Shown: positions 1 through 16,261 of the stretch, in pieces
Numbering within the stretch: the stretch's first letter is position 1
Layout: each line of letters begins with the position of its first letter
IMG/VR virus record: IMGVR_UViG_2547132421_000009
Reading direction: 5' to 3' (one strand)
Source of the DNA: a virus
Lineage: Duplodnaviria > Heunggongvirae > Uroviricota > Caudoviricetes
Length of the DNA: 16,261 nucleotides
Translations under genes and position numbers: made by a program
The notes under the pieces: generated by a model
What the model was told of the DNA's origin: nothing
The model's database searches: none
What the model saw: the letters and a program-made list of their open reading frames with translations, nothing else

Positions 1-869
1 CTAAGCGAGGTTCTGGTTTCCAAATTGTTCCGGACTGAGGCCGCCACACCAACTGTGCCGCCGCCACCGATTGTAATCACATTCGATATAATTAAACACC
101 GTTGCCCGCATTATTTCCCGGCTGATAAAGTGTTCTCCATGGATACATTCCACTTTCAGCGAATGAAAGAAGCTTTCCACGCAGGCATTATCGTAGCAGC
201 AACCTTTTGCGCTCATACTTCCACGCAGATTATGCCGCTTCAGTTGCGCCTGATAATCTGCTGAACAGTACTGGCCTCCACGGTCCGTGTGAACGATAAC
301 GTTCCGGGGCCTCTTACGCCGCCACAGCGCCATCTGCAGGGCATCGCAGGCCAGTTGCGCCGTCATGCGTGGCGACATTGACCAGCCAATAACGGCACGT
401 GACCACAGGTCAATGACCACTGCCAGATACAGCCAGCCTTCATCTGTACGTAAGTACGTGATGTCTCCTGCCCACTTCTGGTTCGGGCCACTGGCGTAAA
501 AATCCTGCTCCAACAGATTTTCTGACACAGGCAGGCCGTGTGCGCGGTAGCTGACCGGGCTGAACTTCCGGGAGGCCTTTGCCCTCAGTCCCTGACGGCG
601 CAGGCTTGCCGCCACGGTTTTTACGTAAAGGGGTACCCTGAGCACGCAGTTCATCCGTCAGGCGTGGGGCACCGTAACGCTGTTTTGACCGGGTAAAGCC
701 GCGAGGACAACGCTGTCGCAGTGTTGGCGGAACTGCTGACGCGTGCTTATCCTTGTCCGCCGCTGACACCACGTATACCAGCCGCTGCGGGCCACCCGGA
801 GCACGCGGCACATTGCTTTGATGCTGAACTCAGCCTGATGTTTTTCAATTCAATAAAGACATACTTCAT
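1..869 (-). pseudogene. insF: IS3 orfB DDE transposase (InsF-like) split across three reading frames
   Basis: Consecutive InsF-like segments lie in different frames: MKYVFIE then a stop; [28 protein letters not shown]...VVLAA; [21 protein letters not shown] (frame of ORF 440-811); [12 protein letters not shown]...DDE core...SPEQF (ORF 1-654). This implies at least three small indels relative to an intact 288-aa orfB. Confidence 0.7.
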
Positions 870-1165
870 TTCAGGCGCTTCGCGAAGTATGTCGCGGCCT
901 TTTGGAGGATAGCCAGCTCTTCATCCCGTTCTGCCAGCTGGCGTTTGAGACGTGCAATCTCGGTAGACATCTCCAGTTCACGTTCAGAAGACGTCTGCTG
1001 ATTTTGCTGTTTACTGCGCCAGTTGTAGAGTTGTGATTCATACAGGCTGAGTTCACGGGCTGCGGCAGTAACACCGATGCGTTCAGCAAGCTTCAGGGCT
1101 TCACTGCGAAATTCAGGCGAATGCTGTTTACGGGGTTTTTTACTGGTTGATACTGTTTTTGTCAT
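866..1165 (-). CDS. insE: IS3 orfA transposase subunit (InsE-like, 99 aa from the ATG at 1165)
   Basis: Translation MTKTVSTSKKPRKQHSPEFRSEALKLAERIGVTAAARELSLYESQLYNWRSKQQ...AKRLK; GAGGTG Shine-Dalgarno 5 nt upstream of the ATG. The ORF track extends it to 1174 from a GTG. Confidence 0.85.
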   Translation of the reverse strand: MTKTVSTSKKPRKQHSPEFRSEALKLAERIGVTAAARELSLYESQLYNWRSKQQNQQTSSERELEMSTEIARLKRQLAERDEELAILQKAATYFAKRLK

Positions 1166-1342
1166 GTGAGTCACCTCTGACTGAGAGTTTACTCACTTAG
1201 CCGCGTGTCCACTATTGCTGGGTAAGATCATTACCAAAAGACTGCCGAATAATCTTCTTCCATGGCAAACCGCGACCGCGTGAAGTGTCAGAGGATTGGC
1301 TTCCTCTCATTAGCGCGTTTTTTGAGCGAGAATCAGAATAAT

Positions 1343-1372
1343 ATTGCTCTAATAATTCAATATTTTTAAAAC
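1343..1372 (+). promoter_or_regulatory. C1 operator-like 17-mer (ATTGCTCTAATAATTCA, 1343-1359) with embedded promoter-like elements TTGCTC -17 bp- TAAAAC
   Basis: 14/17 match to the P1 C1 operator consensus ATTGCTCTAATAAATTT. Lies upstream of the plus-strand genes at 1423 and 1643. Confidence 0.6.
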
Positions 1373-1422
1373 GTGATGTACACTCATAACGTTTTTTATT
1401 AGAACAATCTACAAGGTGCACT

Positions 1423-1641
1423 ATGTGGCCATTCCGACGGAAATATCACTACTGGCTGATCGCCTTTGTTACGCCGACCGGCGGTATCAGGCATGTCATC
1501 ACCAGGTATCGCAACAAGAGACTCACCTTAGCCAGAATTTTACAGGCTGCCATAGGTGAGGGACTGGATACAAATTGCGTAGTCCTTCCTCCTTCATACT
1601 TAGGAAAAATGACCGAAGCACAAGCTAATACGGAACTTTGA
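1423..1641 (+). CDS. hypothetical small protein (72 aa)
   Basis: ORF with AAGGTG Shine-Dalgarno 6 nt upstream; its TGA stop (1639-1641) lies one base before the ATG of the next gene (1643). Composition is not strongly protein-like. Confidence 0.3.
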   Translation: MWPFRRKYHYWLIAFVTPTGGIRHVITRYRNKRLTLARILQAAIGEGLDTNCVVLPPSYLGKMTEAQANTEL

Positions 1642-1642
1642 A

Positions 1643-2905
1643 ATGAGCACTTCAGCACAAAACCAATCAATCGAAAATGTATCTATCCCTGACGTCCTGA
1701 ATGCCGGTATCCCGGCCATTATCCAGAACATCCGGGCCGCGCAACGCCGCGTTAGTTGTGATGACCTCACAGCGCGTTTTTTTGATAATGCGGTTCAGTC
1801 AGCGGAGATGCTTCACGCACAGCTTATTGATGTTTATAACGCAGAAGCTGATAGCCATAACTCCCTGGTAGATGCAGCTGAAAATATGCAGTTGGATCTC
1901 GGTCTGAAGGGTAAAGAAATTGAAGAGCTTCAGCTGCAAATTGAACATTTGAAACGCCAGCAACAGGACGCGATCGACGATGCGACGCATGACGCCAACC
2001 AGCGTGCTGATAATGCCGAACGTATAAGCATTGAGCTGGAAACAAAACTCAATGAAATGACCGCGATGGTTGAACTGCGGAACTCACAGATTTCAACGCT
2101 AAAATCTCAATATAAAGAGATCATGAAACTTGATCCTTTTAACCTTGAGAAACGCTATAACAAAGCTAAAAGCGAGCGACAGGAACTGCGTAAGCAGGTC
2201 GCCGATCTTAACCAACAGCTCAAAAAAACTATTAAAGATGCAAGCGAAGCGCGCGTGGCATTTGCTAATAAAAAAGCAGAGGTTACCGCGCTGGTTAATG
2301 AAAATGCTAAATTTGCGACGCTCAAGAAGGAAATGTATGGCATTACTGAGCGCCGTTTTCCTGCAAGCAAACTCCATCCGACGTTAGGGCAAATCTCATT
2401 CTTCCCGCGCCTCCTGGCTTATGGGATCTCATCGCCTAAAGAGTTCAATAACGAGCGTCCTTATATCGTTTCTAAGCTGGACTTTGCTTATCAGTTCTGC
2501 TGCGACATGGGCTATGCCATTGATATCCGAATCAACGAATGGTTGATGCCAAACTTCCAGCCGTTGGCAATTTTCCGCGAGTTCCAGCCGGAAGGTTGGG
2601 TAGAGTTCTTCCATGAATTGATCTGTAAAGAGATGGAAAGCCGCCGCCCGGAACTGGTCCGTCGAGTTGAGTGGGCGCAAGAGGTTATGTTGGCAGATGC
2701 AGAGCTGCCGTTCGAACCGGAATTTATTGATGATCTGGCAGCTAAAGGGCTGCATACCCTGTTTGATGTGGTTACCCGCCGTCATGAGCAGTTGGTTGTC
2801 GAATTGGGTTTAGAGGAAACAGCGGCAAGAAGACTTCTTGATGTTTGCTATGCACTTAGCGATGCATGGGAAAAAGTGAACGGCGGCACTATTTACGTTC
2901 GCTGA
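1643..2905 (+). CDS. hypothetical protein, 420 aa, N-terminal ~220 aa predicted coiled coil plus C-terminal globular domain
   Basis: Long ORF with heptad-like charged N-terminal half (EELQLQIEHLKRQQQ..., ELRKQVADLNQQLKK...) followed by a strong intrinsic terminator. No family recognised. Confidence 0.6.
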   Translation: MSTSAQNQSIENVSIPDVLNAGIPAIIQNIRAAQRRVSCDDLTARFFDNAVQSAEMLHAQLIDVYNAEADSHNSLVDAAENMQLDLGLKGKEIEELQLQIEHLKRQQQDAIDDATHDANQRADNAERISIELETKLNEMTAMVELRNSQISTLKSQYKEIMKLDPFNLEKRYNKAKSERQELRKQVADLNQQLKKTIKDASEARVAFANKKAEVTALVNENAKFATLKKEMYGITERRFPASKLHPTLGQISFFPRLLAYGISSPKEFNNERPYIVSKLDFAYQFCCDMGYAIDIRINEWLMPNFQPLAIFREFQPEGWVEFFHELICKEMESRRPELVRRVEWAQEVMLADAELPFEPEFIDDLAAKGLHTLFDVVTRRHEQLVVELGLEETAARRLLDVCYALSDAWEKVNGGTIYVR

Positions 2906-2927
2906 TAGTTACAGTGTCACTTTTAAT

Positions 2928-2958
2928 GCTGGTGGAGTGCGCCCACCAGCATTTTTTT
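2928..2958 (+). terminator. Rho-independent terminator (GCTGGTGG-agtgcgc-CCACCAGC followed by ATTTTTTT)
   Basis: 8-bp perfect stem, 7-nt loop and a T7 run, 23 bp after the stop of the 420-aa gene. Confidence 0.7.
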
Positions 2959-2977
2959 CGTCCAATGAGGAGGGCAT

Positions 2978-3484
2978 TTGAGTATTTTCAATAAACACGC
3001 ACACCAGGAACGTCCGTACATTGTCATAGTAGATATTGATGGAACGATATCGGAGGCAACGGAAGACAGGCTGCATTTACTTCCACCGCCTGGCAACGGT
3101 GCATTAACAGAGCACTGGAACGAGTTTAACCTTGCCTGTGACACTGATGCTTCCATCACTCCAGTTATTGATATGGTGCGCCAGTTGTCCAGCATTTACA
3201 CGCTCTGGTTTGTAACCGGGCGCTGTGAGATAGCCAGGGATAAAACACGAGCCTGGTTGCGTAAGCACGTAACAAATGGGGCAGAGCCTTTGCTATCTAT
3301 GCGTCCCGCCACCGATGACAGAAATGACGGTCCAGCAAAGATTGATCTCCTTAAGAAAATTGGTCTAAGCAAAATTGCGTTCGCGCTGGAAGATAAGATT
3401 GAAGTGGCGCGTGTTTTCAGGAGGCACGGCGTGCTTACGTTAATGGTCAGGGAGTATGAAAACGCGCTTCTCCATCAACAATAA
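2978..3484 (+). CDS. HAD-superfamily phosphatase-like protein (168 aa), TTG start
   Basis: GGAGG Shine-Dalgarno 4 nt before TTG. HAD-like motifs: motif I VDIDGT, motif II LWFVTGR, a conserved Lys (WLRKH) and an acidic motif ATDDRNDG. Confidence 0.55.
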   Translation: MSIFNKHAHQERPYIVIVDIDGTISEATEDRLHLLPPPGNGALTEHWNEFNLACDTDASITPVIDMVRQLSSIYTLWFVTGRCEIARDKTRAWLRKHVTNGAEPLLSMRPATDDRNDGPAKIDLLKKIGLSKIAFALEDKIEVARVFRRHGVLTLMVREYENALLHQQ

Positions 3485-3513
3485 TTGCTCTAATAAATAA
3501 TGATTTTTAAAAC
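3484..3513 (+). promoter_or_regulatory. C1 operator-like 17-mer (ATTGCTCTAATAAATAA, 3484-3500) with the same TTGCTC -17 bp- TAAAAC architecture as the 1343 module
   Basis: 15/17 match to the C1 operator consensus; near-identical ~30-bp module to 1343-1372; sits in front of the 3583-6387 gene block. Confidence 0.6.
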
Positions 3514-3531
3514 AGAGAAAGTGAAAATAAA

Positions 3532-3553
3532 AACATGCCGCAAGGCGCGGCAT
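3532..3553 (-). terminator. Hairpin CATGCCGC-aagg-CGCGGCATG, followed by a U-run only on the minus strand
   Basis: Perfect 8-bp inverted repeat. The minus strand reads hairpin then TGTTTTTATTTTCAC; the plus strand has no U-tract, so it could alternatively be a 5'-leader structure of the downstream operon. Confidence 0.35.
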
Positions 3554-3582
3554 GTATCCAATCAATCACAGGAGCTGAAAAT

Positions 3583-3669
3583 ATGAACACGGCATTCAAA
3601 ATCATTATGGCCGCGATCTATTTCTGGCTGTTCTCTATCACTTTTGGCGGCATCGTCGCACATGGGTAA
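3583..3669 (+). CDS. small hydrophobic peptide, 28 aa (MNTAFKIIMAAIYFWLFSITFGGIVAHG)
   Basis: AGGAG Shine-Dalgarno 8 nt upstream of the ATG; single predicted transmembrane-like segment; its stop overlaps the Shine-Dalgarno of the next gene. Below the ORF-track length cutoff. Confidence 0.35.
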   Translation: MNTAFKIIMAAIYFWLFSITFGGIVAHG

Positions 3670-3678
3670 GGGGGATGC

Positions 3679-4257
3679 ATGAAAGGCGAAGTGAAAGAGC
3701 GCGGCATGATTTTTAACGATGAGATGGTCCGGGCAATTCTTGGCGGGAATAAAACACAGACTCGCAGGATTGTTGAAGAAAAATTCTATGGACGGGCAGT
3801 GGCCGCAGAGTTGCTTGCCAAGCATTGTCCATATGGTCAACCGGGCGATCGTATTTGGGTTCGCGAAACCTACCGGGTACATGGCAAAGCGACGGACGTC
3901 GCAACGCTGGTTTATCGCGCAAGCGTGCGTAACTCCTGGACAGAACAAACGCACCGGGTTCCGGTCGAGGTTTGTAATAAACCAGTATCAGAAAAGTGGA
4001 CGCCATCAATTCACATGCCGCGCTGGGCATCGCGCATTCTTTTGGAAATTACCGACGTGCGTGTGGAACGGCTGCATGACATGAGCGAGGAAGATGCTAA
4101 AGCAGAAGGCGCAACTCCGGCGACGTACAAGATTACGCCATCTGAAGCTGTTTATCGCGTTGGTTTTGGTGATATCTGGCGCAGTATTTACGGGCAGGAT
4201 AACTGGCTATCTAACCCGTTGGTATGGGTAATCGAGTTTAAGCGCATTCAGGAATAA
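3679..4257 (+). CDS. ASCH-domain protein (192 aa)
   Basis: AGGGGG Shine-Dalgarno. Motifs resemble ASCH/PUA-like proteins such as E. coli YqfB: EMVRAILGGNKTQTRR near the N-terminus, GDRIWVRE, and C-terminal WVIEFKRI. Confidence 0.6.
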   Translation: MKGEVKERGMIFNDEMVRAILGGNKTQTRRIVEEKFYGRAVAAELLAKHCPYGQPGDRIWVRETYRVHGKATDVATLVYRASVRNSWTEQTHRVPVEVCNKPVSEKWTPSIHMPRWASRILLEITDVRVERLHDMSEEDAKAEGATPATYKITPSEAVYRVGFGDIWRSIYGQDNWLSNPLVWVIEFKRIQE

Positions 4258-4260
4258 ACC

Positions 4261-4634
4261 GTGAGTATGCATCAAGTCGTCAGCTTTTCAGGTGGACGAA
4301 CATCGGCTTATCTCGTTCATCTGATGGAAGCACAGCGAAAAGCTGGCGTTAGCGTCCATTTCATTTTTATGGATAGCAGAACTGGAAAGCAACGAAGTCC
4401 GTGAAGTCGGAAATCAGTTTCTTGTTGTTCGCCATCCTGGGAAAACTCCTGTCATCAAGCACTGCACTGGTGACCTGGAAGAGTTTCTGCGGAAGTTAAT
4501 CGAACAAGACCCGTTAGTAACTATCGACATCATTACGCATCGCTATTACGGGATTGGCGGTCAATGGGTTCAGGATGCAGTTGAGTATCTGCATATGATG
4601 TCTGACGCTGGCATTCGCATCAAAGGAGAGTGAT
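4261..4634 (+). pseudogene. PP-loop (SGGxxS) PAPS-reductase-like gene remnant, split between two frames
   Basis: Frame 1 from GTG 4261 / ATG 4267: MHQVVSFSGGRTSAYLVHLMEAQRKAGVSVHFIFMDSRTGKQRSP, stop at 4402-4404. Frame 2 continues without a start from about 4325 to the stop at 4631-4633: ...EVREVGNQFLVVRHPGKTPVIKHCTGDLEEFLRKLIEQDPLVTIDIITHRYYGIGGQWVQDAVEYLHMMSDAGIRIKGE. The combined length (~125 aa) is too short for an intact PP-loop enzyme. Confidence 0.4.
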
Positions 4635-5150
4635 ATGGCGTTAACACACCGCGAACTCTGTCAGATTGCGTACAAGTTCCTTAAGCGCAACGGGTTCAAG
4701 GTTTGTTTTCATGACCGCTTTATAGCTGTAACCAGTACCGGAGAACAGCCAGATGCTATGGGATTCAGAAATTCAGCATCATGCCTGATAGAGGCGAAGT
4801 GTTCTCGTGCTGACTTGTTGGCAGATAGAAAAAAGCGTTTTCGTAAAAATCCGTCTCTTGGAATGGGCGACTGGCGATTCTTTATTAGTGAGCCGGGAAT
4901 TATTTCAATTGAGGATTTACCACCTGGCTGGGGATTACTTCACGTTGTTAACGGAAGAGTACGGAAAGTACATGGGTGGCCCAAGGGTAATTGCTGTTGG
5001 GGTAATCCTGACGATAAGCCATTTACTGGAAATAAGCAGGTTGAATGCGATTACATGTTATCTGCATTAAGGCGCATGGAGTTGAGAGGGCACCTTAATG
5101 AAATATATGACGGTGTAATTGTTAATAAGAAAGAAGGAAACGCGGCATGA
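4635..5150 (+). CDS. putative PD-(D/E)xK-type nuclease-fold protein (171 aa)
   Basis: AAGGAG Shine-Dalgarno 7 nt upstream. Candidate catalytic motif ...GEQPD(39)AMGFRNSASCLIE(53)AK(55)... with spacing typical of restriction-endonuclease-like folds. Confidence 0.45.
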   Translation: MALTHRELCQIAYKFLKRNGFKVCFHDRFIAVTSTGEQPDAMGFRNSASCLIEAKCSRADLLADRKKRFRKNPSLGMGDWRFFISEPGIISIEDLPPGWGLLHVVNGRVRKVHGWPKGNCCWGNPDDKPFTGNKQVECDYMLSALRRMELRGHLNEIYDGVIVNKKEGNAA

Positions 5151-6028
5151 CCACTATTACCAAAGAGCGACTACTGACAATCAAGCAGTGGCGCGAAACA
5201 TACGGACCTGGTAGCAACGTTGTACTGCCAGCAGAAGAAGCGGAAGAACTGGCACGAATTGCTCTGGCATCACTGGAAGCAAAACCAATAGGTGCATTCC
5301 ACATTGCAGAACAGCAAGTTGACGGCACAAGTGACTACCTCAAGGATGGAGAATGGCCTATTGATAATGGAATTATTGAGGTCTACGCCGCTCCCCCCGT
5401 TCCAGTAGTACCGGAAGAAAAACCAATGCCTAACGCTCTAAGCATGCTTGAAAGAGAGATCACACAACTGATTGGTGATGCGCAGGAAGCCACTGTTACT
5501 GGCTATGAGTTAATCGCTGAAGCTTGGCGTTTGATGGATGGACAAGACCCTAAAACCAGCGATTGGCATAGCAAGGCTTCGAAGTATTTAAATTCCAATA
5601 TTGTAGAAAAAGTTGATGATGACCGTATTGATGCAATTAAGGCTGTTTTGCGTAGACTGGCTGGCAACTATCCGGATATTCCGGATAGTTCGGTGCCTAC
5701 GCCAGGAAAGGGCGTCACCGGTGAACGTATCCGCATTAAGCCGCATGTTTATCGCGAACTGGTTAACCGTCTCCACGATACAGCGATCAAGTGTGCTGGC
5801 ACCCAGCAATTACGAGAAAGAATTAGCCGTGTTTTGGGCGACGTTATTACGCCATATCATCATAAACAAGCCGAGAAAAGCGGTCTGGAAAGGTGTCATC
5901 TTGAGGCAGCATTAAACATTAAGCCGGGGCATACGCTTGGCATTATTGATGCACTGTTGGTTCATAAGATGGCCAGGGCTTTATTGTCGTTGGTGGACGC
6001 TGGTGATACAAGCGAGGGTGAAGTATGA
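5147..6028 (+). CDS. hypothetical protein (293 aa)
   Basis: Long ORF whose ATG overlaps the stop of the upstream gene (ATGA) and whose stop overlaps the next start; no family recognised. Confidence 0.6.
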   Translation: MTTITKERLLTIKQWRETYGPGSNVVLPAEEAEELARIALASLEAKPIGAFHIAEQQVDGTSDYLKDGEWPIDNGIIEVYAAPPVPVVPEEKPMPNALSMLEREITQLIGDAQEATVTGYELIAEAWRLMDGQDPKTSDWHSKASKYLNSNIVEKVDDDRIDAIKAVLRRLAGNYPDIPDSSVPTPGKGVTGERIRIKPHVYRELVNRLHDTAIKCAGTQQLRERISRVLGDVITPYHHKQAEKSGLERCHLEAALNIKPGHTLGIIDALLVHKMARALLSLVDAGDTSEGEV

Positions 6029-6387
6029 GAGTTGCAGATCACATCAAACACCTTGAAAGAATTATCGAAAACGGTGAACTCTTAAGAGATCAGATGAGAC
6101 GCACGGCAGAAGCCAGGGAGGCGATAATCCGCAGTCAGGCTGGTAAATTAAAGCAATTGTCAGAGATTAACACGCTATACAAGAACAGACGTAACCGGGC
6201 GGTGATGCGGCTTCAGAAAGCACGTAATGAAATTAAATTGGTGGAGGCAAAACTGAAAAAACAGATCCAGCGTTACGATCAGCAAGATGCTTTTTATGCC
6301 GCCATCAAGGCGGCTGCTAATGAAATAGGCATCTGGAAGTTGCTGGTGGAGAAAGCAAAGACGAAGTTAAATGCCAACGAAAGCTGA
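6025..6387 (+). CDS. hypothetical coiled-coil protein (120 aa)
   Basis: ATGA overlap with the upstream gene; GAGGGTG Shine-Dalgarno; K/R/E-rich heptad-like sequence. Confidence 0.55.
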   Translation: MRVADHIKHLERIIENGELLRDQMRRTAEAREAIIRSQAGKLKQLSEINTLYKNRRNRAVMRLQKARNEIKLVEAKLKKQIQRYDQQDAFYAAIKAAANEIGIWKLLVEKAKTKLNANES

Positions 6388-6444
6388 ACTACAGGTGCCC
6401 ACCAGCACATACAGAAAATGATTGTTTCCACATCAAGGAGATTT

Positions 6445-6467
6445 TAATGTTTCACTGAAACATTAAG
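6445..6467. repeat. 23-bp perfect palindrome TTAATGTTTCA-C-TGAAACATTAA
   Basis: Read directly from the sequence: 11-bp arms around a single centre base, in the intergenic region after the 5147-6387 gene block. Confidence 0.8.
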
Positions 6468-6600
6468 TAAGCCAGTGCATAATTCCATTTTTTACTGACC
6501 TTAAAAGCAAAATCAAAACGATGATGAGGATAATAGCCAGAATCTGGCTAATAATAGGCGCATCTAAAAATGCACTCAGGAACTGAAAAAAAGCGTTCAT
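6463..6600 (-). CDS. small hydrophobic protein, 45 aa (MNAFFQFLSAFLDAPIISQILAIILIIVLILLLRSVKNGIMHWLT)
   Basis: Minus-strand ORF from ATG at 6600..6598 to TAA at 6465..6463; AAGGA 9 nt upstream; one long predicted transmembrane helix. Its 3' end overlaps the 23-bp palindrome. Confidence 0.3.
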   Translation of the reverse strand: MNAFFQFLSAFLDAPIISQILAIILIIVLILLLRSVKNGIMHWLT

Positions 6601-7088
6601 TCAGGTGGTTCCTTGTCAAATGTAAAGGTGCACTTGCTCACGTTGACGTAGAAACCCAACCCCTATATAGTTGGATTCGGTGAATGAAAGTCGTTAACGT
6701 GAGCTTACGGCACATGTTTTCGGAAAAACATCAGGGAACGGCTAATTCCTTGATGCGGGTGGGGTCTGTAATGCAGACCCTATCTATTAACGTCATGATT
6801 GCATCTCAAATTTTCTCCTTATCTTCAATTAATCTACATTCATTTCATCTGTTAGCCACCACAATATGTAGAAAATGGCCCTCTTGCAAGTGCATAACTT
6901 TGTGGATAACTCAGGAAGGAAAAAGTGGCTTTCGCGCACCTTCGGTCAGACAAGGTGTCCGGGAAAGTCAACGCAAAGAAAAAAATTGTTAAAAATAACG
7001 TTTGTTGGAATTGTATATTTTTATCCCCTTCAAACATCTTTTTTTAGAGACAGAAAAACATATCGTAACAACATATATACAGTATTAA

Positions 7089-7319
7089 GAGGCGAGTATT
7101 ATCCTGCGGTGGGAATTCTGGGCGCTGTTAGATTCGACTTTCTCAGCAGGATTACATCGTCAACTTGCGACGTTGCCGTATGACTTTCGTGTAATAGGTG
7201 ACAATGATGCGGCTAGTGAGTTACTTGTGAAGTTTTTCGGAAAAGGTTTTGTGGCCTCGGATCTTGATGAGCTACAGCAACATGAAGTGTCTAATTTGAT
7301 TTTTAGCCATAGCCAATAA
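7089..7319 (+). CDS. candidate protein-coding region (76 codons) lacking an ATG/GTG/TTG start near its 5' end
   Basis: Open frame ...LRWEFWALLDSTFSAGLHRQLATLPYDFRVIGDNDAASELLVKFFGKGFVASDLDELQQHEVSNLIFSHSQ*; strong AAGAGG Shine-Dalgarno (7087-7092) 5 nt before ATT 7098; followed by a terminator-like hairpin at 7336-7357. Confidence 0.3.
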   Translation, partial: EASIILRWEFWALLDSTFSAGLHRQLATLPYDFRVIGDNDAASELLVKFFGKGFVASDLDELQQHEVSNLIFSHSQ

Positions 7320-7335
7320 GCCTCCCTCCTCCATC

Positions 7336-7378
7336 AAGGCCACAATTTGTGACCTTAAACAATTTGTTTTCTGCTTTT
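7336..7378 (+). terminator. terminator-like hairpin AAGGCCACAA-tt-TTGTGACCTT followed by a T-rich tract
   Basis: 10-bp stem with one mismatch, then AAACAATTTGTTTTCTGCTTTTT; located 17 bp after the stop of the 7089-7319 frame. Confidence 0.45.
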
Positions 7379-7445
7379 TCTTATTTGAGGAAATAACGTT
7401 GTTGACAGCTAATAGGCTCGTTGTTGTTATACATGCCTGTATAGA

Positions 7446-7802
7446 TTATGACCGTAAATTATTAGCGGATTTTAAGCCATATTCACCGTTGTAGAAATTA
7501 CTCATGTTCCATTCATTAGGAAGTTCTTTTCTGTCCAATGTATAGTGGCGCACGATATAACGATCTTCATCTTCTTCGATGGACAGGCGGACATAGCCAA
7601 TGTGAATCACCGATACGGGCGGTGTTCGTATTGCATAGATGTCGCGGAGATATACCGGCAGCTCGACAAATGCATCAGGTGCATCTGTGATGCTCGTTTT
7701 TTCACAGTATTCATATAACGCATCGTTGATATCGTTAAGAGATTCATGATCGTATATTTCCAGGTAATTACCGCGATCGCGATGGTACTCGATTTTAGCC
7801 AT
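7446..7802 (-). CDS. hypothetical protein (118 aa)
   Basis: Minus-strand ORF whose ATG (7802) directly abuts the stop of the upstream minus gene (7803-7805); no family recognised. Confidence 0.6.
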   Translation of the reverse strand: MAKIEYHRDRGNYLEIYDHESLNDINDALYEYCEKTSITDAPDAFVELPVYLRDIYAIRTPPVSVIHIGYVRLSIEEDEDRYIVRHYTLDRKELPNEWNMSNFYNGEYGLKSANNLRS

Positions 7803-8387
7803 TCAAAATCCCCTGTTATCGTTTTGCATTTCTCTAATCCGGTTCAGAACTACTTCGTGCTGGACTTGGATAGCGGCTTTTTCGTTTTCAAGCCGGGCAA
7901 TAGACATCTCTAATTCTTTGCTGTACCAGGCGAGCTGGGCCAGGTTCATCCGGTTGTGGTCGAGAGTTGGAGACACTTCGACGCGATCCCTTTCTTCCTG
8001 CTTTAATGAGAAGAGATTCATCTCATCCCTTGAGGAAAATTCAGCAACAATTTCTTGTTGATGATCCGGTCGCTGCGGCATCCTCGCCAGTATAAATGGC
8101 GGTTCTTTTGAAAACATGAATGTCGGTTCAGACCGTGTTTTTACCCAGCTTGCCTGCTGTCTTTCGGCAAGTTCACAGGCTTCATCATAGTTATCTGCCA
8201 AACAAAGCACGGATGGACGGTCCCACGCCCCACCATTCAGACAATAAACTACAATTTTCCCGTCAGGTTGTGTAACCCCATATGGATGGTCCCACTAGGC
8301 GTCCAGCTGAGCTTTAGAGCGTTTCTCGTTAGGAGTGCAGTCAAAATTTTTGGGCAATACAGGATCGAGAGGAATGCGATTAGGCAT
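7803..8387 (-). CDS. hypothetical protein with an in-frame TAG at 8297..8295 (194 codons if read through; 135 aa if started at GTG 8210 as in the ORF track)
   Basis: ATG at 8387..8385 with AAGGA Shine-Dalgarno 8 nt upstream. The 30 codons MPNRIPLDPVLPKNFDCTPNEKRSKAQLDA are followed by TAG in the same frame as WDHPYGVTQPDGKIVVYCLNGGAWDRPSVLCLADNYDE... and the track ORF. Lies divergent from humD, about 140 bp from the LexA box. Confidence 0.5.
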
Positions 8388-8525
8388 AGCTAATTCCTTA
8401 TTAACTGATTGGCAACGAGGTTACGCTGATCCCGCGGTGATGAATAGTAGCAAAGCGCACAAAAATCATCAGCGGTGGTTGATGTACATAACGCGTTTGC
8501 ACCAAAGGTGCTTCTTTAATGTATG

Positions 8526-8541
8526 CTGTATAGATAAACAG
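8526..8541. promoter_or_regulatory. LexA (SOS) box CTGTATAGATAAACAG
   Basis: Exact CTGT-N8-ACAG with an AT-rich spacer, 21 bp upstream of the humD start codon and between the divergent humD and 8387 genes. Confidence 0.75.
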
Positions 8542-8561
8542 TATTTTTGAGGTAAAACGCT

Positions 8562-8951
8562 ATGGGTTTCCCTTCTCCTGCGGCGGATTATGTTGAAAGC
8601 CGAATTTCTCTTGATCAGCAGATAATTAGACATCCATCAGCAACCTACTTCATGCGGGCAGCTGATAGCCATCACCGTGAGGGAATATTGCAGGGTGCTT
8701 TGCTGGTGGTTGATTCTTCGCTTACTCCAGTTGATGGTTCGCTGCTTGTGTGCGCTATGGAGGGTGAATATCGCATAAAGAGATACCGAAAGTATCCGCG
8801 CCAGCACCTGGAGGATTTAAGCACCGGGAAGAAAGAGGCGTTACCAGTGGATGACGATGGATGCACGGGGAGTAATGCTGTGTTTGGTGTGATCACTCAT
8901 GTCATTAATGATGCCCGAAGTGGGGAATTTGATGATTGTCCGGTGATTTAA
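8562..8951 (+). CDS. humD: UmuD'-like SOS mutagenesis protein HumD (129 aa)
   Basis: UmuD/LexA C-terminal-like sequence (…LLVVDSSLTPVDGSLLVCAMEGEYRIKRY…); preceded by a LexA box; synteny humD-phd-doc as in phage P1. Confidence 0.85.
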   Translation: MGFPSPAADYVESRISLDQQIIRHPSATYFMRAADSHHREGILQGALLVVDSSLTPVDGSLLVCAMEGEYRIKRYRKYPRQHLEDLSTGKKEALPVDDDGCTGSNAVFGVITHVINDARSGEFDDCPVI

Positions 8952-9023
8952 GCTGCAAAGTGCTGGTGCTTTATGCCTGTGAAGTTTATAATTGTGTACA
9001 CATAACGAGTACACGAGGTGTTT

Positions 9024-9245
9024 ATGCAATCCATTAACTTCCGTACCGCGCGCGGCAACCTTTCTGAAGTGCTCAACAATGTTGAAGCCGGGGAAGAGGT
9101 TGAAATCACCCGCAGAGGCCGTGAGCCAGCAGTAATTGTCAGCAAGGCTACTTTCGAAGCCTACAAAAAAGCGGCGCTGGATGCTGAATTTGCATCCCTG
9201 TTTGACACCCTGGACTCCACCAACAAGGAACTGGTTAACCGATAA
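9024..9245 (+). CDS. phd: Phd antitoxin (73 aa)
   Basis: Translation [73 protein letters not shown] matches P1 Phd as I recall it; GAGG Shine-Dalgarno; TAATG overlap with doc. Confidence 0.95.
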
Positions 9246-9625
9246 TGAGGCATATATCACCGGAAGAACTTATTGCGCTTCATGATGCGAATATAAACCG
9301 CTACGGCGGCCTGCCGGGAATGTCAGATCCGGGTAGGGCAGAGGCCATTATCGGGAGAGTTCAGGCCAGAGTTGCCTACGAAGAGATCACCGACCTTTTC
9401 GAAGTCTCCGCCACCTACCTGGTGGCTACAGCGAGAGGGCATATATTCAATGATGCCAATAAGCGTACCGCGCTAAACAGTGCGCTGCTATTTCTACGCC
9501 GTAACGGGGTGCAGGTATTTGATTCACCTGAACTGGCAGACCTTACTGTAGGCGCTGCGACTGGCGAGATATCTGTATCTTCTGTCGCCGCCACGTTACG
9601 TAGATTGTATGGTTCTGCGGAGTAG
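9245..9625 (+). CDS. doc: Doc toxin (Fic-fold kinase, 126 aa)
   Basis: Translation [39 protein letters not shown]...[23 protein letters not shown]... matches P1 Doc, including the HxFxDANKR motif; translationally coupled to phd. Confidence 0.95.
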
Positions 9626-9629
9626 ATTA

Positions 9630-9809
9630 ATGGCACGCAAATACAACAAATTGTCCCGTGAAGCGTTAAAGATGCTTCTTGATGGCGTGAGTCGCCGCAA
9701 GATAAAGCAATACCTGGTTAGTAAGCAAATTGGTGCCAGGACCGCTATTGCTGTGTTATGCCGTCAGGAAATGGTTGTGCTTAAACAGATAATGTCGGGC
9801 AGCAGATAA
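9630..9809 (+). CDS. hypothetical small basic protein (59 aa from ATG 9630)
   Basis: ORF immediately downstream of doc (MARKYNKLSREALKMLLDGVSRRKIKQYLVSKQIG...); occupies the position I recall for pdcA in P1. Identity not verified. Confidence 0.4.
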   Translation: MARKYNKLSREALKMLLDGVSRRKIKQYLVSKQIGARTAIAVLCRQEMVVLKQIMSGSR

Positions 9810-9836
9810 AGCCCAATCAGTGATTAAAGGTGTGAT

Positions 9837-10883
9837 GTGAAAGCCGTAATTACTCCCTTTGTACAGAAAGAGCTTGGCCTCGCCACGTTCAAAGTGGATC
9901 AGGAGGTCAGAAAGCTGGTGGAGGCTGGCCGTAAATTTATTATGGAGCCGGTGCCGCGTGAGTTAATCGAGCACATGGAAGACGGCCTCGTTGTTACCGA
10001 GCAAACCATGGCAACAAATGAGGCGTTGCAGCCGTTTTTTAACAGCGATGAACTGTTTCGCCGTATTGGTGGAATTGACGCGCTGGTGGCGTGGTTGCGT
10101 AGGAAAGAGGGTCAATGCCAGGCCGCAGATCGTAGTTGGTGTGACAACCATATTGTCCACGCTGAACGAGACAATAGCGCGGTGTTGTTGTGCTGGCATC
10201 ACGATAACCATTACCGGATGCGTGGTTTTAATGAGCTGAAAGAAACGCTGCACAATAATCGCGTTAACTGGATACTGGATGTCGCCCGTCAGGAAATGGG
10301 CCTTTCAAATAGCCATGATTTAAGTATTCAGGGGCTGTGCTGGTGGGCTTTCATGCGCAACATGATGCACCTGATGCCGGAAGAAGTCTGCCGCATATCA
10401 ATAATAAATAAGATGAAGGCTACTCCGCAGGATAGTGGACCACTGAAAGAGGCGGATATTCGCCCGTATGACGATCGCGCTACAGCATATGTTCAGATGA
10501 TGGAAGAACGCGCCGCGCCGATGCGTGCAAAAGTATGCCCTGTGGATGTTGACTCCGACCCAGGTATGGCGCATTTCAAAATACCAAAACTGCAATCGCT
10601 AAAATTACCTGAGTACATGGACTTTGTTGCTTCCCGTCCATGCTGTGGGTGTGGAGCGGCGGGAGCTGGCGCTCACATTACGCCTTATATCGTTCGTTAT
10701 AGTCGATTATGCGCGCATGACATTTATGCTATTCCTCTGTGCCAGTCATGCCAGCGTGATATTGAGCGTGACCGCGATAATTGGGAGAAGACGCACGGTA
10801 GGCTGGCGATGCATCAACGATTGTTCTTTGATTACGCGCTTGGAGTCGGCGCTATCACAAGTCATTCGTCGAGCGTTAGATAA
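9837..10883 (+). CDS. hypothetical Cys/His-rich protein (348 aa), GTG start
   Basis: AAAGG Shine-Dalgarno 6 nt before GTG. Cys/His clusters [12 protein letters not shown] and CCGCG...H...C.H......CQSCQ suggest a zinc-binding or HNH-like module. Confidence 0.6.
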
Positions 10884-10884
10884 A

Positions 10885-10914
10885 ATTGCTCTAATGTATT
10901 GCTATTTCTTTAAT
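10885..10914 (+). promoter_or_regulatory. C1 operator-like 17-mer ATTGCTCTAATGTATTG with downstream TTTAAT at -10 spacing
   Basis: 14/17 match to the C1 operator consensus with the ATTGCTCTAAT core intact; TTGCTC -17 bp- TTTAAT; directly upstream of the antirepressor-like gene. Confidence 0.5.
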
Positions 10915-10971
10915 CGAGGGTATTATATTCGACGTTGATTAGTTGACATGGGCTAATCAGTAGGTGACAGG

Positions 10972-12117
10972 ATGTTACTTAACTGGCAGGGACGCCACTT
11001 CATGGAAATAAATCACTCACGAATAACATCGTACGAGATTGCGGATTACATGATCCGCACTAAATCTCTTCTATCAGCGAAAGAACTCGCAGCAATTCTT
11101 GAAAAGGAATACCCGCATCTGGATGTCGATAAGCGCGATGTTTATCTGCGCTTAAAGGCTATCGCTGTGACCGATATCCGTGAATACCTGCTCGAACAGG
11201 GTCATCTGAATTACGCAACCGTCGCAGCCGAAGCACGCAAGGAGGCACACAGAATGAAAGCAACTAACGTTAAATCAGAAAAAATTCATGCAACTTCAGT
11301 TCAGGAATCAGAGCTGGTGGTTGTTCAGAATCAGTCTGATGAAATTCCCGTTCTGGAATGGCTGGGAGTGCGTGTAGTAACGACCGAAACTCTTGCTAAG
11401 GGGTATGGAACCGATGAAGCTAATATTCGTAAAAATTTGTCTCGCAACTCCGATCGCTTTGAAGAAGGTAAGCATTACTATCTCTTAACTGGTTCAAAAT
11501 TAAAGGAATTTAAAAGGCTGGTGACTACTAGTCACCTGGTTAGCAAATATACAAGCCAGGTAATTCTTTGGGCCGAACGCGGAGCGGCACGCATGTCTAA
11601 GATCGTAAACACAGATGAAGCATGGGCATTCTTTGAAAAACTGGAAGACAGCTACTTCCGGCAAAAAGAACAGCAACCGGTCGCAATCCCCCAAACACTA
11701 CCTGAAGCCTTGCGCCTGGCTGCCGAGCTGGCTGAACAAAAGCAGCTACTGGAACAGAAGGCCCACCAGCTAAATCAACAACTGGTGGCCGCAGCCCCCA
11801 AGGTCGATTTTGCCGACCGTGTATCAGTGGCTAAGGGGATCCTGATTGGTAATTTTGCAAAGGTTGTTGGGCTGAAGCAAAACGCGCTGTTTGCCTGGTT
11901 ACGGGAGAACGGCATTCTGATAGCGTCCGGCGGGCGTAAAAATGTGCCGTTCCAGCAGTACATAAACGCCGGATATTTCACAGTGAAAGAAGTGGTGCTG
12001 GATGATGAAGATGGCTACCAGATACGGCTGACGCCCCAATTAACGGGGAAAGGACAACAGTGGTTGACGCGTAAACTGCTCGATGCTGGCTTGTTAAAAC
12101 CGGTGGCGGCTGAATAA
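10972..12117 (+). CDS. antirepressor-like protein with ORF6N and KilA-C (ANT) domains (381 aa; start could instead be the ATG at 11002)
   Basis: Central region VRVVTTETLAKGYGTDEANIRKNLSRNSDRFEEGKHYYLLTG...LWAERGAARMSKIVNTDEAWAFFEKLEDSYF fits ORF6N; C-terminal region ...NFAKVVGLKQNALFAWLRENGILIASGGRKNVPFQQYINAGYFTVKEV fits KilA-C. Confidence 0.7.
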   Translation: MLLNWQGRHFMEINHSRITSYEIADYMIRTKSLLSAKELAAILEKEYPHLDVDKRDVYLRLKAIAVTDIREYLLEQGHLNYATVAAEARKEAHRMKATNVKSEKIHATSVQESELVVVQNQSDEIPVLEWLGVRVVTTETLAKGYGTDEANIRKNLSRNSDRFEEGKHYYLLTGSKLKEFKRLVTTSHLVSKYTSQVILWAERGAARMSKIVNTDEAWAFFEKLEDSYFRQKEQQPVAIPQTLPEALRLAAELAEQKQLLEQKAHQLNQQLVAAAPKVDFADRVSVAKGILIGNFAKVVGLKQNALFAWLRENGILIASGGRKNVPFQQYINAGYFTVKEVVLDDEDGYQIRLTPQLTGKGQQWLTRKLLDAGLLKPVAAE

Positions 12118-12124
12118 TGGAAGA

Positions 12125-12146
12125 ATGCCCGGTTGATGCCGGGCAT
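12125..12146. terminator. bidirectional terminator hairpin ATGCCCGG-ttgatg-CCGGGCAT between the convergent antirepressor-like gene and c1
   Basis: 8-bp perfect stem, 8 nt after the 12117 stop and 3 nt after the c1 stop (12150-12152); U-rich sequence follows on both strands. Confidence 0.55.
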
Positions 12147-12149
12147 AAT

Positions 12150-13001
12150 TTATTGCGCGCTTTCGGGGTTGTCGTTTACTGGCTGCCCCTTCTTAGTTTT
12201 ACGACTGCGCGTAACTGATGCGGCTGATTTGACCTTTTTCTCTTCGCGAGTGATGGCAATTTGTTTTTTTACATTTTCAATATCTGCCAGGCGATATATT
12301 TTTGCCTGCGGCCAGCGGTCGCAGATGATCGGTTCTATGGAGTCATAAAGGCTAAATTTTGCTTTCTCGAATTCACCGTTGATGATGATTCCATCACGGA
12401 GGGTTTCATCGCAGATAAACACGCCACACAGTGGCACATGGTAACTAACTGATTTACCATCATTGTAGTTAGGGCTACTGGAAATGTAGTGGACGCGCAG
12501 CATTGTTTCGCTAAAGCCGTGTACGCGCATACGGAATTTTTCATCCTCCGGGTACTGCTTCATTAGCTCTTTTGTTGCTTCCAGGTTCTCTATGTATTTC
12601 GCACTGTGCTCATTGAACCCCGCGCTTTTTTGGATGCGAATATCCTTATCAATCAGATGAATAATGCGGCCAGCGGTCATGTTGACGCTGTTCACAGCTT
12701 CTGTCTGATAAGTTGTAACCTTACGTACACCGCGAAGGATGTTAGGCACTGGATATAAAATAGTCTTTGGGATATTGAGGTCTGGGTACTGTTCCAGTTC
12801 CCGCGCCATTAAAGTCCATTTATCAATTTCAGCCTGAATGCTGTCCGTTTCTTTGAACGGCAGAACGACAACCGGGCGAACAGGACGACCGTCGCTGGCG
12901 GCATCAACGTGTTGGGCGCGTGCAACAGCTTTTTTTAGAAAGAGATCCCTGAAGCTGACGAACTCCTGGTACAGTTGTTCGCCGTAGACATAATTTATCA
13001 T
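12150..13001 (-). CDS. c1: C1 repressor of lysogeny (283 aa)
   Basis: 283-aa ORF (MINYVYGEQLYQEFVSFRDLFLKKAVARAQ...) matching P1 C1 in length and sequence as recalled; GGAGG Shine-Dalgarno; adjacent to coi and to the C1 operators near loxP. Confidence 0.9.
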   Translation of the reverse strand: MINYVYGEQLYQEFVSFRDLFLKKAVARAQHVDAASDGRPVRPVVVLPFKETDSIQAEIDKWTLMARELEQYPDLNIPKTILYPVPNILRGVRKVTTYQTEAVNSVNMTAGRIIHLIDKDIRIQKSAGFNEHSAKYIENLEATKELMKQYPEDEKFRMRVHGFSETMLRVHYISSSPNYNDGKSVSYHVPLCGVFICDETLRDGIIINGEFEKAKFSLYDSIEPIICDRWPQAKIYRLADIENVKKQIAITREEKKVKSAASVTRSRKTKKGQPVNDNPESAQ

Positions 13002-13111
13002 TGATCCTCCTCCAGAATTGACATGGTCAATAACGCCCGGCTGAGAAAACCGGTCATTACTGACCTATATTATAGAGGGATCAAACAAAAATAATAGATT
13101 TATTAGTGCAT

Positions 13112-13321
13112 TTATTGTGAGGCTAACTGGTTAGTTGCCATGAGATATTCGATTGTGTCAGTGAGGTCATCCAGGTCGTCTTGGGTGATGCGGTAGTCCT
13201 GATTGGATATCTTTGAGTAGTGTTCAGCAATGGTGCGGGCAGCGTCGGTTTCGGCAGGGTCTACAGATAAAGCGTTAGAGCAATGTCTAACGTCGTCGAT
13301 GGTTGGTTGAATGAAAGCCAT
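13112..13321 (-). CDS. coi: Coi, C1 inactivator (69 aa)
   Basis: 69-aa ORF (MAFIQPTIDDVRHCSNALSVDPAETDAARTIAEHYSKISNQDYRITQDDLDDLTDTIEYLMATNQLASQ) immediately upstream of c1 on the same strand, GAGG Shine-Dalgarno; matches P1 Coi in size and position. Confidence 0.85.
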   Translation of the reverse strand: MAFIQPTIDDVRHCSNALSVDPAETDAARTIAEHYSKISNQDYRITQDDLDDLTDTIEYLMATNQLASQ

Positions 13322-13553
13322 AATTATGCCTCACTGTATTGACAACACAGAGCCTGAAGCTCTGACCTACTGTTTCACCCATGATCCATGCTGGGGTAAT
13401 CTAACAACATTGCGCTGTGTGTAAGATGAGCAATGCATAGCTGTAATGCCGTTGTATAAGGTTTCCCTGTTTGCTCATTTCCTTCTGAGCCGCTCTACAA
13501 CGCTGAAGACACATTAAATAGTGAATCCAAAGTCGTATTACGTAACGGCGGCA

Positions 13554-13582
13554 AAACTATAATTTATTAGAGCAATTGTCAA
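13554..13582 (-). promoter_or_regulatory. C1 operator (ATTGCTCTAATAAATTA, minus strand 13576..13560) filling the spacer of a TTGACA / TATAGT promoter that reads leftward toward coi and c1
   Basis: 16/17 match to the operator consensus; TTGACA at 13582..13577 immediately followed by the operator; TATAGT or ATAGTT at -10 position (spacer 15-16 bp). This is the classic P1 repressor-controlled promoter layout. Confidence 0.65.
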
Positions 13583-13642
13583 ACAACTATGAAAAACAAT
13601 CCAGTTTTTAGCTGGTGGAGTGGGATTTTTCTCTCAAAATTT

Positions 13643-13659
13643 ATTGCTCTAATAATTCT
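13643..13659 (+). promoter_or_regulatory. C1 operator-like 17-mer ATTGCTCTAATAATTCT
   Basis: 15/17 match to the consensus; lies between the leftward promoter and loxP, in opposite orientation to the 13560-13576 operator. Confidence 0.6.
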
Positions 13660-13702
13660 TGATTTTTGTGCGCAGCTGGACGTAAACTCCTCTTCGGACC
13701 TG

Positions 13703-13736
13703 ATAACTTCGTATAGCATACATTATACGAAGTTAT
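13703..13736. other. loxP site-specific recombination site (34 bp)
   Basis: Exact ATAACTTCGTATA-GCATACAT-TATACGAAGTTAT: two 13-bp inverted repeats around the 8-bp asymmetric spacer, 437 bp upstream of cre as in P1. Confidence 0.97.
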
Positions 13737-13755
13737 CTTAAGGGTTATTGAACAT

Positions 13756-13828
13756 GATCAATTTACCTGTAAATCCATACAGTTCAATACCTTATCAGGT
13801 CAAATAGTGATCACTTGATCATTTGATC
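13756..13828. promoter_or_regulatory. cluster of four Dam methylation sites (TGATCA hexamers) in the loxP-cre interval
   Basis: GATC at 13756, 13809, 13817 and 13825; the last three are spaced 8 bp apart. P1 cre expression is reported to be influenced by Dam methylation of its promoter region. Confidence 0.6.
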
Positions 13829-13925
13829 AAGGTTGCGCTACGTAAAATCTGCGAAATGTTGGCAGTGTTAGTGCTCCAGATTTCGCGTAGCGCACTTAGC
13901 ACCACCAATCAATCAGAGGTGAAAA

Positions 13926-14147
13926 ATGGGATATTCAGCTGCTAAAGTGTCCACTCATCTTGAGCTTGAGAAAAACCGTGGTTACTGGCGGGCAAAAGGG
14001 TTTGATCGTGATAGTTGTCAACTGTCATTATCGCGCGGTGAAGAGAAAATAGAACGCACGCGCGGTCGCTGGCGTTTCTATGACGAGAACCATAAACAGG
14101 TAAAGGCAGAGCCGATCCTGTACACTTTACTTAAAACCATTATCTGA
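13926..14147 (+). CDS. hypothetical small protein (73 aa) directly upstream of cre
   Basis: GAGGTG Shine-Dalgarno 5 nt before the ATG; stop 8 bp before the cre ATG. No family recognised. Confidence 0.35.
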   Translation: MGYSAAKVSTHLELEKNRGYWRAKGFDRDSCQLSLSRGEEKIERTRGRWRFYDENHKQVKAEPILYTLLKTII

Positions 14148-14154
14148 GTGTTAA

Positions 14155-15186
14155 ATGTCCAATTTACTGACCGTACACCAAAATTTGCCTGCATTACCGG
14201 TCGATGCAACGAGTGATGAGGTTCGCAAGAACCTGATGGACATGTTCAGGGATCGCCAGGCGTTTTCTGAGCATACCTGGAAAATGCTTCTGTCCGTTTG
14301 CCGGTCGTGGGCGGCATGGTGCAAGTTGAATAACCGGAAATGGTTTCCCGCAGAACCTGAAGATGTTCGCGATTATCTTCTATATCTTCAGGCGCGCGGT
14401 CTGGCAGTGAAAACTATCCAGCAACATTTGGGCCAGCTAAATATGCTTCATCGTCGGTCCGGGCTGCCACGACCAAGTGACAGCAATGCTGTTTCACTGG
14501 TCATGCGACGGATCCGAAAAGAAAACGTTGATGCCGGTGAGCGTGCAAAACAGGCGCTGGCGTTCGAACGCACTGATTTCGACCAGGTTCGTTCACTCAT
14601 GGAAAATAGCGATCGCTGCCAGGATATACGTAATCTGGCATTTCTGGGGATTGCTTATAACACCCTGTTACGTATAGCCGAAATTTCTAGGATCAGAGTT
14701 AAAGATATCTCACGTACTGACGGTGGGAGAATGTTAATCCATATTGGCAGAACGAAAACGCTGGTTAGCACCGCTGGTGTAGAGAAGGCACTTAGTCTGG
14801 GGGTAACTAAACTGGTTGAGCGATGGATTTCTGTCTCTGGTGTGGCTGATGATCCGAATAACTACTTGTTTTGCCGTGTCAGAAAAAATGGTGTTGCCGC
14901 GCCATCTGCCACCAGCCAGCTATCAACTCGCGCCCTGGAAGGGATTTTTGAAGCAACTCACCGATTGATTTACGGGGCTAAGGATGACTCTGGCCAGAGG
15001 TACCTGGCCTGGTCTGGACACAGTGCCCGTGTCGGAGCCGCGCGAGATATGGCCCGTGCCGGAGTTTCAATACCGGAGATCATGCAAGCTGGTGGCTGGA
15101 CCAACGTAAATATTGTCATGAACTATATCCGTAACCTGGATAGTGAAACAGGGGCAATGGTGCGCCTGCTGGAAGATGGCGATTAG
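14155..15186 (+). CDS. cre: Cre tyrosine site-specific recombinase (343 aa)
   Basis: Full-length match to P1 Cre as recalled (MSNLLTVHQNLPALPVDATSDEVRKNLMDMFRDRQAFSEHTWKMLLSVCRSWAAWCKLNNRKWFPAEPEDVRDYLLYLQARGLAVKTIQQHLGQLNMLHRRSGLPRPSDSNAVSLVMRRIRKEN...MVRLLEDGD); adjacent loxP. Confidence 0.97.
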   Translation: MSNLLTVHQNLPALPVDATSDEVRKNLMDMFRDRQAFSEHTWKMLLSVCRSWAAWCKLNNRKWFPAEPEDVRDYLLYLQARGLAVKTIQQHLGQLNMLHRRSGLPRPSDSNAVSLVMRRIRKENVDAGERAKQALAFERTDFDQVRSLMENSDRCQDIRNLAFLGIAYNTLLRIAEISRIRVKDISRTDGGRMLIHIGRTKTLVSTAGVEKALSLGVTKLVERWISVSGVADDPNNYLFCRVRKNGVAAPSATSQLSTRALEGIFEATHRLIYGAKDDSGQRYLAWSGHSARVGAARDMARAGVSIPEIMQAGGWTNVNIVMNYIRNLDSETGAMVRLLEDGD

Positions 15187-15203
15187 CCATTAACGCGTAA
15201 ATG

Positions 15204-15220
15204 ATTGTTCTAATTCTTTG
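15204..15220 (+). promoter_or_regulatory. degenerate C1 operator-like 17-mer ATTGTTCTAATTCTTTG
   Basis: 12/17 match to the consensus with a substitution inside the conserved core; 17 bp upstream of the 15237 ORF. Confidence 0.35.
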
Positions 15221-15236
15221 ATATTTATGGTGACAT

Positions 15237-15548
15237 ATGAGAAAGGATTTCAACATCGACGGAAAATATGTAGTGCTGTCTGTAAGCACTAATATTCAGT
15301 CGCCAGCCGTCATTGTCACTGTAAAGCTGAGCGATAGAATGCCTGATATTGACTCAATATCCGTTGCGTTCCCTGTCAAAAGTATGCGTGGTGCTGAACA
15401 TTTCGTGATGAATGCCACCGAGGAAGAAGCACGGCGCGGTTTTGCTAAAGTAGTGTCTGACTTTGGCGAACTCTTGGATAAGGTTAACAATGTCCTTTCA
15501 ATCAGTTCAGCAAGGTCCAAAGCGTTAACAGCTTCCATGATGAAATAA
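15237..15548 (+). CDS. hypothetical protein (103 aa)
   Basis: ORF immediately downstream of cre (MRKDFNIDGKYVVLSVSTNIQSPAVIVTVKLSDRMPDIDSISVAFPVKSMRGAEHFVMNATEEEARRGFAKVVSDFGELLDKVNNVLSISSARSKALTASMMK). No family recognised. Confidence 0.5.
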   Translation: MRKDFNIDGKYVVLSVSTNIQSPAVIVTVKLSDRMPDIDSISVAFPVKSMRGAEHFVMNATEEEARRGFAKVVSDFGELLDKVNNVLSISSARSKALTASMMK

Positions 15549-15552
15549 AAAA

Positions 15553-15573
15553 AGCCTGGCAAGGAACCAGGCT
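15553..15573 (-). terminator. hairpin AGCCTGG-caaggaa-CCAGGCT with a T7 run on the minus strand (leftward terminator)
   Basis: 7-bp perfect stem; the plus strand shows AAAAAAA before the hairpin, which is TTTTTTT after it on the minus strand. No U-tract follows on the plus strand. Confidence 0.5.
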
Positions 15574-15675
15574 GCACAAAAGAGCGGGTTTGTGTTCCGC
15601 ATCCAATCAATCAGAAAGGAGTATAGCACATAGATACTAAAGTGAAAAAATGTGACTGAAGATAAACAATATAAC

Positions 15676-15699
15676 ATTGCTCTAATTGATTGTTATAAT
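15676..15699 (+). promoter_or_regulatory. C1 operator-like 17-mer ATTGCTCTAATTGATTG (15676-15692) overlapping a consensus TATAAT (15694-15699)
   Basis: 14/17 match to the operator consensus with the ATTGCTCTAAT core intact; perfect -10 hexamer 2 bp downstream; lies upstream of the serine recombinase-like gene. Confidence 0.55.
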
Positions 15700-15896
15700 T
15701 GAGCCGTGGCGTTAGTCAACTACGAAGACGTGGCCATTACCTACTTAACCAGTTCCGCCAGGGCAGCAGAGTAGGTTTCATCTCGGATGTACCATGCCTG
15801 CATGTTTTCCAGAGAAGCCCGCGAGGTTCCCGGACAGGACTCTGCCATTGCGATAGATTAAATGCAATAACCTAAAAGCGATAACGTGGTGGAAAA

Positions 15897-16261
15897 ATGT
15901 TCATCAGAGCTTATTTAAGGGCATCAACGGAAGATCAGTTTGCCGATCGGGCAAAAGAGATGCTGGGGCAGTTTGTTCAGGAGCGGGGACATAAAATAGC
16001 CAGTTACTACCGGGAGAGCATAAGCGGTACAAAACTCGACCGCCGGAACTGGGACGCTTACTGATGGACAGCCACCGCAATGATATTTTACTGGTCGAGC
16101 AAATTGACCGCCTGACCCGTCTGAGTAACAGTGACTGGATTACGCTGAAAAAGCAGATAGAACAACACGAACTGCGGATTGTCGCCTGGATGTATCCACC
16201 TCATGGCAGGCGCTGTCAGATAAAGACCCTTCGCAGGCTGACCCAATCACCCGCGCCGTGA
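15897..16261 (+). pseudogene. serine recombinase (resolvase/invertase family) N-terminal region, interrupted by two apparent single-base frame changes; continues beyond the window
   Basis: Frame 0: MFIRAYLRASTEDQFADRAKEMLGQFVQERGHKIASYYRESISGTKLDR then off-frame stop. Frame +2 (ORF 16064-16261): ...DILLVEQIDRLTRLSNSDWITLKKQIEQHELRIVA. Frame +1 continues LDVSTSWQALSDKDPSQADPITRAV... The catalytic STxDQ motif and the V..LDRL.R motif are typical of serine recombinases. Restoring one C at about 16048 (CGCCGG to CGCCCGG) and one at about 16186 (GCCTGG to GCCCTGG) gives a continuous protein. Confidence 0.65.

Follow-up and report, generated by a model that had tools for sequence, protein, structure and literature searches.

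A decayed P1-like plasmid prophage

The window, by which we mean the whole 16,261-nt stretch of DNA that was analysed, is 100% identical to bases 120–16380 of contig AQEL01000012.1 in the draft assembly GCA_000356585.2 of E. coli P0305260.1. Its genes follow the order of phage P1 (NC_005856.1; pmgR-pmgS-pap ... lxr-humD-phd-doc-pdcAB-lpa-pacAB-c1-coi-cre), to which 53% of the window aligns at about 97% identity. As in P1, the c1, coi, phd, doc and humD genes are intact, and so is cre, which lies outside the aligned P1 stretch; an earlier note on this DNA had described c1, coi, cre, phd and doc as undamaged, which matches how these genes are annotated in relatives whose sequence there is the same or almost the same. 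Unlike P1, the window lacks the rest of lpa, pacA and pacB, has a truncated lxr and a replaced pmgT-V region, and carries an IS3 upstream of pmgR and a transposon remnant after the cre region. It is a section of a decayed, packaging-defective P1-like plasmid prophage, that is, of a deletion derivative. Outside IS3, the features relevant to its decay are the following.

4267–4375, + strand: N-terminal 36 codons of a PAPS-reductase-like (PP-loop, SFSGGRTS) gene, matching L008 at 2501–2665
4373–4633, + strand: C-terminal 86 codons of an ead/Ea22-like gene, matching L009 at 1501–1765, an intact ead/Ea22-like gene
8295–8297, − strand: amber codon (TGG to TAG) at codon 31 of the lxr homologue, relative to the intact 194-aa gene of pFLI21
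10972–12117, + strand: in-frame Lpa-Ant fusion, the product of a 3.76-kb deletion with its junction at 11169–11173
15897–16261, + strand: pseudogene of a serine recombinase (resolvase-type), running on for ~275 nt past the window end
16043–16044, + strand: 1-bp deletion in the recombinase (CCC to CC, GACCGCCCGGAA to GACCGCCGGAA), relative to the intact Rts1 and pKP187 genes
Between 16183 and 16184, + strand: 1-bp deletion of a lone A in the recombinase (TGTCAGCC to TGTCGCC), relative to Rts1 and pKP187, with no homopolymer at the site

Two defective P1-like plasmids were informative for comparison: pMTY9803_untypable1 (NZ_CP135674.1, hereafter pMTY9803), which is 99.9% identical to the window over positions 1–13407, where the similarity ends, and pMRE162 (NZ_CP119403.1), which is 99.4% identical up to position 15740. 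In both, IS3 is inserted at the same site as in the window, lxr has the amber codon, and the region of the Lpa-Ant fusion is shared. The PP-loop/Ea22 junction is the same in pMTY9803 as in the window, while pMRE162 is without that segment (window 3049–4639); conversely, pMRE162 has the same 5-bp duplication in IS3, whereas pMTY9803 carries an intact IS3 without it, as well as an ISVsa5 insertion at window position ~4800. Unlike the window, neither plasmid has any of the three single-base IS3 deletions described below, nor a match to the recombinase pseudogene past 15740.

The amber codon, which both plasmids have as well, is a further genuine inactivating lesion and leaves lxr with a residual ORF of 135 aa at 7803–8210. 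The 3.76-kb deletion takes out the remaining part of lpa together with pacA, pacB and the icd region: in the alignment with the pFLI21 locus, window position 11169 corresponds to position 20514 and window position 11173 to position 24278. The resulting fusion protein matches the Pfam family BPP1_LPA at positions 1–60 of 131, followed by ORF6N and ANT.

Frame breaks in the recombinase and PP-loop genes

The earlier note had counted at least six single-base frame changes, spread over IS3 orfB, the PP-loop gene and the serine recombinase, and had offered pseudogenisation and homopolymer error as the two possible readings. Five of the six are present as single-base changes, three in IS3 and two in the recombinase, but the PP-loop break is of another kind. 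Neither of the two readings fits all of the lesions, and each locus needs to be judged separately: decay accounts for most of them, and an artefact comes into question solely for the three gaps in IS3, where its cause would be a different one.

Compared with the open resolvase-type genes of Rts1 (WP_011039615.1) and pKP187 (WP_012540139.1), which encode 211–213 aa and share ~90% identity with the pseudogene, the recombinase frame is interrupted by the two 1-bp deletions in the window and by a stop codon past the window end. The intact homologues have two more bases. Both deletions had been described as CCC to CC; this is correct for 16043–16044, but at 16183/16184 the missing base is the lone A. 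When the frame is repaired, the translation scores 68.5 bits against PF00239 (cut-off 23.3) and begins with MFIRAYLRASTEDQ, in which the catalytic serine is at position 10. Both deletions are found in identical form in at least 60 complete E. coli replicons. A search with the recombinase segment returned 61 E. coli records at a coverage of at least 80% and 68 at an identity of at least 99%, and the aligned relatives have no gaps against the window. In p12579_1 (NC_017653.1) and pTB-nb1, which are 99.8% identical to 15741–16261 without gaps and contain both 1-bp deletions, RefSeq labels the DNA, identical to the window but for one substitution in the recombinase (N to S at codon 41, also present on 17 contigs), as 'frameshifted; internal stop'. 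The frameshifted 55-aa product occurs on at least 1000 contigs from six sources, NCBI, JGI, ENA and Logan among them. The recombinase is a transposon leftover, and these comparisons show that it is a genuine old pseudogene in which both lesions have been inherited.

At the PP-loop gene, for which a single-base frameshift within 4261–4634 had been proposed, homology switches from PAPS-reductase-like (up to 4375) to ead/Ea22-like (from 4373), with a 3-nt overlap at 4373–4375, and the remainder of the PP-loop gene is deleted. The intact homologue in L008 is 290 aa long and matches PF01507 at 37.5 bits, while the fragment in the window, reduced to 36 codons with the SFSGGRTS motif, has no Pfam match and falls outside PF01507. 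The region 4200–4700 is 100% identical in seven other assemblies (pMTY9803, L017, L019, L020, L021, L024 and L025) and 99.8% identical in an eighth, and PGAP labels the same stretch of pMTY9803 as 'incomplete; missing C-terminus'. We base the conservation of the junction on direct DNA alignment, because the 44-aa gene call of the source and sibling contigs, considered as a possible PP-loop fragment, has coordinates that map to window 3535–3669. The break is thus an inherited deletion or recombination junction.

A hybrid IS3 at the contig end

The left end of the window is occupied by an IS3 element with the following features.

1–1230, − strand: IS3 element, 99.1% identical to K-12 IS3A over 1255 bp; a hybrid of two copies
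866–1165, − strand: intact orfA (insE), 99 aa, a PF01527 gene call in the source contig
844–853, − strand: tandem duplication of 5 bp at codon 7–8 of orfB, IS3 position 373 (reading TTCAA twice on the + strand)
695–697, − strand: 1-bp deletion in an A-run at IS3 position 526, GCTTTTACC to GCTTTACC (canonical A4, T4 on the gene strand)
635, − strand: 1-bp deletion at IS3 position 590, GGTTACCCC to GGTACCCC (canonical AA, GGTTACC on the gene strand)
626, − strand: 1-bp deletion at IS3 position 599, CTTTAACG to CTTTACG (canonical TT, CTTTAACG on the gene strand)
15–20, − strand: two substitutions, at window positions 15 and 20 (InsF E283G and K285Q), both from the second IS3 copy of this strain

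The window opens with the orfB stop codon; the final 30 nt of IS3 lie just beyond it in the source contig, where both ends of the element are present and 1255 of 1255 bp align to K-12 IS3A. The orfA/orfB layout is that of K-12 IS3A (insE/insF), orfA shows no difference from K-12, the base at IS3 position 197 being the K-12 base, and the source contig has gene calls with an rve domain. Unlike the K-12 element, this IS3 has the inherited duplication, three private 1-bp deletions and second-copy variants at its 3′ end, and no intact transposase can be made from it. The orfB gene is broken across three frames, as previously described, and the two examples given in the earlier note, at IS3 positions 526 and 590, are exact against K-12 IS3A; the canonical sequence assumed there was correct. 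The TTCAA duplication and the substitutions at 15 and 20 had escaped that first reading.

The 5-bp duplication is present in five other assemblies, namely the sibling AQES01000007.1, NKVH01000037.1, JARRZH010000015.1, pMRE162 and DADDFO010000046.1, and missing from K-12, pMTY9803 and CP174383.1. To judge from this distribution, it is a genuine inherited frameshift. It shifts the body of orfB to the third frame, so that an OrfAB transposase cannot be produced by one −1 frameshift, and the rve (DDE) domain is encoded only by a detached 175/217-aa ORF. The three 1-bp gaps divide orfB further, after the duplication has already shifted the frame. Because of the inherited duplication, the IS3 transposase is dead regardless of the gaps, and the earlier expectation that such pseudogenes would be functional if the frame changes were artefacts does not hold here, since orfB with the three bases restored is still broken. 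The three deletions add up to −3, and past the last of them the frame is regained, but this has no functional meaning given that the duplication upstream displaces the whole orfB body. Exact look-ups of the start variants of the longest orfB fragment (217, 214, 204 and 171 aa) gave no match, and the 175-aa and 125-aa calls are the only ones on record. For annotation, the recombinase, the PP-loop fragment and this IS3 copy should keep their pseudogene label, and the small ORFs nearby need no rescue.

IS3 is the last feature of AQEL01000012.1 and ends 89 nt from the contig start. On the plasmid side it carries the markers of the plasmid copy (A at IS3 position 197, the duplication at 373 and C at 422), and towards its other end those of the second copy (G at 1206, C at 1211 and C at 1233), followed by 89 nt of flank that is 100% identical to the second-copy flank of L013 and L014 and is not the native plasmid flank of L019, pMTY9803 and pMRE162. 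The terminal repeat thus joins the flanks of different copies, as in a contig-end artefact. The bases at window positions 15 and 20 recur in L013 and L014, where IS3 lies beside SbmA-like and dispersin genes, and the 125-aa product with E283G/K285Q was found on five contigs. Assemblies of the same series, recognised by accession series and strain-name pattern, have private lesions of their own, which likewise fall only within IS elements: there are six differences between L013 and L014, every one in IS3 or IS1 and none in the 2.4 kb of intervening unique DNA, and L019 has two private substitutions in IS3.

Origin of the three private IS3 deletions

The three gaps were called by comparison with K-12 IS3A and with the IS3 that pMTY9803 and pMRE162 carry at this site. 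Neither the sibling contig AQES01000007.1 (probably of strain P0305260.11 or P0305260.15) nor any of the relatives with this insertion has them, and they are likewise missing from the two parental copies of IS3 in sibling assemblies; the sibling contig is 100% identical to the window over 1229–5905, with all seven differences inside IS3. All three gaps together had no match among 13,050 IS3 places in 5,426 complete genomes. Four complete genomes matched with two gaps rather than three, and FT130 (L010), the sole one of these that was aligned, has the A4 to A3 change. Given this recurrence in at least one complete genome, natural slippage may occur at the A4 to A3 site. The 51-aa and 175-aa products encoded across the gaps were found in P0305260.1 and nowhere else in a set of about 15 billion proteins. 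The gaps lie 530–700 nt from either edge of the IS, too far for a 300-bp insert with one end in unique DNA to reach.

We consider it very probable that the frame breaks in the window have three separate origins: inherited pseudogene lesions and a deletion junction, a chimera at the contig end, and the private gaps in IS3. The comparisons show that the old lesions (recombinase, PP-loop/Ea22, the IS3 duplication of 5 bp, the amber codon of lxr and lpa-ant) were handed down with the plasmid lineage, and that the assembler entered the terminal IS3 from the plasmid side and exited into 89 nt of second-copy flank. For the last step we infer that the three 1-bp gaps, which fall within 73 bp in the centre of the collapsed IS3, are most likely consensus errors of repeat mis-assembly, arising where short reads could not have been assigned to a single IS3 copy. 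Some considerations count against an artefact. Illumina sequencing at >200x seldom yields consensus indels; a majority consensus of copies that are all without the gaps should not create them, so that one has to suppose a particular fault in how the assembler laid out the reads or called the consensus; with IS3 already dead, real neutral deletions are in principle not implausible; and the A4 to A3 change recurs in FT130. Every type of lesion found here is ordinary.

The possibility just raised, that all lesions are real and the IS3 of P0305260.1 simply went on decaying after the duplication had killed it, draws on the neutrality of further lesions in a non-functional element, on the genuine decay elsewhere on the plasmid (the lxr amber codon, the Lpa-Ant fusion and the PP-loop deletion) and on the A4 to A3 change in FT130. 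A single colony would have had to lose one base independently at three sites within 73 bp, while the 4.7 kb of adjoining unique DNA shows no difference in a sibling isolate; the lesions lie inside a demonstrably hybrid repeat at a contig end, and same-series assemblies carry different private lesions, again only within IS elements. We therefore regard continued decay as unlikely. We give still less credence to the idea that the hybrid itself is real, the three −1 deletions being scars left at the crossover by one mutagenic, error-prone repair event as the plasmid copy recombined with a second IS3 copy, on a different plasmid, in one patient's clonal ETEC population. This would explain why the markers of both copies appear in a single switch with the gaps between the two sets, and AQEL01000012.1 is indeed longer (162 kb) than the related plasmids (61–77 kb); if true, this would be an IS hybrid observed just as it arose, scars included. 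The contig, however, stops 89 nt, about one read length, past IS3 and does not continue into the SbmA-like/dispersin region, and a stop before unique DNA looks like a repeat-boundary artefact. Multiple −1 scars are not a known outcome of homologous recombination between 99% identical copies. We regard such a repair event as very improbable.

The least probable explanation, to which we assign hardly any weight, is the one the earlier note had raised for the case of an artefact, namely that long-read or ion-semiconductor consensus errors in homopolymers run through the window and the affected genes are really intact. Four of the five losses do shorten a run (4 to 3, 2 to 1, 2 to 1 and 3 to 2). 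Errors of this type would be spread out and concentrated in the longest runs, whereas the five runs in which a base was really lost are 4, 2, 2, 3 and 1 bases long, and the private IS3 indels, in the runs of 4, 2 and 2 inside 73 bp, are not in the longest. The whole window contains 75 runs of at least 5 nt, 24 of them of at least 6 nt; outside IS3, no indel was seen against independent assemblies over about 15 kb, so no run of at least 5 nt there differs in length from its relatives. The project used Illumina HiSeq2000 paired ends with 300-bp inserts and the Celera Assembler (PMC4462620), a platform that we assign to P0305260 by strain-name pattern and accession series, the main text of that paper being without the strain name. 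For the recombinase and the PP-loop gene, homopolymer error is already refuted: the former has the same lesions in at least 60 replicons and at least 1000 contigs from many laboratories and platforms, and the break in the latter is a junction with no indel. Nor would it make IS3 whole, which the duplication common to five assemblies would still break. A methylation-motif error of the nanopore type was also considered and rejected, as no Dam or Dcm motif (GATC, CCWGG) was seen by eye at the three deletion sites and the platform was probably Illumina.

The three IS3 gaps and the substitutions at 15 and 20 are located where a repeat has collapsed and the contig end is chimeric, and they should serve neither to mark the strain nor to argue for evolution within the host. 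In draft short-read assemblies, private lesions confined to IS elements should be distrusted, while a frame break that is common to many independent assemblies can be trusted without reads.

Most frame breaks in the window are inherited

The frame breaks in the window hold no new biology. The earlier note had read at least six single-base frame disruptions as either pseudogenisation or homopolymer assembly error; five of the six exist, one proved to be a junction between two genes, and a 5-bp duplication had been overlooked. Pseudogenisation accounts for most of the lesions, while the homopolymer explanation does not stand. Nor does any of the supposed pseudogenes regain function once artefacts are removed, as had been proposed for several.

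The window is 100% identical to part of the 161,998-bp contig AQEL01000012.1 of the E. coli P0305260.1 draft assembly GCA_000356585.2, contig base 120 being window base 1, and its boundaries are set by gene calls: both ends fall on stop codons of called ORFs (1-3, the orfB stop; 16259-16261, the stop of a frameshifted 65-aa recombinase fragment). P1-like phages and plasmids are ~97% identical to the window, and two defective P1-like E. coli plasmids are closer still, pMTY9803_untypable1 (pMTY9803; 99.9% over 1-13407) and pMRE162 (99.4% as far as 15740). Since P0305260 is not named in the main text of Sahl et al. (mBio 2015, PMC4462620), we infer from strain name and accession series that its assembly belongs to that multi-colony ETEC project, whose genomes were sequenced as Illumina HiSeq2000 paired ends (300-bp inserts, >200x coverage) and assembled with Celera Assembler. 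A general homopolymer error signature was not borne out by comparison with independent assemblies: the window contains 75 homopolymer runs of at least 5 nt and 24 of at least 6 nt, and outside IS3 the alignments to pMTY9803 (over 1229-13407) and to pTB-nb1 and p12579_1 (over 13241-16261) show no indel. On the far side of IS3, outside the window, pMTY9803, AQES01000007.1 and a further related plasmid (L002) carry, upstream of IS3, bcsC (the cellulose synthase outer-membrane subunit gene) together with fragments of TetR and rve_3 in place of P1 morphogenesis genes; foreign DNA has replaced a large part of the prophage in these plasmids.

Lesions of the IS3 copy

Alignment to K-12 IS3A and to ten other assemblies that carry this insertion places the window's differences as follows (IS3 positions run along the element):

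1-1230, minus strand: IS3
844-853: 5-bp tandem duplication (TTCAA twice), IS3 position 373, orfB codon 7-8
695-697: 1-bp deletion, IS3 position 526
635: 1-bp deletion, IS3 position 590
626: 1-bp deletion, IS3 position 599
15 and 20: two substitutions

The strings given as canonical in the earlier note, GCTTTTACC and GGTTACCCC, match the canonical sequence exactly, and orfB is indeed split across three frames. The TTCAA duplication also occurs in AQES01000007.1, NKVH01000037.1, JARRZH010000015.1, pMRE162 and DADDFO010000046.1, a distribution that marks it as a genuine lesion. It puts the body of orfB into a frame that cannot be reached via a single -1 shift from orfA, and this IS3 copy is thus dead whatever the other lesions. 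The same-site IS3 of pMTY9803 (locus L001, 2971-4225) and CP174383.1 (locus L017, 1331-2585) lacks the duplication and is annotated as intact, with a programmed frameshift, which could reflect either reversion by slippage or gene conversion repair from another IS3.

The three 1-bp deletions are private to the P0305260.1 assembly among the sequences compared. Across 5,426 complete E. coli genomes with 13,050 IS3 places, no place carries all three together, and the closest matches are still two gaps away from the window; FT130, one of the four complete genomes matching with two gaps, carries the A4 to A3 change alone. Among ~15 billion proteins, the 51-aa and 175-aa products spanning the deletions occur in P0305260.1 only. 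The sibling assembly AQES01000007.1, with the identical insertion site, lacks the three deletions. Over 1229-5905 it matches the window at 100% identity, which confines all seven differences between the two to IS3.

The source contig extends just 89 nt beyond IS3 before it ends; these 89 nt open contig bases 1-119, the stretch immediately left of window base 1. This flank differs from the plasmid's native flank, as seen in AQES01000007.1, pMTY9803 and pMRE162, and is 100% identical to that of a second IS3 copy, which in AQES01000010.1 and AQBN01000033.1 adjoins genes for an SbmA-like protein and dispersin. This makes the contig end chimeric. Both substitutions, at window 15 and 20, belong to the second copy, as does one further variant at IS3 position 1233, and the first ~60 nt of the window carry that copy's variants. 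The window IS3 is thus a hybrid, with plasmid-copy markers as far as IS3 position 422 and markers of the second copy from position 1206. The three deletions sit between the two marker sets, 530-700 nt from either IS3 edge, further than a 300-bp insert starting in unique sequence can span. A contig that crosses a repeat and ends a read length inside the wrong flank would be typical of repeat-induced assembly ambiguity.

The main rival explanation is that real decay of an already dead IS3, as the duplication makes this copy, produced the three deletions. Against this, private IS changes recur in assemblies that share the accession series and strain-name pattern. AQES01000010.1 and AQBN01000033.1 differ at six sites of the second-copy locus (three 1-bp indels and three substitutions), all six in IS3 or IS1, with no difference in the unique 2.4 kb between the two elements, which points to a systematic weakness of the consensus within IS elements throughout this draft-genome set. 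Each of the two has its own private 1-bp IS3 deletion (positions 724 and 776), and the sibling plasmid IS3 has two private substitutions; in the IS3 alignment, no assembly from another project has more than one private change. We consider it likely, from these comparisons, that the three deletions are an assembly artefact. The artefact claim of the earlier note would thus hold for them, with repeat assembly, not homopolymer chemistry, as the probable source.

Recombinase pseudogene and gene junctions

Rts1 and pKP187 carry intact counterparts at ~90% identity, against which the window recombinase is two bases short:

15897 to ~275 nt past the window end: serine recombinase pseudogene
16043-16044: 1-bp deletion, one C of CCC, versus Rts1 and pKP187
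between 16183 and 16184: 1-bp deletion, a lone A, versus Rts1 and pKP187

Two CCC to CC changes had been proposed here; the first is correct, whereas at the second site a lone A is lost and the intact sequence reads IVSLD, not the guessed IVALD. The frame-repaired translation matches PF00239. Gap-free copies of this DNA with a single mismatch are contained in 61 E. coli records (coverage at least 80%), it is annotated as 'frameshifted; internal stop' in p12579_1 and pTB-nb1, and the frameshifted 55-aa product occurs in at least 1000 contigs (NCBI, JGI, ENA, Logan, UniRef). By this distribution, the recombinase is an old, fixed pseudogene. Upstream, similarity to pMRE162 stops at 15740 and that to the P1-family relatives compared at about 15740-15745. 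The adjoining 15741-15896 carries a minus-strand gene remnant, a partial hypothetical protein in the RefSeq annotation of p12579_1, and resembles the margin of a degraded Tn3-type transposon, given that the Rts1 recombinase homologue adjoins a Tn3-family transposase.

The PP-loop gene (4261-4634), previously taken as frameshifted, instead switches homology from one gene to another at 4373-4375. Window 4211-4375 aligns with the start region of a PAPS-reductase-like gene that is intact on pCRECJH-2 (290 aa; PF01507 match), and 4373-4637 aligns with the 3′ end of an ead/Ea22-like prophage gene, likewise intact. Thirty-six codons bearing the SFSGGRTS motif are thereby joined, with a 3-nt overlap, to the final 86 codons of the ead/Ea22-like gene. 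Because two small genes lie between these genes in pCRECJH-2, the junction was made by deletion or recombination of >1 kb. Seven other assemblies match window 4200-4700 at 100% identity and an eighth at 99.8%, and in pMTY9803 PGAP labels each half a partial gene; this is a genuine, inherited junction.

Two further lesions fit a decaying prophage plasmid. The lxr homologue has an amber at codon 31 (TGG to TAG; 8295-8297, minus strand), also present in pMTY9803 and pMRE162; the residual ORF (135 aa, 7803-8210) is an ordinary hypothetical protein in RefSeq. In addition, a 3.76-kb deletion joins the first ~66 codons of lpa, the late promoter activator gene, in frame to the antirepressor gene ant (10972-12117, junction 11169-11173), removing the remainder of lpa, pacA, pacB and the icd region. 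The element is unable to package itself. The predicted chimeric Lpa-Ant protein (381 aa) is labelled simply 'Ant' in pMTY9803. The annotation of relatives agrees with the earlier note that c1, coi, cre, phd and doc are intact, and humD is likewise intact.

Follow-up and report, generated by a model that had tools for sequence, protein, structure and literature searches.

The pmgR-pmgS-pap segment of a P1-like phage-plasmid: domain architecture of PmgS and a polynucleotide kinase/phosphatase-type reading of Pap

In bacteriophage P1 (AF234172 / NC_005856), pmgR, pmgS and pap follow one another in a segment whose base-by-base annotation dates from the P1 genome paper, and P7 carries the same order as shtA-shtB-pap. 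Deletion of pmgR is lethal in P1 and leaves unjoined tails and incomplete heads, while in-frame deletions of pmgS and of pap plate normally, the pmgS deletion also behaving normally against EcoA, EcoB and EcoK restriction (PMC9024508). The pmgR deletion phenotype of tails and incomplete heads resembles that of a pacA deletion. Neither PmgS nor Pap is on the P1 virion LC-MS list (PMC9024508), and CRISPRi classed both genes as non-essential (PMC10695390). Across 77 P1-like plasmids, pmgR and pmgS both fall within the 21 best-conserved genes (PMC9603915). The three P1 genes have a blank function, and domain results on them could bear on how P1 DNA is prepared for packaging.

We analysed a window of 16,261 nucleotides from the virus record IMGVR_UViG_2547132421_000009, in which an earlier note had described an operator-controlled pair of a coiled-coil effector and a phosphatase. 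The results identified the whole block as the pmgQ'-pmgR-pmgS-pap part of a P1-like phage-plasmid. The explanation that best covers the results taken together, and which we regard as fairly probable, is such a P1-like segment with a C1-controlled pmgR-pmgS operon, an independent Pap of the Pnkp type and an early accessory PmgS.

Match to P1 and predicted C1 control of pmgR-pmgS

Along 2470 bases, 19 phage records of the P1 group showed 97-98% nucleotide identity, P1, P7, SJ46 and RCS47 among them. Feature by feature, the operator, promoter, TTG start and next operator agreed with the P1 GenBank record, and with P7 as well, so that gene order, OpmgRa, OpmgRb, OpmgT, the promoter, the terminator and the TTG start are common to all three. 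Since the stretch is near-identical to an annotated part of bacteriophage P1 (pmgR, pmgS, pap and the C1 sites), it is ordinary; the locus was already known from a textbook phage and carries little weight as a finding. The window differs from P1 in that pmgQ is truncated by IS3 113 bp upstream of the operator, OpmgRb has a C->T core change, and the sequence 3' of pap is of the P7/SJ46 type (upf86.8-like), where P1 has pmgT.

The window edge truncates the IS3 insertion sequence, which occupies 1..1230 on the minus strand and was recognised from its Pfam domains, plasmid annotation and terminal repeat. Its ORFs, orfA at 866-1174 and part of orfB (rve) at 1-654, bear HTH_Tnp_1 and rve/rve_2/rve_3 domains. 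The inverted repeat ...GGGTAAGATCA ends at 1230, and plasmid NZ_CP135674, 99.9% identical, annotates the element as 'IS3-like element IS3 family transposase'. The adjoining 1231..1341 (plus strand) is a 3' remnant of pmgQ, comprising the last 111 nt with the TAA stop and colinear with 82040-82150 of AF234172, in which pmgQ spans 81449-82150. The earlier note had suspected that the upstream context was disrupted by an IS3 with its boundary at 1230, and the truncated pmgQ proves it right.

We then compared the window with the C1 operator consensus, a 17-bp asymmetric site, ATTGCTCTAATAAATTT. With up to three mismatches allowed, we counted 7 matches across the window where chance alone predicts 0.10, and the positions coincide with P1-annotated operators. 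OpmgRa (formerly Op86a; 1343..1359, plus strand) is the 17-bp match ATTGCTCTAATAATTCA, agreeing with the consensus at 14/17 positions and, by alignment, differing from P1 by one base, at position 17. It overlaps the -35 element of PpmgR (1344..1372, plus strand), a predicted sigma-70 promoter with -35 TTGCTC at 1344-1349 and -10 TAAAAC at 1367-1372; this promoter was transferred from the P1 GenBank annotation via the alignment and was missed by a generic promoter scan. The operator/promoter module that had been proposed from the letters at 1343-1372 is thus the P1-annotated OpmgRa plus PpmgR. A second operator, OpmgRb (formerly Op86b; 1392..1408, minus strand), is placed by P1 and P7 annotation and alignment. 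In the window it reads ATTGTTCTAATAAAAAA, with C->T at conserved core position 5 relative to P1, and because of this change it was absent from the scan with up to three mismatches. The first reading of the sequence had overlooked it. OpmgT (formerly Op88; 3484..3500, plus strand; 15/17 to the consensus and annotated in P1 and P7) opens the next operon.

The small ORF expected behind this module is pmgR (1423..1641, plus strand), encoding a 72-aa basic protein (pI 10.1) that belongs to PHROG 3177 and is 100% identical to P1 PmgR. A single nucleotide separates its stop codon from the ATG of pmgS (TGA-A-ATG), and the two genes are translationally coupled. From P1 annotation and sequence, the C1 repressor is predicted to bind the two operators flanking PpmgR, so that pmgR and pmgS should be off in the lysogen and come on early upon induction or infection. 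The transcript would stop at the strong intrinsic terminator behind pmgS (2925..2960, plus strand), which had also been noticed earlier. Its 11-bp stem, 6 of the pairs being G-C, lies within 2925-2953 and precedes T7. We found a folding energy of -26.5 kcal/mol (z = -3.0) and 100% sequence conservation in P1 and P7. Behind the terminator, pap has its own ribosome-binding site and TTG start and is probably an independent cistron, not a partner of pmgS. A generic scan found no promoter for pap. The sequence AGTTAC at 2907-2912 resembles the -22 element of P1 late promoters and is a candidate for such an element.

Pap and its proposed pairing with PmgS

The phosphatase domains of T4 Pnkp (1ltq, 5uj0) and of Pnkp1 (4xrp) belong to the HAD fold family PF25109, and the T4 Pnkp phosphatase also acts on 3'-mononucleotides. 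The motifs DxDGT, CDTD, (S/T)GR, R-D-x-R-x-D-x-x-x-K and (D/E)D are common to these enzymes and Pap. In the window, pap with its ribosome-binding site lies at 2969..3484 (plus strand) and encodes a 168-aa HAD phosphatase 95% identical to P1 Pap. The ORF runs from 2978 to 3484 with a TTG start and GGAGG at 2969-2973, and the same start is used in the P1 record. The separately initiated HAD phosphatase of the earlier note is therefore real, and its guess that this might be P1 pap was correct.

Pap matched PF25109 (HAD_PNKP) with 43.8 bits against a Pfam gathering cut-off of 27.6 (E = 3.5e-11) and PHROG 415 with E = 4.5e-55, and its profile matched the T4 Pnkp phosphatase domain (5uj0/1ltq, E = 7.7e-6) and Pnkp1 (4xrp). 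Motif I, D19-x-D21-G-T23 (D19-I-D21), was invariant in 10 homologs and aligned to T4 FDVDGT, so the catalytic Asp pair whose absence would have spoken against a HAD enzyme is present. T80-G-R82, R109/D113/R115/D117/K121 and E138-D139 were likewise invariant, in homologs down to 57% identity, and motifs II-IV aligned with T4 SGR, RKDD and DD. Compared with T4 Pnkp, Pap has E-D in place of D-D as motif IV and carries an insert of about 28 residues after motif I; it also lacks the P-loop kinase domain and an associated RNA ligase. No P-loop kinase domain was found in Pap, and where kinase-phosphatases in PHROG and the PDB aligned with it, the alignment was confined to their phosphatase part. A bifunctional polynucleotide kinase-phosphatase was rejected, the N-terminal P-loop 5'-kinase domain being missing. 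These sequence comparisons argue strongly for Pap as a stand-alone phosphatase of the HAD superfamily and of the T4 polynucleotide kinase/phosphatase type. Its most likely activity is the removal of the 3'-phosphate at nucleic-acid ends or on 3'-nucleotides.

The name of the gene implies another function, that of a general acid phosphatase or nucleotidase in nucleotide metabolism instead of an end-healing enzyme. The 3'-mononucleotide activity of the T4 enzyme, a weak Pfam match of Pap to class-B acid phosphatase (E = 0.064) and the fact that no kinase or ligase partner is visible near pap would fit this reading. However, that match (PF03767) reached 13.2 bits against a cut-off of 27, far below it, whereas HAD_PNKP exceeded its own; the N-terminus of Pap, MSIFNKHAHQERPY, is without a hydrophobic signal sequence, unlike periplasmic class-B enzymes; and among solved structures Pap comes closest to polynucleotide kinase-phosphatases. 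A periplasmic acid phosphatase of class B was rejected on the bit score and the missing signal peptide, and we consider the broader nucleotidase function unlikely. Pnkp-type 3'-phosphatase would be a more fitting name for Pap than acid phosphatase.

We next asked whether Pap belongs with PmgS, as the earlier note had supposed in describing an unusual, functionally linked coiled-coil effector and phosphatase. Every close P1-group genome has the two genes side by side, a 101-aa ORF separates their homologs in one diverged locus (L004), and in an hfq mutant pmgS and pap shift in the same direction (transcriptome preprint). The adjacency in the P1 group, however, is whole-genome synteny at 97% identity, and the fully conserved strong terminator stands between the genes. 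A Pap homolog was near the PmgS homolog in 1 of the 9 diverged loci examined, and none lay within 5-6 kb of it in seven diverged loci or phages (L003, L086, L088, L089, D6, phiARM81mr and a Vibrio phage). These findings indicate that the coiled-coil/phosphatase pair is not a conserved unit. A functional two-gene module of PmgS and Pap is already largely refuted by this comparative context, and we regard it as extremely improbable. Nothing marks PmgS as an effector, and the proposed effector/phosphatase pairing fails. Clear orthology of both proteins to characterised P1 proteins had been named as a ground for abandoning the idea; this has largely come about, in that both are named P1 proteins, with functions only predicted.

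Domain architecture of PmgS

The gene pmgS (1643..2905, plus strand) encodes a 420-aa protein with 99% identity to P1 PmgS over 420 aa, and it matched PHROG 1660 over residues 1-420 (E = 1e-194). Synteny with P1 is the same, with pmgR immediately upstream and the C1 operators Op86a/b in front. In the AlphaFold model, residues 15-232 form a nearly continuous helix followed by a globular C-terminal part, in agreement with the coiled-coil N-terminus reported for this ORF. The predicted secondary structure resolves residues ~41-232 (1763..2338, plus strand) into two long helices, 41-159 and 166-232. They are broken at a K-E-x-M-K-L-D-P motif conserved across the family, in which K158, E159, L163, D164 and P165 are invariant, and the pLDDT dips at 157-165. 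Residues ~41-232 are probably an antiparallel coiled-coil arm, the folding back of which rests on a full-length model with a pTM of only 0.42.

The ~200-aa C-terminal part had been called unrecognised. New here is that it appears to split into an orphan alpha/beta domain and an (HhH)2 domain, so the description stands for the first and is superseded for the last ~64 residues. The alpha/beta domain (residues ~235-347; 2345..2683, plus strand) was confidently modelled with 3-4 strands and 3 helices, and no match to it was detected among solved structures. The (HhH)2 domain (residues ~350-413; 2690..2881, plus strand) is of the RAD51-N-terminal / NusA-AR / RNAP alpha-CTD type. It has a five-helix fold with two helix-hairpin-helix units, the C-terminal part of PmgS being modelled at pLDDT 91. 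The PmgS family profile matched the RAD51 N-terminal domain with E = 7e-8, and 12-14 of 54 family members gave HHH_5 or alpha-CTD Pfam matches, with 14 matching HHH_5; the window PmgS alone fell below every Pfam HhH threshold.

With a net charge of -8 and a pI of 4.4, the P1-type (HhH)2 domain is acidic; its second hairpin has degenerated and reads ELGLEE in place of KGIGEKT. Outside the P1 lineage, the domain is mostly neutral or basic with canonical GIG hairpins. The acidity and the degenerate hairpin make direct DNA binding by P1-type PmgS doubtful, and for the same reasons the domain is closer in character to the protein-binding NusA AR than to the DNA-binding RAD51 N-terminal domain. Compared with RAD51/RAD51C N-terminal domains, NusA AR1/AR2 and alpha-CTD, the (HhH)2 of PmgS is joined to the orphan alpha/beta domain and a coiled coil of ~190 residues, and PmgS has no ATPase core.

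A long helical arm with a conserved break, together with weak sequence matches (E = 1e-3 to 1e-4), gives PmgS a likeness to SMC, Rad50 and LmuB; unlike these, it has no ABC ATPase head, hinge or zinc hook. The matches stayed far short of the family cut-offs, at 18 bits where 567-1000 are required. Pfam found no ATPase domain in PmgS. PADLOC and NCBIfam gave only sub-threshold coiled-coil matches (LmuB, SMC, Rad50), and a single-sequence search of the PDB returned only coiled-coil noise (keratin, L29). We rejected PmgS as an SMC, Rad50 or Lamassu LmuB protein, given that the coiled coil alone aligned, at 15-19 bits against cut-offs of 300-1000, and that the matches were compositional. A PD-(D/E)XK-like site at D288...D294-x-R296 was also rejected because these residues are lost in a 27%-identical homolog.

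PmgR as evolutionary partner and possible roles of PmgS

PmgR homologs lay directly upstream of PmgS homologs in 4 of the 4 diverged large P1-like/D6-like loci (L003, L004, L089 and D6). The evolutionary partner of pmgS is pmgR, not pap. Against the pI of 10.1 of PmgR, the (HhH)2 domains of these PmgR-linked PmgS variants carry net charges of -3 to -8, and in the P1 lineage PmgS with its acidic (HhH)2 probably works in a complex with the small basic PmgR. Because loss of pmgR is lethal and loss of pmgS is silent, any such complex would not be obligatory for PmgR function.

Database labels present PmgS as a virion morphogenesis protein: 'putative morphogenetic function' in P1, 'sheath contraction' for P7 ShtB, 'prohead scaffolding protein' in D6 and 'PmgS-like head morphogenesis' in PHROG. 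PmgS is rich in coiled coil, like scaffolding proteins, and the adjoining pmgR is required for complete particles (PMC9024508). However, the viability of the pmgS deletion and the absence of PmgS from the virion (PMC9024508) make the morphogenetic label doubtful, and CRISPRi knock-down was without effect (PMC10695390). In the P1 annotation, moreover, the gene is driven by the C1-controlled sigma-70 promoter, not by a late promoter, and its diverged homologs are found among early recombination and methylase genes, outside structural modules. We consider a morphogenetic function very unlikely. PmgS would instead be an early accessory factor in which a long coiled-coil arm, folded back on itself, is joined to a C-terminal head of alpha/beta and (HhH)2 domains; with moderate to low certainty, it is not a virion or assembly protein.

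The neighbourhoods of diverged homologs, a small sample of about five diverged phages, point towards DNA metabolism. A PDDEXK exonuclease and RecT lie directly upstream of the homolog in L086, and exoVIII-RecT-integrase upstream and a Dam methylase downstream in Aeromonas phage phiARM81mr. In the Vibrio phage, YfdP-YfdQ precede the homolog and a methyltransferase follows, and in L088 a C5-methylase lies upstream. Since the early regions of temperate phages are mosaics, adjacency is weak evidence. PmgS probably has a part in the handling of phage DNA, be it recombination, replication or the provision of substrate for packaging, or else counters host interference, and such an early role is more likely than morphogenesis, although unproven.

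In a rival account, PmgS, with or without PmgR, would serve counter-defence or host takeover, its acidic (HhH)2 binding a host protein (RNA polymerase alpha-CTD, a nuclease or an SMC-like defence complex) and not DNA. The protein is expressed early, dispensable on laboratory K-12 and extremely conserved among P1-like plasmids, its acidic (HhH)2 is similar to the protein-binding AR repeats of NusA, and it often has methyltransferase and recombination genes as neighbours, a setting in which anti-defence genes tend to gather. PmgS falls, however, outside all known anti-defence families, its PADLOC matches reflecting only coiled-coil composition; the restriction behaviour of the pmgS deletion was normal (PMC9024508); and the mostly neutral or basic (HhH)2 domains with GIG hairpins outside the P1 lineage are consistent with DNA binding. 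We consider this host-directed function possible but rather unlikely.

A broader account, which we offer tentatively, is that PmgS represents an early temperate-phage family whose members combine a coiled coil folded back on itself with an orphan alpha/beta domain and (HhH)2 and recur by RecT, exonuclease and methyltransferase genes; the family could act on DNA ends or recombination intermediates or against host attackers. In P1 and D6 it would have become acidic and coupled to PmgR, and the pmgR phenotype could reflect a failure of the packaging substrate, not of head-tail joining. The labels 'morphogenetic', 'sheath' and 'scaffolding' on PmgS homologs are probably wrong, a point of modest value for annotation. 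In locus searches, an alignment-based viral scan returned near-identical P1 relatives only, and a further viral scan and a scan of genome contigs gave no matches. PmgS homologs form about 118 clusters at 50% identity.

The pmgR-pmgS-pap segment and its control elements

Megablast of positions 1231-3700 matched 19 phage records, including P1, P7, SJ46, RCS47 and JL22, each with at least 99% query coverage and 97-98% identity. The P1 record AF234172 annotates exactly OpmgRa (formerly Op86a), the promoter PpmgR, OpmgRb on the other strand, pmgR, pmgS, pap and OpmgT (formerly Op88), and the P7 names for these genes are shtA, shtB and pap. The encoded proteins were 100% (PmgR), 99% (PmgS) and 95% (Pap) identical to those of P1, and the suggestion that the HAD-like protein corresponds to P1 pap was thus borne out. 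Both the regulatory region and the spacer between pmgS and pap aligned base for base with P1, with three point differences in the regulatory stretch and more substitutions upstream, in the pmgQ remnant. Judged by these alignments, the locus is almost certainly the P1 pmgR-pmgS-pap segment, already known and annotated. What is new is modest: an (HhH)2 module assigned in PmgS, a map of its domains, PmgR as its partner, and the early-region setting of the PmgS family.

The ORF listing and direct reading placed pmgR (72 aa, 1423-1641), pmgS (420 aa, 1643-2905) and pap (168 aa, TTG start, 2978-3484) on the plus strand, and direct reading showed that 2925-2960 (+) holds a hairpin and a trailing T-run. 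The pmgS ATG lies one base past the pmgR stop (TGA-A-ATG), and GGAGG stands four bases 5' of the pap TTG. A mismatch-limited search matched the 17-bp C1 operator consensus at 1343-1359 (OpmgRa, +) and again at 3484-3500 (OpmgT), with 7 matches across the whole window versus 0.10 expected by chance. In the terminator after pmgS, 6 of the 11 stem base pairs are G-C and a T7 tail follows (-26.5 kcal/mol, z = -3.0). The sigma-70 promoter has a C1 operator on either side; the coupled genes pmgR and pmgS are followed by this strong terminator, and pap is a separate cistron. The layout read in the earlier note, from operator module to TTG/GGAGG start and IS3, was confirmed in every detail.

OpmgRb, at 1392-1408 (-), reads ATTGTTCTAATAAAAAA; one of the three regulatory differences is a C-to-T change at the conserved fifth position of its core relative to P1 and P7, and the mismatch-limited search missed this operator because of it. 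With this substitution, C1 might bind less well to the second of the pmgR promoter's operators. An A/T-rich hairpin at 1369-1400 (+) is placed between OpmgRb and the -10 of PpmgR. Its P1 version reads AAAACGTGATG-TACACT-CATCACGTTTT with a T-run after it, and the window version carries one stem mismatch (C to A); the hairpin resembles a terminator that would stop transcripts arriving from pmgQ. No promoter is annotated for pap in the P1 record. In LPhot, a P1 late promoter, the -22 element is AAGTTACTT; the stretch at 2906-2927 (+), with TAGTTACAG and then TTTAAT, is similar to this element and to the LPhot -10. Transcription from this candidate late promoter would begin inside the pmgS terminator's left arm, so pap transcripts could escape termination.

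PmgS: neighbours, domains and possible role

The earlier note had regarded PmgS and Pap as an unusual pairing. Among loci with diverged PmgS homologs (L numbers), a PmgR homolog lay directly upstream where PmgS was 53% (L004; PmgR match E = 4e-20), 27% (L003; PmgR E = 4e-11), 22% (L089; PmgR E = 2e-7) and 20% identical (phage D6; PmgR E = 2e-9). A Pap homolog occurred in L004 only, behind one intervening ORF, and was absent within 5-6 kb of the PmgS homolog in L003, L086, L088, L089, D6, phiARM81mr and the Vibrio phage. Given this context and the conserved terminator between the two genes, we rejected the PmgS-Pap pairing, and a PmgR-PmgS unit is supported; the note's structural description was right, its interpretive hook was not. 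PmgR is basic (pI 10.1), and all PmgS variants with a PmgR neighbour carry an acidic (HhH)2 with a net charge of -3 to -8; this combination, seen in only four or five lineages, is suggestive of a PmgR-PmgS complex.

Against Pfam, the single PmgS sequence gave no match at or above threshold. Close homologs were limited to P1-like elements of Enterobacteriaceae, and an exhaustive profile search for the family yielded 118 cluster representatives, the full-length ones mostly about 340-470 aa. The full-length AlphaFold model (pLDDT 75, pTM 0.42) contained a helix at 15-35, two very long helices at 41-159 and 166-232, and a globular C-terminal part. The long helices are separated by a low-confidence break, which falls on K-E-x-M-K-L-D-P, the best-conserved motif of the family; at this low pTM the N-terminal part may fold back into a coiled-coil arm whose apex is conserved.

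Residues 228-420, remodelled with 27 diverse homologs, reached pLDDT 91 and pTM 0.85, and Foldseek on this model agreed with an (HhH)2 module. Independently of the model, a 54-member family profile matched the RAD51 N-terminal domain (E = 7e-8) and alpha-CTD (E = 1e-6) at about 351-407, and Pfam detected HHH_5 in 14 and RNA_pol_A_CTD in 12 of the 54 members. Together, these results assign the last ~64 residues as a predicted (HhH)2 module. The C-terminal ~200 aa, previously described as unrecognised, therefore no longer are so over this stretch; the description still holds for the alpha/beta domain at ~235-347, which had no significant PDB match and no conserved catalytic-type residue constellation. 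Most family members have a KGIGEKT hairpin and a neutral to slightly basic (HhH)2. In P1-type PmgS the module is acidic (net charge -8, pI 4.4) with LGLEE as second hairpin, and it is therefore nearer to the protein-binding NusA AR repeats than to DNA-binding HhH.

Outside P1-like phages, the PmgS homolog followed a PDDEXK exonuclease and RecT in a prophage (L086, 2426-6161) and lay downstream of a C5-methylase in another viral or prophage contig (L088, 3674-6380). Aeromonas phage phiARM81mr has the order exoVIII, RecT, integrase, 58-aa ORF, PmgS-like gene, 151-aa ORF and Dam methylase, and Vibrio phage 1F273_PE002 has YfdP, YfdQ, PmgS-like gene and methyltransferase; the Aeromonas and Vibrio phage regions with family genes are L091 (2462-7875) and L092 (3496-6576). 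By gene content, these surroundings are early, DNA-metabolism regions, not structural modules. The 'head morphogenesis' label that the genes inherit does not reflect this recurrent association.

We tentatively propose, with reservations that outweigh our confidence, that PmgR and PmgS would be made early on derepression, and that PmgS would probably dimerize via its coiled coil. Its head (orphan domain plus (HhH)2 module) would bind either DNA or another protein, which for the P1 lineage would probably be the basic PmgR. The genes that recur beside family members suggest a role in recombination, replication or DNA protection. The main rival is a counter-defence role for PmgS. In-frame P1 deletions of pmgQ, pmgS and pap showed normal plating and normal anti-restriction (Gonzales et al. 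2022, PMC9024508). A pmgR deletion gave no plaques, with tails plus incomplete heads, and PmgS and Pap were both missing from the virion LC-MS list (Gonzales et al. 2022, PMC9024508). A CRISPRi screen classed pmgS and pap as non-essential (PMC10695390), and across 77 P1-like plasmids both pmgR and pmgS belong to the 21 genes that are conserved best (PMC9603915). Because of the viable deletion, the virion absence and the CRISPRi result, the PmgS labels 'morphogenetic', 'sheath contraction' and 'prohead scaffolding' are unsupported.

Pap, a predicted phosphatase

Pap fell in PF25109, the HAD phosphatase domain of polynucleotide kinase-phosphatases (43.8 bits versus a Pfam cut-off of 27.6), and PHROG 415 ('polynucleotide kinase') matched it at 4.5e-55. 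A profile built from ten homologs, with identity down to 57%, matched the isolated T4 Pnkp phosphatase domain (5uj0, E = 7.7e-6), full-length T4 Pnkp (1ltq) and Pnkp1 (4xrp). In the profile alignment, D19-I-D21-G-T paired with T4 FDVDGT, CDTD with CDTD, T-G-R82 with S-G-R, the R/D/K cluster at 109-121 with RKDD, and E138-D139 with D-D, all these Pap residues being invariant among the homologs. The HAD catalytic Asp pair in question is thus present as D19/D21. Pap has neither a kinase domain nor a signal peptide. We predict that it is a stand-alone Pnkp-type phosphatase, most likely acting in 3'-phosphate end healing or 3'-nucleotide hydrolysis. The class-B acid phosphatase model behind the gene's name scored 13 bits versus a cut-off of 27 (Pfam).

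The IS3 boundary and the remaining window

IS3-type orfA/orfB genes with HTH_Tnp_1 and rve domains occupy 1-1230 (-), and the terminal repeat ends the element at 1230. Positions 1231-1341 are the final 111 nt of pmgQ; therefore, IS3 cut pmgQ and left operator and promoter intact. The window begins within IS3, with 1230 bases of it included; the contig it represents probably broke at this repeated IS. In plasmid NZ_CP135674 (99.9% identical), unrelated non-P1 DNA with a TetR fragment and bcsC borders the same IS3 on its other flank, so the P1 backbone may be truncated here and not just interrupted; the window's own sequence stops within the IS.

A 381-aa ORF at 10972-12117 (+) is a chimera: it opens with ~60 residues from the N-terminus of Lpa, the late-promoter activator of P1 (PF25716 positions 1-60 of 131), joined to ORF6N and KilAC antirepressor domains; the observation also takes in 9837-10883 and 12150-13001 (-). 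The genes pacA and pacB, located between pdcB and c1 in P1, P7 and SJ46, are missing, and 12.2 kb of the window corresponds to 17.3 kb of SJ46. Given the chimeric Lpa and the missing pacA/pacB, the element appears to be a defective P1-derived plasmid without late activator and terminase.

Downstream of OpmgT, the window lacks P1 pmgT/U/V and instead has P7/SJ46-type genes. On the plus strand these encode a 192-aa protein with weak ASCH similarity (3679-4257; P7 upf86.8-like, PHROG 874), a 171-aa protein (4635-5150) and a 293-aa protein (5147-6028). A 47-aa ORF at 4261-4404 (+) starts with MSMHQVVSFSGGRTSAY, which is a PP-loop-like SGGxxS motif, stops soon after it, and is followed by ~230 bases without a long ORF; it looks like the remnant of a truncated gene. 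The close relative NZ_CP135674 carries an ISVsa5 insertion in this neighbourhood.

What the first reader, a model, noticed from the sequence alone, without database searches (positions are those of the whole stretch)
3484..6387. Operator-fronted accessory operon: 28-aa membrane peptide, ASCH protein, PP-loop remnant, PD-(D/E)xK-like nuclease and two coupled unknowns
A C1-operator/promoter module (3484-3513) precedes a tightly packed plus-strand block at 3583-6387. Start and stop codons overlap at 5147 and 6025, and each gene has its own Shine-Dalgarno. The combination of an ASCH (modified-nucleotide/RNA-binding fold) protein, a predicted restriction-endonuclease-fold nuclease, a degraded PP-loop enzyme and two unknown proteins (293 aa; 120-aa coiled coil) does not correspond to any P1 function I can name. 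Nucleic-acid-acting enzymes under direct repressor control in a phage accessory region are what one expects of an anti-defence, defence or superinfection-exclusion module expressed on prophage induction. This is my best candidate in the window for an undescribed system.
Basis: partly seen in the sequence, partly recalled or inferred. Interest (0 to 1): 0.65.

Follow-up and report, generated by a model that had tools for sequence, protein, structure and literature searches.

The report
P1 pmgT operon, shuffled accessory cargo
This is the known repressor-controlled pmgT-pmgU-pmgV accessory operon of a P1-like phage-plasmid, filled here with partly broken gene cassettes borrowed from lambda-like phages, and nothing shows that it works as one defence or anti-defence system.

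Summary
The C1 operator sits at 3484-3500, all six ORFs are real, and both ATGA overlaps are present. Structure prediction supports the ASCH and PD-(D/E)xK fold calls.

The interpretation does not hold. The block is the Op88/OpmgT operon of P1 (pmgT-pmgU-pmgV; upf86.8 to upf90.8 in P7). It lies in a published hypervariable region of P1-like phage-plasmids, and P1's own copies were scored non-essential in a CRISPRi screen.

The cargo comes from the early accessory regions of lambda-like phages:
- **Deletion:** a 1.5-kb loss left a 36-aa PAPS-reductase stub and a start-less Ea22 C-terminal fragment.
- **171-aa protein:** a nuclease-fold protein found mostly in chromosomal prophages. It is broken by an IS or a frameshift in two sibling plasmids.
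- **293-aa protein:** an in-frame hybrid of a DUF551-family N-terminus and the PmgU domain.
- **Last gene:** PmgV.

This combination covers at least 80% of the block in only 1 of 5,426 complete E. coli genomes. The ASCH gene has no constant neighbour in 80 phage contigs, and PADLOC finds no defence family. The host element also lacks pacA and pacB.

One point is worth a bench test. The ASCH protein keeps the catalytic Lys/Thr/Arg/Glu residues of the ac4C amidohydrolase YqfB.

The parts
3484..3500 (+). C1 repressor operator, equivalent to P1 OpmgT (former Op88). It directly follows the pap stop codon.
   Evidence: 2 mismatches to the consensus pattern; 7 sites in the window against 0.10 expected. 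Same position as the annotated P1 and P7 operators.
3485..3528 (+). Predicted sigma-70 promoters P2pmgT and P1pmgT, overlapped by the operator. In this window the -35 of P1pmgT reads ATGATT instead of TTGATT.
   Evidence: Positions transferred from the P1 annotation through the alignment. The window-specific scan did not call them.
3533..3555 (.). 10-bp GC-rich hairpin at about the predicted 5' end of the transcript. On the minus strand it reads as an intrinsic terminator.
   Evidence: Conserved in P1, P7 and three plasmids. Its role was not tested.
3583..3669 (+). 28-aa hydrophobic ORF (MNTAFKIIMAAIYFWLFSITFGGIVAHG) with its own ribosome-binding site. It is the only part of the operon kept when the rest is replaced by hsdMSR.
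   Evidence: Intact in all 5 compared loci, with a single synonymous change. Mean hydropathy of the core is 2.1. It is retained in NZ_CP061751.1 next to hsdR, and its body (3590-3673) is 98.8% identical in IncF plasmids downstream of hsdR. Too little divergence to prove that it is coding.
3679..4257 (+). 192-aa ASCH-fold protein, the PmgT / Upf86.8 family. It keeps the YqfB-type catalytic residues K25, T28, R30 and E143.
4261..4404 (+). Pseudogene: the first ~36 codons of a 290-aa PAPS-reductase-family (PP-loop) gene, followed by an out-of-frame tail. The deletion junction is at about 4373-4375.
   Evidence: Window 3400-4375 matches L004 1501-2476 and window 4373-5281 matches L004 3984-4892, so 1,507 bp are missing. 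Translations. PGAP marks it incomplete in the 100%-identical plasmid. phrog_424 hit at E = 1e-8.
4376..4633 (+). Pseudogene: 85 C-terminal codons of an ead/Ea22-like gene (the Ea22 C-terminal domain). It has no start codon, N-terminus or coiled coil.
   Evidence: translation matches the C-terminus of the L004 Ea22-like protein. PGAP marks it 'missing N-terminus'. [quoted passage not shown]
4635..5150 (+). 171-aa PD-(D/E)xK-fold protein, identical to P7 Upf89.0. It is a cassette gene of lambda-like prophages, where it sits between the Ea22-like and DUF551 genes.
5147..6028 (+). 293-aa in-frame hybrid ORF. Residues 1 to ~178 are the N-terminal module of a lambdoid DUF551-family protein without its DUF551 domain. 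Residues 183-293 are the PmgU domain. The joint is at about 5659-5680.
   Evidence: 96% identical over 183 aa to P0485, whose DUF551 domain lies at residues 181-244. 93% identical to P1 PmgU and 99% to the C-terminus of P7 Upf89.5. DNA homology to P1 starts at 5659. The exact protein is seen on 158 contigs.
6025..6387 (+). 120-aa PmgV (Upf90.8 in P7), translationally coupled to the hybrid ORF. Function unknown.
   Evidence: 97% identical to P1 PmgV and 99% to P7 Upf90.8. phrog_4403 covers the full length. The PmgU+PmgV segment lies almost only on plasmids (364 places against 6 chromosomal), and PmgV is absent from about half of those records.

Best explanation
The block is the C1-controlled early operon that follows pap in P1-like phage-plasmids: the Op88/OpmgT operon, pmgT-pmgU-pmgV in P1. 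It serves as a landing pad for accessory genes.

**How it most likely works (inferred).**
- While C1 is bound at 3484-3500 the operon is silent.
- When C1 is inactivated, the overlapping sigma-70 promoters produce one polycistronic mRNA.
- That mRNA encodes several independent accessory proteins. They do not depend on one another.

**The products.**
1. A 28-aa hydrophobic peptide.
2. An ASCH-fold hydrolase with the YqfB-type Lys/Thr/Arg/Glu site. I predict that it removes an N4-acyl group from cytosine nucleosides or from tRNA ac4C.
3. Two dead fragments, one of a PAPS reductase and one of Ea22, left by a 1.5-kb deletion.
4. A small PD-(D/E)xK nuclease-fold protein. It resembles small stand-alone nucleases more than a restriction enzyme.
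5. A hybrid protein of the Ea22/DUF551 modular type that carries the PmgU domain.
6. PmgV.

**Origin and role.** The cargo was imported piecemeal from the early accessory regions of lambda-like phages. It has since been reshaped by deletion and domain-boundary recombination. By analogy with the lambda exo-xis region, these genes probably tune host physiology or the lysis-lysogeny decision early after derepression. They are dispensable for phage growth.

**Shown:** locus identity, mosaic structure, pseudogenes, folds, and lack of co-inheritance.
**Inferred:** co-transcription, the enzymatic activities, and the physiological role.
For: **Locus identity.** Same position, operator and flanking genes as the P1 and P7 operon. 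All intact genes match P1 or P7 pmg/upf genes.

**Known variability and dispensability.** Published as variable region 8/H. P1's own pmgT, pmgU and pmgV were scored non-essential by CRISPRi. JL22, which has other cargo in place of pmgT, can still lysogenise.

**Mosaic structure.**
- Breakpoints were mapped by blastn.
- PGAP independently calls the PAPS-reductase and Ea22 pieces pseudogenes.
- The hybrid nature of the 293-aa ORF is shown.
- P1's own pmgT is an ASCH gene cut before its last strand and fused out of frame into the PmgU region.

**Independent mobility.**
- The 171-aa gene is mostly chromosomal (1,050 places against 250 on plasmids).
- The PmgU/PmgV segment is almost only on plasmids (364 against 6).
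- The whole block covers at least 80% in 1 of 5,426 genomes and in 2 of 1,219 matching plasmid records.
- The ASCH family sits among RecT, Ead/Ea22, Xis, Int, Dam, O/P and NinX genes in 80 phage contigs. A PAPS reductase is adjacent in only 1 of 80.

**Lambdoid origin.** The same Ea22, 171-aa and DUF551 order occurs in phage POCJ13. The lambda exo-xis genes are described as early, non-essential and mosaic in PMC10834534.

**Folds and active sites.**
Against: - No expression or activity data exist for any of these proteins. The enzymatic predictions rest on fold and a few conserved residues.
- Tight translational coupling of the last three genes (ATGA overlaps) would also fit a functional unit. 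The exact 293-aa hybrid is on 158 contigs, so that arrangement is stably inherited in one lineage.
- Non-essentiality was measured in P1, whose pmgT and pmgU are themselves deletion products. It therefore says little about the intact genes.
- The same slot holds a genuine defence system (type IC restriction-modification) in relatives. A defence-related role for some cargo is therefore not far-fetched.
- No anti-defence library was available to search.
Confidence: 0.72

Rival explanations
1. One reading: the block is one undescribed anti-defence, defence or superinfection-exclusion system. Its nucleic-acid-acting components (ASCH sensor or enzyme, nuclease, two partner proteins) would work together after prophage induction.
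For: - The operon is under direct C1 control.
- It encodes a nuclease-fold protein and a protein with a fold that binds modified bases.
- The last three genes are translationally coupled.
- It lies in a variable hot spot that carries type IC hsdMSR in relatives.
Against: - There is no convincing PADLOC match. The best are SspD at E = 0.006 on the dead stub and PglZ at E = 0.001.
- The components have different distributions and are not co-inherited.
- The ASCH gene has no constant neighbour in 80 phage contigs.
- Two 'components' are pseudogene fragments and one is a hybrid.
- The nuclease gene is broken in two sibling plasmids without loss of the rest.
Confidence: 0.1
2. The block is decaying, functionless cargo in a defective P1-derived plasmid. 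The open reading frames are intact only because too little time has passed for mutations to accumulate.
For: - The element lacks pacA and pacB and carries a truncated lpa fused to an antirepressor.
- An IS3-family element lies at 1-1228.
- The operon holds two pseudogenes.
- Sibling plasmids carry an IS insertion or a frameshift in the 171-aa gene.
- The closest record is a 61-kb plasmid, against 94.8 kb for P1.
Against: - The intact genes are identical or nearly identical to alleles kept in hundreds of full-size P1-like plasmids and prophages.
- Their families show strong conservation of putative catalytic residues.
- Operator, promoter region and ribosome-binding sites are intact.
Confidence: 0.15
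3. The historic annotation: these are morphogenetic ('pmg') genes needed for virion head or tail assembly.
For: Only the P1 gene names ('putative morphogenetic function') and the P7 label 'hea operon'.
Against: - P1's own copies were scored non-essential in the CRISPRi screen.
- Content varies greatly between viable P1-like phages.
- The folds are enzyme-like and not structural.
- The whole stretch can be replaced by hsdMSR.
Confidence: 0.03

Closest known systems
Phage P1 Op88/OpmgT operon (pmgT-pmgU-pmgV) and its P7 counterpart (upf86.8 to upf90.8)
   Same: - Same position after pap, with the same C1 operator, promoter region and leader.
- The first gene is of the PmgT family and the last is PmgV (97% identical).
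- The PmgU domain is present (93%).
- Upf89.0 is identical and Upf86.8 is 84% identical.
   Different: - Different cargo between the first gene and the PmgU domain.
- Relative to P7 it lacks upf87.4, upf87.6 and an intact upf88.3 (Ead-like), and it has a shorter Upf89.5 (293 aa against 432).
- Relative to P1 it has a complete ASCH gene plus the 171-aa gene. P1's pmgT and pmgU are themselves products of a deletion.
Early accessory (exo-xis type) cassettes of lambda, Stx and related phages
   Same: - They hold the same gene families: Ead/Ea22, the 171-aa protein and DUF551-family proteins.
- In POCJ13 the genes lie in the same order, and Stx phages match this stretch at about 96% DNA identity.
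- Lambda exo-xis genes are early expressed and non-essential, and Stx ea22 genes are mosaic with swappable C-terminal domains (PMC10834534).
   Different: - Here the cargo is driven by a P1 C1-controlled promoter on a plasmid prophage, not by pL.
- Ea22 is reduced to a dead C-terminal fragment.
- The DUF551 domain has been exchanged for the PmgU domain.
E. coli YqfB, an ASCH-domain N4-acetylcytidine amidohydrolase
   Same: - The GxKTxTxR motif and the Glu that match catalytic K21, T24, R26 and E74 are present and invariant in the family.
   Different: - Nearly twice the size (192 aa against 103), with two inserted segments.
- No significant sequence match to any PDB chain.
- Pfam ASCH score below the gathering threshold.
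- Substrate unknown, phage-borne and early-expressed.
SPO1766 (PDB 3dnx) and small stand-alone PD-(D/E)xK nucleases (Hjc-like; from memory, the MmcB/DUF1052 group)
   Same: - Invariant D...ExK motif.
- Weak Hjc profile hits in 17 of 38 family members.
   Different: - No Pfam family reaches significance.
- The profile-to-PDB sequence match to 3dnx is only E = 0.55.
- That 3dnx belongs to the MmcB family is my recollection and was not tested here.

Membership tests
P1-type Op88/OpmgT (pmgT) operon | C1 operator directly after pap, with overlapping promoters | tested here: met
   Operator at 3484-3500 aligns with the annotated OpmgT. pap lies at 2978-3484 (HAD_PNKP domain).
P1-type Op88/OpmgT (pmgT) operon | First gene of the PmgT family; terminal PmgU domain and PmgV | tested here: met
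   43% identical to PmgT and 84% to Upf86.8; PmgU 93%; PmgV 97%.
ASCH domain / YqfB-type amidohydrolase | ASCH (PUA-like) fold | tested here: met
   [not shown]
ASCH domain / YqfB-type amidohydrolase | Pfam ASCH (PF04266) at the gathering score | tested here: not met
   16.9 bits against a cut-off of 21.2. 11 of 52 homologues hit weakly, best E = 3e-4.
ASCH domain / YqfB-type amidohydrolase | Catalytic Lys, Thr, Arg and Glu (YqfB K21/T24/R26/E74) | tested here: met
   K25, T28, R30 and E143 are invariant in 52 sequences. hhalign pairs E143 with E74. MAFFT pairs GNKTQTRR with GRKTITIR. The roles of the YqfB residues are from PMC6972931. Spatial clustering in the model could not be checked.
ASCH domain / YqfB-type amidohydrolase | Hydrolysis of N4-acylcytosine or ac4C substrates | not testable with these tools
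   Needs an enzyme assay.
PD-(D/E)xK nuclease superfamily | Restriction-endonuclease-like core fold | tested here: met
   [not shown]
PD-(D/E)xK nuclease superfamily | Conserved D...(D/E)xK catalytic motif | tested here: met
   D40, E53 and K55, plus D27 and E37, are invariant in 38 homologues.
PD-(D/E)xK nuclease superfamily | Nuclease activity | not testable with these tools
   Needs biochemistry.
PAPS reductase / PP-loop ATP pyrophosphatase | Complete catalytic domain beyond the SGGxxS loop | tested here: not met
   Only about 36 of 290 residues remain. The rest was removed by a 1,507-bp deletion.
Ead/Ea22 family | N-terminal segment plus coiled coil plus C-terminal domain | tested here: not met
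   Only the last 85 codons remain, with no start codon.
DUF551 family | DUF551 domain (PF04448) | tested here: not met
   The 293-aa ORF shares residues 1 to ~178 with DUF551 proteins, but the domain itself (residues 181-244 in P0485) is replaced by PmgU.
Known anti-phage defence systems (PADLOC-DB 2.0) | Significant match of any component to a defence-system model | tested here: not met
   Only SspD at E = 0.006 on the dead stub and PglZ at E = 0.001 with 15.6 bits.
Multi-gene system (general criterion) | Components co-inherited across genomes | tested here: not met
   The whole block is found in 1 of 5,426 genomes, and its parts have separate distributions. ASCH neighbours are heterogeneous.
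Type I toxin-antitoxin (considered for the 28-aa peptide) | Small hydrophobic peptide plus an antisense RNA with its own promoter | tested here: inconclusive
   The peptide is hydrophobic and a minus-strand terminator-like hairpin lies upstream. No convincing minus-strand promoter was found (best 8 of 12 matches), and there is no Rfam hit.

The most novel reading that the evidence does not exclude
The PmgT-family ASCH protein heads this island in the P1-like elements compared here that keep the operon. Its family is very large: 43,091 clusters at 50% identity match at E <= 0.001.

It could be an active phage-encoded N4-acylcytosine or ac4C amidohydrolase, expressed at once on repressor loss. 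Such an enzyme might erase ac4C from host tRNA to retune translation. It might instead remove an acyl-cytosine mark or metabolite used by a host defence.

That would give a function to a very common phage 'hypothetical' protein and a first biological role to the P1 pmgT gene.

A second, weaker idea concerns the C1-controlled 28-aa membrane peptide. It is kept even where hsdMSR replaces the operon. There, transcription from the Op88 promoter would run antisense into hsdR and could switch restriction off at induction.
Probability: 0.15. Interest if true: 0.55.

Novelty: already known. Interest (0 to 1): 0.2.

Why it matters
As a candidate new system it does not matter much. The locus, its repressor control and its variability are already on record, and this copy is a partly degraded variant in a packaging-defective plasmid.

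Three points are still useful:
1. **P1 gene models.** The reference pmgT and pmgU genes look like products of a deletion. They are an ASCH gene truncated and fused out of frame, plus a stand-alone C-terminal domain. The 'morphogenetic' label and the non-essentiality data should not be carried over to the intact genes.
2. **Gene flow.** The Op88 slot links lambda-like and P1-like phages. It takes up lambdoid early accessory cassettes in some elements and a type IC restriction-modification system in others.
3. **Testable predictions.** Two very common phage 'hypothetical' families now have concrete predictions: a YqfB-like amidohydrolase site and a PD-(D/E)xK site.

Tried and rejected
**ASCH plus PAPS reductase as a conserved two-gene module, with the second gene dead here.** Rejected. 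A PAPS reductase lies next to the ASCH gene in only 1 of 80 phage contigs.

**The 28-aa peptide as a type I toxin.** Left inconclusive.
- No credible antisense promoter was found and there is no Rfam family.
- The ORF is no better conserved than its non-coding leader in the five loci available.

**Searches that found nothing useful.**
- Sequence searches of the PDB with the 171-aa and 192-aa proteins, and with profiles built from their families, gave nothing significant.
- Pfam and NCBIfam gave no above-threshold family for any gene of the block.
- PHROGs gave only 'unknown function' families for the intact genes.
- PADLOC gave nothing convincing.

**Resources that were unavailable.**
- The afdb50 fold library was not installed.
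- The 2004 P1 genome paper was not held, so the origin of the 'pmg' names could not be checked.
- Model coordinates were not exposed, so clustering of the putative catalytic residues could not be measured.

Full report

Yes. The ATGA overlaps at 5147-5150 and 6025-6028 are present, and a purine-rich ribosome-binding site precedes each start.

The sequence ATTGCTCTAATAAATAA at 3484-3500 differs at two positions from the C1 consensus I used as the search pattern. The window holds seven such sites where 0.10 are expected by chance. The c1 gene itself is in the window at 12150-13001.

**2. What the locus is**

The window is a P1-like phage-plasmid.

- The operator aligns base for base with the annotated P1 operator OpmgT (former Op88). 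It also aligns with promoters P2pmgT and P1pmgT, directly after pap.
- In P1 the operon is pmgT-pmgU-pmgV. In P7 it runs from upf86.8 to upf90.8 under 'Op(hea)'.
- Protein comparison:

| Window protein | Match |
|---|---|
| 192 aa | 84% to P7 Upf86.8; 43% to P1 PmgT residues 1-239 |
| 171 aa | 100% to P7 Upf89.0 |
| 293 aa, C-terminus | 93% to P1 PmgU; 99% to the end of P7 Upf89.5 |
| 120 aa | 97% to P1 PmgV |

So the block does correspond to named P1 and P7 genes, although those names carry no known function.

The literature already lists pmgT to humD as one of eight hypervariable regions of P1-like phage-plasmids. It also notes that pmgT is replaced by other genes in phage JL22 without loss of lysogeny (PMC9603915). 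A genome-wide CRISPRi screen scored P1's pmgT, pmgU and pmgV as non-essential (PMC10695390).

**3. Mosaic anatomy**

blastn against five related loci maps the breakpoints.

- **3400-4375** matches a Salmonella P1-like plasmid (L004) at 98.7%. This stretch runs through the ASCH gene and the first ~110 bp of an intact 290-aa PAPS-reductase-family gene.
- **4373-5281** resumes 1,507 bp further along in L004, in the last third of an ead/Ea22-like gene.

The deletion therefore removed most of the PAPS reductase, two small ORFs and the 5' two-thirds of the Ea22-like gene. Two fragments remain:

- **PP-loop stub:** it runs out of frame to a stop at 4404.
- **Ea22 fragment (4376-4633):** 85 codons with no start codon, encoding the Ea22 C-terminal domain.

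NCBI's pipeline independently marks both as incomplete pseudogenes in the 100%-identical plasmid pMTY9803_untypable1. [quoted passage not shown]

The 171-aa gene follows.

In the 293-aa ORF, residues 1 to ~178 are 96% identical to the N-terminal part of chromosomal prophage proteins. Those proteins end in a DUF551 domain at residues 181-244. Here that domain is replaced, at the domain boundary and in frame, by the PmgU domain. DNA homology to P1 begins at 5659.

This is the same 'common N-terminus, swappable C-terminal domain' logic described for Ea22 variants.

P1's own operon is also a deletion product. Its pmgT is an ASCH gene cut before the last beta-strand and read out of frame into the PmgU region. 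Its pmgU is the orphaned C-terminal domain.

**4. What the intact proteins are**

*The 192-aa protein.*
- A family alignment of 52 sequences gave a confident model (pLDDT 89.6).
- The family is very large, with 43,091 clusters at 50% identity at E <= 0.001.
- K25, T28, R29, R30 and E143 are invariant.
- They line up with YqfB K21, T24, R26 and E74. K21A, T24A and R26A variants were catalytically inactive, and E74A cut turnover 100- to 1000-fold (PMC6972931).
- A 2026 preprint reports that diverse ASCH proteins remove ac4C from tRNA.

An amidohydrolase activity is therefore a reasonable but untested prediction.

*The 171-aa protein.*
- It gave a good model (pLDDT 83.4).
- D27, E37, D40, E53 and K55 are invariant in 38 homologues, and 17 of the 38 give weak Hjc hits.

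*PmgV and the PmgU domain.* These have only 'unknown function' PHROG families and were not modelled.

**5. Is it one system?**

The evidence says no.

- **Whole block:** it covers at least 80% in 1 of 5,426 complete E. coli genomes and in 2 of 1,219 matching plasmids.
- **Parts:** they have different homes.
  - The 171-aa gene has 1,050 chromosomal places against 250 on plasmids. It sits in the same Ea22, 171-aa and DUF551 order in phage POCJ13.
  - The PmgU/PmgV segment has 364 plasmid places against 6 chromosomal. About half of those records lack PmgV.
- **ASCH neighbours:** in 80 diverse phage contigs they are typical lambdoid early genes (RecT, DksA/TraR zinc fingers, Ead/Ea22, Dam and MT-A70 methylases, Xis, Int, O/P, NinX). 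There is no constant partner, and a PAPS reductase is adjacent only once.
- **Nuclease gene:** it is interrupted by ISVsa5 in the closest plasmid and frameshifted in another.
- **Defence models:** PADLOC finds nothing convincing.

**6. Context**

The element itself is degenerate.

- P1 homology stops at 11169 and resumes at c1. The 3' end of lpa, together with pacA and pacB, is therefore missing.
- A 381-aa chimera of the Lpa N-terminus and an antirepressor occupies the gap.
- An IS3-family element lies at 1-1228.
- The closest record is a 61-kb plasmid.

The slot is nevertheless a true exchange hot spot. In some P1-like plasmids everything from the ASCH gene to humD is replaced by a type IC hsdMSR system on the other strand. 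The small ORF and phd bound that replacement. The body of the small ORF also turns up, 98.8% identical, just downstream of hsdR in many IncF plasmids.

**7. Verdict**

The interpretation as an undescribed system is not supported.

The best reading is a known, C1-repressed, dispensable accessory operon. Its cargo is a reshuffled and partly dead set of lambdoid early accessory cassettes.

What remains open is the function of the individual proteins. The most concrete lead is the YqfB-like active site of the PmgT-family ASCH protein.

Noticed in passing
window 10972-12150: A 381-aa chimeric ORF joins the Lpa N-terminus (PF25716) to ORF6N and KilAC/ANT antirepressor domains. P1 homology breaks at 11169 and resumes at c1 (12151). 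The 3' end of lpa, together with pacA and pacB, is therefore absent, and the element should be unable to package DNA.
   Followed up: partly
window 1-1228: An IS3-family insertion sequence lies on the minus strand (rve-domain transposase ORF at 1-654, HTH_Tnp_1 ORF at 866-1174). P1 homology starts only at 1229.
   Followed up: partly
window 3590-3673; L009 6001-6084; L010 9001-9190: The body of the 28-aa ORF is 98.8% identical in many IncF conjugative plasmids, immediately downstream of a type IC hsdR. In P1-like plasmid NZ_CP061751.1 the stretch from the ASCH gene to humD is replaced by hsdMSR on the opposite strand, bounded by this small ORF and phd. There, transcription from the Op88 promoter would run antisense into hsdR.
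   Followed up: partly
window 4793-4801; L003/L006; L007 5030-5208: The 171-aa nuclease-fold gene is interrupted by ISVsa5 (9-bp target duplication) in the otherwise 100%-identical plasmid pMTY9803_untypable1. It is frameshifted in pEC21Z048-103K. This may mean the gene is dispensable or costly.
   Followed up: partly
L002 3280-4349 (P1 pmgT and pmgU): The reference P1 pmgT is an ASCH gene truncated before its last beta-strand and fused out of frame to the 3' part of the PmgU-bearing gene. pmgU is the leftover C-terminal domain. The reference gene models therefore describe a deletion product.
   Followed up: yes
window 3533-3555: A GC-rich hairpin sits at the predicted 5' end of the operon transcript. 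On the minus strand it scores as an intrinsic terminator, and its T-run is the complement of the P1pmgT -10 region. It could stabilise the mRNA 5' end or stop antisense transcripts.
   Followed up: no
window 3499-3504: The -35 hexamer of P1pmgT reads ATGATT here and in pMTY9803_untypable1, against TTGATT in P1, P7 and two other plasmids. The sibling plasmid also has a C-to-A change inside the operator (ATTGCTATAAT).
   Followed up: no
window 7446-8210, minus strand: Two minus-strand ORFs (118 and 135 aa) have no Pfam match. By position they appear to correspond to P7 upf93.6 and upf94.2, and they replace the P1 lxr region. Their function is unknown.
   Followed up: no

Follow-up and report, generated by a model that had tools for sequence, protein, structure and literature searches.

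A perfect palindrome at the stop codon of a small minus-strand open reading frame in a P1/P7-like phage-plasmid, and its tentative reading as the image of a 3' mRNA hairpin

Results

The locus

The DNA analysed here (hereafter the window) is the whole 16,261-nucleotide stretch of IMG/VR record IMGVR_UViG_2547132421_000009. It is a P1/P7-like phage-plasmid sequence carrying loxP, cre and c1. Its identity is fixed by two known P1/P7 features: a 14-8-14 inverted repeat containing loxP, beside which lie open reading frames (ORFs) of the size of cre (343 aa) and c1 (283 aa), and a set of C1-operator-like sequences (ATTGCTCTAATAA) that form an inverted pair at 1343-1355 and 1396-1408, upstream of shtA/pmgR-pmgS. 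The region that concerns us most, 5900-7000, shares 99.9% identity with phage P7 and about 96% with P1, and matches 378 plasmid records, nearly all of them non-mobilizable and from Escherichia and Salmonella. The features needed at the outset are the following.

13702-13737: 14-8-14 inverted repeat containing loxP (GATAACTTCGTATA / TATACGAAGTTATC), upstream of cre
6025-6387, plus strand: homologue of pmgV (Upf90.8 of P7), assigned from the P1/P7 annotations and a match to PHROG 4403 (E = 6e-78)
6444-6466, no strand assigned: perfect 11+1+11 palindrome, TTAATGTTTCA-C-TGAAACATTAA, read from the sequence
6463-6600, minus strand: hydrophobic ORF of 45 codons (MNAFFQFLSAFLDAPIISQILAIILIIVLILLLRSVKNGIMHWLT), from the ORF list and its conservation

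The pmgV homologue is the final gene of a C1-controlled plus-strand operon, named pmgT-pmgU-pmgV in P1 and upf86.8 to upf90.8 in P7, and is convergent with the 45-codon minus-strand ORF. Beyond this operon the P1/P7 annotation places upfM/N/O, hot, lxr, humD and phd-doc. The annotated genes of the region from upfM/N/O to phd-doc are dispensable for lytic growth (PMC10695390). In the papers that a literature search returned for pmgV or upfM, these genes are merely listed as non-essential or variable, and a preprint on the P1vir transcriptome does not mention the locus.

The palindrome and its expectation by chance

The palindrome is perfectly symmetric, as the original prediction had it. That prediction set it at 6445-6467, 58 bp past the 6025-6387 gene; the true span lies one base further left, and 56 nt separate it from the stop codon of the pmgV homologue. 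The overlap claimed with the 3' end of the minus-strand hydrophobic ORF is real, since the palindrome covers the stop codon (6463-6465) together with the third position of the last sense codon. The lack of a clean U-tract on either strand is likewise borne out (plus-strand tail GTAAGCCAGTGC, minus-strand tail AAATCTCCTTGA).

The statement that such palindromes are rare by chance stands in part. Comparable palindromes (perfect, arms of 11 bp or more, spacer no longer than 4) turned up in 4% of 300 shuffled versions of the 16-kb window made with a first-order Markov model, so that the one at 6444-6466 is unlikely but not extreme; nor is it unique in the window or in P7. The 100 kb of P7 hold seven perfect palindromes of this size, about 25-fold over shuffles, and most of these are functional-looking hairpins of the G+C-rich, terminator type. 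A second one in the window, AACTATCCGGA-TAT-TCCGGATAGTT (11+3+11, positions 5666-5690), sits within a 293-aa ORF (5147-6028) and recurs in P7 at 90464-90488. The left arm of the palindrome at 6444-6466 also takes part in a plus-strand mini-ORF of three codons (AAGGAG-N6-ATG TTT CAC TGA, 6434-6458), which we dismissed as likely fortuitous, its ATG being missing in the divergent lineage described below.

A small minus-strand ORF

The 45-codon ORF is unannotated in the P1 and P7 GenBank records, and in some plasmids PGAP labels it a hypothetical protein (WP_000123562.1). Its product has a mean hydropathy of 1.56, and the ORF shows a pN/pS of about 0.5. In a lineage of 78% identity it is open, exactly 45 codons long, and differs by conservative hydrophobic replacements. 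No significant family match was obtained against Pfam, NCBIfam or PHROGs, and among 1.84 billion representative proteins no relatives were found outside the two lineages. A word-indexed search, an exhaustive HMMER search (with the window's own small-ORF sequence alone as the query) and tblastn against plasmids returned just these two lineages and truncated variants of the small ORF. Whatever likeness a "DAPII" segment of its sequence may bear to the Ldr/Fst peptides lacks statistical support.

In place of this ORF, the P1 and P7 records annotate plus-strand ORFs in the interval corresponding to 6570-6992 of the window (upfM/upfN/upfO in P1, Upf91.3/91.4 in P7). A 17-nt indel near 6824 in the divergent lineage breaks the plus-strand upf ORFs there. 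Judged from sequence preservation, the reference annotation of 6570-6992 is probably wrong, the plus-strand ORFs being unpreserved and the minus-strand ORF preserved.

Natural variants and a divergent lineage

P1 and P7 both carry the perfect form of the palindrome. A deletion form, TTAATGTTTCACTGAACATTAA, lacks one A from the A-run of the right arm; it accounts for 20 of 57 loci from reference, plasmid and IMG/VR sequences, 7 of 15 from metagenomes, and about half of the P1-like plasmids of E. coli. Altogether the element occurs in 192 of 5,426 complete E. coli genomes, in single copy and almost always on a P1-like plasmid.

Only one deeply divergent lineage was found, at about 78% identity (for example CP057418; locus L003, 1-2990). 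Its homology to the window begins at about 6397, and upstream a type I restriction-modification system (hsdM and hsdS, minus strand) substitutes for pmgT-pmgU-pmgV. The end of homology between the P7-type and divergent sequences marks a module boundary at about 6395-6400, just past a hairpin at 6389-6414. The palindrome is degenerate in this lineage: the sequence reads TTAATATCTCA(G/T)CGCGACATTAA, with 6 of 23 positions changed and the inner TTTCA/TGAAA motif lost (TCTCA/CGCGA). Its identity to the P7-type palindrome, 17/23, is not above that of the flanking ORF and is far below that of the neighbouring leader. Degeneration in all close relatives, which the original prediction had named as evidence against itself, is seen only in part: the palindrome is perfect in P1 and P7, bears a 1-nt deletion in about half of the relatives, and is degenerate in the divergent lineage.

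We found no third lineage in IMG/VR (pattern search), in metagenomes (back-translated peptide), in plasmids (divergent query) or in E. coli genomes, and an 18-mer of the conserved block gave only chance matches among genome contigs, in unrelated phyla. One plasmid, NZ_CP145648.1 (locus L004), carries an IS1A insertion (2233-3001, at about 6485-6493 of the window) with the target duplication CCATTTTT. It sits in the last codons of the small ORF, giving an altered C-terminus; about 25 nt from it the palindrome, here of the deletion form, is undamaged.

Folding of the palindrome as RNA

Transcribed from either strand, the palindrome is predicted to fold into a stem of 10 bp capped by a loop of 3 nt. 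With short flanks the perfect form is predicted at -9.6 kcal/mol on the plus strand and -7.8 kcal/mol on the minus strand; without flanks the hairpin has -6.9 kcal/mol, to be compared with -12 to -20 kcal/mol for the terminator-like palindromes of P7. The form with the 1-nt deletion still folds (-7.4 and -4.7 kcal/mol). In a modelled minus-strand transcript of 471 nt, pairing probabilities are 0.97-0.997 for all but the outermost of the ten stem pairs, for which the value is 0.79.

The divergent lineage separates the two strands. Its minus-strand RNA retains an 8-bp stem (UUAAUGUC/GAUAUUAA, -6.2 kcal/mol) by way of one compensatory change, U:A to C:G, and the replacement of one G·C pair by G·U. 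The plus-strand RNA has an A·C mismatch there instead, and no hairpin is predicted (-1.9 kcal/mol). The hairpin that the original prediction had offered as an alternative to a protein site survives, with a foldable stem kept in the divergent lineage on minus-strand RNA only. Consensus folding with RNAalifold gave -11.8 kcal/mol with a nil covariation penalty for the minus strand and -7.0 kcal/mol with a penalty of +1.5 for the plus strand, and explicit pair counts gave 93.9% and 87.8% paired cells, respectively. These covariation statistics are weak because there are only two independent deep lineages: 44 of 500 shuffles reached the observed score, and the strand asymmetry hangs on one G·U pair.

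A second hairpin lies 30-50 nt further along the minus strand.

6389-6414, minus strand: G+C-richer hairpin (CUGUA-U-GUGCU-GGUG-GGCAC-C-UGUAG), found by folding, in the putative 3' untranslated region

By our reading of the alignment, the divergent lineage preserves the inner stem of this hairpin by means of G·U pairs that are available on the minus strand only, a preference whose direction agrees with the minus-strand fold of the palindrome.

The original prediction had also held that the palindrome is not a simple terminator, and the folds support it on this point. The site does lie where a terminator might, just past stop codons (overlapping that of the minus-strand ORF and 56 nt after that of pmgV). 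Only 2 of its 11 pairs are G·C, its predicted stability is about -7 to -10 kcal/mol, and a U-tract is missing, none of which fits a canonical intrinsic terminator. We rejected a Rho-independent terminator of the canonical kind since the stem is not G+C-rich, a consensus scan makes no call, and the tails (GUAAGCCAGUGC on the plus strand, AAAUCUCCUUGA on the minus strand) hold no U-tract; this last point makes true intrinsic termination doubtful on either strand.

An nrdA-like promoter, a conserved putative leader and a candidate antisense RNA

Upstream of the small ORF, in its own direction of reading, lie further elements.

6861-6909, minus strand: nrdA-like promoter, from the annotation of M95666 and similarity to the region upstream of E. 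coli nrdA
6901-6909, minus strand: DnaA box TTATCCACA, annotated in GenBank M95666 (complement strand)
6884-6889, minus strand: putative -35 hexamer TTGCAA, from alignment reading
6861-6866, minus strand: putative -10 hexamer TATTGT, from alignment reading, at a spacing of 17 nt
6601-6854, minus strand: putative leader of the small-ORF mRNA, 254 nt, from the alignment and a fold z-score of -3.15
6643-6792, plus strand: candidate antisense small RNA with its promoter, from a promoter scan and folding

The label "nrdA-like promoter" was given by the depositors of M95666. Over 65 bp (6871-6935), the window matches the stretch immediately before nrdA in the E. coli chromosome at 97-100% identity; this segment runs leftward as nrdA does there, overlaps the annotated ypaB, and takes in the DnaA boxes as well as the -35 hexamer. 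To judge from this similarity, P1/P7 has captured a host promoter fragment, which appears to drive the small minus-strand gene. The hexamer positions, read from the alignment, predict a minus-strand start near 6854, and from the nrdA-like promoter we infer a minus-strand transcript that reaches the palindrome. A plausible minus-strand unit would accordingly run from the promoter through a leader of 254 nt and the 45-codon ORF to the palindrome hairpin and then the second hairpin.

The stretch 6601-6860 is non-coding and 95-100% identical across lineages, the ORF alongside reaching only about 78%. Within it lie an inverted repeat (6636-6648 / 6692-6704) and, on the plus strand, a sigma-70-like promoter, TTGACG-17-TATAGT (6643-6671), which has a scan score of 10/12 and is kept in the divergent-lineage locus L003. 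A plus-strand RNA of roughly 115 nt (6676-6792) would fold at -43.5 kcal/mol (z = -5.15) and terminate in the hairpin GGGTCTG-TAATG-CAGACCC (6762-6780) plus TATCTATT; the hairpin shows a compensatory change in L003, T6765:A6777 to C:G. In layout this suggests a small RNA antisense to the leader of a gene for a small hydrophobic peptide. Searches of Rfam, with the whole window at the gathering threshold and with 6200-7100 at a permissive one, gave chance-level matches only.

Nine nucleotides of the leader, CAUCAAGGA (6754-6746), are complementary to UCCUUGAUG (6439-6431), immediately 3' of the palindrome. This inverted repeat (6431-6439 / 6746-6754; CATCAAGGA / TCCTTGATG) is paired in the minimum free energy (MFE) fold and partly kept in the divergent lineage; by a rough estimate, about 0.4 such complements are expected by chance in an RNA of this size. 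The leader also holds, on the minus strand at 6731-6805, an AAGGAG followed by a three-codon mini-ORF (ATG CAA TCA TGA), the stop of which overlaps the ATG of a 21-codon ORF. Both starts are kept in the divergent lineage and the peptides are not, the first having become ATG-TAA and the second having undergone mostly non-synonymous changes.

The palindrome as a protein-binding or recombination site

The original prediction offered, as one of two readings, a site for a dimeric DNA-binding protein (operator, partition or resolution site) and proposed a search for further copies and half-sites. None was found above chance in the 100 kb of P7: there are no extra exact copies of the 11-mer half-site, and near-matches number 5 with at most one mismatch (2.95 expected) and 43 with at most two (40.7 expected). 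The single copy, a symmetry broken in about half of the relatives and degeneracy in the divergent lineage all speak against such a site, which fails the tests that the original prediction had itself proposed for copies and conservation. A 1-nt deletion that shifts the half-site spacing in about half of the relatives is, moreover, unlike what is seen in a selected dimeric operator. To our knowledge, none of the consensus sites of CRP, Cra, LexA, Fur, TyrR, ArgR, OmpR and IHF convincingly fits the palindrome.

The inner part, GTTTCA-C-TGAAAC, is reminiscent of two parS box A heptamers set in inverted orientation. GTTTCAC on the plus strand is identical to box A4 of P7, and both it and GTTTCAG on the minus strand fit (A/G)TTTCA(C/A/G). 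Heptamers of this type are common in P7 (64 and 67 per strand), inverted TTTCA..TGAAA pairs occur there six times, mostly within genes, and no box B (TTCCCA in P7, TCGCCA in P1) lies within 60 nt of the palindrome.

Two predicted sigma-70 promoters of the P1 record overlie the palindrome: the -10 of P2upfM falls in the left arm, and the -35 of P1upfM at the centre. P1upfM has a scan score of 9/12. Both are weak, and neither is conserved in the divergent lineage, for which latter reason we rejected them as operator-controlled promoters of an antisense RNA. A site-specific recombination site of the lox/res/cer type was also considered and set aside: the 1-nt spacer does not correspond to an asymmetric crossover spacer of 6-8 bp, the palindrome is unlike the 14-8-14 loxP repeat, and the annotated cix sites of P7 lie elsewhere.

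Discussion

A proposed 3' hairpin of the small-ORF mRNA

The original prediction is confirmed in part as to what it observed and supported in part as to what it made of it: a hairpin, as minus-strand RNA, is supported, and a protein site is not. The reading that we prefer, to which we assign a probability of about 0.45, is that what appears in the DNA as a palindrome is an RNA stem-loop, namely the 3' hairpin of the small-ORF mRNA. The stem-loop would start at the stop codon of an overlooked minus-strand gene encoding a 45-aa hydrophobic protein, the UAA lying in the 5' arm, and would be the first structured element of the 3' untranslated region. What it does there we infer from its placement on the minus-strand RNA: it could be a barrier to 3'-to-5' exonucleases, a point of pausing or processing, or a weak non-canonical terminator, a barrier, a processing point or a weak pause being the likelier roles. 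In P1 and P7, where the stem is all Watson-Crick and pmgV is convergent, the same hairpin can also form on transcripts reading through from pmgV. In the lineage with the hsd context nothing converges, and the minus-strand fold alone is kept, as would be expected on the hairpin model.

Several points argue for a minus-strand stem-loop. The stem begins at the UAA of an ORF whose length is identical across a nucleotide divergence of 22%; the minus-strand RNA of the divergent lineage is still predicted to fold; the deletion form folds; a credible leftward nrdA-like promoter lies upstream; the stem pairs are probable in the modelled transcript; and P7 shows no pattern of multiple copies or half-sites. 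Against it, the stem is A+U-rich and weak compared with the terminators of P7, and neutral decay over a divergence of 22% might leave as many pairs as are in fact retained, 8-9 of 11.

This last point leads to the chief alternative, which we hold to be unlikely and nonetheless take seriously: that the palindrome is incidental, with no selected function, an imperfect repeat having been made perfect in the ancestor of P1 and P7, for instance by a template switch, and now decaying neutrally. The perfection of quasipalindromes by template switching is an established mutational mechanism. About half of the P1-like plasmids have lost perfect symmetry through the 1-nt deletion in the A-run, the pairs kept by the divergent lineage are near the chance remainder, local identity (17/23) is no better than in the flanking ORF, and 4% of shuffled windows yield a comparable palindrome. 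It is the frequency of the deletion variant and the unremarkable local conservation that keep the neutral reading in play. What tells against it is that the dyad begins exactly at the stop codon in both lineages, that one two-sided compensatory and one wobble-compatible change preserve the minus-strand fold, and that palindromes of this kind are enriched about 25-fold in P7 over shuffles.

Rather improbable, in our judgement, is a more specific role for the hairpin as part of a module like those of type I toxin-antitoxin systems, with the ORF as a membrane toxin, the plus-strand RNA 6676-6792 as its antisense regulator, and the hairpin serving in fold-back or stability control in the manner of the 3' end of hok mRNA. 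The ingredients are suggestive: a small hydrophobic ORF, a structured leader conserved at 95-100%, a promoter-like antisense site scoring 10/12, a hairpin with a compensatory change, and the 9-nt complement between leader and 3' flank, paired in the MFE fold and preserved in part by the divergent lineage. Set against these are the chance expectation of about 0.4 for that complement, the lack of similarity to known type I toxins or RNA families, and, of little weight, the tolerance of an ORF-truncating IS1 in one plasmid. A literature search returned no paper tying P1-like elements to type I toxin-antitoxin systems.

The weakest contender, and a very improbable one, is an operator for some regulator or for the plasmid ParB, to which the perfect dyad of operator-like length, the box A4 heptamer in an inverted layout recalling A2-A3, and the overlying P2upfM and P1upfM predictions lend some appeal, against which stand copies and half-sites at chance level in 100 kb, a spacing of 1 rather than 3 nt with no box B within 60 nt, a half-site spacing altered by deletion in about half of the relatives and a motif lost in the divergent lineage, the six mostly intragenic TTTCA..TGAAA pairs of P7, and the weakness and lack of conservation of those promoters.

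Significance

Taken alone, the palindrome carries little weight, its likeliest identity being that of an ordinary 3' mRNA hairpin, with no sign of a control site. More interesting is the conserved structured leader beside the small ORF, which is better conserved than the gene itself and follows what appears to be a captured promoter of the nrdA type driving that gene. P1 and P7, classic and heavily used phages, are probably mis-annotated here, with three unconserved plus-strand "upf" ORFs recorded and a conserved minus-strand gene for a small membrane protein passed over.

It is tempting to go further and to view the whole interval from about 6390 to 6930 as a module made of a small membrane protein and an antisense RNA, with the palindrome as its 3' hairpin. 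Such a module would comprise an nrdA-type promoter with a DnaA box, an ultra-conserved structured leader, the 45-aa peptide and a convergent RNA of about 115 nt; in its action it would resemble a type I toxin-antitoxin system or a stress-linked membrane effector, and upfM, upfN and upfO would be artefacts of annotation. As a whole this proposal, built on patterns in the sequence, strikes us as doubtful. If confirmed, it would place a small regulatory or toxin-like module beside hot, humD and phd-doc, in a known hot spot of variation among P1-like resistance plasmids.

Comparison with known systems

Four classes of known elements invite comparison. With the P1/P7 parS arrangement A2-A3 (ATTTCA-GGC-TGAAAT) the palindrome shares the inverted orientation and, through GTTTCAC, the heptamer of P7 box A4; it differs in having a spacing of 1 nt instead of 3, in the lack of a box B or an annotated IHF site nearby, and in not being conserved. 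The locus as a whole recalls those of type I toxin-antitoxin systems such as hok/sok, ldr/rdl and par of pAD1 in combining a small hydrophobic ORF with a putative leader that is long and structured, a candidate antisense promoter and a predicted 3' stem-loop, all recognized here from the sequence; unlike these systems, it shows no homology to known families of toxins or antisense RNAs.

The palindrome is closer in layout to bidirectional intrinsic terminators such as that between mat and res of P7 (AAAAGGAGGTTTTCACCTCCTTTT): it lies between convergent genes, past a stop codon, and is a Watson-Crick dyad able to fold on both transcripts. In contrast to terminators of the mat/res type, however, it is A+U-rich and weaker, and has neither the flanking A-tract and T-tract nor a U-tract. 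These differences do not separate it from the protective stem-loops found at the 3' ends of mRNAs, in which a stable hairpin follows the stop codon, the fold is kept rather than the sequence, and a U-tract is not needed. Stem-loops of this class act as barriers to exonucleases after Rho-dependent termination or processing, and it is a function of this kind that the palindrome may serve at the end of the small-ORF mRNA.

Follow-up and report, generated by a model that had tools for sequence, protein, structure and literature searches.

An open frame lacking a start codon in a P1-like phage-plasmid is very probably a decayed chimera of a humD leader and the 3' third of a TOPRIM primase gene

P1-like phage-plasmids have a 'variable region 8' that extends from pmgT to humD (PMC9603915). 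In phage P1 it holds the hot cassette, a late promoter (LPhot) with a theta-subunit homologue, placed right of an nrd-like DnaA-box element and left of lxr-humD; hot is, as a primase would be, replication-accessory cargo of this region (PMC9603915). Small stand-alone TOPRIM primases (DnaG / T7 gp4 type) are known from phages. Examples are gp31 of Kagunavirus RP180 (171 aa), which is annotated as a DNA primase and adjoins a helicase, and the 174-aa TOPRIM-domain protein of P1/D6-like plasmids (WP_283960482, WP_000159954); the corresponding PHROGs are 849 and 17952. Genes of the E. coli infC type start at an ATT that stands at the proper distance from a strong Shine-Dalgarno sequence. Initiation at ATT or ATC in E. 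coli reaches about 1% or less of the efficiency of ATG.

Here we analyse a locus in a stretch of viral DNA of 16,261 nucleotides (hereafter the window; Caudoviricetes, IMG/VR record IMGVR_UViG_2547132421_000009). An earlier note, made from the letters alone, had proposed a probable unannotated gene with a strong Shine-Dalgarno sequence and a terminator but no canonical start codon. We find instead that window positions 7000-7360 are, in all likelihood, a non-functional chimeric relic, a recombination product that combines a humD leader with the 3' third of a primase gene.

Several complete E. coli plasmids, such as NZ_CP070907 and the MRE162 plasmids, match positions 6600-7900 of the window (1.3 kb) with 100% identity; for Salmonella phage SJ46, phage P7 and the P1-like phage MH422554 the figure is 98.4-98.5%. 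The frame is flanked by P1/P7 genes: pmgT/U/V, upfM/N, upf93.6, an lxr-like gene, humD and phd-doc. From these neighbours and these identities we conclude that the window is a P7/SJ46-type P1-like phage-plasmid. The relic lies in the variable region between pmgV and lxr-humD, which is the slot of the P1 hot cassette, with the same nrd-like element on its left. The sequences of the two are unrelated, however: in phage P1 (L005 1908-2213) the hot cassette stands in place of window positions 7009-7819, and the relic is absent. The nrd-like element itself matches the E. coli chromosome at 124 of 130 positions (L007 1208-1337) and is found in all 5426 E. coli genomes; on the chromosome, nrdA lies to its left on the minus strand. 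Its DnaA-box-like sites are at 6889-6897 and 6901-6909. In pMTY18780-3 (L019) the same segment is the left part of the block upstream of humD and is contiguous with the humD leader. The features of the locus are collected in Table 1.

Table 1. Features of the relic and its surroundings, in window coordinates.
Feature	Position	Strand	Details
nrdA-upstream / ypaB-like segment	6871-6999	.	Homologous to E. coli chromosome; two DnaA-box-like sites
Decayed humD-type regulatory leader	7000-7102	+	A+T-rich; LexA right half, Shine-Dalgarno sequence, ATT, 'AT' of ATG; match to L019
Further 17-bp deletion, specific to the window's sub-lineage	7033-7034	.	P7, MH422554 and pMTY18780-3 have ATGGTTAGCATTCTATT or similar
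Probable recombination junction	7103-7118	+	humD codons 6-7 (CCTGCGG, 7103-7109) into primase codons ~104-108
3' remnant of a TOPRIM (DnaG/T7 gp4-type) primase gene, codons 109-174 and stop	7119-7319	+	tblastn, PHROG, alignments, AlphaFold2 and Foldseek
IS903 insertion site in phage P7	7183-7191	.	ACTTTCGTG duplicated on both sides of the IS, in mid-frame
Inherited hairpin 3' of primase stop, shared with converging upf93.6	7336-7356	.	C.A mismatch C7340/A7352 on + strand; G.U on minus strand
Resident functional humD of the window	8562-8951		CTGT-N8-ACAG box at 8526-8541

Direct reading bears out the frame as it was described. Its 76 codons (7089-7316) follow a TAA at 7086-7088 and end at the TAA at 7317-7319, with the translation that was quoted. 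AAGAGG occupies 7087-7092, an in-frame ATT (7098-7100) lies 5 nt past it, and upstream of 7173 the frame has no ATG, GTG or TTG, the earliest canonical start being the TTG at that position. If translated, an example peptide of the frame would read FFGKGFVASDLDELQQHEVSNLIFSHSQ. No opposite-strand ORF of at least 40 aa was found within 7086-7380, and a scan of 6672-7319 returned no promoter-like site on the + strand. The Shine-Dalgarno consensus is present as claimed, but its strength is less telling than it looked: with 9 copies in the window where 6.3 are expected, AAGAGG is not over-represented, it is replaced by AAGCGG in MH422554 (98.4% identical over 6600-7900), and it belonged to humD, as described below.

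Pfam and NCBIfam scans of the 76-aa frame gave no match, nor did Rfam covariance models over 7000-7400; the sole Rfam match in 6400-7900 is BsrG at 6729-6782, at chance level (15 bits, E 0.8). The PHROGs gave two hits, phrog_17952 (E 6.5e-39) and phrog_849 (E 1.4e-6), both 'DNA primase'. In none of the 20 relic-type records listed does RefSeq/PGAP annotate a feature there. Database ORF calls on it are a 75-aa 'hypothetical protein, partial' (P0001) and a 48-aa protein in some E. coli O26:H11 records (P0005).

We can trace the right part of the frame to the tail of a TOPRIM primase gene. A megablast search of complete E. coli genomes with 7060-7420 returns two classes of plasmid match. The first comprises ~87 near-identical copies (at least 95%) without an annotated feature; the second comprises ~64 matches at 80-95% that begin at window 7105-7114 and are covered by a 'toprim domain-containing protein' CDS. 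In pAVS0968-B (L004), the same locus holds a 174-aa TOPRIM gene at 2689-3213, directly upstream of an upf93.6 homologue, an lxr-like gene and humD. Window 7108-8950 can be aligned without a break to L004 3001-4840 (91% identity), with no similarity left of 7108, and blastn homology to intact genes begins at 7108 in every comparison. Queried against the whole window by tblastn, the 174-aa primase matches through residues 109-174 only (7119-7316, 88% identity, E 3.5e-34); its residues 1-100 were not found in the 16 kb. The earlier note was right that the frame is protein-like, as its residues 11-76 match the primase C terminus both in this search and in PHROG 17952. The gene it proposed dissolves: the frame is the last 66 of 174 primase codons joined to a humD leader. 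Orthologues, to which it had looked for the true N terminus, are 171-174 aa long, and by tblastn their 108 N-terminal residues are nowhere in the window.

The primase gene encodes 174 aa in six plasmid and phage copies, and 457 of 487 phage records with a tblastn match cover at least 80% of the 174-aa query; on these sequence comparisons 174 aa is the full length for the family. Just upstream of the remnant, the 'GGNS' of residues 105-108 can be read at 7108-7119 in another frame, tblastn aligning VHNAGGNS with VLSCGGNS at 7096-7119. This difference in frame points to an indel of 1-2 nt relative to the primase parent. The relic thus resembles the plasmid TOPRIM proteins in residues 109-174, in its stop codon, in the hairpin beyond it and in its right-hand neighbours, and differs from TOPRIM primases in that residues 1-108 are missing, there is no start codon, glycine 141 is replaced and foreign 5' DNA is fused on.

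A loss on this scale bears on the suggestion that a sequencing or assembly error had removed the start codon of an intact gene, a reading that we consider practically negligible. It would account for the missing start codon and nothing else. What is missing amounts to 108 codons and not to a single base; at least six complete E. coli plasmids, assembled independently, have the identical sequence; and ~85 records share it across 80% or more of the 1.3-kb query. The independent plasmid records and the 108-codon loss together refute the error.

PHROGs assign the intact 174-aa protein to 'DNA primase'. Pfam and NCBIfam scans of this protein gave no match (RP180 gp31 gave a sub-threshold dnaG match only), and a PDB sequence search with it gave none. 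Its AlphaFold2 model, built with 13 homologues, has a pLDDT of 90 and a pTM of 0.84, and Foldseek matches the model to structures of the DnaG catalytic core and of the T7 gp4 primase domain (3b39, 1eqn, 2au3 and 1nui; probability 1.0, E ~4e-6, TM ~0.55-0.60). As modelled, the intact protein is a DnaG/T7-type primase core. In that model the remnant runs from strand 107-110 onward and is predicted to be the second half of the TOPRIM fold. The catalytic Glu93, invariant in 13 full-length homologues, is missing from the remnant, as is the N-terminal subdomain. The aspartates of the metal-binding DxD motif are retained (D136, GAC 7200-7202; D138, GAT 7206-7208). Gly141, which belongs to the conserved Ala-Gly after this motif and is also invariant in full-length homologues, is serine in the remnant (AGT 7215-7217).

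The left part has a different source. In a distant-mode search of PLSDB, the 104 nt at 7009-7112 match P7-type copies and, at 60-80%, 40 plasmids in which the match lies just upstream of an 'S24 family peptidase' gene. The best view of this leader comes from pMTY18780-3, where window 6882-7102 has its counterpart at L019 1332-1586 (76% over 255 nt, E 2e-51) and the humD ATG is at L019 1585. The aligned leader reads ...ACATATACTGTATGTATATACAGCATTAAGAGGCGAGTATTATGGGCTTCCCTTCTCCTGCGGCGGATTATG... in pMTY18780-3 and ...ACAT[-11]ATATACAGTATTAAGAGGCGAGTATTAT[-13]CCTGCGGTGGGAATTCTGGGCG... in the window; around the ATG, TTAAGAGGCGAGTATTATG... in pMTY18780-3 faces TTAAGAGGCGAGTATTAT[-13]CCTGCGG in the window. 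It follows from this alignment that AAGAGG is the humD Shine-Dalgarno sequence and ATT 7098 the codon before the humD ATG. The 13-nt deletion has taken the G of that ATG and the next 12 nt, leaving 'AT' at 7101-7102, and humD codons 6-7 (CCT GCG) are retained at 7103-7108. The 13 nt are present in 3 of 3 intact humD genes compared. Homology to humD stops after codon 7, and the relic contains no S24 peptidase coding sequence.

The regulatory sequences are similarly damaged. Only the right half of the LexA box remains (ATATACAG, ~7075-7082), and CTGT-N8-ACAG does not occur near 7060-7090; the pattern is found at the resident humD. The sole sigma-70-like site in the L019 leader, TTCAAA-17-TATACT, overlaps the LexA box TACTGTATGTATATACAGCA. 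In the window this site is damaged by a 5-nt deletion (AGTTC) and an 11-nt deletion (ATACTGTATGT), the latter also taking the left half of the LexA box. Judged by consensus scans, the ancestral promoter appears to have been lost. Over 7000-7109 the relic thus shares with the pMTY18780-3 leader its A+T-rich DNA, LexA right half, AAGAGG, spacer CGAGT, ATT, 'AT' and CCT GCG, and departs from it in the 13-, 11- and 5-nt deletions (and 17 nt more), which have cost it the ATG, the promoter hexamers and the operator's left half.

Two other sources for the left part were considered and rejected. Degraded primase homology upstream of 7108 amounts to ~50% identity by MAFFT, as against the humD-leader match at E 2e-51. 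A duplication of the window's own humD leader does not fit either: the resident leader (8500-8561) has a different Shine-Dalgarno region, and the relic leader must therefore come from another allele.

The humD alignment also bears on what the start region is. The rare ATT/CTG start that had been considered becomes very unlikely, since the ATT is the codon preceding humD's deleted ATG; it resembles infC-type starts in its distance from a strong Shine-Dalgarno sequence, but it is not a conserved initiator. The proposal of a start codon lost to mutation was correct to the letter: an ATG following ATT 7098 did lose its G in the 13-nt deletion, but that ATG was humD's and not the frame's.

Could the frame nevertheless be used? 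A functional protein of ~73 aa, initiated through AAGAGG at the near-cognate ATT 7098 or ATC 7101, would make sense of an open frame with a Shine-Dalgarno sequence 5 nt upstream of ATT, of a sequence kept at 97% or more in ~87 E. coli plasmids and of the 75-aa record P0001. We regard it as very unlikely. The Shine-Dalgarno sequence and the ATT were inherited from humD, whose real ATG is deleted, and the ancestral promoter and operator are deleted too, with no promoter-like site in their stead. The product would consist of 10 junk residues and the latter half of a TOPRIM fold that lacks the catalytic glutamate and carries G141S. The Shine-Dalgarno sequence is mutated in MH422554, RefSeq/PGAP leaves the frame unannotated, and IS903 splits it in P7, a classical viable phage. 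That the frame is open in ~87 near-identical E. coli plasmids carries little weight, because the flanking non-coding DNA is equally conserved. Trace translation from ATT or ATC could occur, given the ideal Shine-Dalgarno spacing, if a read-through mRNA exists.

Even less probable is a 48-aa protein from TTG 7173. This codon is the in-frame canonical alternative, and P0005 is a database call of just that ORF. However, it has no purine-rich Shine-Dalgarno sequence upstream, translation would yield a mere 48-residue fragment of a TOPRIM domain, and the P7 IS903 site lies 10 nt inside. Moreover, the intact genes carry an ATG (Met126) at this position, inside the protein, and we therefore take the TTG as an internal codon.

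Substitution counts suggest relaxed constraint on the relic. By the Nei-Gojobori method, pN/pS between the relic and intact genes is 0.4-0.7, a range that rests on small counts; among intact genes with synonymous differences it is 0-0.3, with one pair (L009/L012) at 0.41. There are 7 nonsynonymous and 4 synonymous fixed differences between relic and intact genes, and 5 nonsynonymous and 3 synonymous polymorphisms within the relic type, small numbers in both cases. A pN/pS of ~0.5 is compatible with relaxed selection and is not proof of neutrality. The relic allele might also come from a diverged primase allele instead of having decayed in place. One metagenomic contig (L020) has six indels clustered inside the relic; it is a hybrid (OPERA) assembly and weak evidence for further decay.

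Where the two parts meet, humD (CCTGCGGCGGATTATG) and the primase gene (AACGCGGGCGGAAATTCGTGG) have the microhomology GCGG(N)GGA(A)TT in common, and the window reads CCTGCGGTGGGAATTCTGG (7103-7121). We infer that microhomology-mediated illegitimate recombination joined humD codon ~7 to primase codon ~104-107. The left parent would have been an nrd-like element followed by the LexA-controlled leader, Shine-Dalgarno sequence, ATG and first ~7 codons of a pMTY18780-3-type humD, an umuD-like gene for an S24 peptidase; the right parent would have been a gene for a stand-alone TOPRIM primase of 174 aa, together with its terminator hairpin. The TOPRIM primase gene occupies this locus in other P1/D6-like plasmids, either upstream of upf93.6-lxr-humD or directly upstream of humD. 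A crossover between GCG and GGC would have given an in-frame 77-aa ORF, and one between GCGGA and AATTC a 14-codon out-of-frame ORF. The undeleted fusion (humD codons 3-7 with the primase junction) gave 0 matches in genome_contigs, viral_contigs and metagenome_contigs.

Decay would have followed this fusion. Its steps (deletions, indels and replacements) can be seen in the alignments, while the fusion itself is the step that we infer. They comprise the 13-nt deletion (the G of ATG and 12 nt), the 5- and 11-nt deletions, which took parts of the predicted -35 and -10 hexamers and the LexA box's left half, the 17-nt deletion that came afterwards in the window's sub-lineage, junction indels of 1-2 nt, replacements in the primase tail including G141S, and the mismatch in the + strand hairpin. 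The frame that is open from 7089 into the primase frame is the net result of the 13-nt deletion and the 1-2-nt indels over ~10 codons. Its 76 codons are 66 real primase codons and 10 junction codons that are free of stops by chance.

The hairpin downstream of the stop codon is the one element for which a present role can be argued. The earlier note had seen a terminator-like hairpin at 7336-7357. An inverted repeat is indeed there, with arms at 7336-7344 and 7348-7356 forming 9 bp, but its + strand form contains a C.A mismatch, a terminator scan of both strands did not call it, and the + strand minimum-free-energy fold (-8.3 kcal/mol, z -1.9) leaves it unused. On the + strand a T-rich run begins 6 nt past the stem. 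In intact relatives such as pAVS0968-B the stem is 10 bp long and free of mismatches (-15.6 kcal/mol, z -4.7).

It is possible, if on balance doubtful, that the locus has a non-coding role, the hairpin terminating the converging upf93.6-lxr transcript or stabilising its 3' end while the coding-like part hitch-hikes. The hairpin does still fold on the minus strand (-13.4 kcal/mol, z -2.6), and the relic type retains it together with the last primase codons, as do three further variants, truncated or chimeric, whose left breakpoints differ. However, the minus strand has no U-tract after the hairpin, neither strand is called as a terminator, Rfam offers no match, and L009 and L010, which are without the neighbouring block, keep the hairpin in the absence of upf93.6. 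Such a role is compatible with the chimeric relic. We hold with high confidence that the relic makes no functional protein and that what function is left, if any, is that of its hairpin for the converging upf93.6 transcript.

The primase gene has been cut at other points as well. P0003 (99 aa) has a new N terminus before primase residue ~83 and P0004 (113 aa) has a junction at residue ~97; both lie directly upstream of humD. P0007 (107 aa; L013), found in 60 contigs, consists of an unrelated 69-residue N terminus and the last 38 codons of the relic allele. In L013 the primase tail occupies the corresponding slot, and no S24/humD gene is annotated in the stretch retrieved. The primase tail thus has at least four left breakpoints, at residues ~83, 97, 104-109 and 140, and together with the hairpin it behaves as the right border of a cargo slot in which the content to the left is exchanged time and again. 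A speculative and rather improbable extension would make the primase 3' end and hairpin beside lxr/humD a preferred recombination boundary in P1/D6-like phage-plasmids: a right-hand anchor that is reused in cargo swaps and occasionally donates a C terminus to ATG-initiated chimeric ORFs such as P0007. More speculative still is low-level initiation at ATT or ATC in the relic, yielding a half-TOPRIM peptide with some activity, for example interference with a primase or helicase.

For annotation, the chimeric relic is better labelled a pseudogene fragment (humD-leader::primase-3' relic) than a 'hypothetical protein' of 48, 60 or 75 aa. The same concern extends to protein families. PHROG 17952 ('DNA primase', 68 positions) matches the relic over positions 3-68, and this family may have been built largely from such relic fragments.

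The relic implies no new biology, being the kind of product that mosaic evolution ordinarily gives in a known variable region. Its value is as a base-level example of how microhomology joining and deletional decay reshuffle the region from pmgV to humD, and it brings into view the small TOPRIM primase as an alternative cargo to P1 hot at this locus.

The primase gene has been truncated or fused more than once. In the P0007 protein, which is reported from 60 contigs, the last 38 codons of the relic allele (ASELLVNFFGKGFVASDLDELQQHEVSNLIFSHSQ) are joined in frame behind an unrelated 69-residue N-terminus. P0007 is a second-generation chimera, its C-terminus re-used from the relic. Two further proteins with the primase tail, P0003 and P0004, differ in their left breakpoints, and both have humD directly downstream, in D6-like or P1-like elements. 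A copy of the relic itself in an ENA contig (L020) carries six indels, clustered at the equivalent of window positions 7148 to 7345 and with clean flanks; these reflect either hybrid-assembly error or further decay.

Coordinates of the relic-related and neighbouring features
Feature	Location	Details
nrdA-upstream / ypaB-like segment	window 6871-6999	129 bp; similarity to E. coli chromosome
lxr-like / upf94.2 homologue	window 7803-8387, minus strand	stop near 8295-8297
174-aa primase core gene	L004 2689-3213; L009-L012; L008 3001-3525	
P0007 ORF	L013 1289-1612 (pCUVET21-424.2)	107 aa, ATG start
P0004	L016 3001-3342	truncation or fusion of TOPRIM primase gene
P0003	L018 744-1043	truncation or fusion of TOPRIM primase gene
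Relic copy	L020 1380-1900 (ENA ERZ13688035 opera_contig_759)	

The segment to the left of the relic shares 124 of 130 positions (95%) with the nrdA-upstream/ypaB region of the E. coli chromosome, and every one of the 5426 complete E. coli genomes has a match to it. Two DnaA-box-like sites (6889-6897 and 6901-6909) lie within it, along with the nrd -35 region, in an orientation that places nrdA leftwards on the minus strand. In more diverged form this nrd-like element lies upstream of humD in pMTY18780-3 (within L019 1332-1586) and ahead of hot in P1, where the record mentions only a 56-bp version.

Compared with P7, MH422554, SJ46 and most relatives, the window lacks 17 bp at 7033/7034 (ATGGTTAGCATTCTATT). 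The deletion shifts the frames of upf91.6 and upf91.7, two ORFs annotated in P7, which argues against either being a real gene. The lxr-like/upf94.2 homologue, 194 aa in P7, has a premature stop in place of Trp at codon 31 in the window, and for identical plasmids RefSeq shows no more than a 135-aa ORF with a GTG start there (7803-8210). The homologue is most likely a pseudogene, or its product is truncated N-terminally. A second LexA-box-like match (CTGT-N8-ACAG) at 13767-13782 adjoins TGATCA repeats of the kind that characterise the pac site in P1. Two such matches were observed in the window against 0.18 expected; this candidate may be a chance occurrence.

The intact gene encodes a DnaG/T7-type primase core without a zinc finger, found in a subset of P1/D6-like phage-plasmids. 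It occupies the slot held in P1 by hot, the homologue of the Pol III theta subunit. The predicted primase core and hot are both replication-accessory cargo.

Follow-up and report, generated by a model that had tools for sequence, protein, structure and literature searches.

The TAG at codon 31 of a minus-strand gene in the stretch of DNA analyzed here (16,261 nucleotides, called the window throughout) is best read as W31*, a natural loss-of-function amber allele of lxr/upf94.2, an accessory gene of P1/P7-like phage-plasmids. On comparative sequence data, we give this reading a probability of roughly 0.88. Translation from the native ATG at 8387 would end after 30 residues, and because the conserved N-terminal domain of the protein spans the TAG, no functional Lxr is likely to be made. 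The gene is a dispensable accessory gene that is often broken in nature, and the spread of W31* through P7-type elements may reflect that an element living as a plasmid can do without lxr. W31* is an undescribed yet database-abundant nonsense allele of a familiar kind; the allele itself is biologically ordinary, and the more useful part is its population pattern.

An amber codon interrupts the lxr/upf94.2 reading frame

Translation of window positions 7803 to 8387 on the minus strand yields 30 sense codons (MPNRIPLDPVLPKNFDCTPNEKRSKAQLDA) from the ATG at 8387, followed by TAG at 8297-8295 and then, with the frame unchanged, by 163 sense codons up to the stop at 7805-7803. The ATG is preceded by a Shine-Dalgarno sequence, AAGGA, located 8 to 12 nt upstream. 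The start with its Shine-Dalgarno sequence, the 30 codons, and the in-frame TAG are as described in the first-pass annotation, as is the continuation of the frame, although the 164 codons counted there consist of 163 sense codons plus the final stop. The program-made list of open reading frames (ORFs) contains only two fragments of this frame, one of 30 amino acids (8295-8387) and one of 135 amino acids that runs from GTG 8210 to 7803 (Table 1). The latter lacks residues 1 to 59, that is, most of the conserved core of the protein, and inspection of the window sequence revealed no convincing Shine-Dalgarno sequence before GTG 8210. Rather than a gene, this ORF most likely represents a by-product of the split.

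Table 1. Features of the lxr/upf94.2 locus and its surroundings in the window
Feature	Position	Strand	Remark
upf93.6 homologue, 118 aa	7446..7802	-	ATG 7802 directly abuts the lxr stop
Rest of the lxr/upf94.2 frame, codons 32-194 plus stop 7805-7803	7803..8294	-	Predicted to be untranslated from the native start
135-codon ORF from GTG 8210	7803..8210	-	PGAP "hypothetical protein" WP_001354543.1 in TAG-allele plasmids
Direct repeat copy 2, sense GTGGGACCGTCCAT	8213..8226		Encodes W55-D56-R57-P58
Direct repeat copy 1, sense GTGGGACCATCCAT	8282..8295		Encodes W32-D33-H34-P35; starts at the G of TAG
Amber TAG, lxr/upf94.2 codon 31	8295..8297	-	Ancestral TGG (Trp31) in P7, P1, and MH422554
Former Dcm site	8295..8299		Sense CCTAG in the window, CCTGG in all TGG alleles
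Mutated base	8296		G>A on the sense strand, C>T on the + strand
lxr/upf94.2 N-terminal remnant, 30 codons, ATG 8387	8298..8387	-	From frame translation; sole part expected to be translated from the native start
LexA box CTGTATAGATAAACAG, lxr-humD intergenic	8526..8541		LexA site annotated in P7 and P1
humD (UmuD'-like, S24 peptidase), intact, divergent from lxr	8562..8951	+	0/51 loci disrupted
381-aa ORF between pdcB and c1	10972..12117		First 60-70 Lpa residues fused to ORF6N and KilAC antirepressor domains

Since the upf93.6 start codon directly abuts the lxr stop, the two genes probably form one transcription unit, in which polarity from the upstream amber codon is possible: about 490 nt of untranslated lxr message may lower the expression of upf93.6, which has its own Shine-Dalgarno sequence (GGGGA). 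The humD gene lies on the opposite strand and would be expected to be unaffected by the amber codon.

The window locus is 98% identical to phage P7 and, over the shared part, 95% identical to phage P1; the 585 nt of the interrupted frame are 99.5% identical to P7 upf94.2 and 94.5% identical to P1 lxr. The P7 annotation treats these 585 nt as a single CDS, upf94.2 (AAQ07574, 194 aa), whose orthologue in P1 is lxr (AAQ14072, 190 aa, "LexA regulated function"). A comparison with orthologues, as proposed in the first-pass annotation, returned a sense codon at the amber position: P7, P1, and MH422554 each have one ORF of 190 to 194 codons with TGG at codon 31, and in a four-way DNA alignment a single base near the site distinguishes the window from P7. 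The window gene otherwise shares its start codon and Shine-Dalgarno sequence with P7 upf94.2 and P1 lxr, and its stop codon with P7 upf94.2. As in the P7 and P1 records, it is divergent from humD across an intergenic LexA box, with phd-doc beyond; MH422554 is arranged likewise, with no LexA site annotated there. P7 Upf94.2 matches phrog_6164 across residues 1 to 194 (E = 3.5e-135), and the window gene is homologous to this Lxr/Upf94.2 family (PHROG 6164) over its full length. In contrast to P7 upf94.2 and P1 lxr, however, its 190- to 194-codon frame is interrupted by TAG in place of TGG at codon 31. The window gene is a disrupted allele (pseudogene) of the Lxr/Upf94.2 family, not an intact member.

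The TAG allele is present in dozens of independent records

We queried sequence collections with a 41-mer centered on the mutated base, with each 28-nt megablast seed forced to include 8296. Among PLSDB plasmids, 30 carried TAG (17 from Escherichia, 11 from Salmonella, and 2 from Shigella) versus 138 with TGG; among 5,426 complete E. coli genomes, the corresponding numbers were 24 and 170. An exact 39-mer scan located TAG in three IMG/VR contigs, and the exact 135-aa downstream ORF was present on 310 contigs of a global protein collection, versus 105 for the commonest full-length member among the matches listed. The TAG 39-mer had no match in an exact-pattern scan of genome_contigs, a collection that holds one genome per species and is little informative on this point. 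Among gene-carrying records, the TAG allele has a frequency of about 12 to 18%, with the stop being absent from about 82 to 88%.

Sequencing error can be excluded as the source of the TAG, given that the identical base occurs in dozens of independent records. Apart from the general prior that single-base errors exist, nothing speaks for a sequencing or assembly error in the window record, and the chance of one is negligible in view of the 30 PLSDB plasmids, 24 E. coli genomes, 3 IMG/VR contigs, and 310 contigs with the downstream ORF; the TAG records span different hosts, countries, and sequencing projects. The earlier view that a substitution-type stop is unlikely to be an artifact has thus held up.

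In TAG records, PGAP annotates just the downstream ORF, as "hypothetical protein." Hundreds of records hold such a 135-aa entry (WP_001354543.1, WP_223656859.1), which corresponds to the tail of a broken lxr and deserves flagging as a pseudogene piece. Fragments of other broken lxr alleles have also seeded separate PHROG families, 17145 and 10721.

lxr decays behind the stop and is repeatedly broken by other lesions

Compared to the P7-type consensus, the TAG lineages have gathered seven further changes, of which none is synonymous, six are missense, and one is nonsense, numbers that are small. Five plasmids from E. coli, Salmonella, and Shigella (haplotype group B below) carry V38I, E131K, and W55*, a second stop created by TGG>TGA; one further TAG copy (L031) has S24F and P104S, and another (L029) has V60M, which turns GTG 8210 into ATG. 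These changes, second stop included, show a relaxed constraint in the TAG lineages. Intact lxr alleles have a dN/dS of 0.17 to 0.33 in 27 of 28 pairwise comparisons.

Independent knockouts of lxr were found elsewhere. Three are nonsense mutations, namely, E72* and E112* (both GAA>TAA) and E137*, and the others are a 1-nt deletion that shifts the frame at nt 449, an insertion at about nt 535, and a truncation at nt 228. As with W31*, the product is truncated and the neighboring genes are intact; unlike W31*, these lesions lie at other positions and are GAA>TAA transversions, an indel, or an insertion, with no Dcm-site transition among them. E112* was present in 16 complete E. coli genomes, for example, on the 97.9-kb plasmid NC_013370.1 of E. 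coli O111:H- 11128, whereas a 41-mer for E72* had no match in the complete E. coli genomes. Among assessable IMG/VR loci, lxr was disrupted in 15 of 53, by at least seven different lesions, while at the same loci humD was disrupted in 0 of 51, phd and doc each in 0 of 47, pdcB in 1 of 46, and upf93.6 in 1 of 33. Counted per codon, seven of the nine disruption events fall in lxr (binomial P = 2.7e-4).

Thus, lxr is knocked out repeatedly in P1-like plasmids despite long-term purifying selection, and humD, phd, and doc stay intact. The knockout pattern marks lxr as conditionally dispensable, and a CRISPRi screen of P1 found the gene to be nonessential (PMC10695390). Plasmids with TGG and plasmids with TAG offer a natural-variation handle on an SOS-linked gene.

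The conserved domain of Lxr spans the stop

A homology search returned 124 relatives. W31 is invariant in an alignment of 24 homologues that reaches Pseudomonas and Bradyrhizobium, and it is at least 90% conserved among 97 sequences. The conserved core comprises residues 1 to 110 (the N-terminal 110 to 130 residues), with 50 to 65% identity among relatives; in Salmonella, Klebsiella, Pseudomonas, Bradyrhizobium, Burkholderia, and Xanthomonas, it occurs by itself, as a protein of about 133 aa. Out of 33 invariant family positions, 25 fall in residues 1 to 59, and many of them in residues 1 to 30. An AlphaFold2 model (mean pLDDT 88) features a compact alpha/beta domain at residues 25 to 130 and a C-terminal helix at residues 149 to 192.

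The homologues of about 133 aa, which are found on plasmids and phage-plasmids, share with Lxr the N-terminal domain and its W31-W32-D33-x-P35 and W55-D56-R57 motifs, but they are devoid of the C-terminal coiled-coil extension, and none of the eight loci inspected had a LexA box upstream. "DNA-binding protein," the name under which these homologues appear, is NCBI's label only. In Pseudomonas plasmids the homologue gene overlaps the start of a serine resolvase gene, and in Klebsiella phage-plasmids it lies beside a HEPN-Toprim gene; these neighborhoods of distant homologues provided no consistent functional clue. Lxr itself had no Pfam or NCBIfam family match and no sequence match in the PDB, and a Foldseek search with its model returned nothing at an E value of 0.001 or below in the PDB or BFVD.

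Read-through, split genes, and a functional downstream product

The first-pass annotation had left four options for the TAG: a nonsense allele, a pseudogene, a suppression-dependent gene, or two separate small genes. Support from the TGG in the orthologues, the later decay, and the independent knockouts goes to the first two. The two-gene option, which supposes an independent start near 8210 and an upstream part of 30 codons that is not conserved, does not fit: residues 1 to 30 hold many invariant positions, and since the conserved unit spans the TAG, these are not two genes. Suppression-dependent expression is contradicted by the TGA of W55* and by the solely nonsynonymous later changes. In its general form, this idea holds that the UAG is read through or suppressed, by a suppressor tRNA of the host or of the element or by a leaky context, so that a regulated low level of full-length Lxr is made. 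The remaining frame is indeed intact in the window. However, the stop is far from conserved among orthologues (TGG in 138 plus 170 records versus TAG in 30 plus 24) and absent from every distant homologue; no tRNA gene, suppressor or otherwise, was detected by ARAGORN within the 16.3-kb window; and the seven changes in TAG lineages, few as they are, include no synonymous one that would point to purifying selection downstream of the stop. Moreover, the TAG is followed by T, which makes an efficient terminator context in E. coli, and the TGA at codon 55 in one TAG lineage is unreadable by an amber suppressor. Taken together, these data render a dependence on read-through or suppression very improbable, although the UAG may be read through at a low natural level and translation may re-initiate at GTG 8210.

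A further question is whether the 135-aa product from GTG 8210, that is, residues 60 to 194 with the C-terminal coiled coil, is functional in its own right. Codons 60 to 194 are open in all 11 distinct TAG copies (window counted), both group B stops, at codons 31 and 55, precede codon 60, the ORF is called by the annotation pipeline, and the change of GTG 8210 to ATG in L029 could hint at its use. Yet an open frame of 135 codons is expected anyway soon after the mutation, and the missense changes P104S and E131K have gathered in this part with no synonymous change. The product would be devoid of residues 1 to 59, and hence of 25 out of 33 invariant positions and of strands 1 and 2 of the five predicted for the domain, and it would have to be translated with no good Shine-Dalgarno sequence upstream of its GTG. 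Finally, E72*, E112*, E137*, and the frameshift at nt 449 destroy that very part in other elements. We consider a functional downstream product improbable, and the loss-of-function reading of W31* remains the one preferred here.

Mutational origin and spread of W31*

At the site of the stop, every TGG allele reads GCC TGG and therefore contains CCTGG, a Dcm site. Dcm methylates the internal cytosine of CCWGG on both strands, and the T:G mismatch that results from deamination of 5-methylcytosine is normally repaired by Vsr-dependent very-short-patch repair (PMC2715241). On the plus strand, the window has CTAGG in place of CCAGG, that is, a C>T change at position 8296, exactly at the internal C, as expected of a Dcm-site transition. 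From the sequence context, which supports this route well, we infer that W31* arose by deamination of 5-methylcytosine at this site: a deaminated base in CCAGG would have escaped very-short-patch repair, turning TGG into TAG. In an alignment of 39 sequences over the 2.2-kb region from doc to upf93.6, C>T or G>A variants were found at 4 of 14 Dcm targets versus 76 of 1,015 other C/G positions (Fisher P = 0.019); without the focal site, the enrichment is 3 of 13 and marginal (P = 0.07).

The amber hotspots of lacI in E. coli are classical sites of 5-methylcytosine deamination at Dcm (CCWGG) sequences. Like these, the lxr mutation is a C>T change at the internal cytosine of a Dcm site that yields an amber codon, which makes it a plausible natural example of a mutation known from Dcm methylation. 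The two differ in strand, since a lacI hotspot mutation turns a sense-strand CAG into TAG, whereas in lxr the affected cytosine is on the antisense strand and TGG becomes TAG. They differ also in that W31* is restricted to one local haplotype, which argues for few origins. All TAG records have the P7-type local 41-mer, and in complete E. coli genomes TAG is found in 24 of 69 exact P7-type haplotypes versus 0 of 125 others.

On a larger scale, TAG occurs on at least three flanking haplotypes, and all four combinations of TAG or TGG with the upstream haplotypes exist, in violation of the four-gamete rule. Group A comprises the window and four other copies (L026, L007, L068, and L029); group B consists of the five E. 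coli, Salmonella, and Shigella plasmids with W55*, which share 99.45% identity with the window over 2.2 kb and 98.5% over 5.5 kb; and group C consists of L031, whose upstream region is of the P7/SJ46 type. The P1-like elements that carry lxr are, as judged from the identities of group B, clearly mosaic. The restriction of TAG to the P7-type local haplotype favors few origins of W31* followed by spread through descent and recombination. Both the haplotype table and the pairwise comparisons indicate that the P7-type gene is nearly monomorphic around the site, and for this reason recombination and recurrence of W31* are not separable.

Is the loss of lxr adaptive?

It is tempting to speculate that the repeated, gene-specific inactivation of lxr reflects selection against the gene in P1-like elements that live as plasmids. 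In this scenario, the knockout of lxr would be positively selected and W31* would be a convergent "domestication" mutation, not neutral decay, for example, if SOS-induced Lxr were costly or favored the lytic cycle. Several observations agree with it. At least seven independent lesions fall in the 194 codons of lxr versus 2 in 796 neighboring codons, and intact alleles are under purifying selection (dN/dS of about 0.2), so that lxr is not simply junk. TAG accounts for approximately one third of the P7-type alleles, and the 135-aa ORF outnumbers the commonest full-length member among the matches listed by 310 contigs to 105. In addition, the element in the window is without intact lpa and pacAB.

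However, relaxed selection on a conditionally useful gene, together with hitchhiking on successful plasmids, predicts the same pattern, and many plasmids of about 90 to 100 kb retain an intact lxr. The genes used as controls, namely, a toxin-antitoxin pair and humD, are under unusually strong constraint; since these neighbors (humD, phd, and doc) are strongly selected, the excess of lesions in lxr shows dispensability rather than a benefit of loss. Positive selection for the knockout is therefore a doubtful, though conceivable, alternative to neutral decay. Its most far-reaching version seems unlikely to us: lxr would be a recurrent target of adaptive inactivation as P1-like phages settle as plasmids, its widely conserved N-terminal domain would represent an uncharacterized family of mobile-element proteins, its SOS-induced activity would be costly or prolytic, and W31* would be the commonest convergent domestication mutation.

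With regard to the element itself, homology to lpa ends at about 11169 within the 381-aa ORF located between pdcB and c1, and that locus therefore lacks pacA-pacB as well as the 3' part of lpa. The identical lpa junction is present in the IMG/VR contig 2778261693_000004. Two plasmids of 61 to 77 kb, NZ_CP135674.1 and pMRE162, match the window at 99.4 to 99.9%, and in pMRE162 the annotation between pdcB and c1 includes neither lpa nor pacA or pacB. It looks as though the amber allele of the window sits in an element that was already defective as a phage; the TAG allele is also found in plasmids of about 90 to 100 kb with lpa annotated.

A repeated protein motif and the LexA box

The short repeat noted earlier near the stop exists as two direct copies of 14 nt that are identical at 13 of 14 positions and lie 69 nt apart from start to start. 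Its coordinates had been given about 2 nt off, and the copies do not flank the stop, both being located 3' of the TAG in the sense of the gene. No family member in the 24-sequence alignment deviates at W32, D33, P35, W55, D56, or R57; the repeat in the DNA is therefore a reflection of a repeated protein motif.

The anatomy of the upstream region is as proposed, with humD divergent from lxr and a LexA box shared between them. The box fits the consensus CTGT-N8-ACAG; the ATG of humD (8562) is 21 nt away, and that of lxr is 139 nt away. A link of lxr to this putative operator agrees with the P1 annotation of the gene as "LexA regulated function." A consensus promoter scan of the intergenic region detected no promoter for lxr. 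By reading of the sequence only, a candidate promoter, TTTACC-N18-TATACA, overlaps the LexA box.

Independent inactivation of lxr in P1-like elements

Besides the amber codon W31* of the TAG allele, other lesions have knocked out lxr (upf94.2 in P7) independently in further P1-like elements (see the table), and no disruption of humD, phd, or doc was found in the loci with lxr knockouts. One of these alleles, E112*, is also carried by 16 complete Escherichia coli genomes, including that of O111:H- strain 11128.

Coordinates of lxr lesions and neighboring features
Feature	Position	Strand	Locus or remark
lxr stop (E112*, GAA>TAA)	codon 112		L037, L039-L044
lxr stop	codon 72		L027, L030
lxr stop plus insertion	codon 137; insertion near nt 535		L055
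lxr 1-nt deletion plus same insertion as L055	nt 449; insertion near nt 535		L057
End of lxr homology	nt 228		L062
Standalone 135-aa homologue of Lxr N-terminal domain	5001-5408		Pseudomonas plasmids L069-L072
upf93.6 homologue, 118 aa	window 7446-7802	-	PHROG 5797 (no known function)
381-aa ORF, Lpa N terminus fused to antirepressor domains	window 10972-12117	+	junction near 11169

Pieces of broken lxr alleles have entered public resources as separate protein families or nonredundant "hypothetical proteins." The family phrog_17145 (111 aa) matches residues 1 to 111 and phrog_10721 (71 aa) residues 123 to 193 of intact Lxr/Upf94.2, a pair that fits a split by E112*, and the RefSeq entries WP_001354543.1 and WP_223656859.1 are the tail (135 aa) of the W31* allele.

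Further change within the TAG-allele lineages

A second in-frame stop, W55* (TGG>TGA, equivalent to window position 8223), is present in a TAG-allele sublineage of E. coli, Salmonella, and Shigella plasmids (NZ_AP025206.2, NZ_OM179752.1, NZ_CP055065.1, CP148777.1, and NZ_CP123268.1; L063-L067), where it is accompanied by V38I and E131K. The three changes show that decay of lxr went on after the amber mutation. In another TAG allele (L029, IMGVR_UViG_2778261693_000004), the GTG start codon of the downstream 135-codon ORF, equivalent to window position 8210, has become ATG, which is V60M in the original lxr frame. Such a change would be expected if the start of this ORF were being improved; alternatively, it may have arisen by chance.

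Genomic surroundings of lxr and its homologues

In the window, the upf93.6 homologue begins immediately after the lxr stop codon. The lxr-distal side is a variable region, since upf93.6 is missing from P1, which instead carries hot, encoded on the other strand, just past lxr; this side also holds IS903 in P7, and some plasmids have ISVsa5 there. On the Pseudomonas plasmids, the Lxr-domain homologue appears to form a three-gene unit with a 66- to 67-aa ORF and a serine resolvase gene; the resolvase start overlaps the stop of the homologue. The unit is adjoined by RepA_C and a VbhA/Fic toxin-antitoxin pair. It is conceivable that the homologue is tied to multimer resolution or site-specific recombination.

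A fused lpa gene and missing pac genes

In the 381-aa ORF of the window, the N-terminal 60 to 70 residues of Lpa, the late-promoter activator (positions 1 to 60 of the 131 in profile PF25716), are followed without a frame break by antirepressor domains of the ORF6N and ANT/KilAC types. This locus lacks the 3' portion of lpa as well as pacA-pacB, the terminase genes found between pdcB and c1 in P1, so that late transcription and packaging are probably defective in the element. The annotation of pMRE162 lists no lpa or pac genes at the corresponding place; the 61- to 77-kb plasmids pMRE162 and NZ_CP135674.1 match the window at 99.4 to 99.9%. The same lpa-antirepressor junction is carried by IMG/VR contig 2778261693_000004.

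Follow-up and report, generated by a model that had tools for sequence, protein, structure and literature searches.

In wild-type P1, an antirepressor gene, coi, already lies beside c1 under the direct control of a C1 operator (PMC8546580). A module comprising C4, icd, and ant has also been published between pacB and c1 in P1-like plasmids (PMC6906374). Plaque formation by P1 requires lpa, pacA, and pacB but not ant1, ant2, icd, c4, or pdcB (PMC10695390). In addition, P1-like phage-plasmids have been documented to turn into plasmids through the loss of genes (Pfeifer and Rocha 2024, PMC10879196). Statements made here on the biochemistry of Ant1 and Ant2 are based on the P1 GenBank annotation and PMC8546580.

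The intact order in relatives that carry the module is doc-pdcA-pdcB-Olpa/Plpa-lpa-pacA(pac)-pacB-isrK-C4-icd-ant1/ant2-c1, with 6 kb from pdcB to c1. The stretch from lpa through pacA, pacB, isrK, C4, icd, and ant to c1 is found in pF200-2, p1_025943, and pFLI21_1, each with an Rfam match to C4 (RF01695) at 75-76 bits. Among complete E. coli records, 252 carry the module (counted as present when at least 80% covered) versus 308 with the P1-type pacB|c1 junction. The initial annotation of the DNA analyzed here had considered an antirepressor under C1 operator control beside c1 to be a distinct arrangement. With C4-icd-ant1/2 at that position in 252 complete records, and in the published description (PMC6906374), an antirepressor beside c1 is not distinctive.

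The doc-c1 interval and its P1 counterparts

The window, meaning the whole 16,261-nucleotide stretch of DNA that was analyzed, is homologous to P1 in two blocks, 7820-11169 and 12151-13719. The first of these corresponds to P1 86842-90188 and is 97% identical. Homology ends at 11169 (P1 90188) and restarts at 12151 (P1 93232), and the alignment gap between these positions bears out the initial annotation's view that the interval departs from the P1 map. Its figure of only about 2.5 kb between doc and c1 agrees with the ends of the two genes (9625 for doc and 12150 for c1, the latter on the minus strand), and the operator, the 348-aa ORF, and the 381-aa ORF that it described all sit at the positions it gave.

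The flanking genes c1, coi, phd/doc, and cre are all present in the window and colinear with P1. The c1 gene (12150-13001, minus strand) is intact and encodes a 283-aa C1 repressor that is identical to P1 C1.100 at 281 of 283 residues. The C1 inactivator gene coi (13112-13321, minus strand) is colinear with P1 93232-94800, and operator matching placed C1 operators around it at 13096-13112, 13560-13576, and 13643-13659. On the doc side, pdcA is a 66-aa ORF at 9609-9809 on the plus strand, colinear with P1 pdcA (88631-88831); RefSeq relatives annotate a 59-aa version. It is followed by the 348-aa ORF (9837-10883, plus strand), whose Cys/His-rich product had been counted as part of the departure from P1. 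This protein (12 Cys, 15 His) is P1 PdcB in its usual place: Pfam assigns it to DUF968 (1.4e-47), the gene has 98.5% nucleotide identity to P1 pdcB, and its synteny downstream of doc-pdcA is kept.

Seven C1-operator-like sites were found in the window, compared with 0.10 expected from shuffled sequences. The site noted earlier as operator-like ahead of the 381-aa gene, at 10885-10901 on the plus strand, is Olpa (Op94), a monovalent C1 operator (ATTGCTCTAATGTATTG) with every base as in P1 Olpa. A promoter scan placed the sigma-70 promoter Plpa (TTGCTA-16-TATTAT) at 10899-10926 on the plus strand, with its -35 element overlapping Olpa and its position matching P1 Plpa (89918-89945). Across 10880-10975, there is a single base difference from P1. 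The signals for expression are all intact: Olpa, Plpa, and the ribosome-binding site of lpa, as well as the Shine-Dalgarno sequence and start codon of Ant2. Everything in the 381-aa gene from the operator to codon 66, promoter and ribosome-binding site included, is lpa's own.

The chimeric lpa-ant1 reading frame and its junction

The 381-aa ORF (10972-12117) had been described as carrying ORF6N and KilA-C domains, and Pfam finds both, with ORF6N (4.9e-17) at residues 128-211 and ANT/KilAC (2.8e-32) at residues 269-370. Residues 15-74 match Pfam BPP1_LPA (2.6e-22) over profile positions 1-60 of 131, whereas P1 Lpa matches positions 1-130, and the first 66 lpa codons are therefore present. This lpa' segment occupies 10972-11169 on the plus strand, up to the point at which P1 homology stops (P1 90188), and its 66 residues are identical to those of P1 Lpa. 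Residues 67-381 correspond to Ant1 from residue 56 on, with native residues 1-55 missing; alignment to the intact Ant1 of P1-like plasmids, together with Pfam, places this 'ant1 segment (Ant1 residues 56-370) at 11170-12117 on the plus strand. It is approximately 97% identical to a 370-aa Ant1 (P0003). Against P1 Ant1, the chimera has 51% amino acid identity (BLASTP, 1e-103), and the C-terminal ~140 residues are nearly identical. The protein is thus the orthologue of the P1 product at this site in its N-terminal Lpa part, but the rest is Ant1. The initial annotation had also found no room for lpa, pacA, and pacB; none is complete in the window, although lpa codons 1-66 remain. Without its C-terminal 84 residues, this remnant cannot, on its sequence, be filed as a functional Lpa. 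The name under which RefSeq lists the protein (WP_001653129.1, "phage antirepressor Ant") describes what is actually an Lpa::Ant1 chimera.

A Shine-Dalgarno sequence, AAGGAGG, at 11239-11245 on the plus strand lies 8 nt upstream of an in-frame ATG at 11254. The corresponding residue of the ORF, M95, pairs in the alignment with P1 Ant1 M84, where the P1 annotation has ant2 begin (48937). This nested second start would yield a 287-aa Ant2 (11254-12117, plus strand), as in P1. Homology between the N-termini of Lpa and Ant1, which would make the fusion a domain swap, was considered and rejected. The BLASTP alignment had run across both, and the segments themselves are unalignable at E <= 100; likewise, the BPP1_LPA profile gave no match to Ant1 even at E <= 10. 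A PDB sequence search with the chimera returned just spurious matches to ribosomal protein L9 (E=0.001).

Alignment on its two sides shows lpa codon 66 joined in frame to ant1 codon 56 at 11169|11170, the product of illegitimate recombination. No convincing microhomology was found at the junction, where lpa reads ...GCTGTG|TCT and ant reads ...CTGCTA|ACC. On the ant side, alignment to the intact relative pF200-2 (L005) starts at 15807, or at 15804 including the mismatched ACC codon. The junction is read as a deletion product because both partner genes are truncated there, which only a deletion explains. Relative to the intact parent type, approximately 3.74 kb is missing: lpa codons 67-150 (84 codons), the LPpac late promoter, pacA and its pac site, pacB, the gene for the C4 antisense RNA, icd, and the first 55 codons of ant1. 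C4 (RF01695) had no match in the window, nor did the complete 61-kb relative or the four deletion derivatives scanned at the sequence level (L008, L009, L021, and L022) yield one.

Downstream of the chimera, a terminator-like hairpin with a T-run (9-bp stem, 6 GC) lies at 12125-12146 on the plus strand. It had been described as a bidirectional terminator shared with c1. The hairpin and its T-run are there, but the scan calls a terminator on the plus strand only. By homology, the hairpin between ant and c1 is part of the ant module, because homology to pF200-2 is unbroken from ant through c1 and P1 homology restarts only at 12151.

A lineage of defective plasmids

Complete relatives of 61 and 77 kb place the window in context, the TUM9803 plasmid being 99.9% identical to it and pMRE162 99.4%. 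A search for lpa, pacA, and pacB elsewhere in the element had been suggested, and these genes are absent anywhere in the two complete near-identical relatives (NZ_CP135674 and NZ_CP119403). The virion genes kept by the TUM9803 plasmid and pMRE162 are gp21/22/23-like only, and both carry many IS elements and bcs cargo. These complete relatives are defective P1-derived plasmids. Judging from them, the window's own replicon, represented here by a part of its 162-kb contig (AQEL01000012.1), probably lacks lpa and pacAB as well. A total of 168 contigs encode the exact 381-aa protein, and its surroundings are the same on every one. The junction at 11169|11170 recurs in the complete TUM9803 plasmid and in three pMRE162 substrains, which come from unrelated projects, and in 24 contigs read from 361 index blocks. 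An exact search with a junction 30-mer gave no match in the GTDB species-representative genomes, where E. coli is a single genome.

At least five other independent deletions affect the same interval (L008, L009, L021, L022, and phi456), and ant is inactivated or truncated in four of these five. It has a nonsense codon in L008 and L009, as it does in pMRE162; in L022 it is out of frame, and phi456 has a truncated copy. The interval from lpa and pacAB to C4 and icd looks like a recurrent deletion target in phage-to-plasmid conversion. Two of the deletions are apparently tied to an IS10-family insertion site; the IS10 target is TACCAGGCG.

Consequently, we consider it very probable that the interval arose by deletion from a common P1-like variant, and that the fusion is a scar of decay from phage-plasmid to plasmid, not an evolved immunity circuit. 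The architecture reported in the initial annotation, an antirepressor-type gene behind a C1 operator and convergent with c1, is present in the sequence. The distinct immunity-circuit arrangement that was read into it is instead a juxtaposition made by the 3.74-kb deletion in a defective element. We did not find the lpa'::'ant1 junction described in Pfeifer and Rocha 2024 (PMC10879196). Finding the chimera in a P1-like replicon is a simple sign that the late activator and the packaging enzyme are gone, and replicons that carry it should be classed as plasmids, not as inducible phage-plasmids. This distinction bears on whether transduction can spread the resistance or cargo genes that they carry.

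Alternative readings and comparison with known systems

Taken alone, the ORF resembles a single gene, with ORF6N and KilAC behind an operator. The initial annotation implied that a foreign antirepressor gene had been inserted behind a C1 operator, displacing lpa-pacAB, and that the 381-aa protein was native. Such a replacement is hardly credible and is refuted by the Lpa and Ant1 alignments: the N-terminus is that of P1 Lpa, the 90 bp upstream are the P1 Olpa/Plpa region, the remainder follows Ant1 from residue 56 while the intact relatives' Ant1 N-terminus differs, and both partner genes are cut at the junction. An assembly or chimeric-contig artefact at 11169|11170 has virtually no chance of being correct, as it is refuted by the independent recurrence of the junction, which unrelated projects recovered in complete plasmids and which the 24 contigs also contain; over 15,290 bases, moreover, the window shows no difference from two NCBI contigs that come from different assemblies. 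It could also be proposed that the Lpa N-terminal fragment is a dominant-negative inhibitor of the Lpa of superinfecting P1-like phages, and the chimera a C1-gated exclusion function. The start of Lpa is indeed kept in frame in three lineages, but the retained length varies widely (34, 66, or 125 residues), and therefore the lineages have no Lpa domain in common. An AlphaFold2 prediction for the chimera, built from a 13-sequence alignment, is uninformative on this point (mean pLDDT 36, pTM 0.23), and we regard the proposal as very improbable.

Selection could also have kept the in-frame lpa'::'ant1 fusion as a working C1-gated antirepressor, a positive-feedback C1/Ant switch replacing C4 control. 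For example, it might derepress the remaining C1 regulon, or hinder P1-like phages, whether co-resident or incoming. All three independent lpa::ant1 junctions (the window, L021, and L009) are in frame, for which chance gives ~0.04, a post hoc figure with n=3. A second independent in-frame fusion, of 378 aa (P0020), is found on 75 contigs, and the two fusion types each occur on dozens to hundreds of contigs. Most members of the lineage have an uninterrupted fusion ORF, and in the window C1 and the expression signals from Olpa to the Ant2 start are intact as well. However, the lineage is nearly clonal (10 loci compared, 0-3 SNPs per gene), and ORF intactness therefore gives no signal of purifying selection. 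The fusion is interrupted by a nonsense codon in pMRE162, and in L009 by one located 14 codons past the junction. Furthermore, ant is dead in sister deletion classes, the pacA::ant junction is out of frame, and P1 can do without Ant1 and Ant2 (PMC10695390). We found no evidence of selection for C1-only wiring of ant, and P1 coi already follows the same logic. It is unlikely that this fusion was selected, and quite unlikely that defective P1-derived plasmids have repeatedly, under selection, fused the lpa 5' region to ant1 to form a self-reinforcing C1/Ant switch. If selection were at work, the locus would be a natural experiment in which antisense control was swapped for a repressor/antirepressor feedback loop.

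Even as a deletion scar, the fusion has a predicted wiring, and control of ant by C1 alone is, as a putative circuit, present in the sequence. In the plasmid state, C1 (with Lxc) on Olpa would silence the chimera. On inactivation of C1, transcription from Plpa would supply the chimera and Ant2, which, if active, would sequester C1 and so reinforce derepression. Control by C4 and icd is gone. Derepression should not be able to yield phage, because functional Lpa and the packaging enzyme are missing and the relatives are without most virion genes.

The module of pF200-2, pFLI21_1, pTZ20_1P, and RCS47 carries the same ant allele family (78-89% amino acid identity over the whole protein) at the same site and in the same orientation adjoining c1, with the same hairpin. 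In contrast, the copy in the window is cut at ant1 codon 56 and fused to lpa, and its C4, isrK, and icd are gone. With the P1 immI operon (c4-icd-ant1/ant2), it shares an antirepressor of the Ant1/Ant2 type with two nested in-frame starts. Unlike immI, which lies beside sim/kilA, the ant gene of the window adjoins c1 and has neither C4 RNA nor icd upstream. The KilAC C-terminal region remains nearly identical to that of P1 Ant1 within an overall identity of 51%, but Lpa residues 1-66 stand in for the first 55 Ant1 residues, and the center of the chimera is an ORF6N domain, for which P1 Ant1 gives no Pfam match. Compared with P1 lpa (gene 10), Olpa/Op94 and the first 66 residues are identical and the promoter and start codon are the same, but the C-terminal 84 residues (profile positions 61-131) are gone. 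Like P1 coi (immC), the chimera is of a C1-inactivating type, an activity predicted in its case, and its gene adjoins c1 and has a C1-repressed promoter (PMC8546580); Coi, however, is an unrelated 69-aa protein, while the chimera belongs to the Ant1/2 family. Finally, as in the defective P1-derived plasmids already described (PMC10879196), key phage functions have been lost and IS elements and cargo gained, while repA, parAB, phd/doc, cre/lox, and c1 are retained.

The doc-to-c1 interval compared with P1

The window represents a plasmid backbone of the P1 type, and in a megablast search of phage records P1, P7, and SJ46 matched it at 97% identity. Direct blastn against P1 (NC_005856, 80000-94800) gave colinear blocks, with window 1229-3770, 5659-7008, and 7820-11169 corresponding to P1 82038-90188 and window 12151-13719 to P1 93232-94800. 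Window 11170-12150 has no counterpart at the corresponding place of P1, and nothing in the window corresponds to P1 90189-93231, the stretch with the 3' portion of lpa, LPpac, pacA (including the pac site), and pacB. The P1 gene order given in the initial annotation is correct, and the annotation's view that the doc-c1 interval departs from the P1 map and lacks whole lpa, pacA, and pacB is confirmed. The Cys/His-rich protein that it included in this departure does have that composition (12 Cys and 15 His in 348 aa), but it is P1 PdcB (9837-10883; Pfam DUF968, 1.4e-47; 98.5% nucleotide identity), preceded by pdcA, likewise as in P1.

Segments 3770-5659 and 7008-7820 also differ from P1. The pmgT/pmgU region has ORFs of 192, 171, and 293 aa instead (no Pfam matches), and the hot/lxr region has two, of 118 and 135 aa. 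In a phage search, parts of the two segments matched ead/Ea22-like genes from lambdoid and Stx phages. At 1-1229, an IS3-family transposase gene (rve domains) interrupts the P1 backbone at P1 82038, inside the 3' end of pmgQ; past this gene, complete relatives have a TetR fragment and the bcsABZC cellulose-synthase cluster. At 15741-16261, P1 homology ends after c8, followed by an N-terminal resolvase fragment of 55 aa (Pfam Resolvase, 1.8e-06) and then another short ORF. One contig identical to the window (L013) has ref split, with AraC/DJ-1 and metallo-beta-lactamase-fold genes inserted.

A chimeric Lpa::Ant1 ORF and its parent module

The C1-operator-like site at 10885-10901 is borne out as a 17-mer identical to P1 Olpa (formerly Op94), and is among seven operator-like sites in the window (0.10 expected by chance). 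It overlaps the -35 element of Plpa (10899-10926; TTGCTA-16-TATTAT), which corresponds to P1 Plpa. The 381-aa ORF (10972-12117) shares its start codon with lpa and agrees with P1 Lpa at each of residues 1-66. Three Pfam families occur in the one frame, BPP1_LPA (profile positions 1-60 of 131, at residues 15-74), ORF6N (128-211), and ANT/KilAC (269-370); the ORF is therefore an Lpa::Ant1 chimera. The initial annotation was right about the two antirepressor domains but missed the Lpa N-terminus, and of its bidirectional terminator, the hairpin stands (12125-12146), but the scan supports it as a terminator for the + strand only. Homologous Lpa and Ant1 N-termini were considered and rejected, as homology was undetectable. 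The AlphaFold model of the chimera was too poor to use (pLDDT 36), and a PDB sequence search gave spurious matches only.

The Ant part is approximately 97% identical to a 370-aa Ant1 (P0003). Its identity to P1 Ant1 is 51%, and the C-terminal KilAC regions of these two are almost the same. AAGGAGG (11239-11245) precedes M95, the residue aligned with the annotated ant2 start of P1 (M84 of Ant1), so that a predicted 287-aa Ant2 can still be translated from the ATG at 11254.

An antirepressor gene convergent with c1 was found in many P1-like plasmids. The 93-kb plasmid pF200-2 carries pdcB, lpa, pacA, pacB, an ash-like fragment, an icd-like gene, a 372-aa KilAC antirepressor, and c1 in this order, and so do p1_025943 and pFLI21_1. 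In all three, Rfam placed C4 antisense RNA (RF01695, 75-76 bits) just 5' of icd, preceded by an isrK-like sRNA (RF01394, 59-61 bits), the two lying at 15177-15366 (L005, pF200-2), 4046-4235 (L007, p1_025943), and 22827-23037 (L023). With these RNAs, the interval amounts to a second immI-type module that is complete. Of the complete E. coli genome records, 252 carry the module beside c1 (at least 80% of it covered) and 308 have the P1-type pacB/c1 junction; both arrangements are common. In pTZ20_1P and RCS47, an ant insertion between pacB and c1 had already been noted by Venturini et al. 2019 (PMC6906374). Since plasmids with the intact module usually carry several ant copies, intact P1-like plasmids probably have two C4/ant immunity modules operating at once.

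Aligned with pF200-2, the window matches through lpa codon 66 and picks up again at ant1 codon 56, in frame (GCTGTG/ACCGAT) and with no useful microhomology. The deletion spans 3.74 kb and takes out lpa codons 67-150, pacA, pacB, isrK, C4, icd, and ant1 codons 1-55; Rfam found no C4 in the window or anywhere in the complete 61-kb relative. The junction 30-mer had no match in GTDB species-representative genomes, where E. coli is a single genome. As a whole, the arrangement is classed as a deletion derivative of a layout already known and published.

Other deletions and the host element

Other independent deletions affect the same interval (pF200-2 coordinates). The p20170604CC-1 type (11932::15406, 83 nt filler) keeps icd and has an ant nonsense codon at residue 206. 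pSF10EC-2 (12242::15718) has an in-frame Lpa(1-125)::Ant1(28-) with a nonsense codon 14 codons later, pPK8568-122kb (11967::15718) has an intact in-frame Lpa(1-34)::Ant1(28-) of 378 aa (P0020, 75 contigs), and pWL164-2 (13065::15940) joins pacA to ant out of frame; C4 was absent from all four in Rfam scans. In phi456 (11197::16395), IS1 replaces pdcB 3' through ant 5'. Ant is dead or damaged in four of the six deletion classes. All three direct lpa::ant1 junctions are in frame, which is suggestive (chance about 0.04) but comes from a post hoc test on a tiny sample.

The independent pSF10EC-2 (L009 3499) and pPK8568-122kb (L021 2723) deletions share an ant-side breakpoint. In p1_025943, an ISVsa5/IS10-family element lies in ant1 (L007 4595-5925) with a 9-bp target duplication, TACCAGGCG (pF200-2 15718-15726). 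The breakpoint coincides to the nucleotide with the right flank of this duplication, which suggests that both deletions came from an IS10-bearing ancestor, via adjacent deletion or excision then end joining; no IS is left at either junction. P0016 and P0020 share the Lpa(1-34)::Ant1(28-) junction but have different central ORF6N alleles, so recombination of ant with other P1-like plasmids continued once the fusion had arisen. phi456 (OR339795.1, 89 kb) was deposited as a complete Escherichia phage genome; at the locus examined (L002 6001-7623), IS1 stands in place of pdcB 3', lpa, pacA, pacB, C4, icd, and the first two thirds of ant.

The exact 381-aa protein occurs in 168 contigs with a constant context from pmgS to cre, and NCBI contigs AQEL01000012.1 and AQES01000007.1 are identical to the window over 15,290 bases. 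Among complete replicons, the TUM9803 strain plasmid (61 kb, 99.9% identical) and pMRE162 (77 kb, 99.4%) come nearest to the window. Both keep repA, parAB, phd/doc, cre, c1, coi, and the res/mod genes, and carry many IS elements and cargo such as bcs cellulose genes. Neither has lpa, pacA, pacB, or any terminase gene anywhere, and their only remaining virion genes are gp21/22/23 homologues. In CRISPRi mapping of P1, lpa, pacA, and pacB were essential for plaque formation, while ant1, ant2, icd, c4, and pdcB were non-essential (PMC10695390). Consequently, the lineage is a P1-derived plasmid unable to complete the phage cycle; Pfeifer and Rocha (PMC10879196) described conversions of this kind, from phage-plasmid to plasmid. 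In this region, 10 loci of the lineage show 0-3 SNPs per gene, so the intact fusion ORF is uninformative on selection. Within its window-type fusion, pMRE162 carries a nonsense codon. Compared with L012, L015-L019, and L006, which belong to the lineage and are otherwise nearly the same, cre (14155-15186) has 20-29 substitutions against 0-3 SNPs in other genes, which points to a recombination boundary lying between coi and cre.

Predicted wiring and known systems

The wiring that can be read directly comprises a P1-identical Olpa, the lpa translation start, an open 381-codon frame, and the nested Ant2 start; C1 is intact (281/283 identical to P1 C1.100). In P1, an Ant1/Ant2 complex inactivates C1, and C4 normally blocks Ant synthesis (PMC8546580; P1 annotation). 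By analogy with P1, the chimera would be off in the plasmid state because C1 represses Plpa. Were C1 to fail, the predicted chimera and Ant2 would be made without C4/icd control and could reinforce derepression, which would lead to nothing productive because Lpa and the packaging enzyme are lacking.

The initial annotation had proposed a distinct immunity-circuit arrangement. This is not upheld: the ant-beside-c1 layout is already published (PMC6906374), and wild-type P1 itself has, in coi, an antirepressor gene next to c1 whose promoter is repressed by C1; the window carries coi too (13112-13321). The window antirepressor belongs to the Ant1/2 family on the basis of its domain content, sequence, and nested start, but the chimera differs in having neither the native N-terminus nor C4/icd control, and it differs from P1 Lpa in that its Lpa part falls short of the full domain.

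Follow-up and report, generated by a model that had tools for sequence, protein, structure and literature searches.

The right-hand end of the 16,261-bp stretch of DNA analyzed here (the window) carries, near cre and loxP, the beginning of a gene related to serine recombinases whose reading frame is interrupted. A preliminary description of this locus, made from the sequence alone, had proposed that an intact version would give the element a second site-specific recombinase next to Cre. The question raised by positions 15897 to 16261 is whether they belong to a working recombinase of a P1-like phage-plasmid or to something else. The evidence presented below identifies them, with high confidence, as a dead tnpR resolvase gene left behind by a Tn3-family transposon.

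Identity of the interrupted gene

15897 to 16261, plus strand: catalytic N-terminal portion of a tnpR pseudogene (small serine recombinase), truncated by the window end (Pfam PF00239, alignment to intact genes and proteins, PGAP)

Three frames are read across the pseudogene (15897 to 16042, 16043 to 16183, and 16184 to 16261), producing a 55-amino-acid (aa) open reading frame (ORF) at 15897 to 16064 (MFIRAYLRASTEDQ...) and a second ORF, in another frame, at 16064 to 16261. The raw 55-aa ORF matched the Resolvase domain PF00239 (E = 1.8e-6; 28.5 bits, with a cutoff of 23.3), as did the frame-joined translation within the window (122 aa; E = 2.9e-18) and the full repaired protein, completed from relatives (E = 9.1e-20). 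The earlier reading of a serine recombinase gene with two single-base frame changes was therefore borne out, both by the match of the repaired translation and by two 1-bp gaps relative to an intact gene. The part of the gene inside the window corresponds to the N-terminal (5') two thirds of a small serine recombinase and contains the nucleophilic Ser10 in the motif YLRASTEDQ (Y-x-R-x-S-T-x-x-Q), which is invariant across homologues. The remainder of a recombinase had been expected downstream, and in relatives the rest of the domain and a putative helix-turn-helix (HTH) do follow, but behind a stop codon; the C-terminal HTH_23 match, which lies outside the window and past this TAA, is weak (E = 1.7e-4; 21.7 bits versus a cutoff of 24.6 bits). 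Judged by its domain and catalytic motif, the gene can be assigned to the small serine recombinase family, of which it is not a functional member.

The closest intact gene was that of pAPEC3702, encoding the 211-aa "recombinase family protein" WP_000470623.1, to which the DNA was 94.2% identical over 413 bp; the same res-proximal repeats and ribosome-binding site precede both genes. Intact TnpR copies of enterobacterial plasmids are transcribed divergently from a Tn3-family tnpA. The window differs from this family in its two 1-bp deletions, in a TAA just beyond the window end, in a tnpA reduced to 34 codons, and in a tnpA-tnpR spacer of which 48 of 167 bp remain. The family of the intact resolvase is very common in enterobacteria (2,929 members in the 90% identity cluster, with the exact sequence on 996 contigs), its members are named "resolvase" or "recombinase family protein" in their sources, and the repaired resolvase was 88 to 93% identical to members of its cluster. 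No NCBIfam equivalog cutoff was reached by the resolvase. Like Sin/Bin3 (Tn552), RP4-type ParA, and gamma-delta/Tn3 resolvases, the protein combines a catalytic domain at the N-terminus, with Ser10, and, putatively, an HTH at the C-terminus. Tn552 Bin3 (2r0q) was the best solved relative (E = 1.7e-6), a gene annotated as parA ("plasmid stabilization protein, resolvase") was 37% identical, and the gamma-delta resolvase was distant (E of about 4e-4 to 9e-4). P1 Cin and other serine invertases share the superfamily (PF00239) but are set apart by context, as the surroundings here are transposon debris without an invertible segment or crossover sites.

Transposon remnant and the displaced ref gene

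15747 to 15848 (102 bp), minus strand: internal fragment of a Tn3-family transposase, 34 codons equivalent to TnpA residues 624 to 657 (Pfam, BLASTP, PGAP)
15849 to 15896, plus strand: tnpA-tnpR spacer (res/promoter), last 48 of 167 bp (alignments, intact spacer sequence, repeat analysis)
2924 to 5115 of the relative L001, minus strand: three intact cargo genes past the pseudogene, for a SnoaL-type "ester cyclase," a DJ-1/AraC GlxA-type regulator, and an MBL-fold hydrolase (domain search)

The transposase fragment matched DDE_Tnp_Tn3 (Pfam; E = 1.9e-5) and was identical at 27 of 34 positions (79%; BLASTP, E = 1e-18) to the TnpA of pAPEC3702 and pPK8568, which is encoded beside intact homologues of the resolvase. 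PGAP annotated it as "incomplete; missing N-terminus and C-terminus," and no functional Tn3-type DDE transposase is present, as the 34-codon fragment is all that is left. The intact spacer holds three 14-bp-spaced ATGCGATA-type repeats beside tnpR and an inverted copy, TTATCGCAT, 50 to 90 bp further away. In the spacer remnant, the ribosome-binding site and the ATGCGATA-type repeats close to tnpR survive, and the distal inverted arm TTATCGCAT is gone, so that, with 48 of 167 bp left and the subsites putatively assigned, a complete res site beside tnpR is absent. The approximately 200 bp upstream of the gene, previously taken for its leader, are a composite of P1 DNA, transposase fragment, and res remnant; their reading as a regulatory leader was rejected in favor of composite junk DNA.

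The right-hand end of the transposon lies outside the window and was located in relatives. There, a 38-bp Tn3-type inverted repeat (IR), CTTAACGTACAATATCTTCCGTTTCCCAAACGGAGCCC, occupies positions 5358 to 5395 of L001 and abuts ref; it reads CTTAACGT...GGAGCCC, with the reverse complement GGGCTCCGTTTGGGAAACGGAAGATATTGTACGTTAAG, and a similar IR is found in pPK8568. A repeat of the GGGG...TAAG type occurs at one end of the remnant, the left IR being absent: the left transposon end has been deleted together with the adjoining P1 DNA, where a 5-bp target-site duplication would stand. With neither the left IR nor the duplication preserved, the ends cannot prove that the element entered ref by transposition. 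The DNA around the pseudogene is the remnant of a Tn3-family transposon, one that falls short of the family definition. The proposed second recombinase next to Cre is instead the tnpR of this remnant, accompanied by a TnpA fragment, a res remnant, cargo, and an IR, and is neither a phage component nor a partner of Cre/loxP.

The cargo trio follows the pseudogene in about 70 to 100 plasmids, and for the GlxA-type regulator, species-representative genomes contained one relative, 39% identical, from Streptosporangium. A plasmid search with the cargo segment for an intact ancestor returned the same P1-like context and one unrelated fragment, and an exact 30-mer across the tnpR/cargo junction had 0 matches in genome contigs. 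An intact ancestral transposon, with the same cargo and intact tnpA and tnpR, was not found in the plasmid, contig, or relative searches, and the original element is therefore reconstructed by analogy with relatives bearing other cargo. In pPK8568, a second Tn3-type 38-bp terminal repeat, CTTAACGTACAATAATTTTCGATATCCAAACTGACCCC (L005 5957 to 5994), interrupts the transposase fragment at the point that corresponds to 15808/15809 of the window and lies downstream of an IS1 and another transposon with a further tnpR pseudogene; this arrangement indicates repeated Tn3-family insertions at that spot.

To the left of the remnant, the window follows P1.

12150 to 13001, minus strand: c1
13703 to 13736: loxP, exact over 34 bp
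14155 to 15186: cre
15237 to 15548: c8 (the 103-aa neighbor of cre in the preliminary description)
15549 to 15745, plus strand: P1-type c8-ref intergenic DNA (alignment to NC_005856, 1830 to 2140)
15676 to 15692, plus strand: Oref, a C1 repressor operator, identical to that of P1 at 17 of 17 positions (NC_005856 annotation 1962 to 1978, mapped by alignment)
15694 to 15699, plus strand: P2ref -10 hexamer TATAAT (P1 annotation 1980 to 1985, mapped by alignment)

A P1-order backbone was confirmed by loxP-cra-cre-c8, c1, and C1 operators; the window holds 7 C1-operator-like sites (no more than 3 mismatches to ATTGCTCTAATAAATTT) compared to 0.1 expected by chance. Homology to P1 ends at about 15740 to 15745, corresponding to P1 positions of about 2026 to 2031, and P1-like backbone relatives that are free of the insert match only to 15739 to 15745. 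That P1 has ref at this place and that the gene content differs had been suspected correctly: ref occupies 2077 to 2637 of NC_005856, directly after c8, and an intact copy is found in that position in P1 as well as in pMRE162, the nearest relative of the backbone (99.4% identity). P1 positions of about 2030 to 2311 (approximately 280 bp, comprising the P1ref -10, the ref ATG, and about 78 codons) have been swapped for a transposon remnant of approximately 3.37 kb. In full-length relatives, ref resumes at P1 position 2312 right after the IR, and the 3' 336 bp of ref are followed by mat. With the P1ref -10, the start codon, and about 78 codons replaced, ref is also a pseudogene in this lineage. 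The operator and TATAAT hexamer at 15676 to 15699 had been recognized as real elements and are so, unchanged from the P1 locus (Oref/P2ref-ref-mat); their assignment to the recombinase did not hold, as they are the orphaned promoter of ref.

Several further features of the backbone were observed. Operator-like sites at 1343, 3484, and 10885 precede ORFs that are not part of the P1 core. Between doc (9245 to 9625) and c1, positions 9837 to 12117 contain a DUF968 gene (9837 to 10883) and a KilAC-type antirepressor-like ORF (10972 to 12117), where pTB-nb1 has a 1,194-bp hypothetical gene, presumably pacA, and a terminase gene; packaging genes are missing at the doc-c1 position of this P1-like element. 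The left end of the window truncates an IS3 copy (1 to 1229) with minus-strand orfB (1 to 654) and orfA (866 to 1174), and the right end falls inside the tnpR pseudogene, which belongs to a multicopy sequence family (3 places in pPK8568). As both ends lie in repeats, the window appears to be a short-read contig broken at repeats.

How the segment came to stand in this plasmid admits a second account, which is possible but less probable: a patch brought in by homologous or illegitimate recombination from a plasmid that already carried a decayed transposon fragment, rather than transposition into ref. The backbone of the window is nearest to plasmids with an intact ref, such as pMRE162, and its right-hand part shares 99.9% identity with plasmids of the pTB-nb1 type, which shows mosaicism; the loss of the left IR and target duplication also agrees with a patch. 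Such an exchange would concern only the acquisition of the region by this plasmid and would leave the identity of the pseudogene unaffected. The precise Tn3-type IR abutting ref at the right end argues that the original event, in some P1-like ancestor, was the insertion of a transposon.

Lesions in the reading frame

16042 to 16045, plus strand: frame change 1, one C missing from a run of three (CGCCCGG to CGCCGG), which disrupts the codons for Arg-Pro-Glu (alignment; CP151167 keeps CCC)
16183 to 16184, plus strand: frame change 2, loss of a base between these positions (GTCAGCCTC to GTC-GCCTG; intact homologue GTC AGC CTC, Val-Ser-Leu)

Alignment to the intact pAPEC3702 gene contained exactly two 1-bp gaps within the window. 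They lie after 16042 and 16183, a few bases from where they had been placed previously (about 16045 to 16050 and 16184 to 16188). One extra C had been thought to restore continuity at both sites. A C was indeed lost at the first site, but at the second the codon is that of Ser97 (AGC) in 9 of 9 intact homologues aligned, so that an extra C would restore the frame and not the ancestral sequence, and the base missing after 16183 was most likely an A. A third lesion lies approximately 127 bp past the window end in relatives, where GGC AAA CAG of the intact gene has become GGA TAA CAG, with the loss of the nearly invariant Lys165. With two 1-bp deletions in the window and this in-frame TAA downstream, the gene has no uninterrupted reading frame.

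Frame change 2 and the TAA were present in all six relatives compared base by base. CP151167 (L006) carries both of these lesions and lacks frame change 1, and JBRBQD010000003 (L007) has an additional 4-bp deletion (GACC) and a further TAG stop; together, these variants give the order of decay within the lineage. Residues that hardly vary among intact proteins have also been substituted in the lineage (E24G, M82I, P101S, K150Q, and R179W), which reflects relaxed constraint. A substitution private to the window relative to the relatives aligned (AAC to AGC at 16019 to 16021; N41S), at an otherwise nearly invariant residue, is consistent with neutral drift. PGAP labels the gene "recombinase family protein; frameshifted; internal stop" in four RefSeq plasmids (pTB-nb1, pPK8568, CP151167, and JBRBQD010000003). 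The repairable gene envisaged earlier is not what was found: the same lesions stand in independent assemblies, together with a nonsense codon, and the gene is a genuine, progressively decaying pseudogene. As far as can be predicted from its sequence, no functional recombinase can come from the locus.

It is very improbable that both frame changes are sequencing or assembly errors, such as a base dropped from a short homopolymer or a miscall at a Dcm site, in a gene that is intact in the cell. Frame change 1 does lie in a C run that is complete (CCC) in one relative, CP151167, and frame change 2 adjoins a CCTGG motif, a type of motif at which long-read basecallers err. The same sequence nevertheless recurs without gaps in dozens of independent assemblies from various countries, hosts, and laboratories; frame change 2 and the TAA were in every one of the relatives inspected; a nonsense substitution is not an indel-type error; and the gene would still be broken after repair of frame change 1.

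A functional recombinase of the phage-plasmid, either a second one beside Cre or a Cin-like invertase (P1-type elements use serine invertases such as Cin), expressed from a C1-controlled promoter and passing the lesions by programmed frameshifting, is scarcely credible and already largely refuted: the C1 operator and promoter upstream are genuine and the first frame preserves the catalytic motif with Ser10, but the promoter is that of ref and is parted from the gene by foreign antisense transposase DNA, two +1 shifts and readthrough of the TAA would be needed, relatives are accumulating more deletions and stops, the res region is cut down to 48 bp, and intact homologues are always beside a Tn3-family transposase and not in phages. 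Programmed frameshifting was rejected on the same grounds, namely, the two shifts and the stop to be bypassed and the further decay in relatives.

Distribution and history among P1-like plasmids

A 713-bp query spanning the P1-derived DNA and the remnant (15549 to 16261) had matches over 80% or more of its length in 64 of 5,426 complete Escherichia coli genomes and in at least 58 PLSDB plasmids. The top matches listed were 99.7 to 99.9% identical and gap-free, with equal spans (713 to 713 bp). Lesions were checked base by base in six relatives, and in the other records they are inferred from these equal-length, near-identical matches. The dead gene is thus an ordinary one, carried by dozens of sequenced E. 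coli P1-like plasmids. No match to 15549 to 16261 was returned by megablast against deposited phage genomes: phages lack the transposon part, and the P1-derived part has diverged too far to share 28-mers. At the protein level, a search of phage genomes likewise found no close homologue, the best match being 45% identical and in unrelated phage records only. The feature, ordinary debris of a mobile element, is already known: RefSeq plasmids carry it with a pseudogene annotation.

The order of events, like the loss of function of the res remnant, is a reconstruction. A transposon with the arrangement IR, tnpA (minus strand), res, tnpR, cargo, IR would have entered ref of a P1-like phage-plasmid. 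Later deletions would have taken almost the whole of tnpA along with the left IR, and would also have removed some 119 bp of the res region and the 280 bp or so of P1 DNA next to the transposon. Once the transposase had gone and res was incomplete, the resolvase would have been left without a substrate and would have decayed neutrally. The first losses may have been the A after 16183 and the nonsense change from AAA to TAA, with the C after 16042 lost subsequently, in most copies. The remnant can neither transpose nor resolve, and the plasmid studied here probably gained the region by recombination among P1-like plasmids. It is conceivable, although very unlikely, that transcription from the C1-controlled P2ref continues past the transposase fragment, across the dead tnpR, and convergently into the three intact cargo genes. 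Antisense interference would then make expression of the cargo depend on whether the phage-plasmid is in its lysogenic or its lytic state, and the widespread retention of the module in P1-like plasmids would reflect selection for the cargo.

For annotation, the segment should be labeled as a tnpR pseudogene within a transposon remnant. There is no case for "correcting" its frame changes as if they were sequencing errors, and the gene is no candidate for a second recombinase of the Cre/loxP system. For the biology of these elements the finding matters little: it adds one more phage-plasmid that gained cargo by way of a Tn3-family transposon, which then decayed in place, at the cost of ref.
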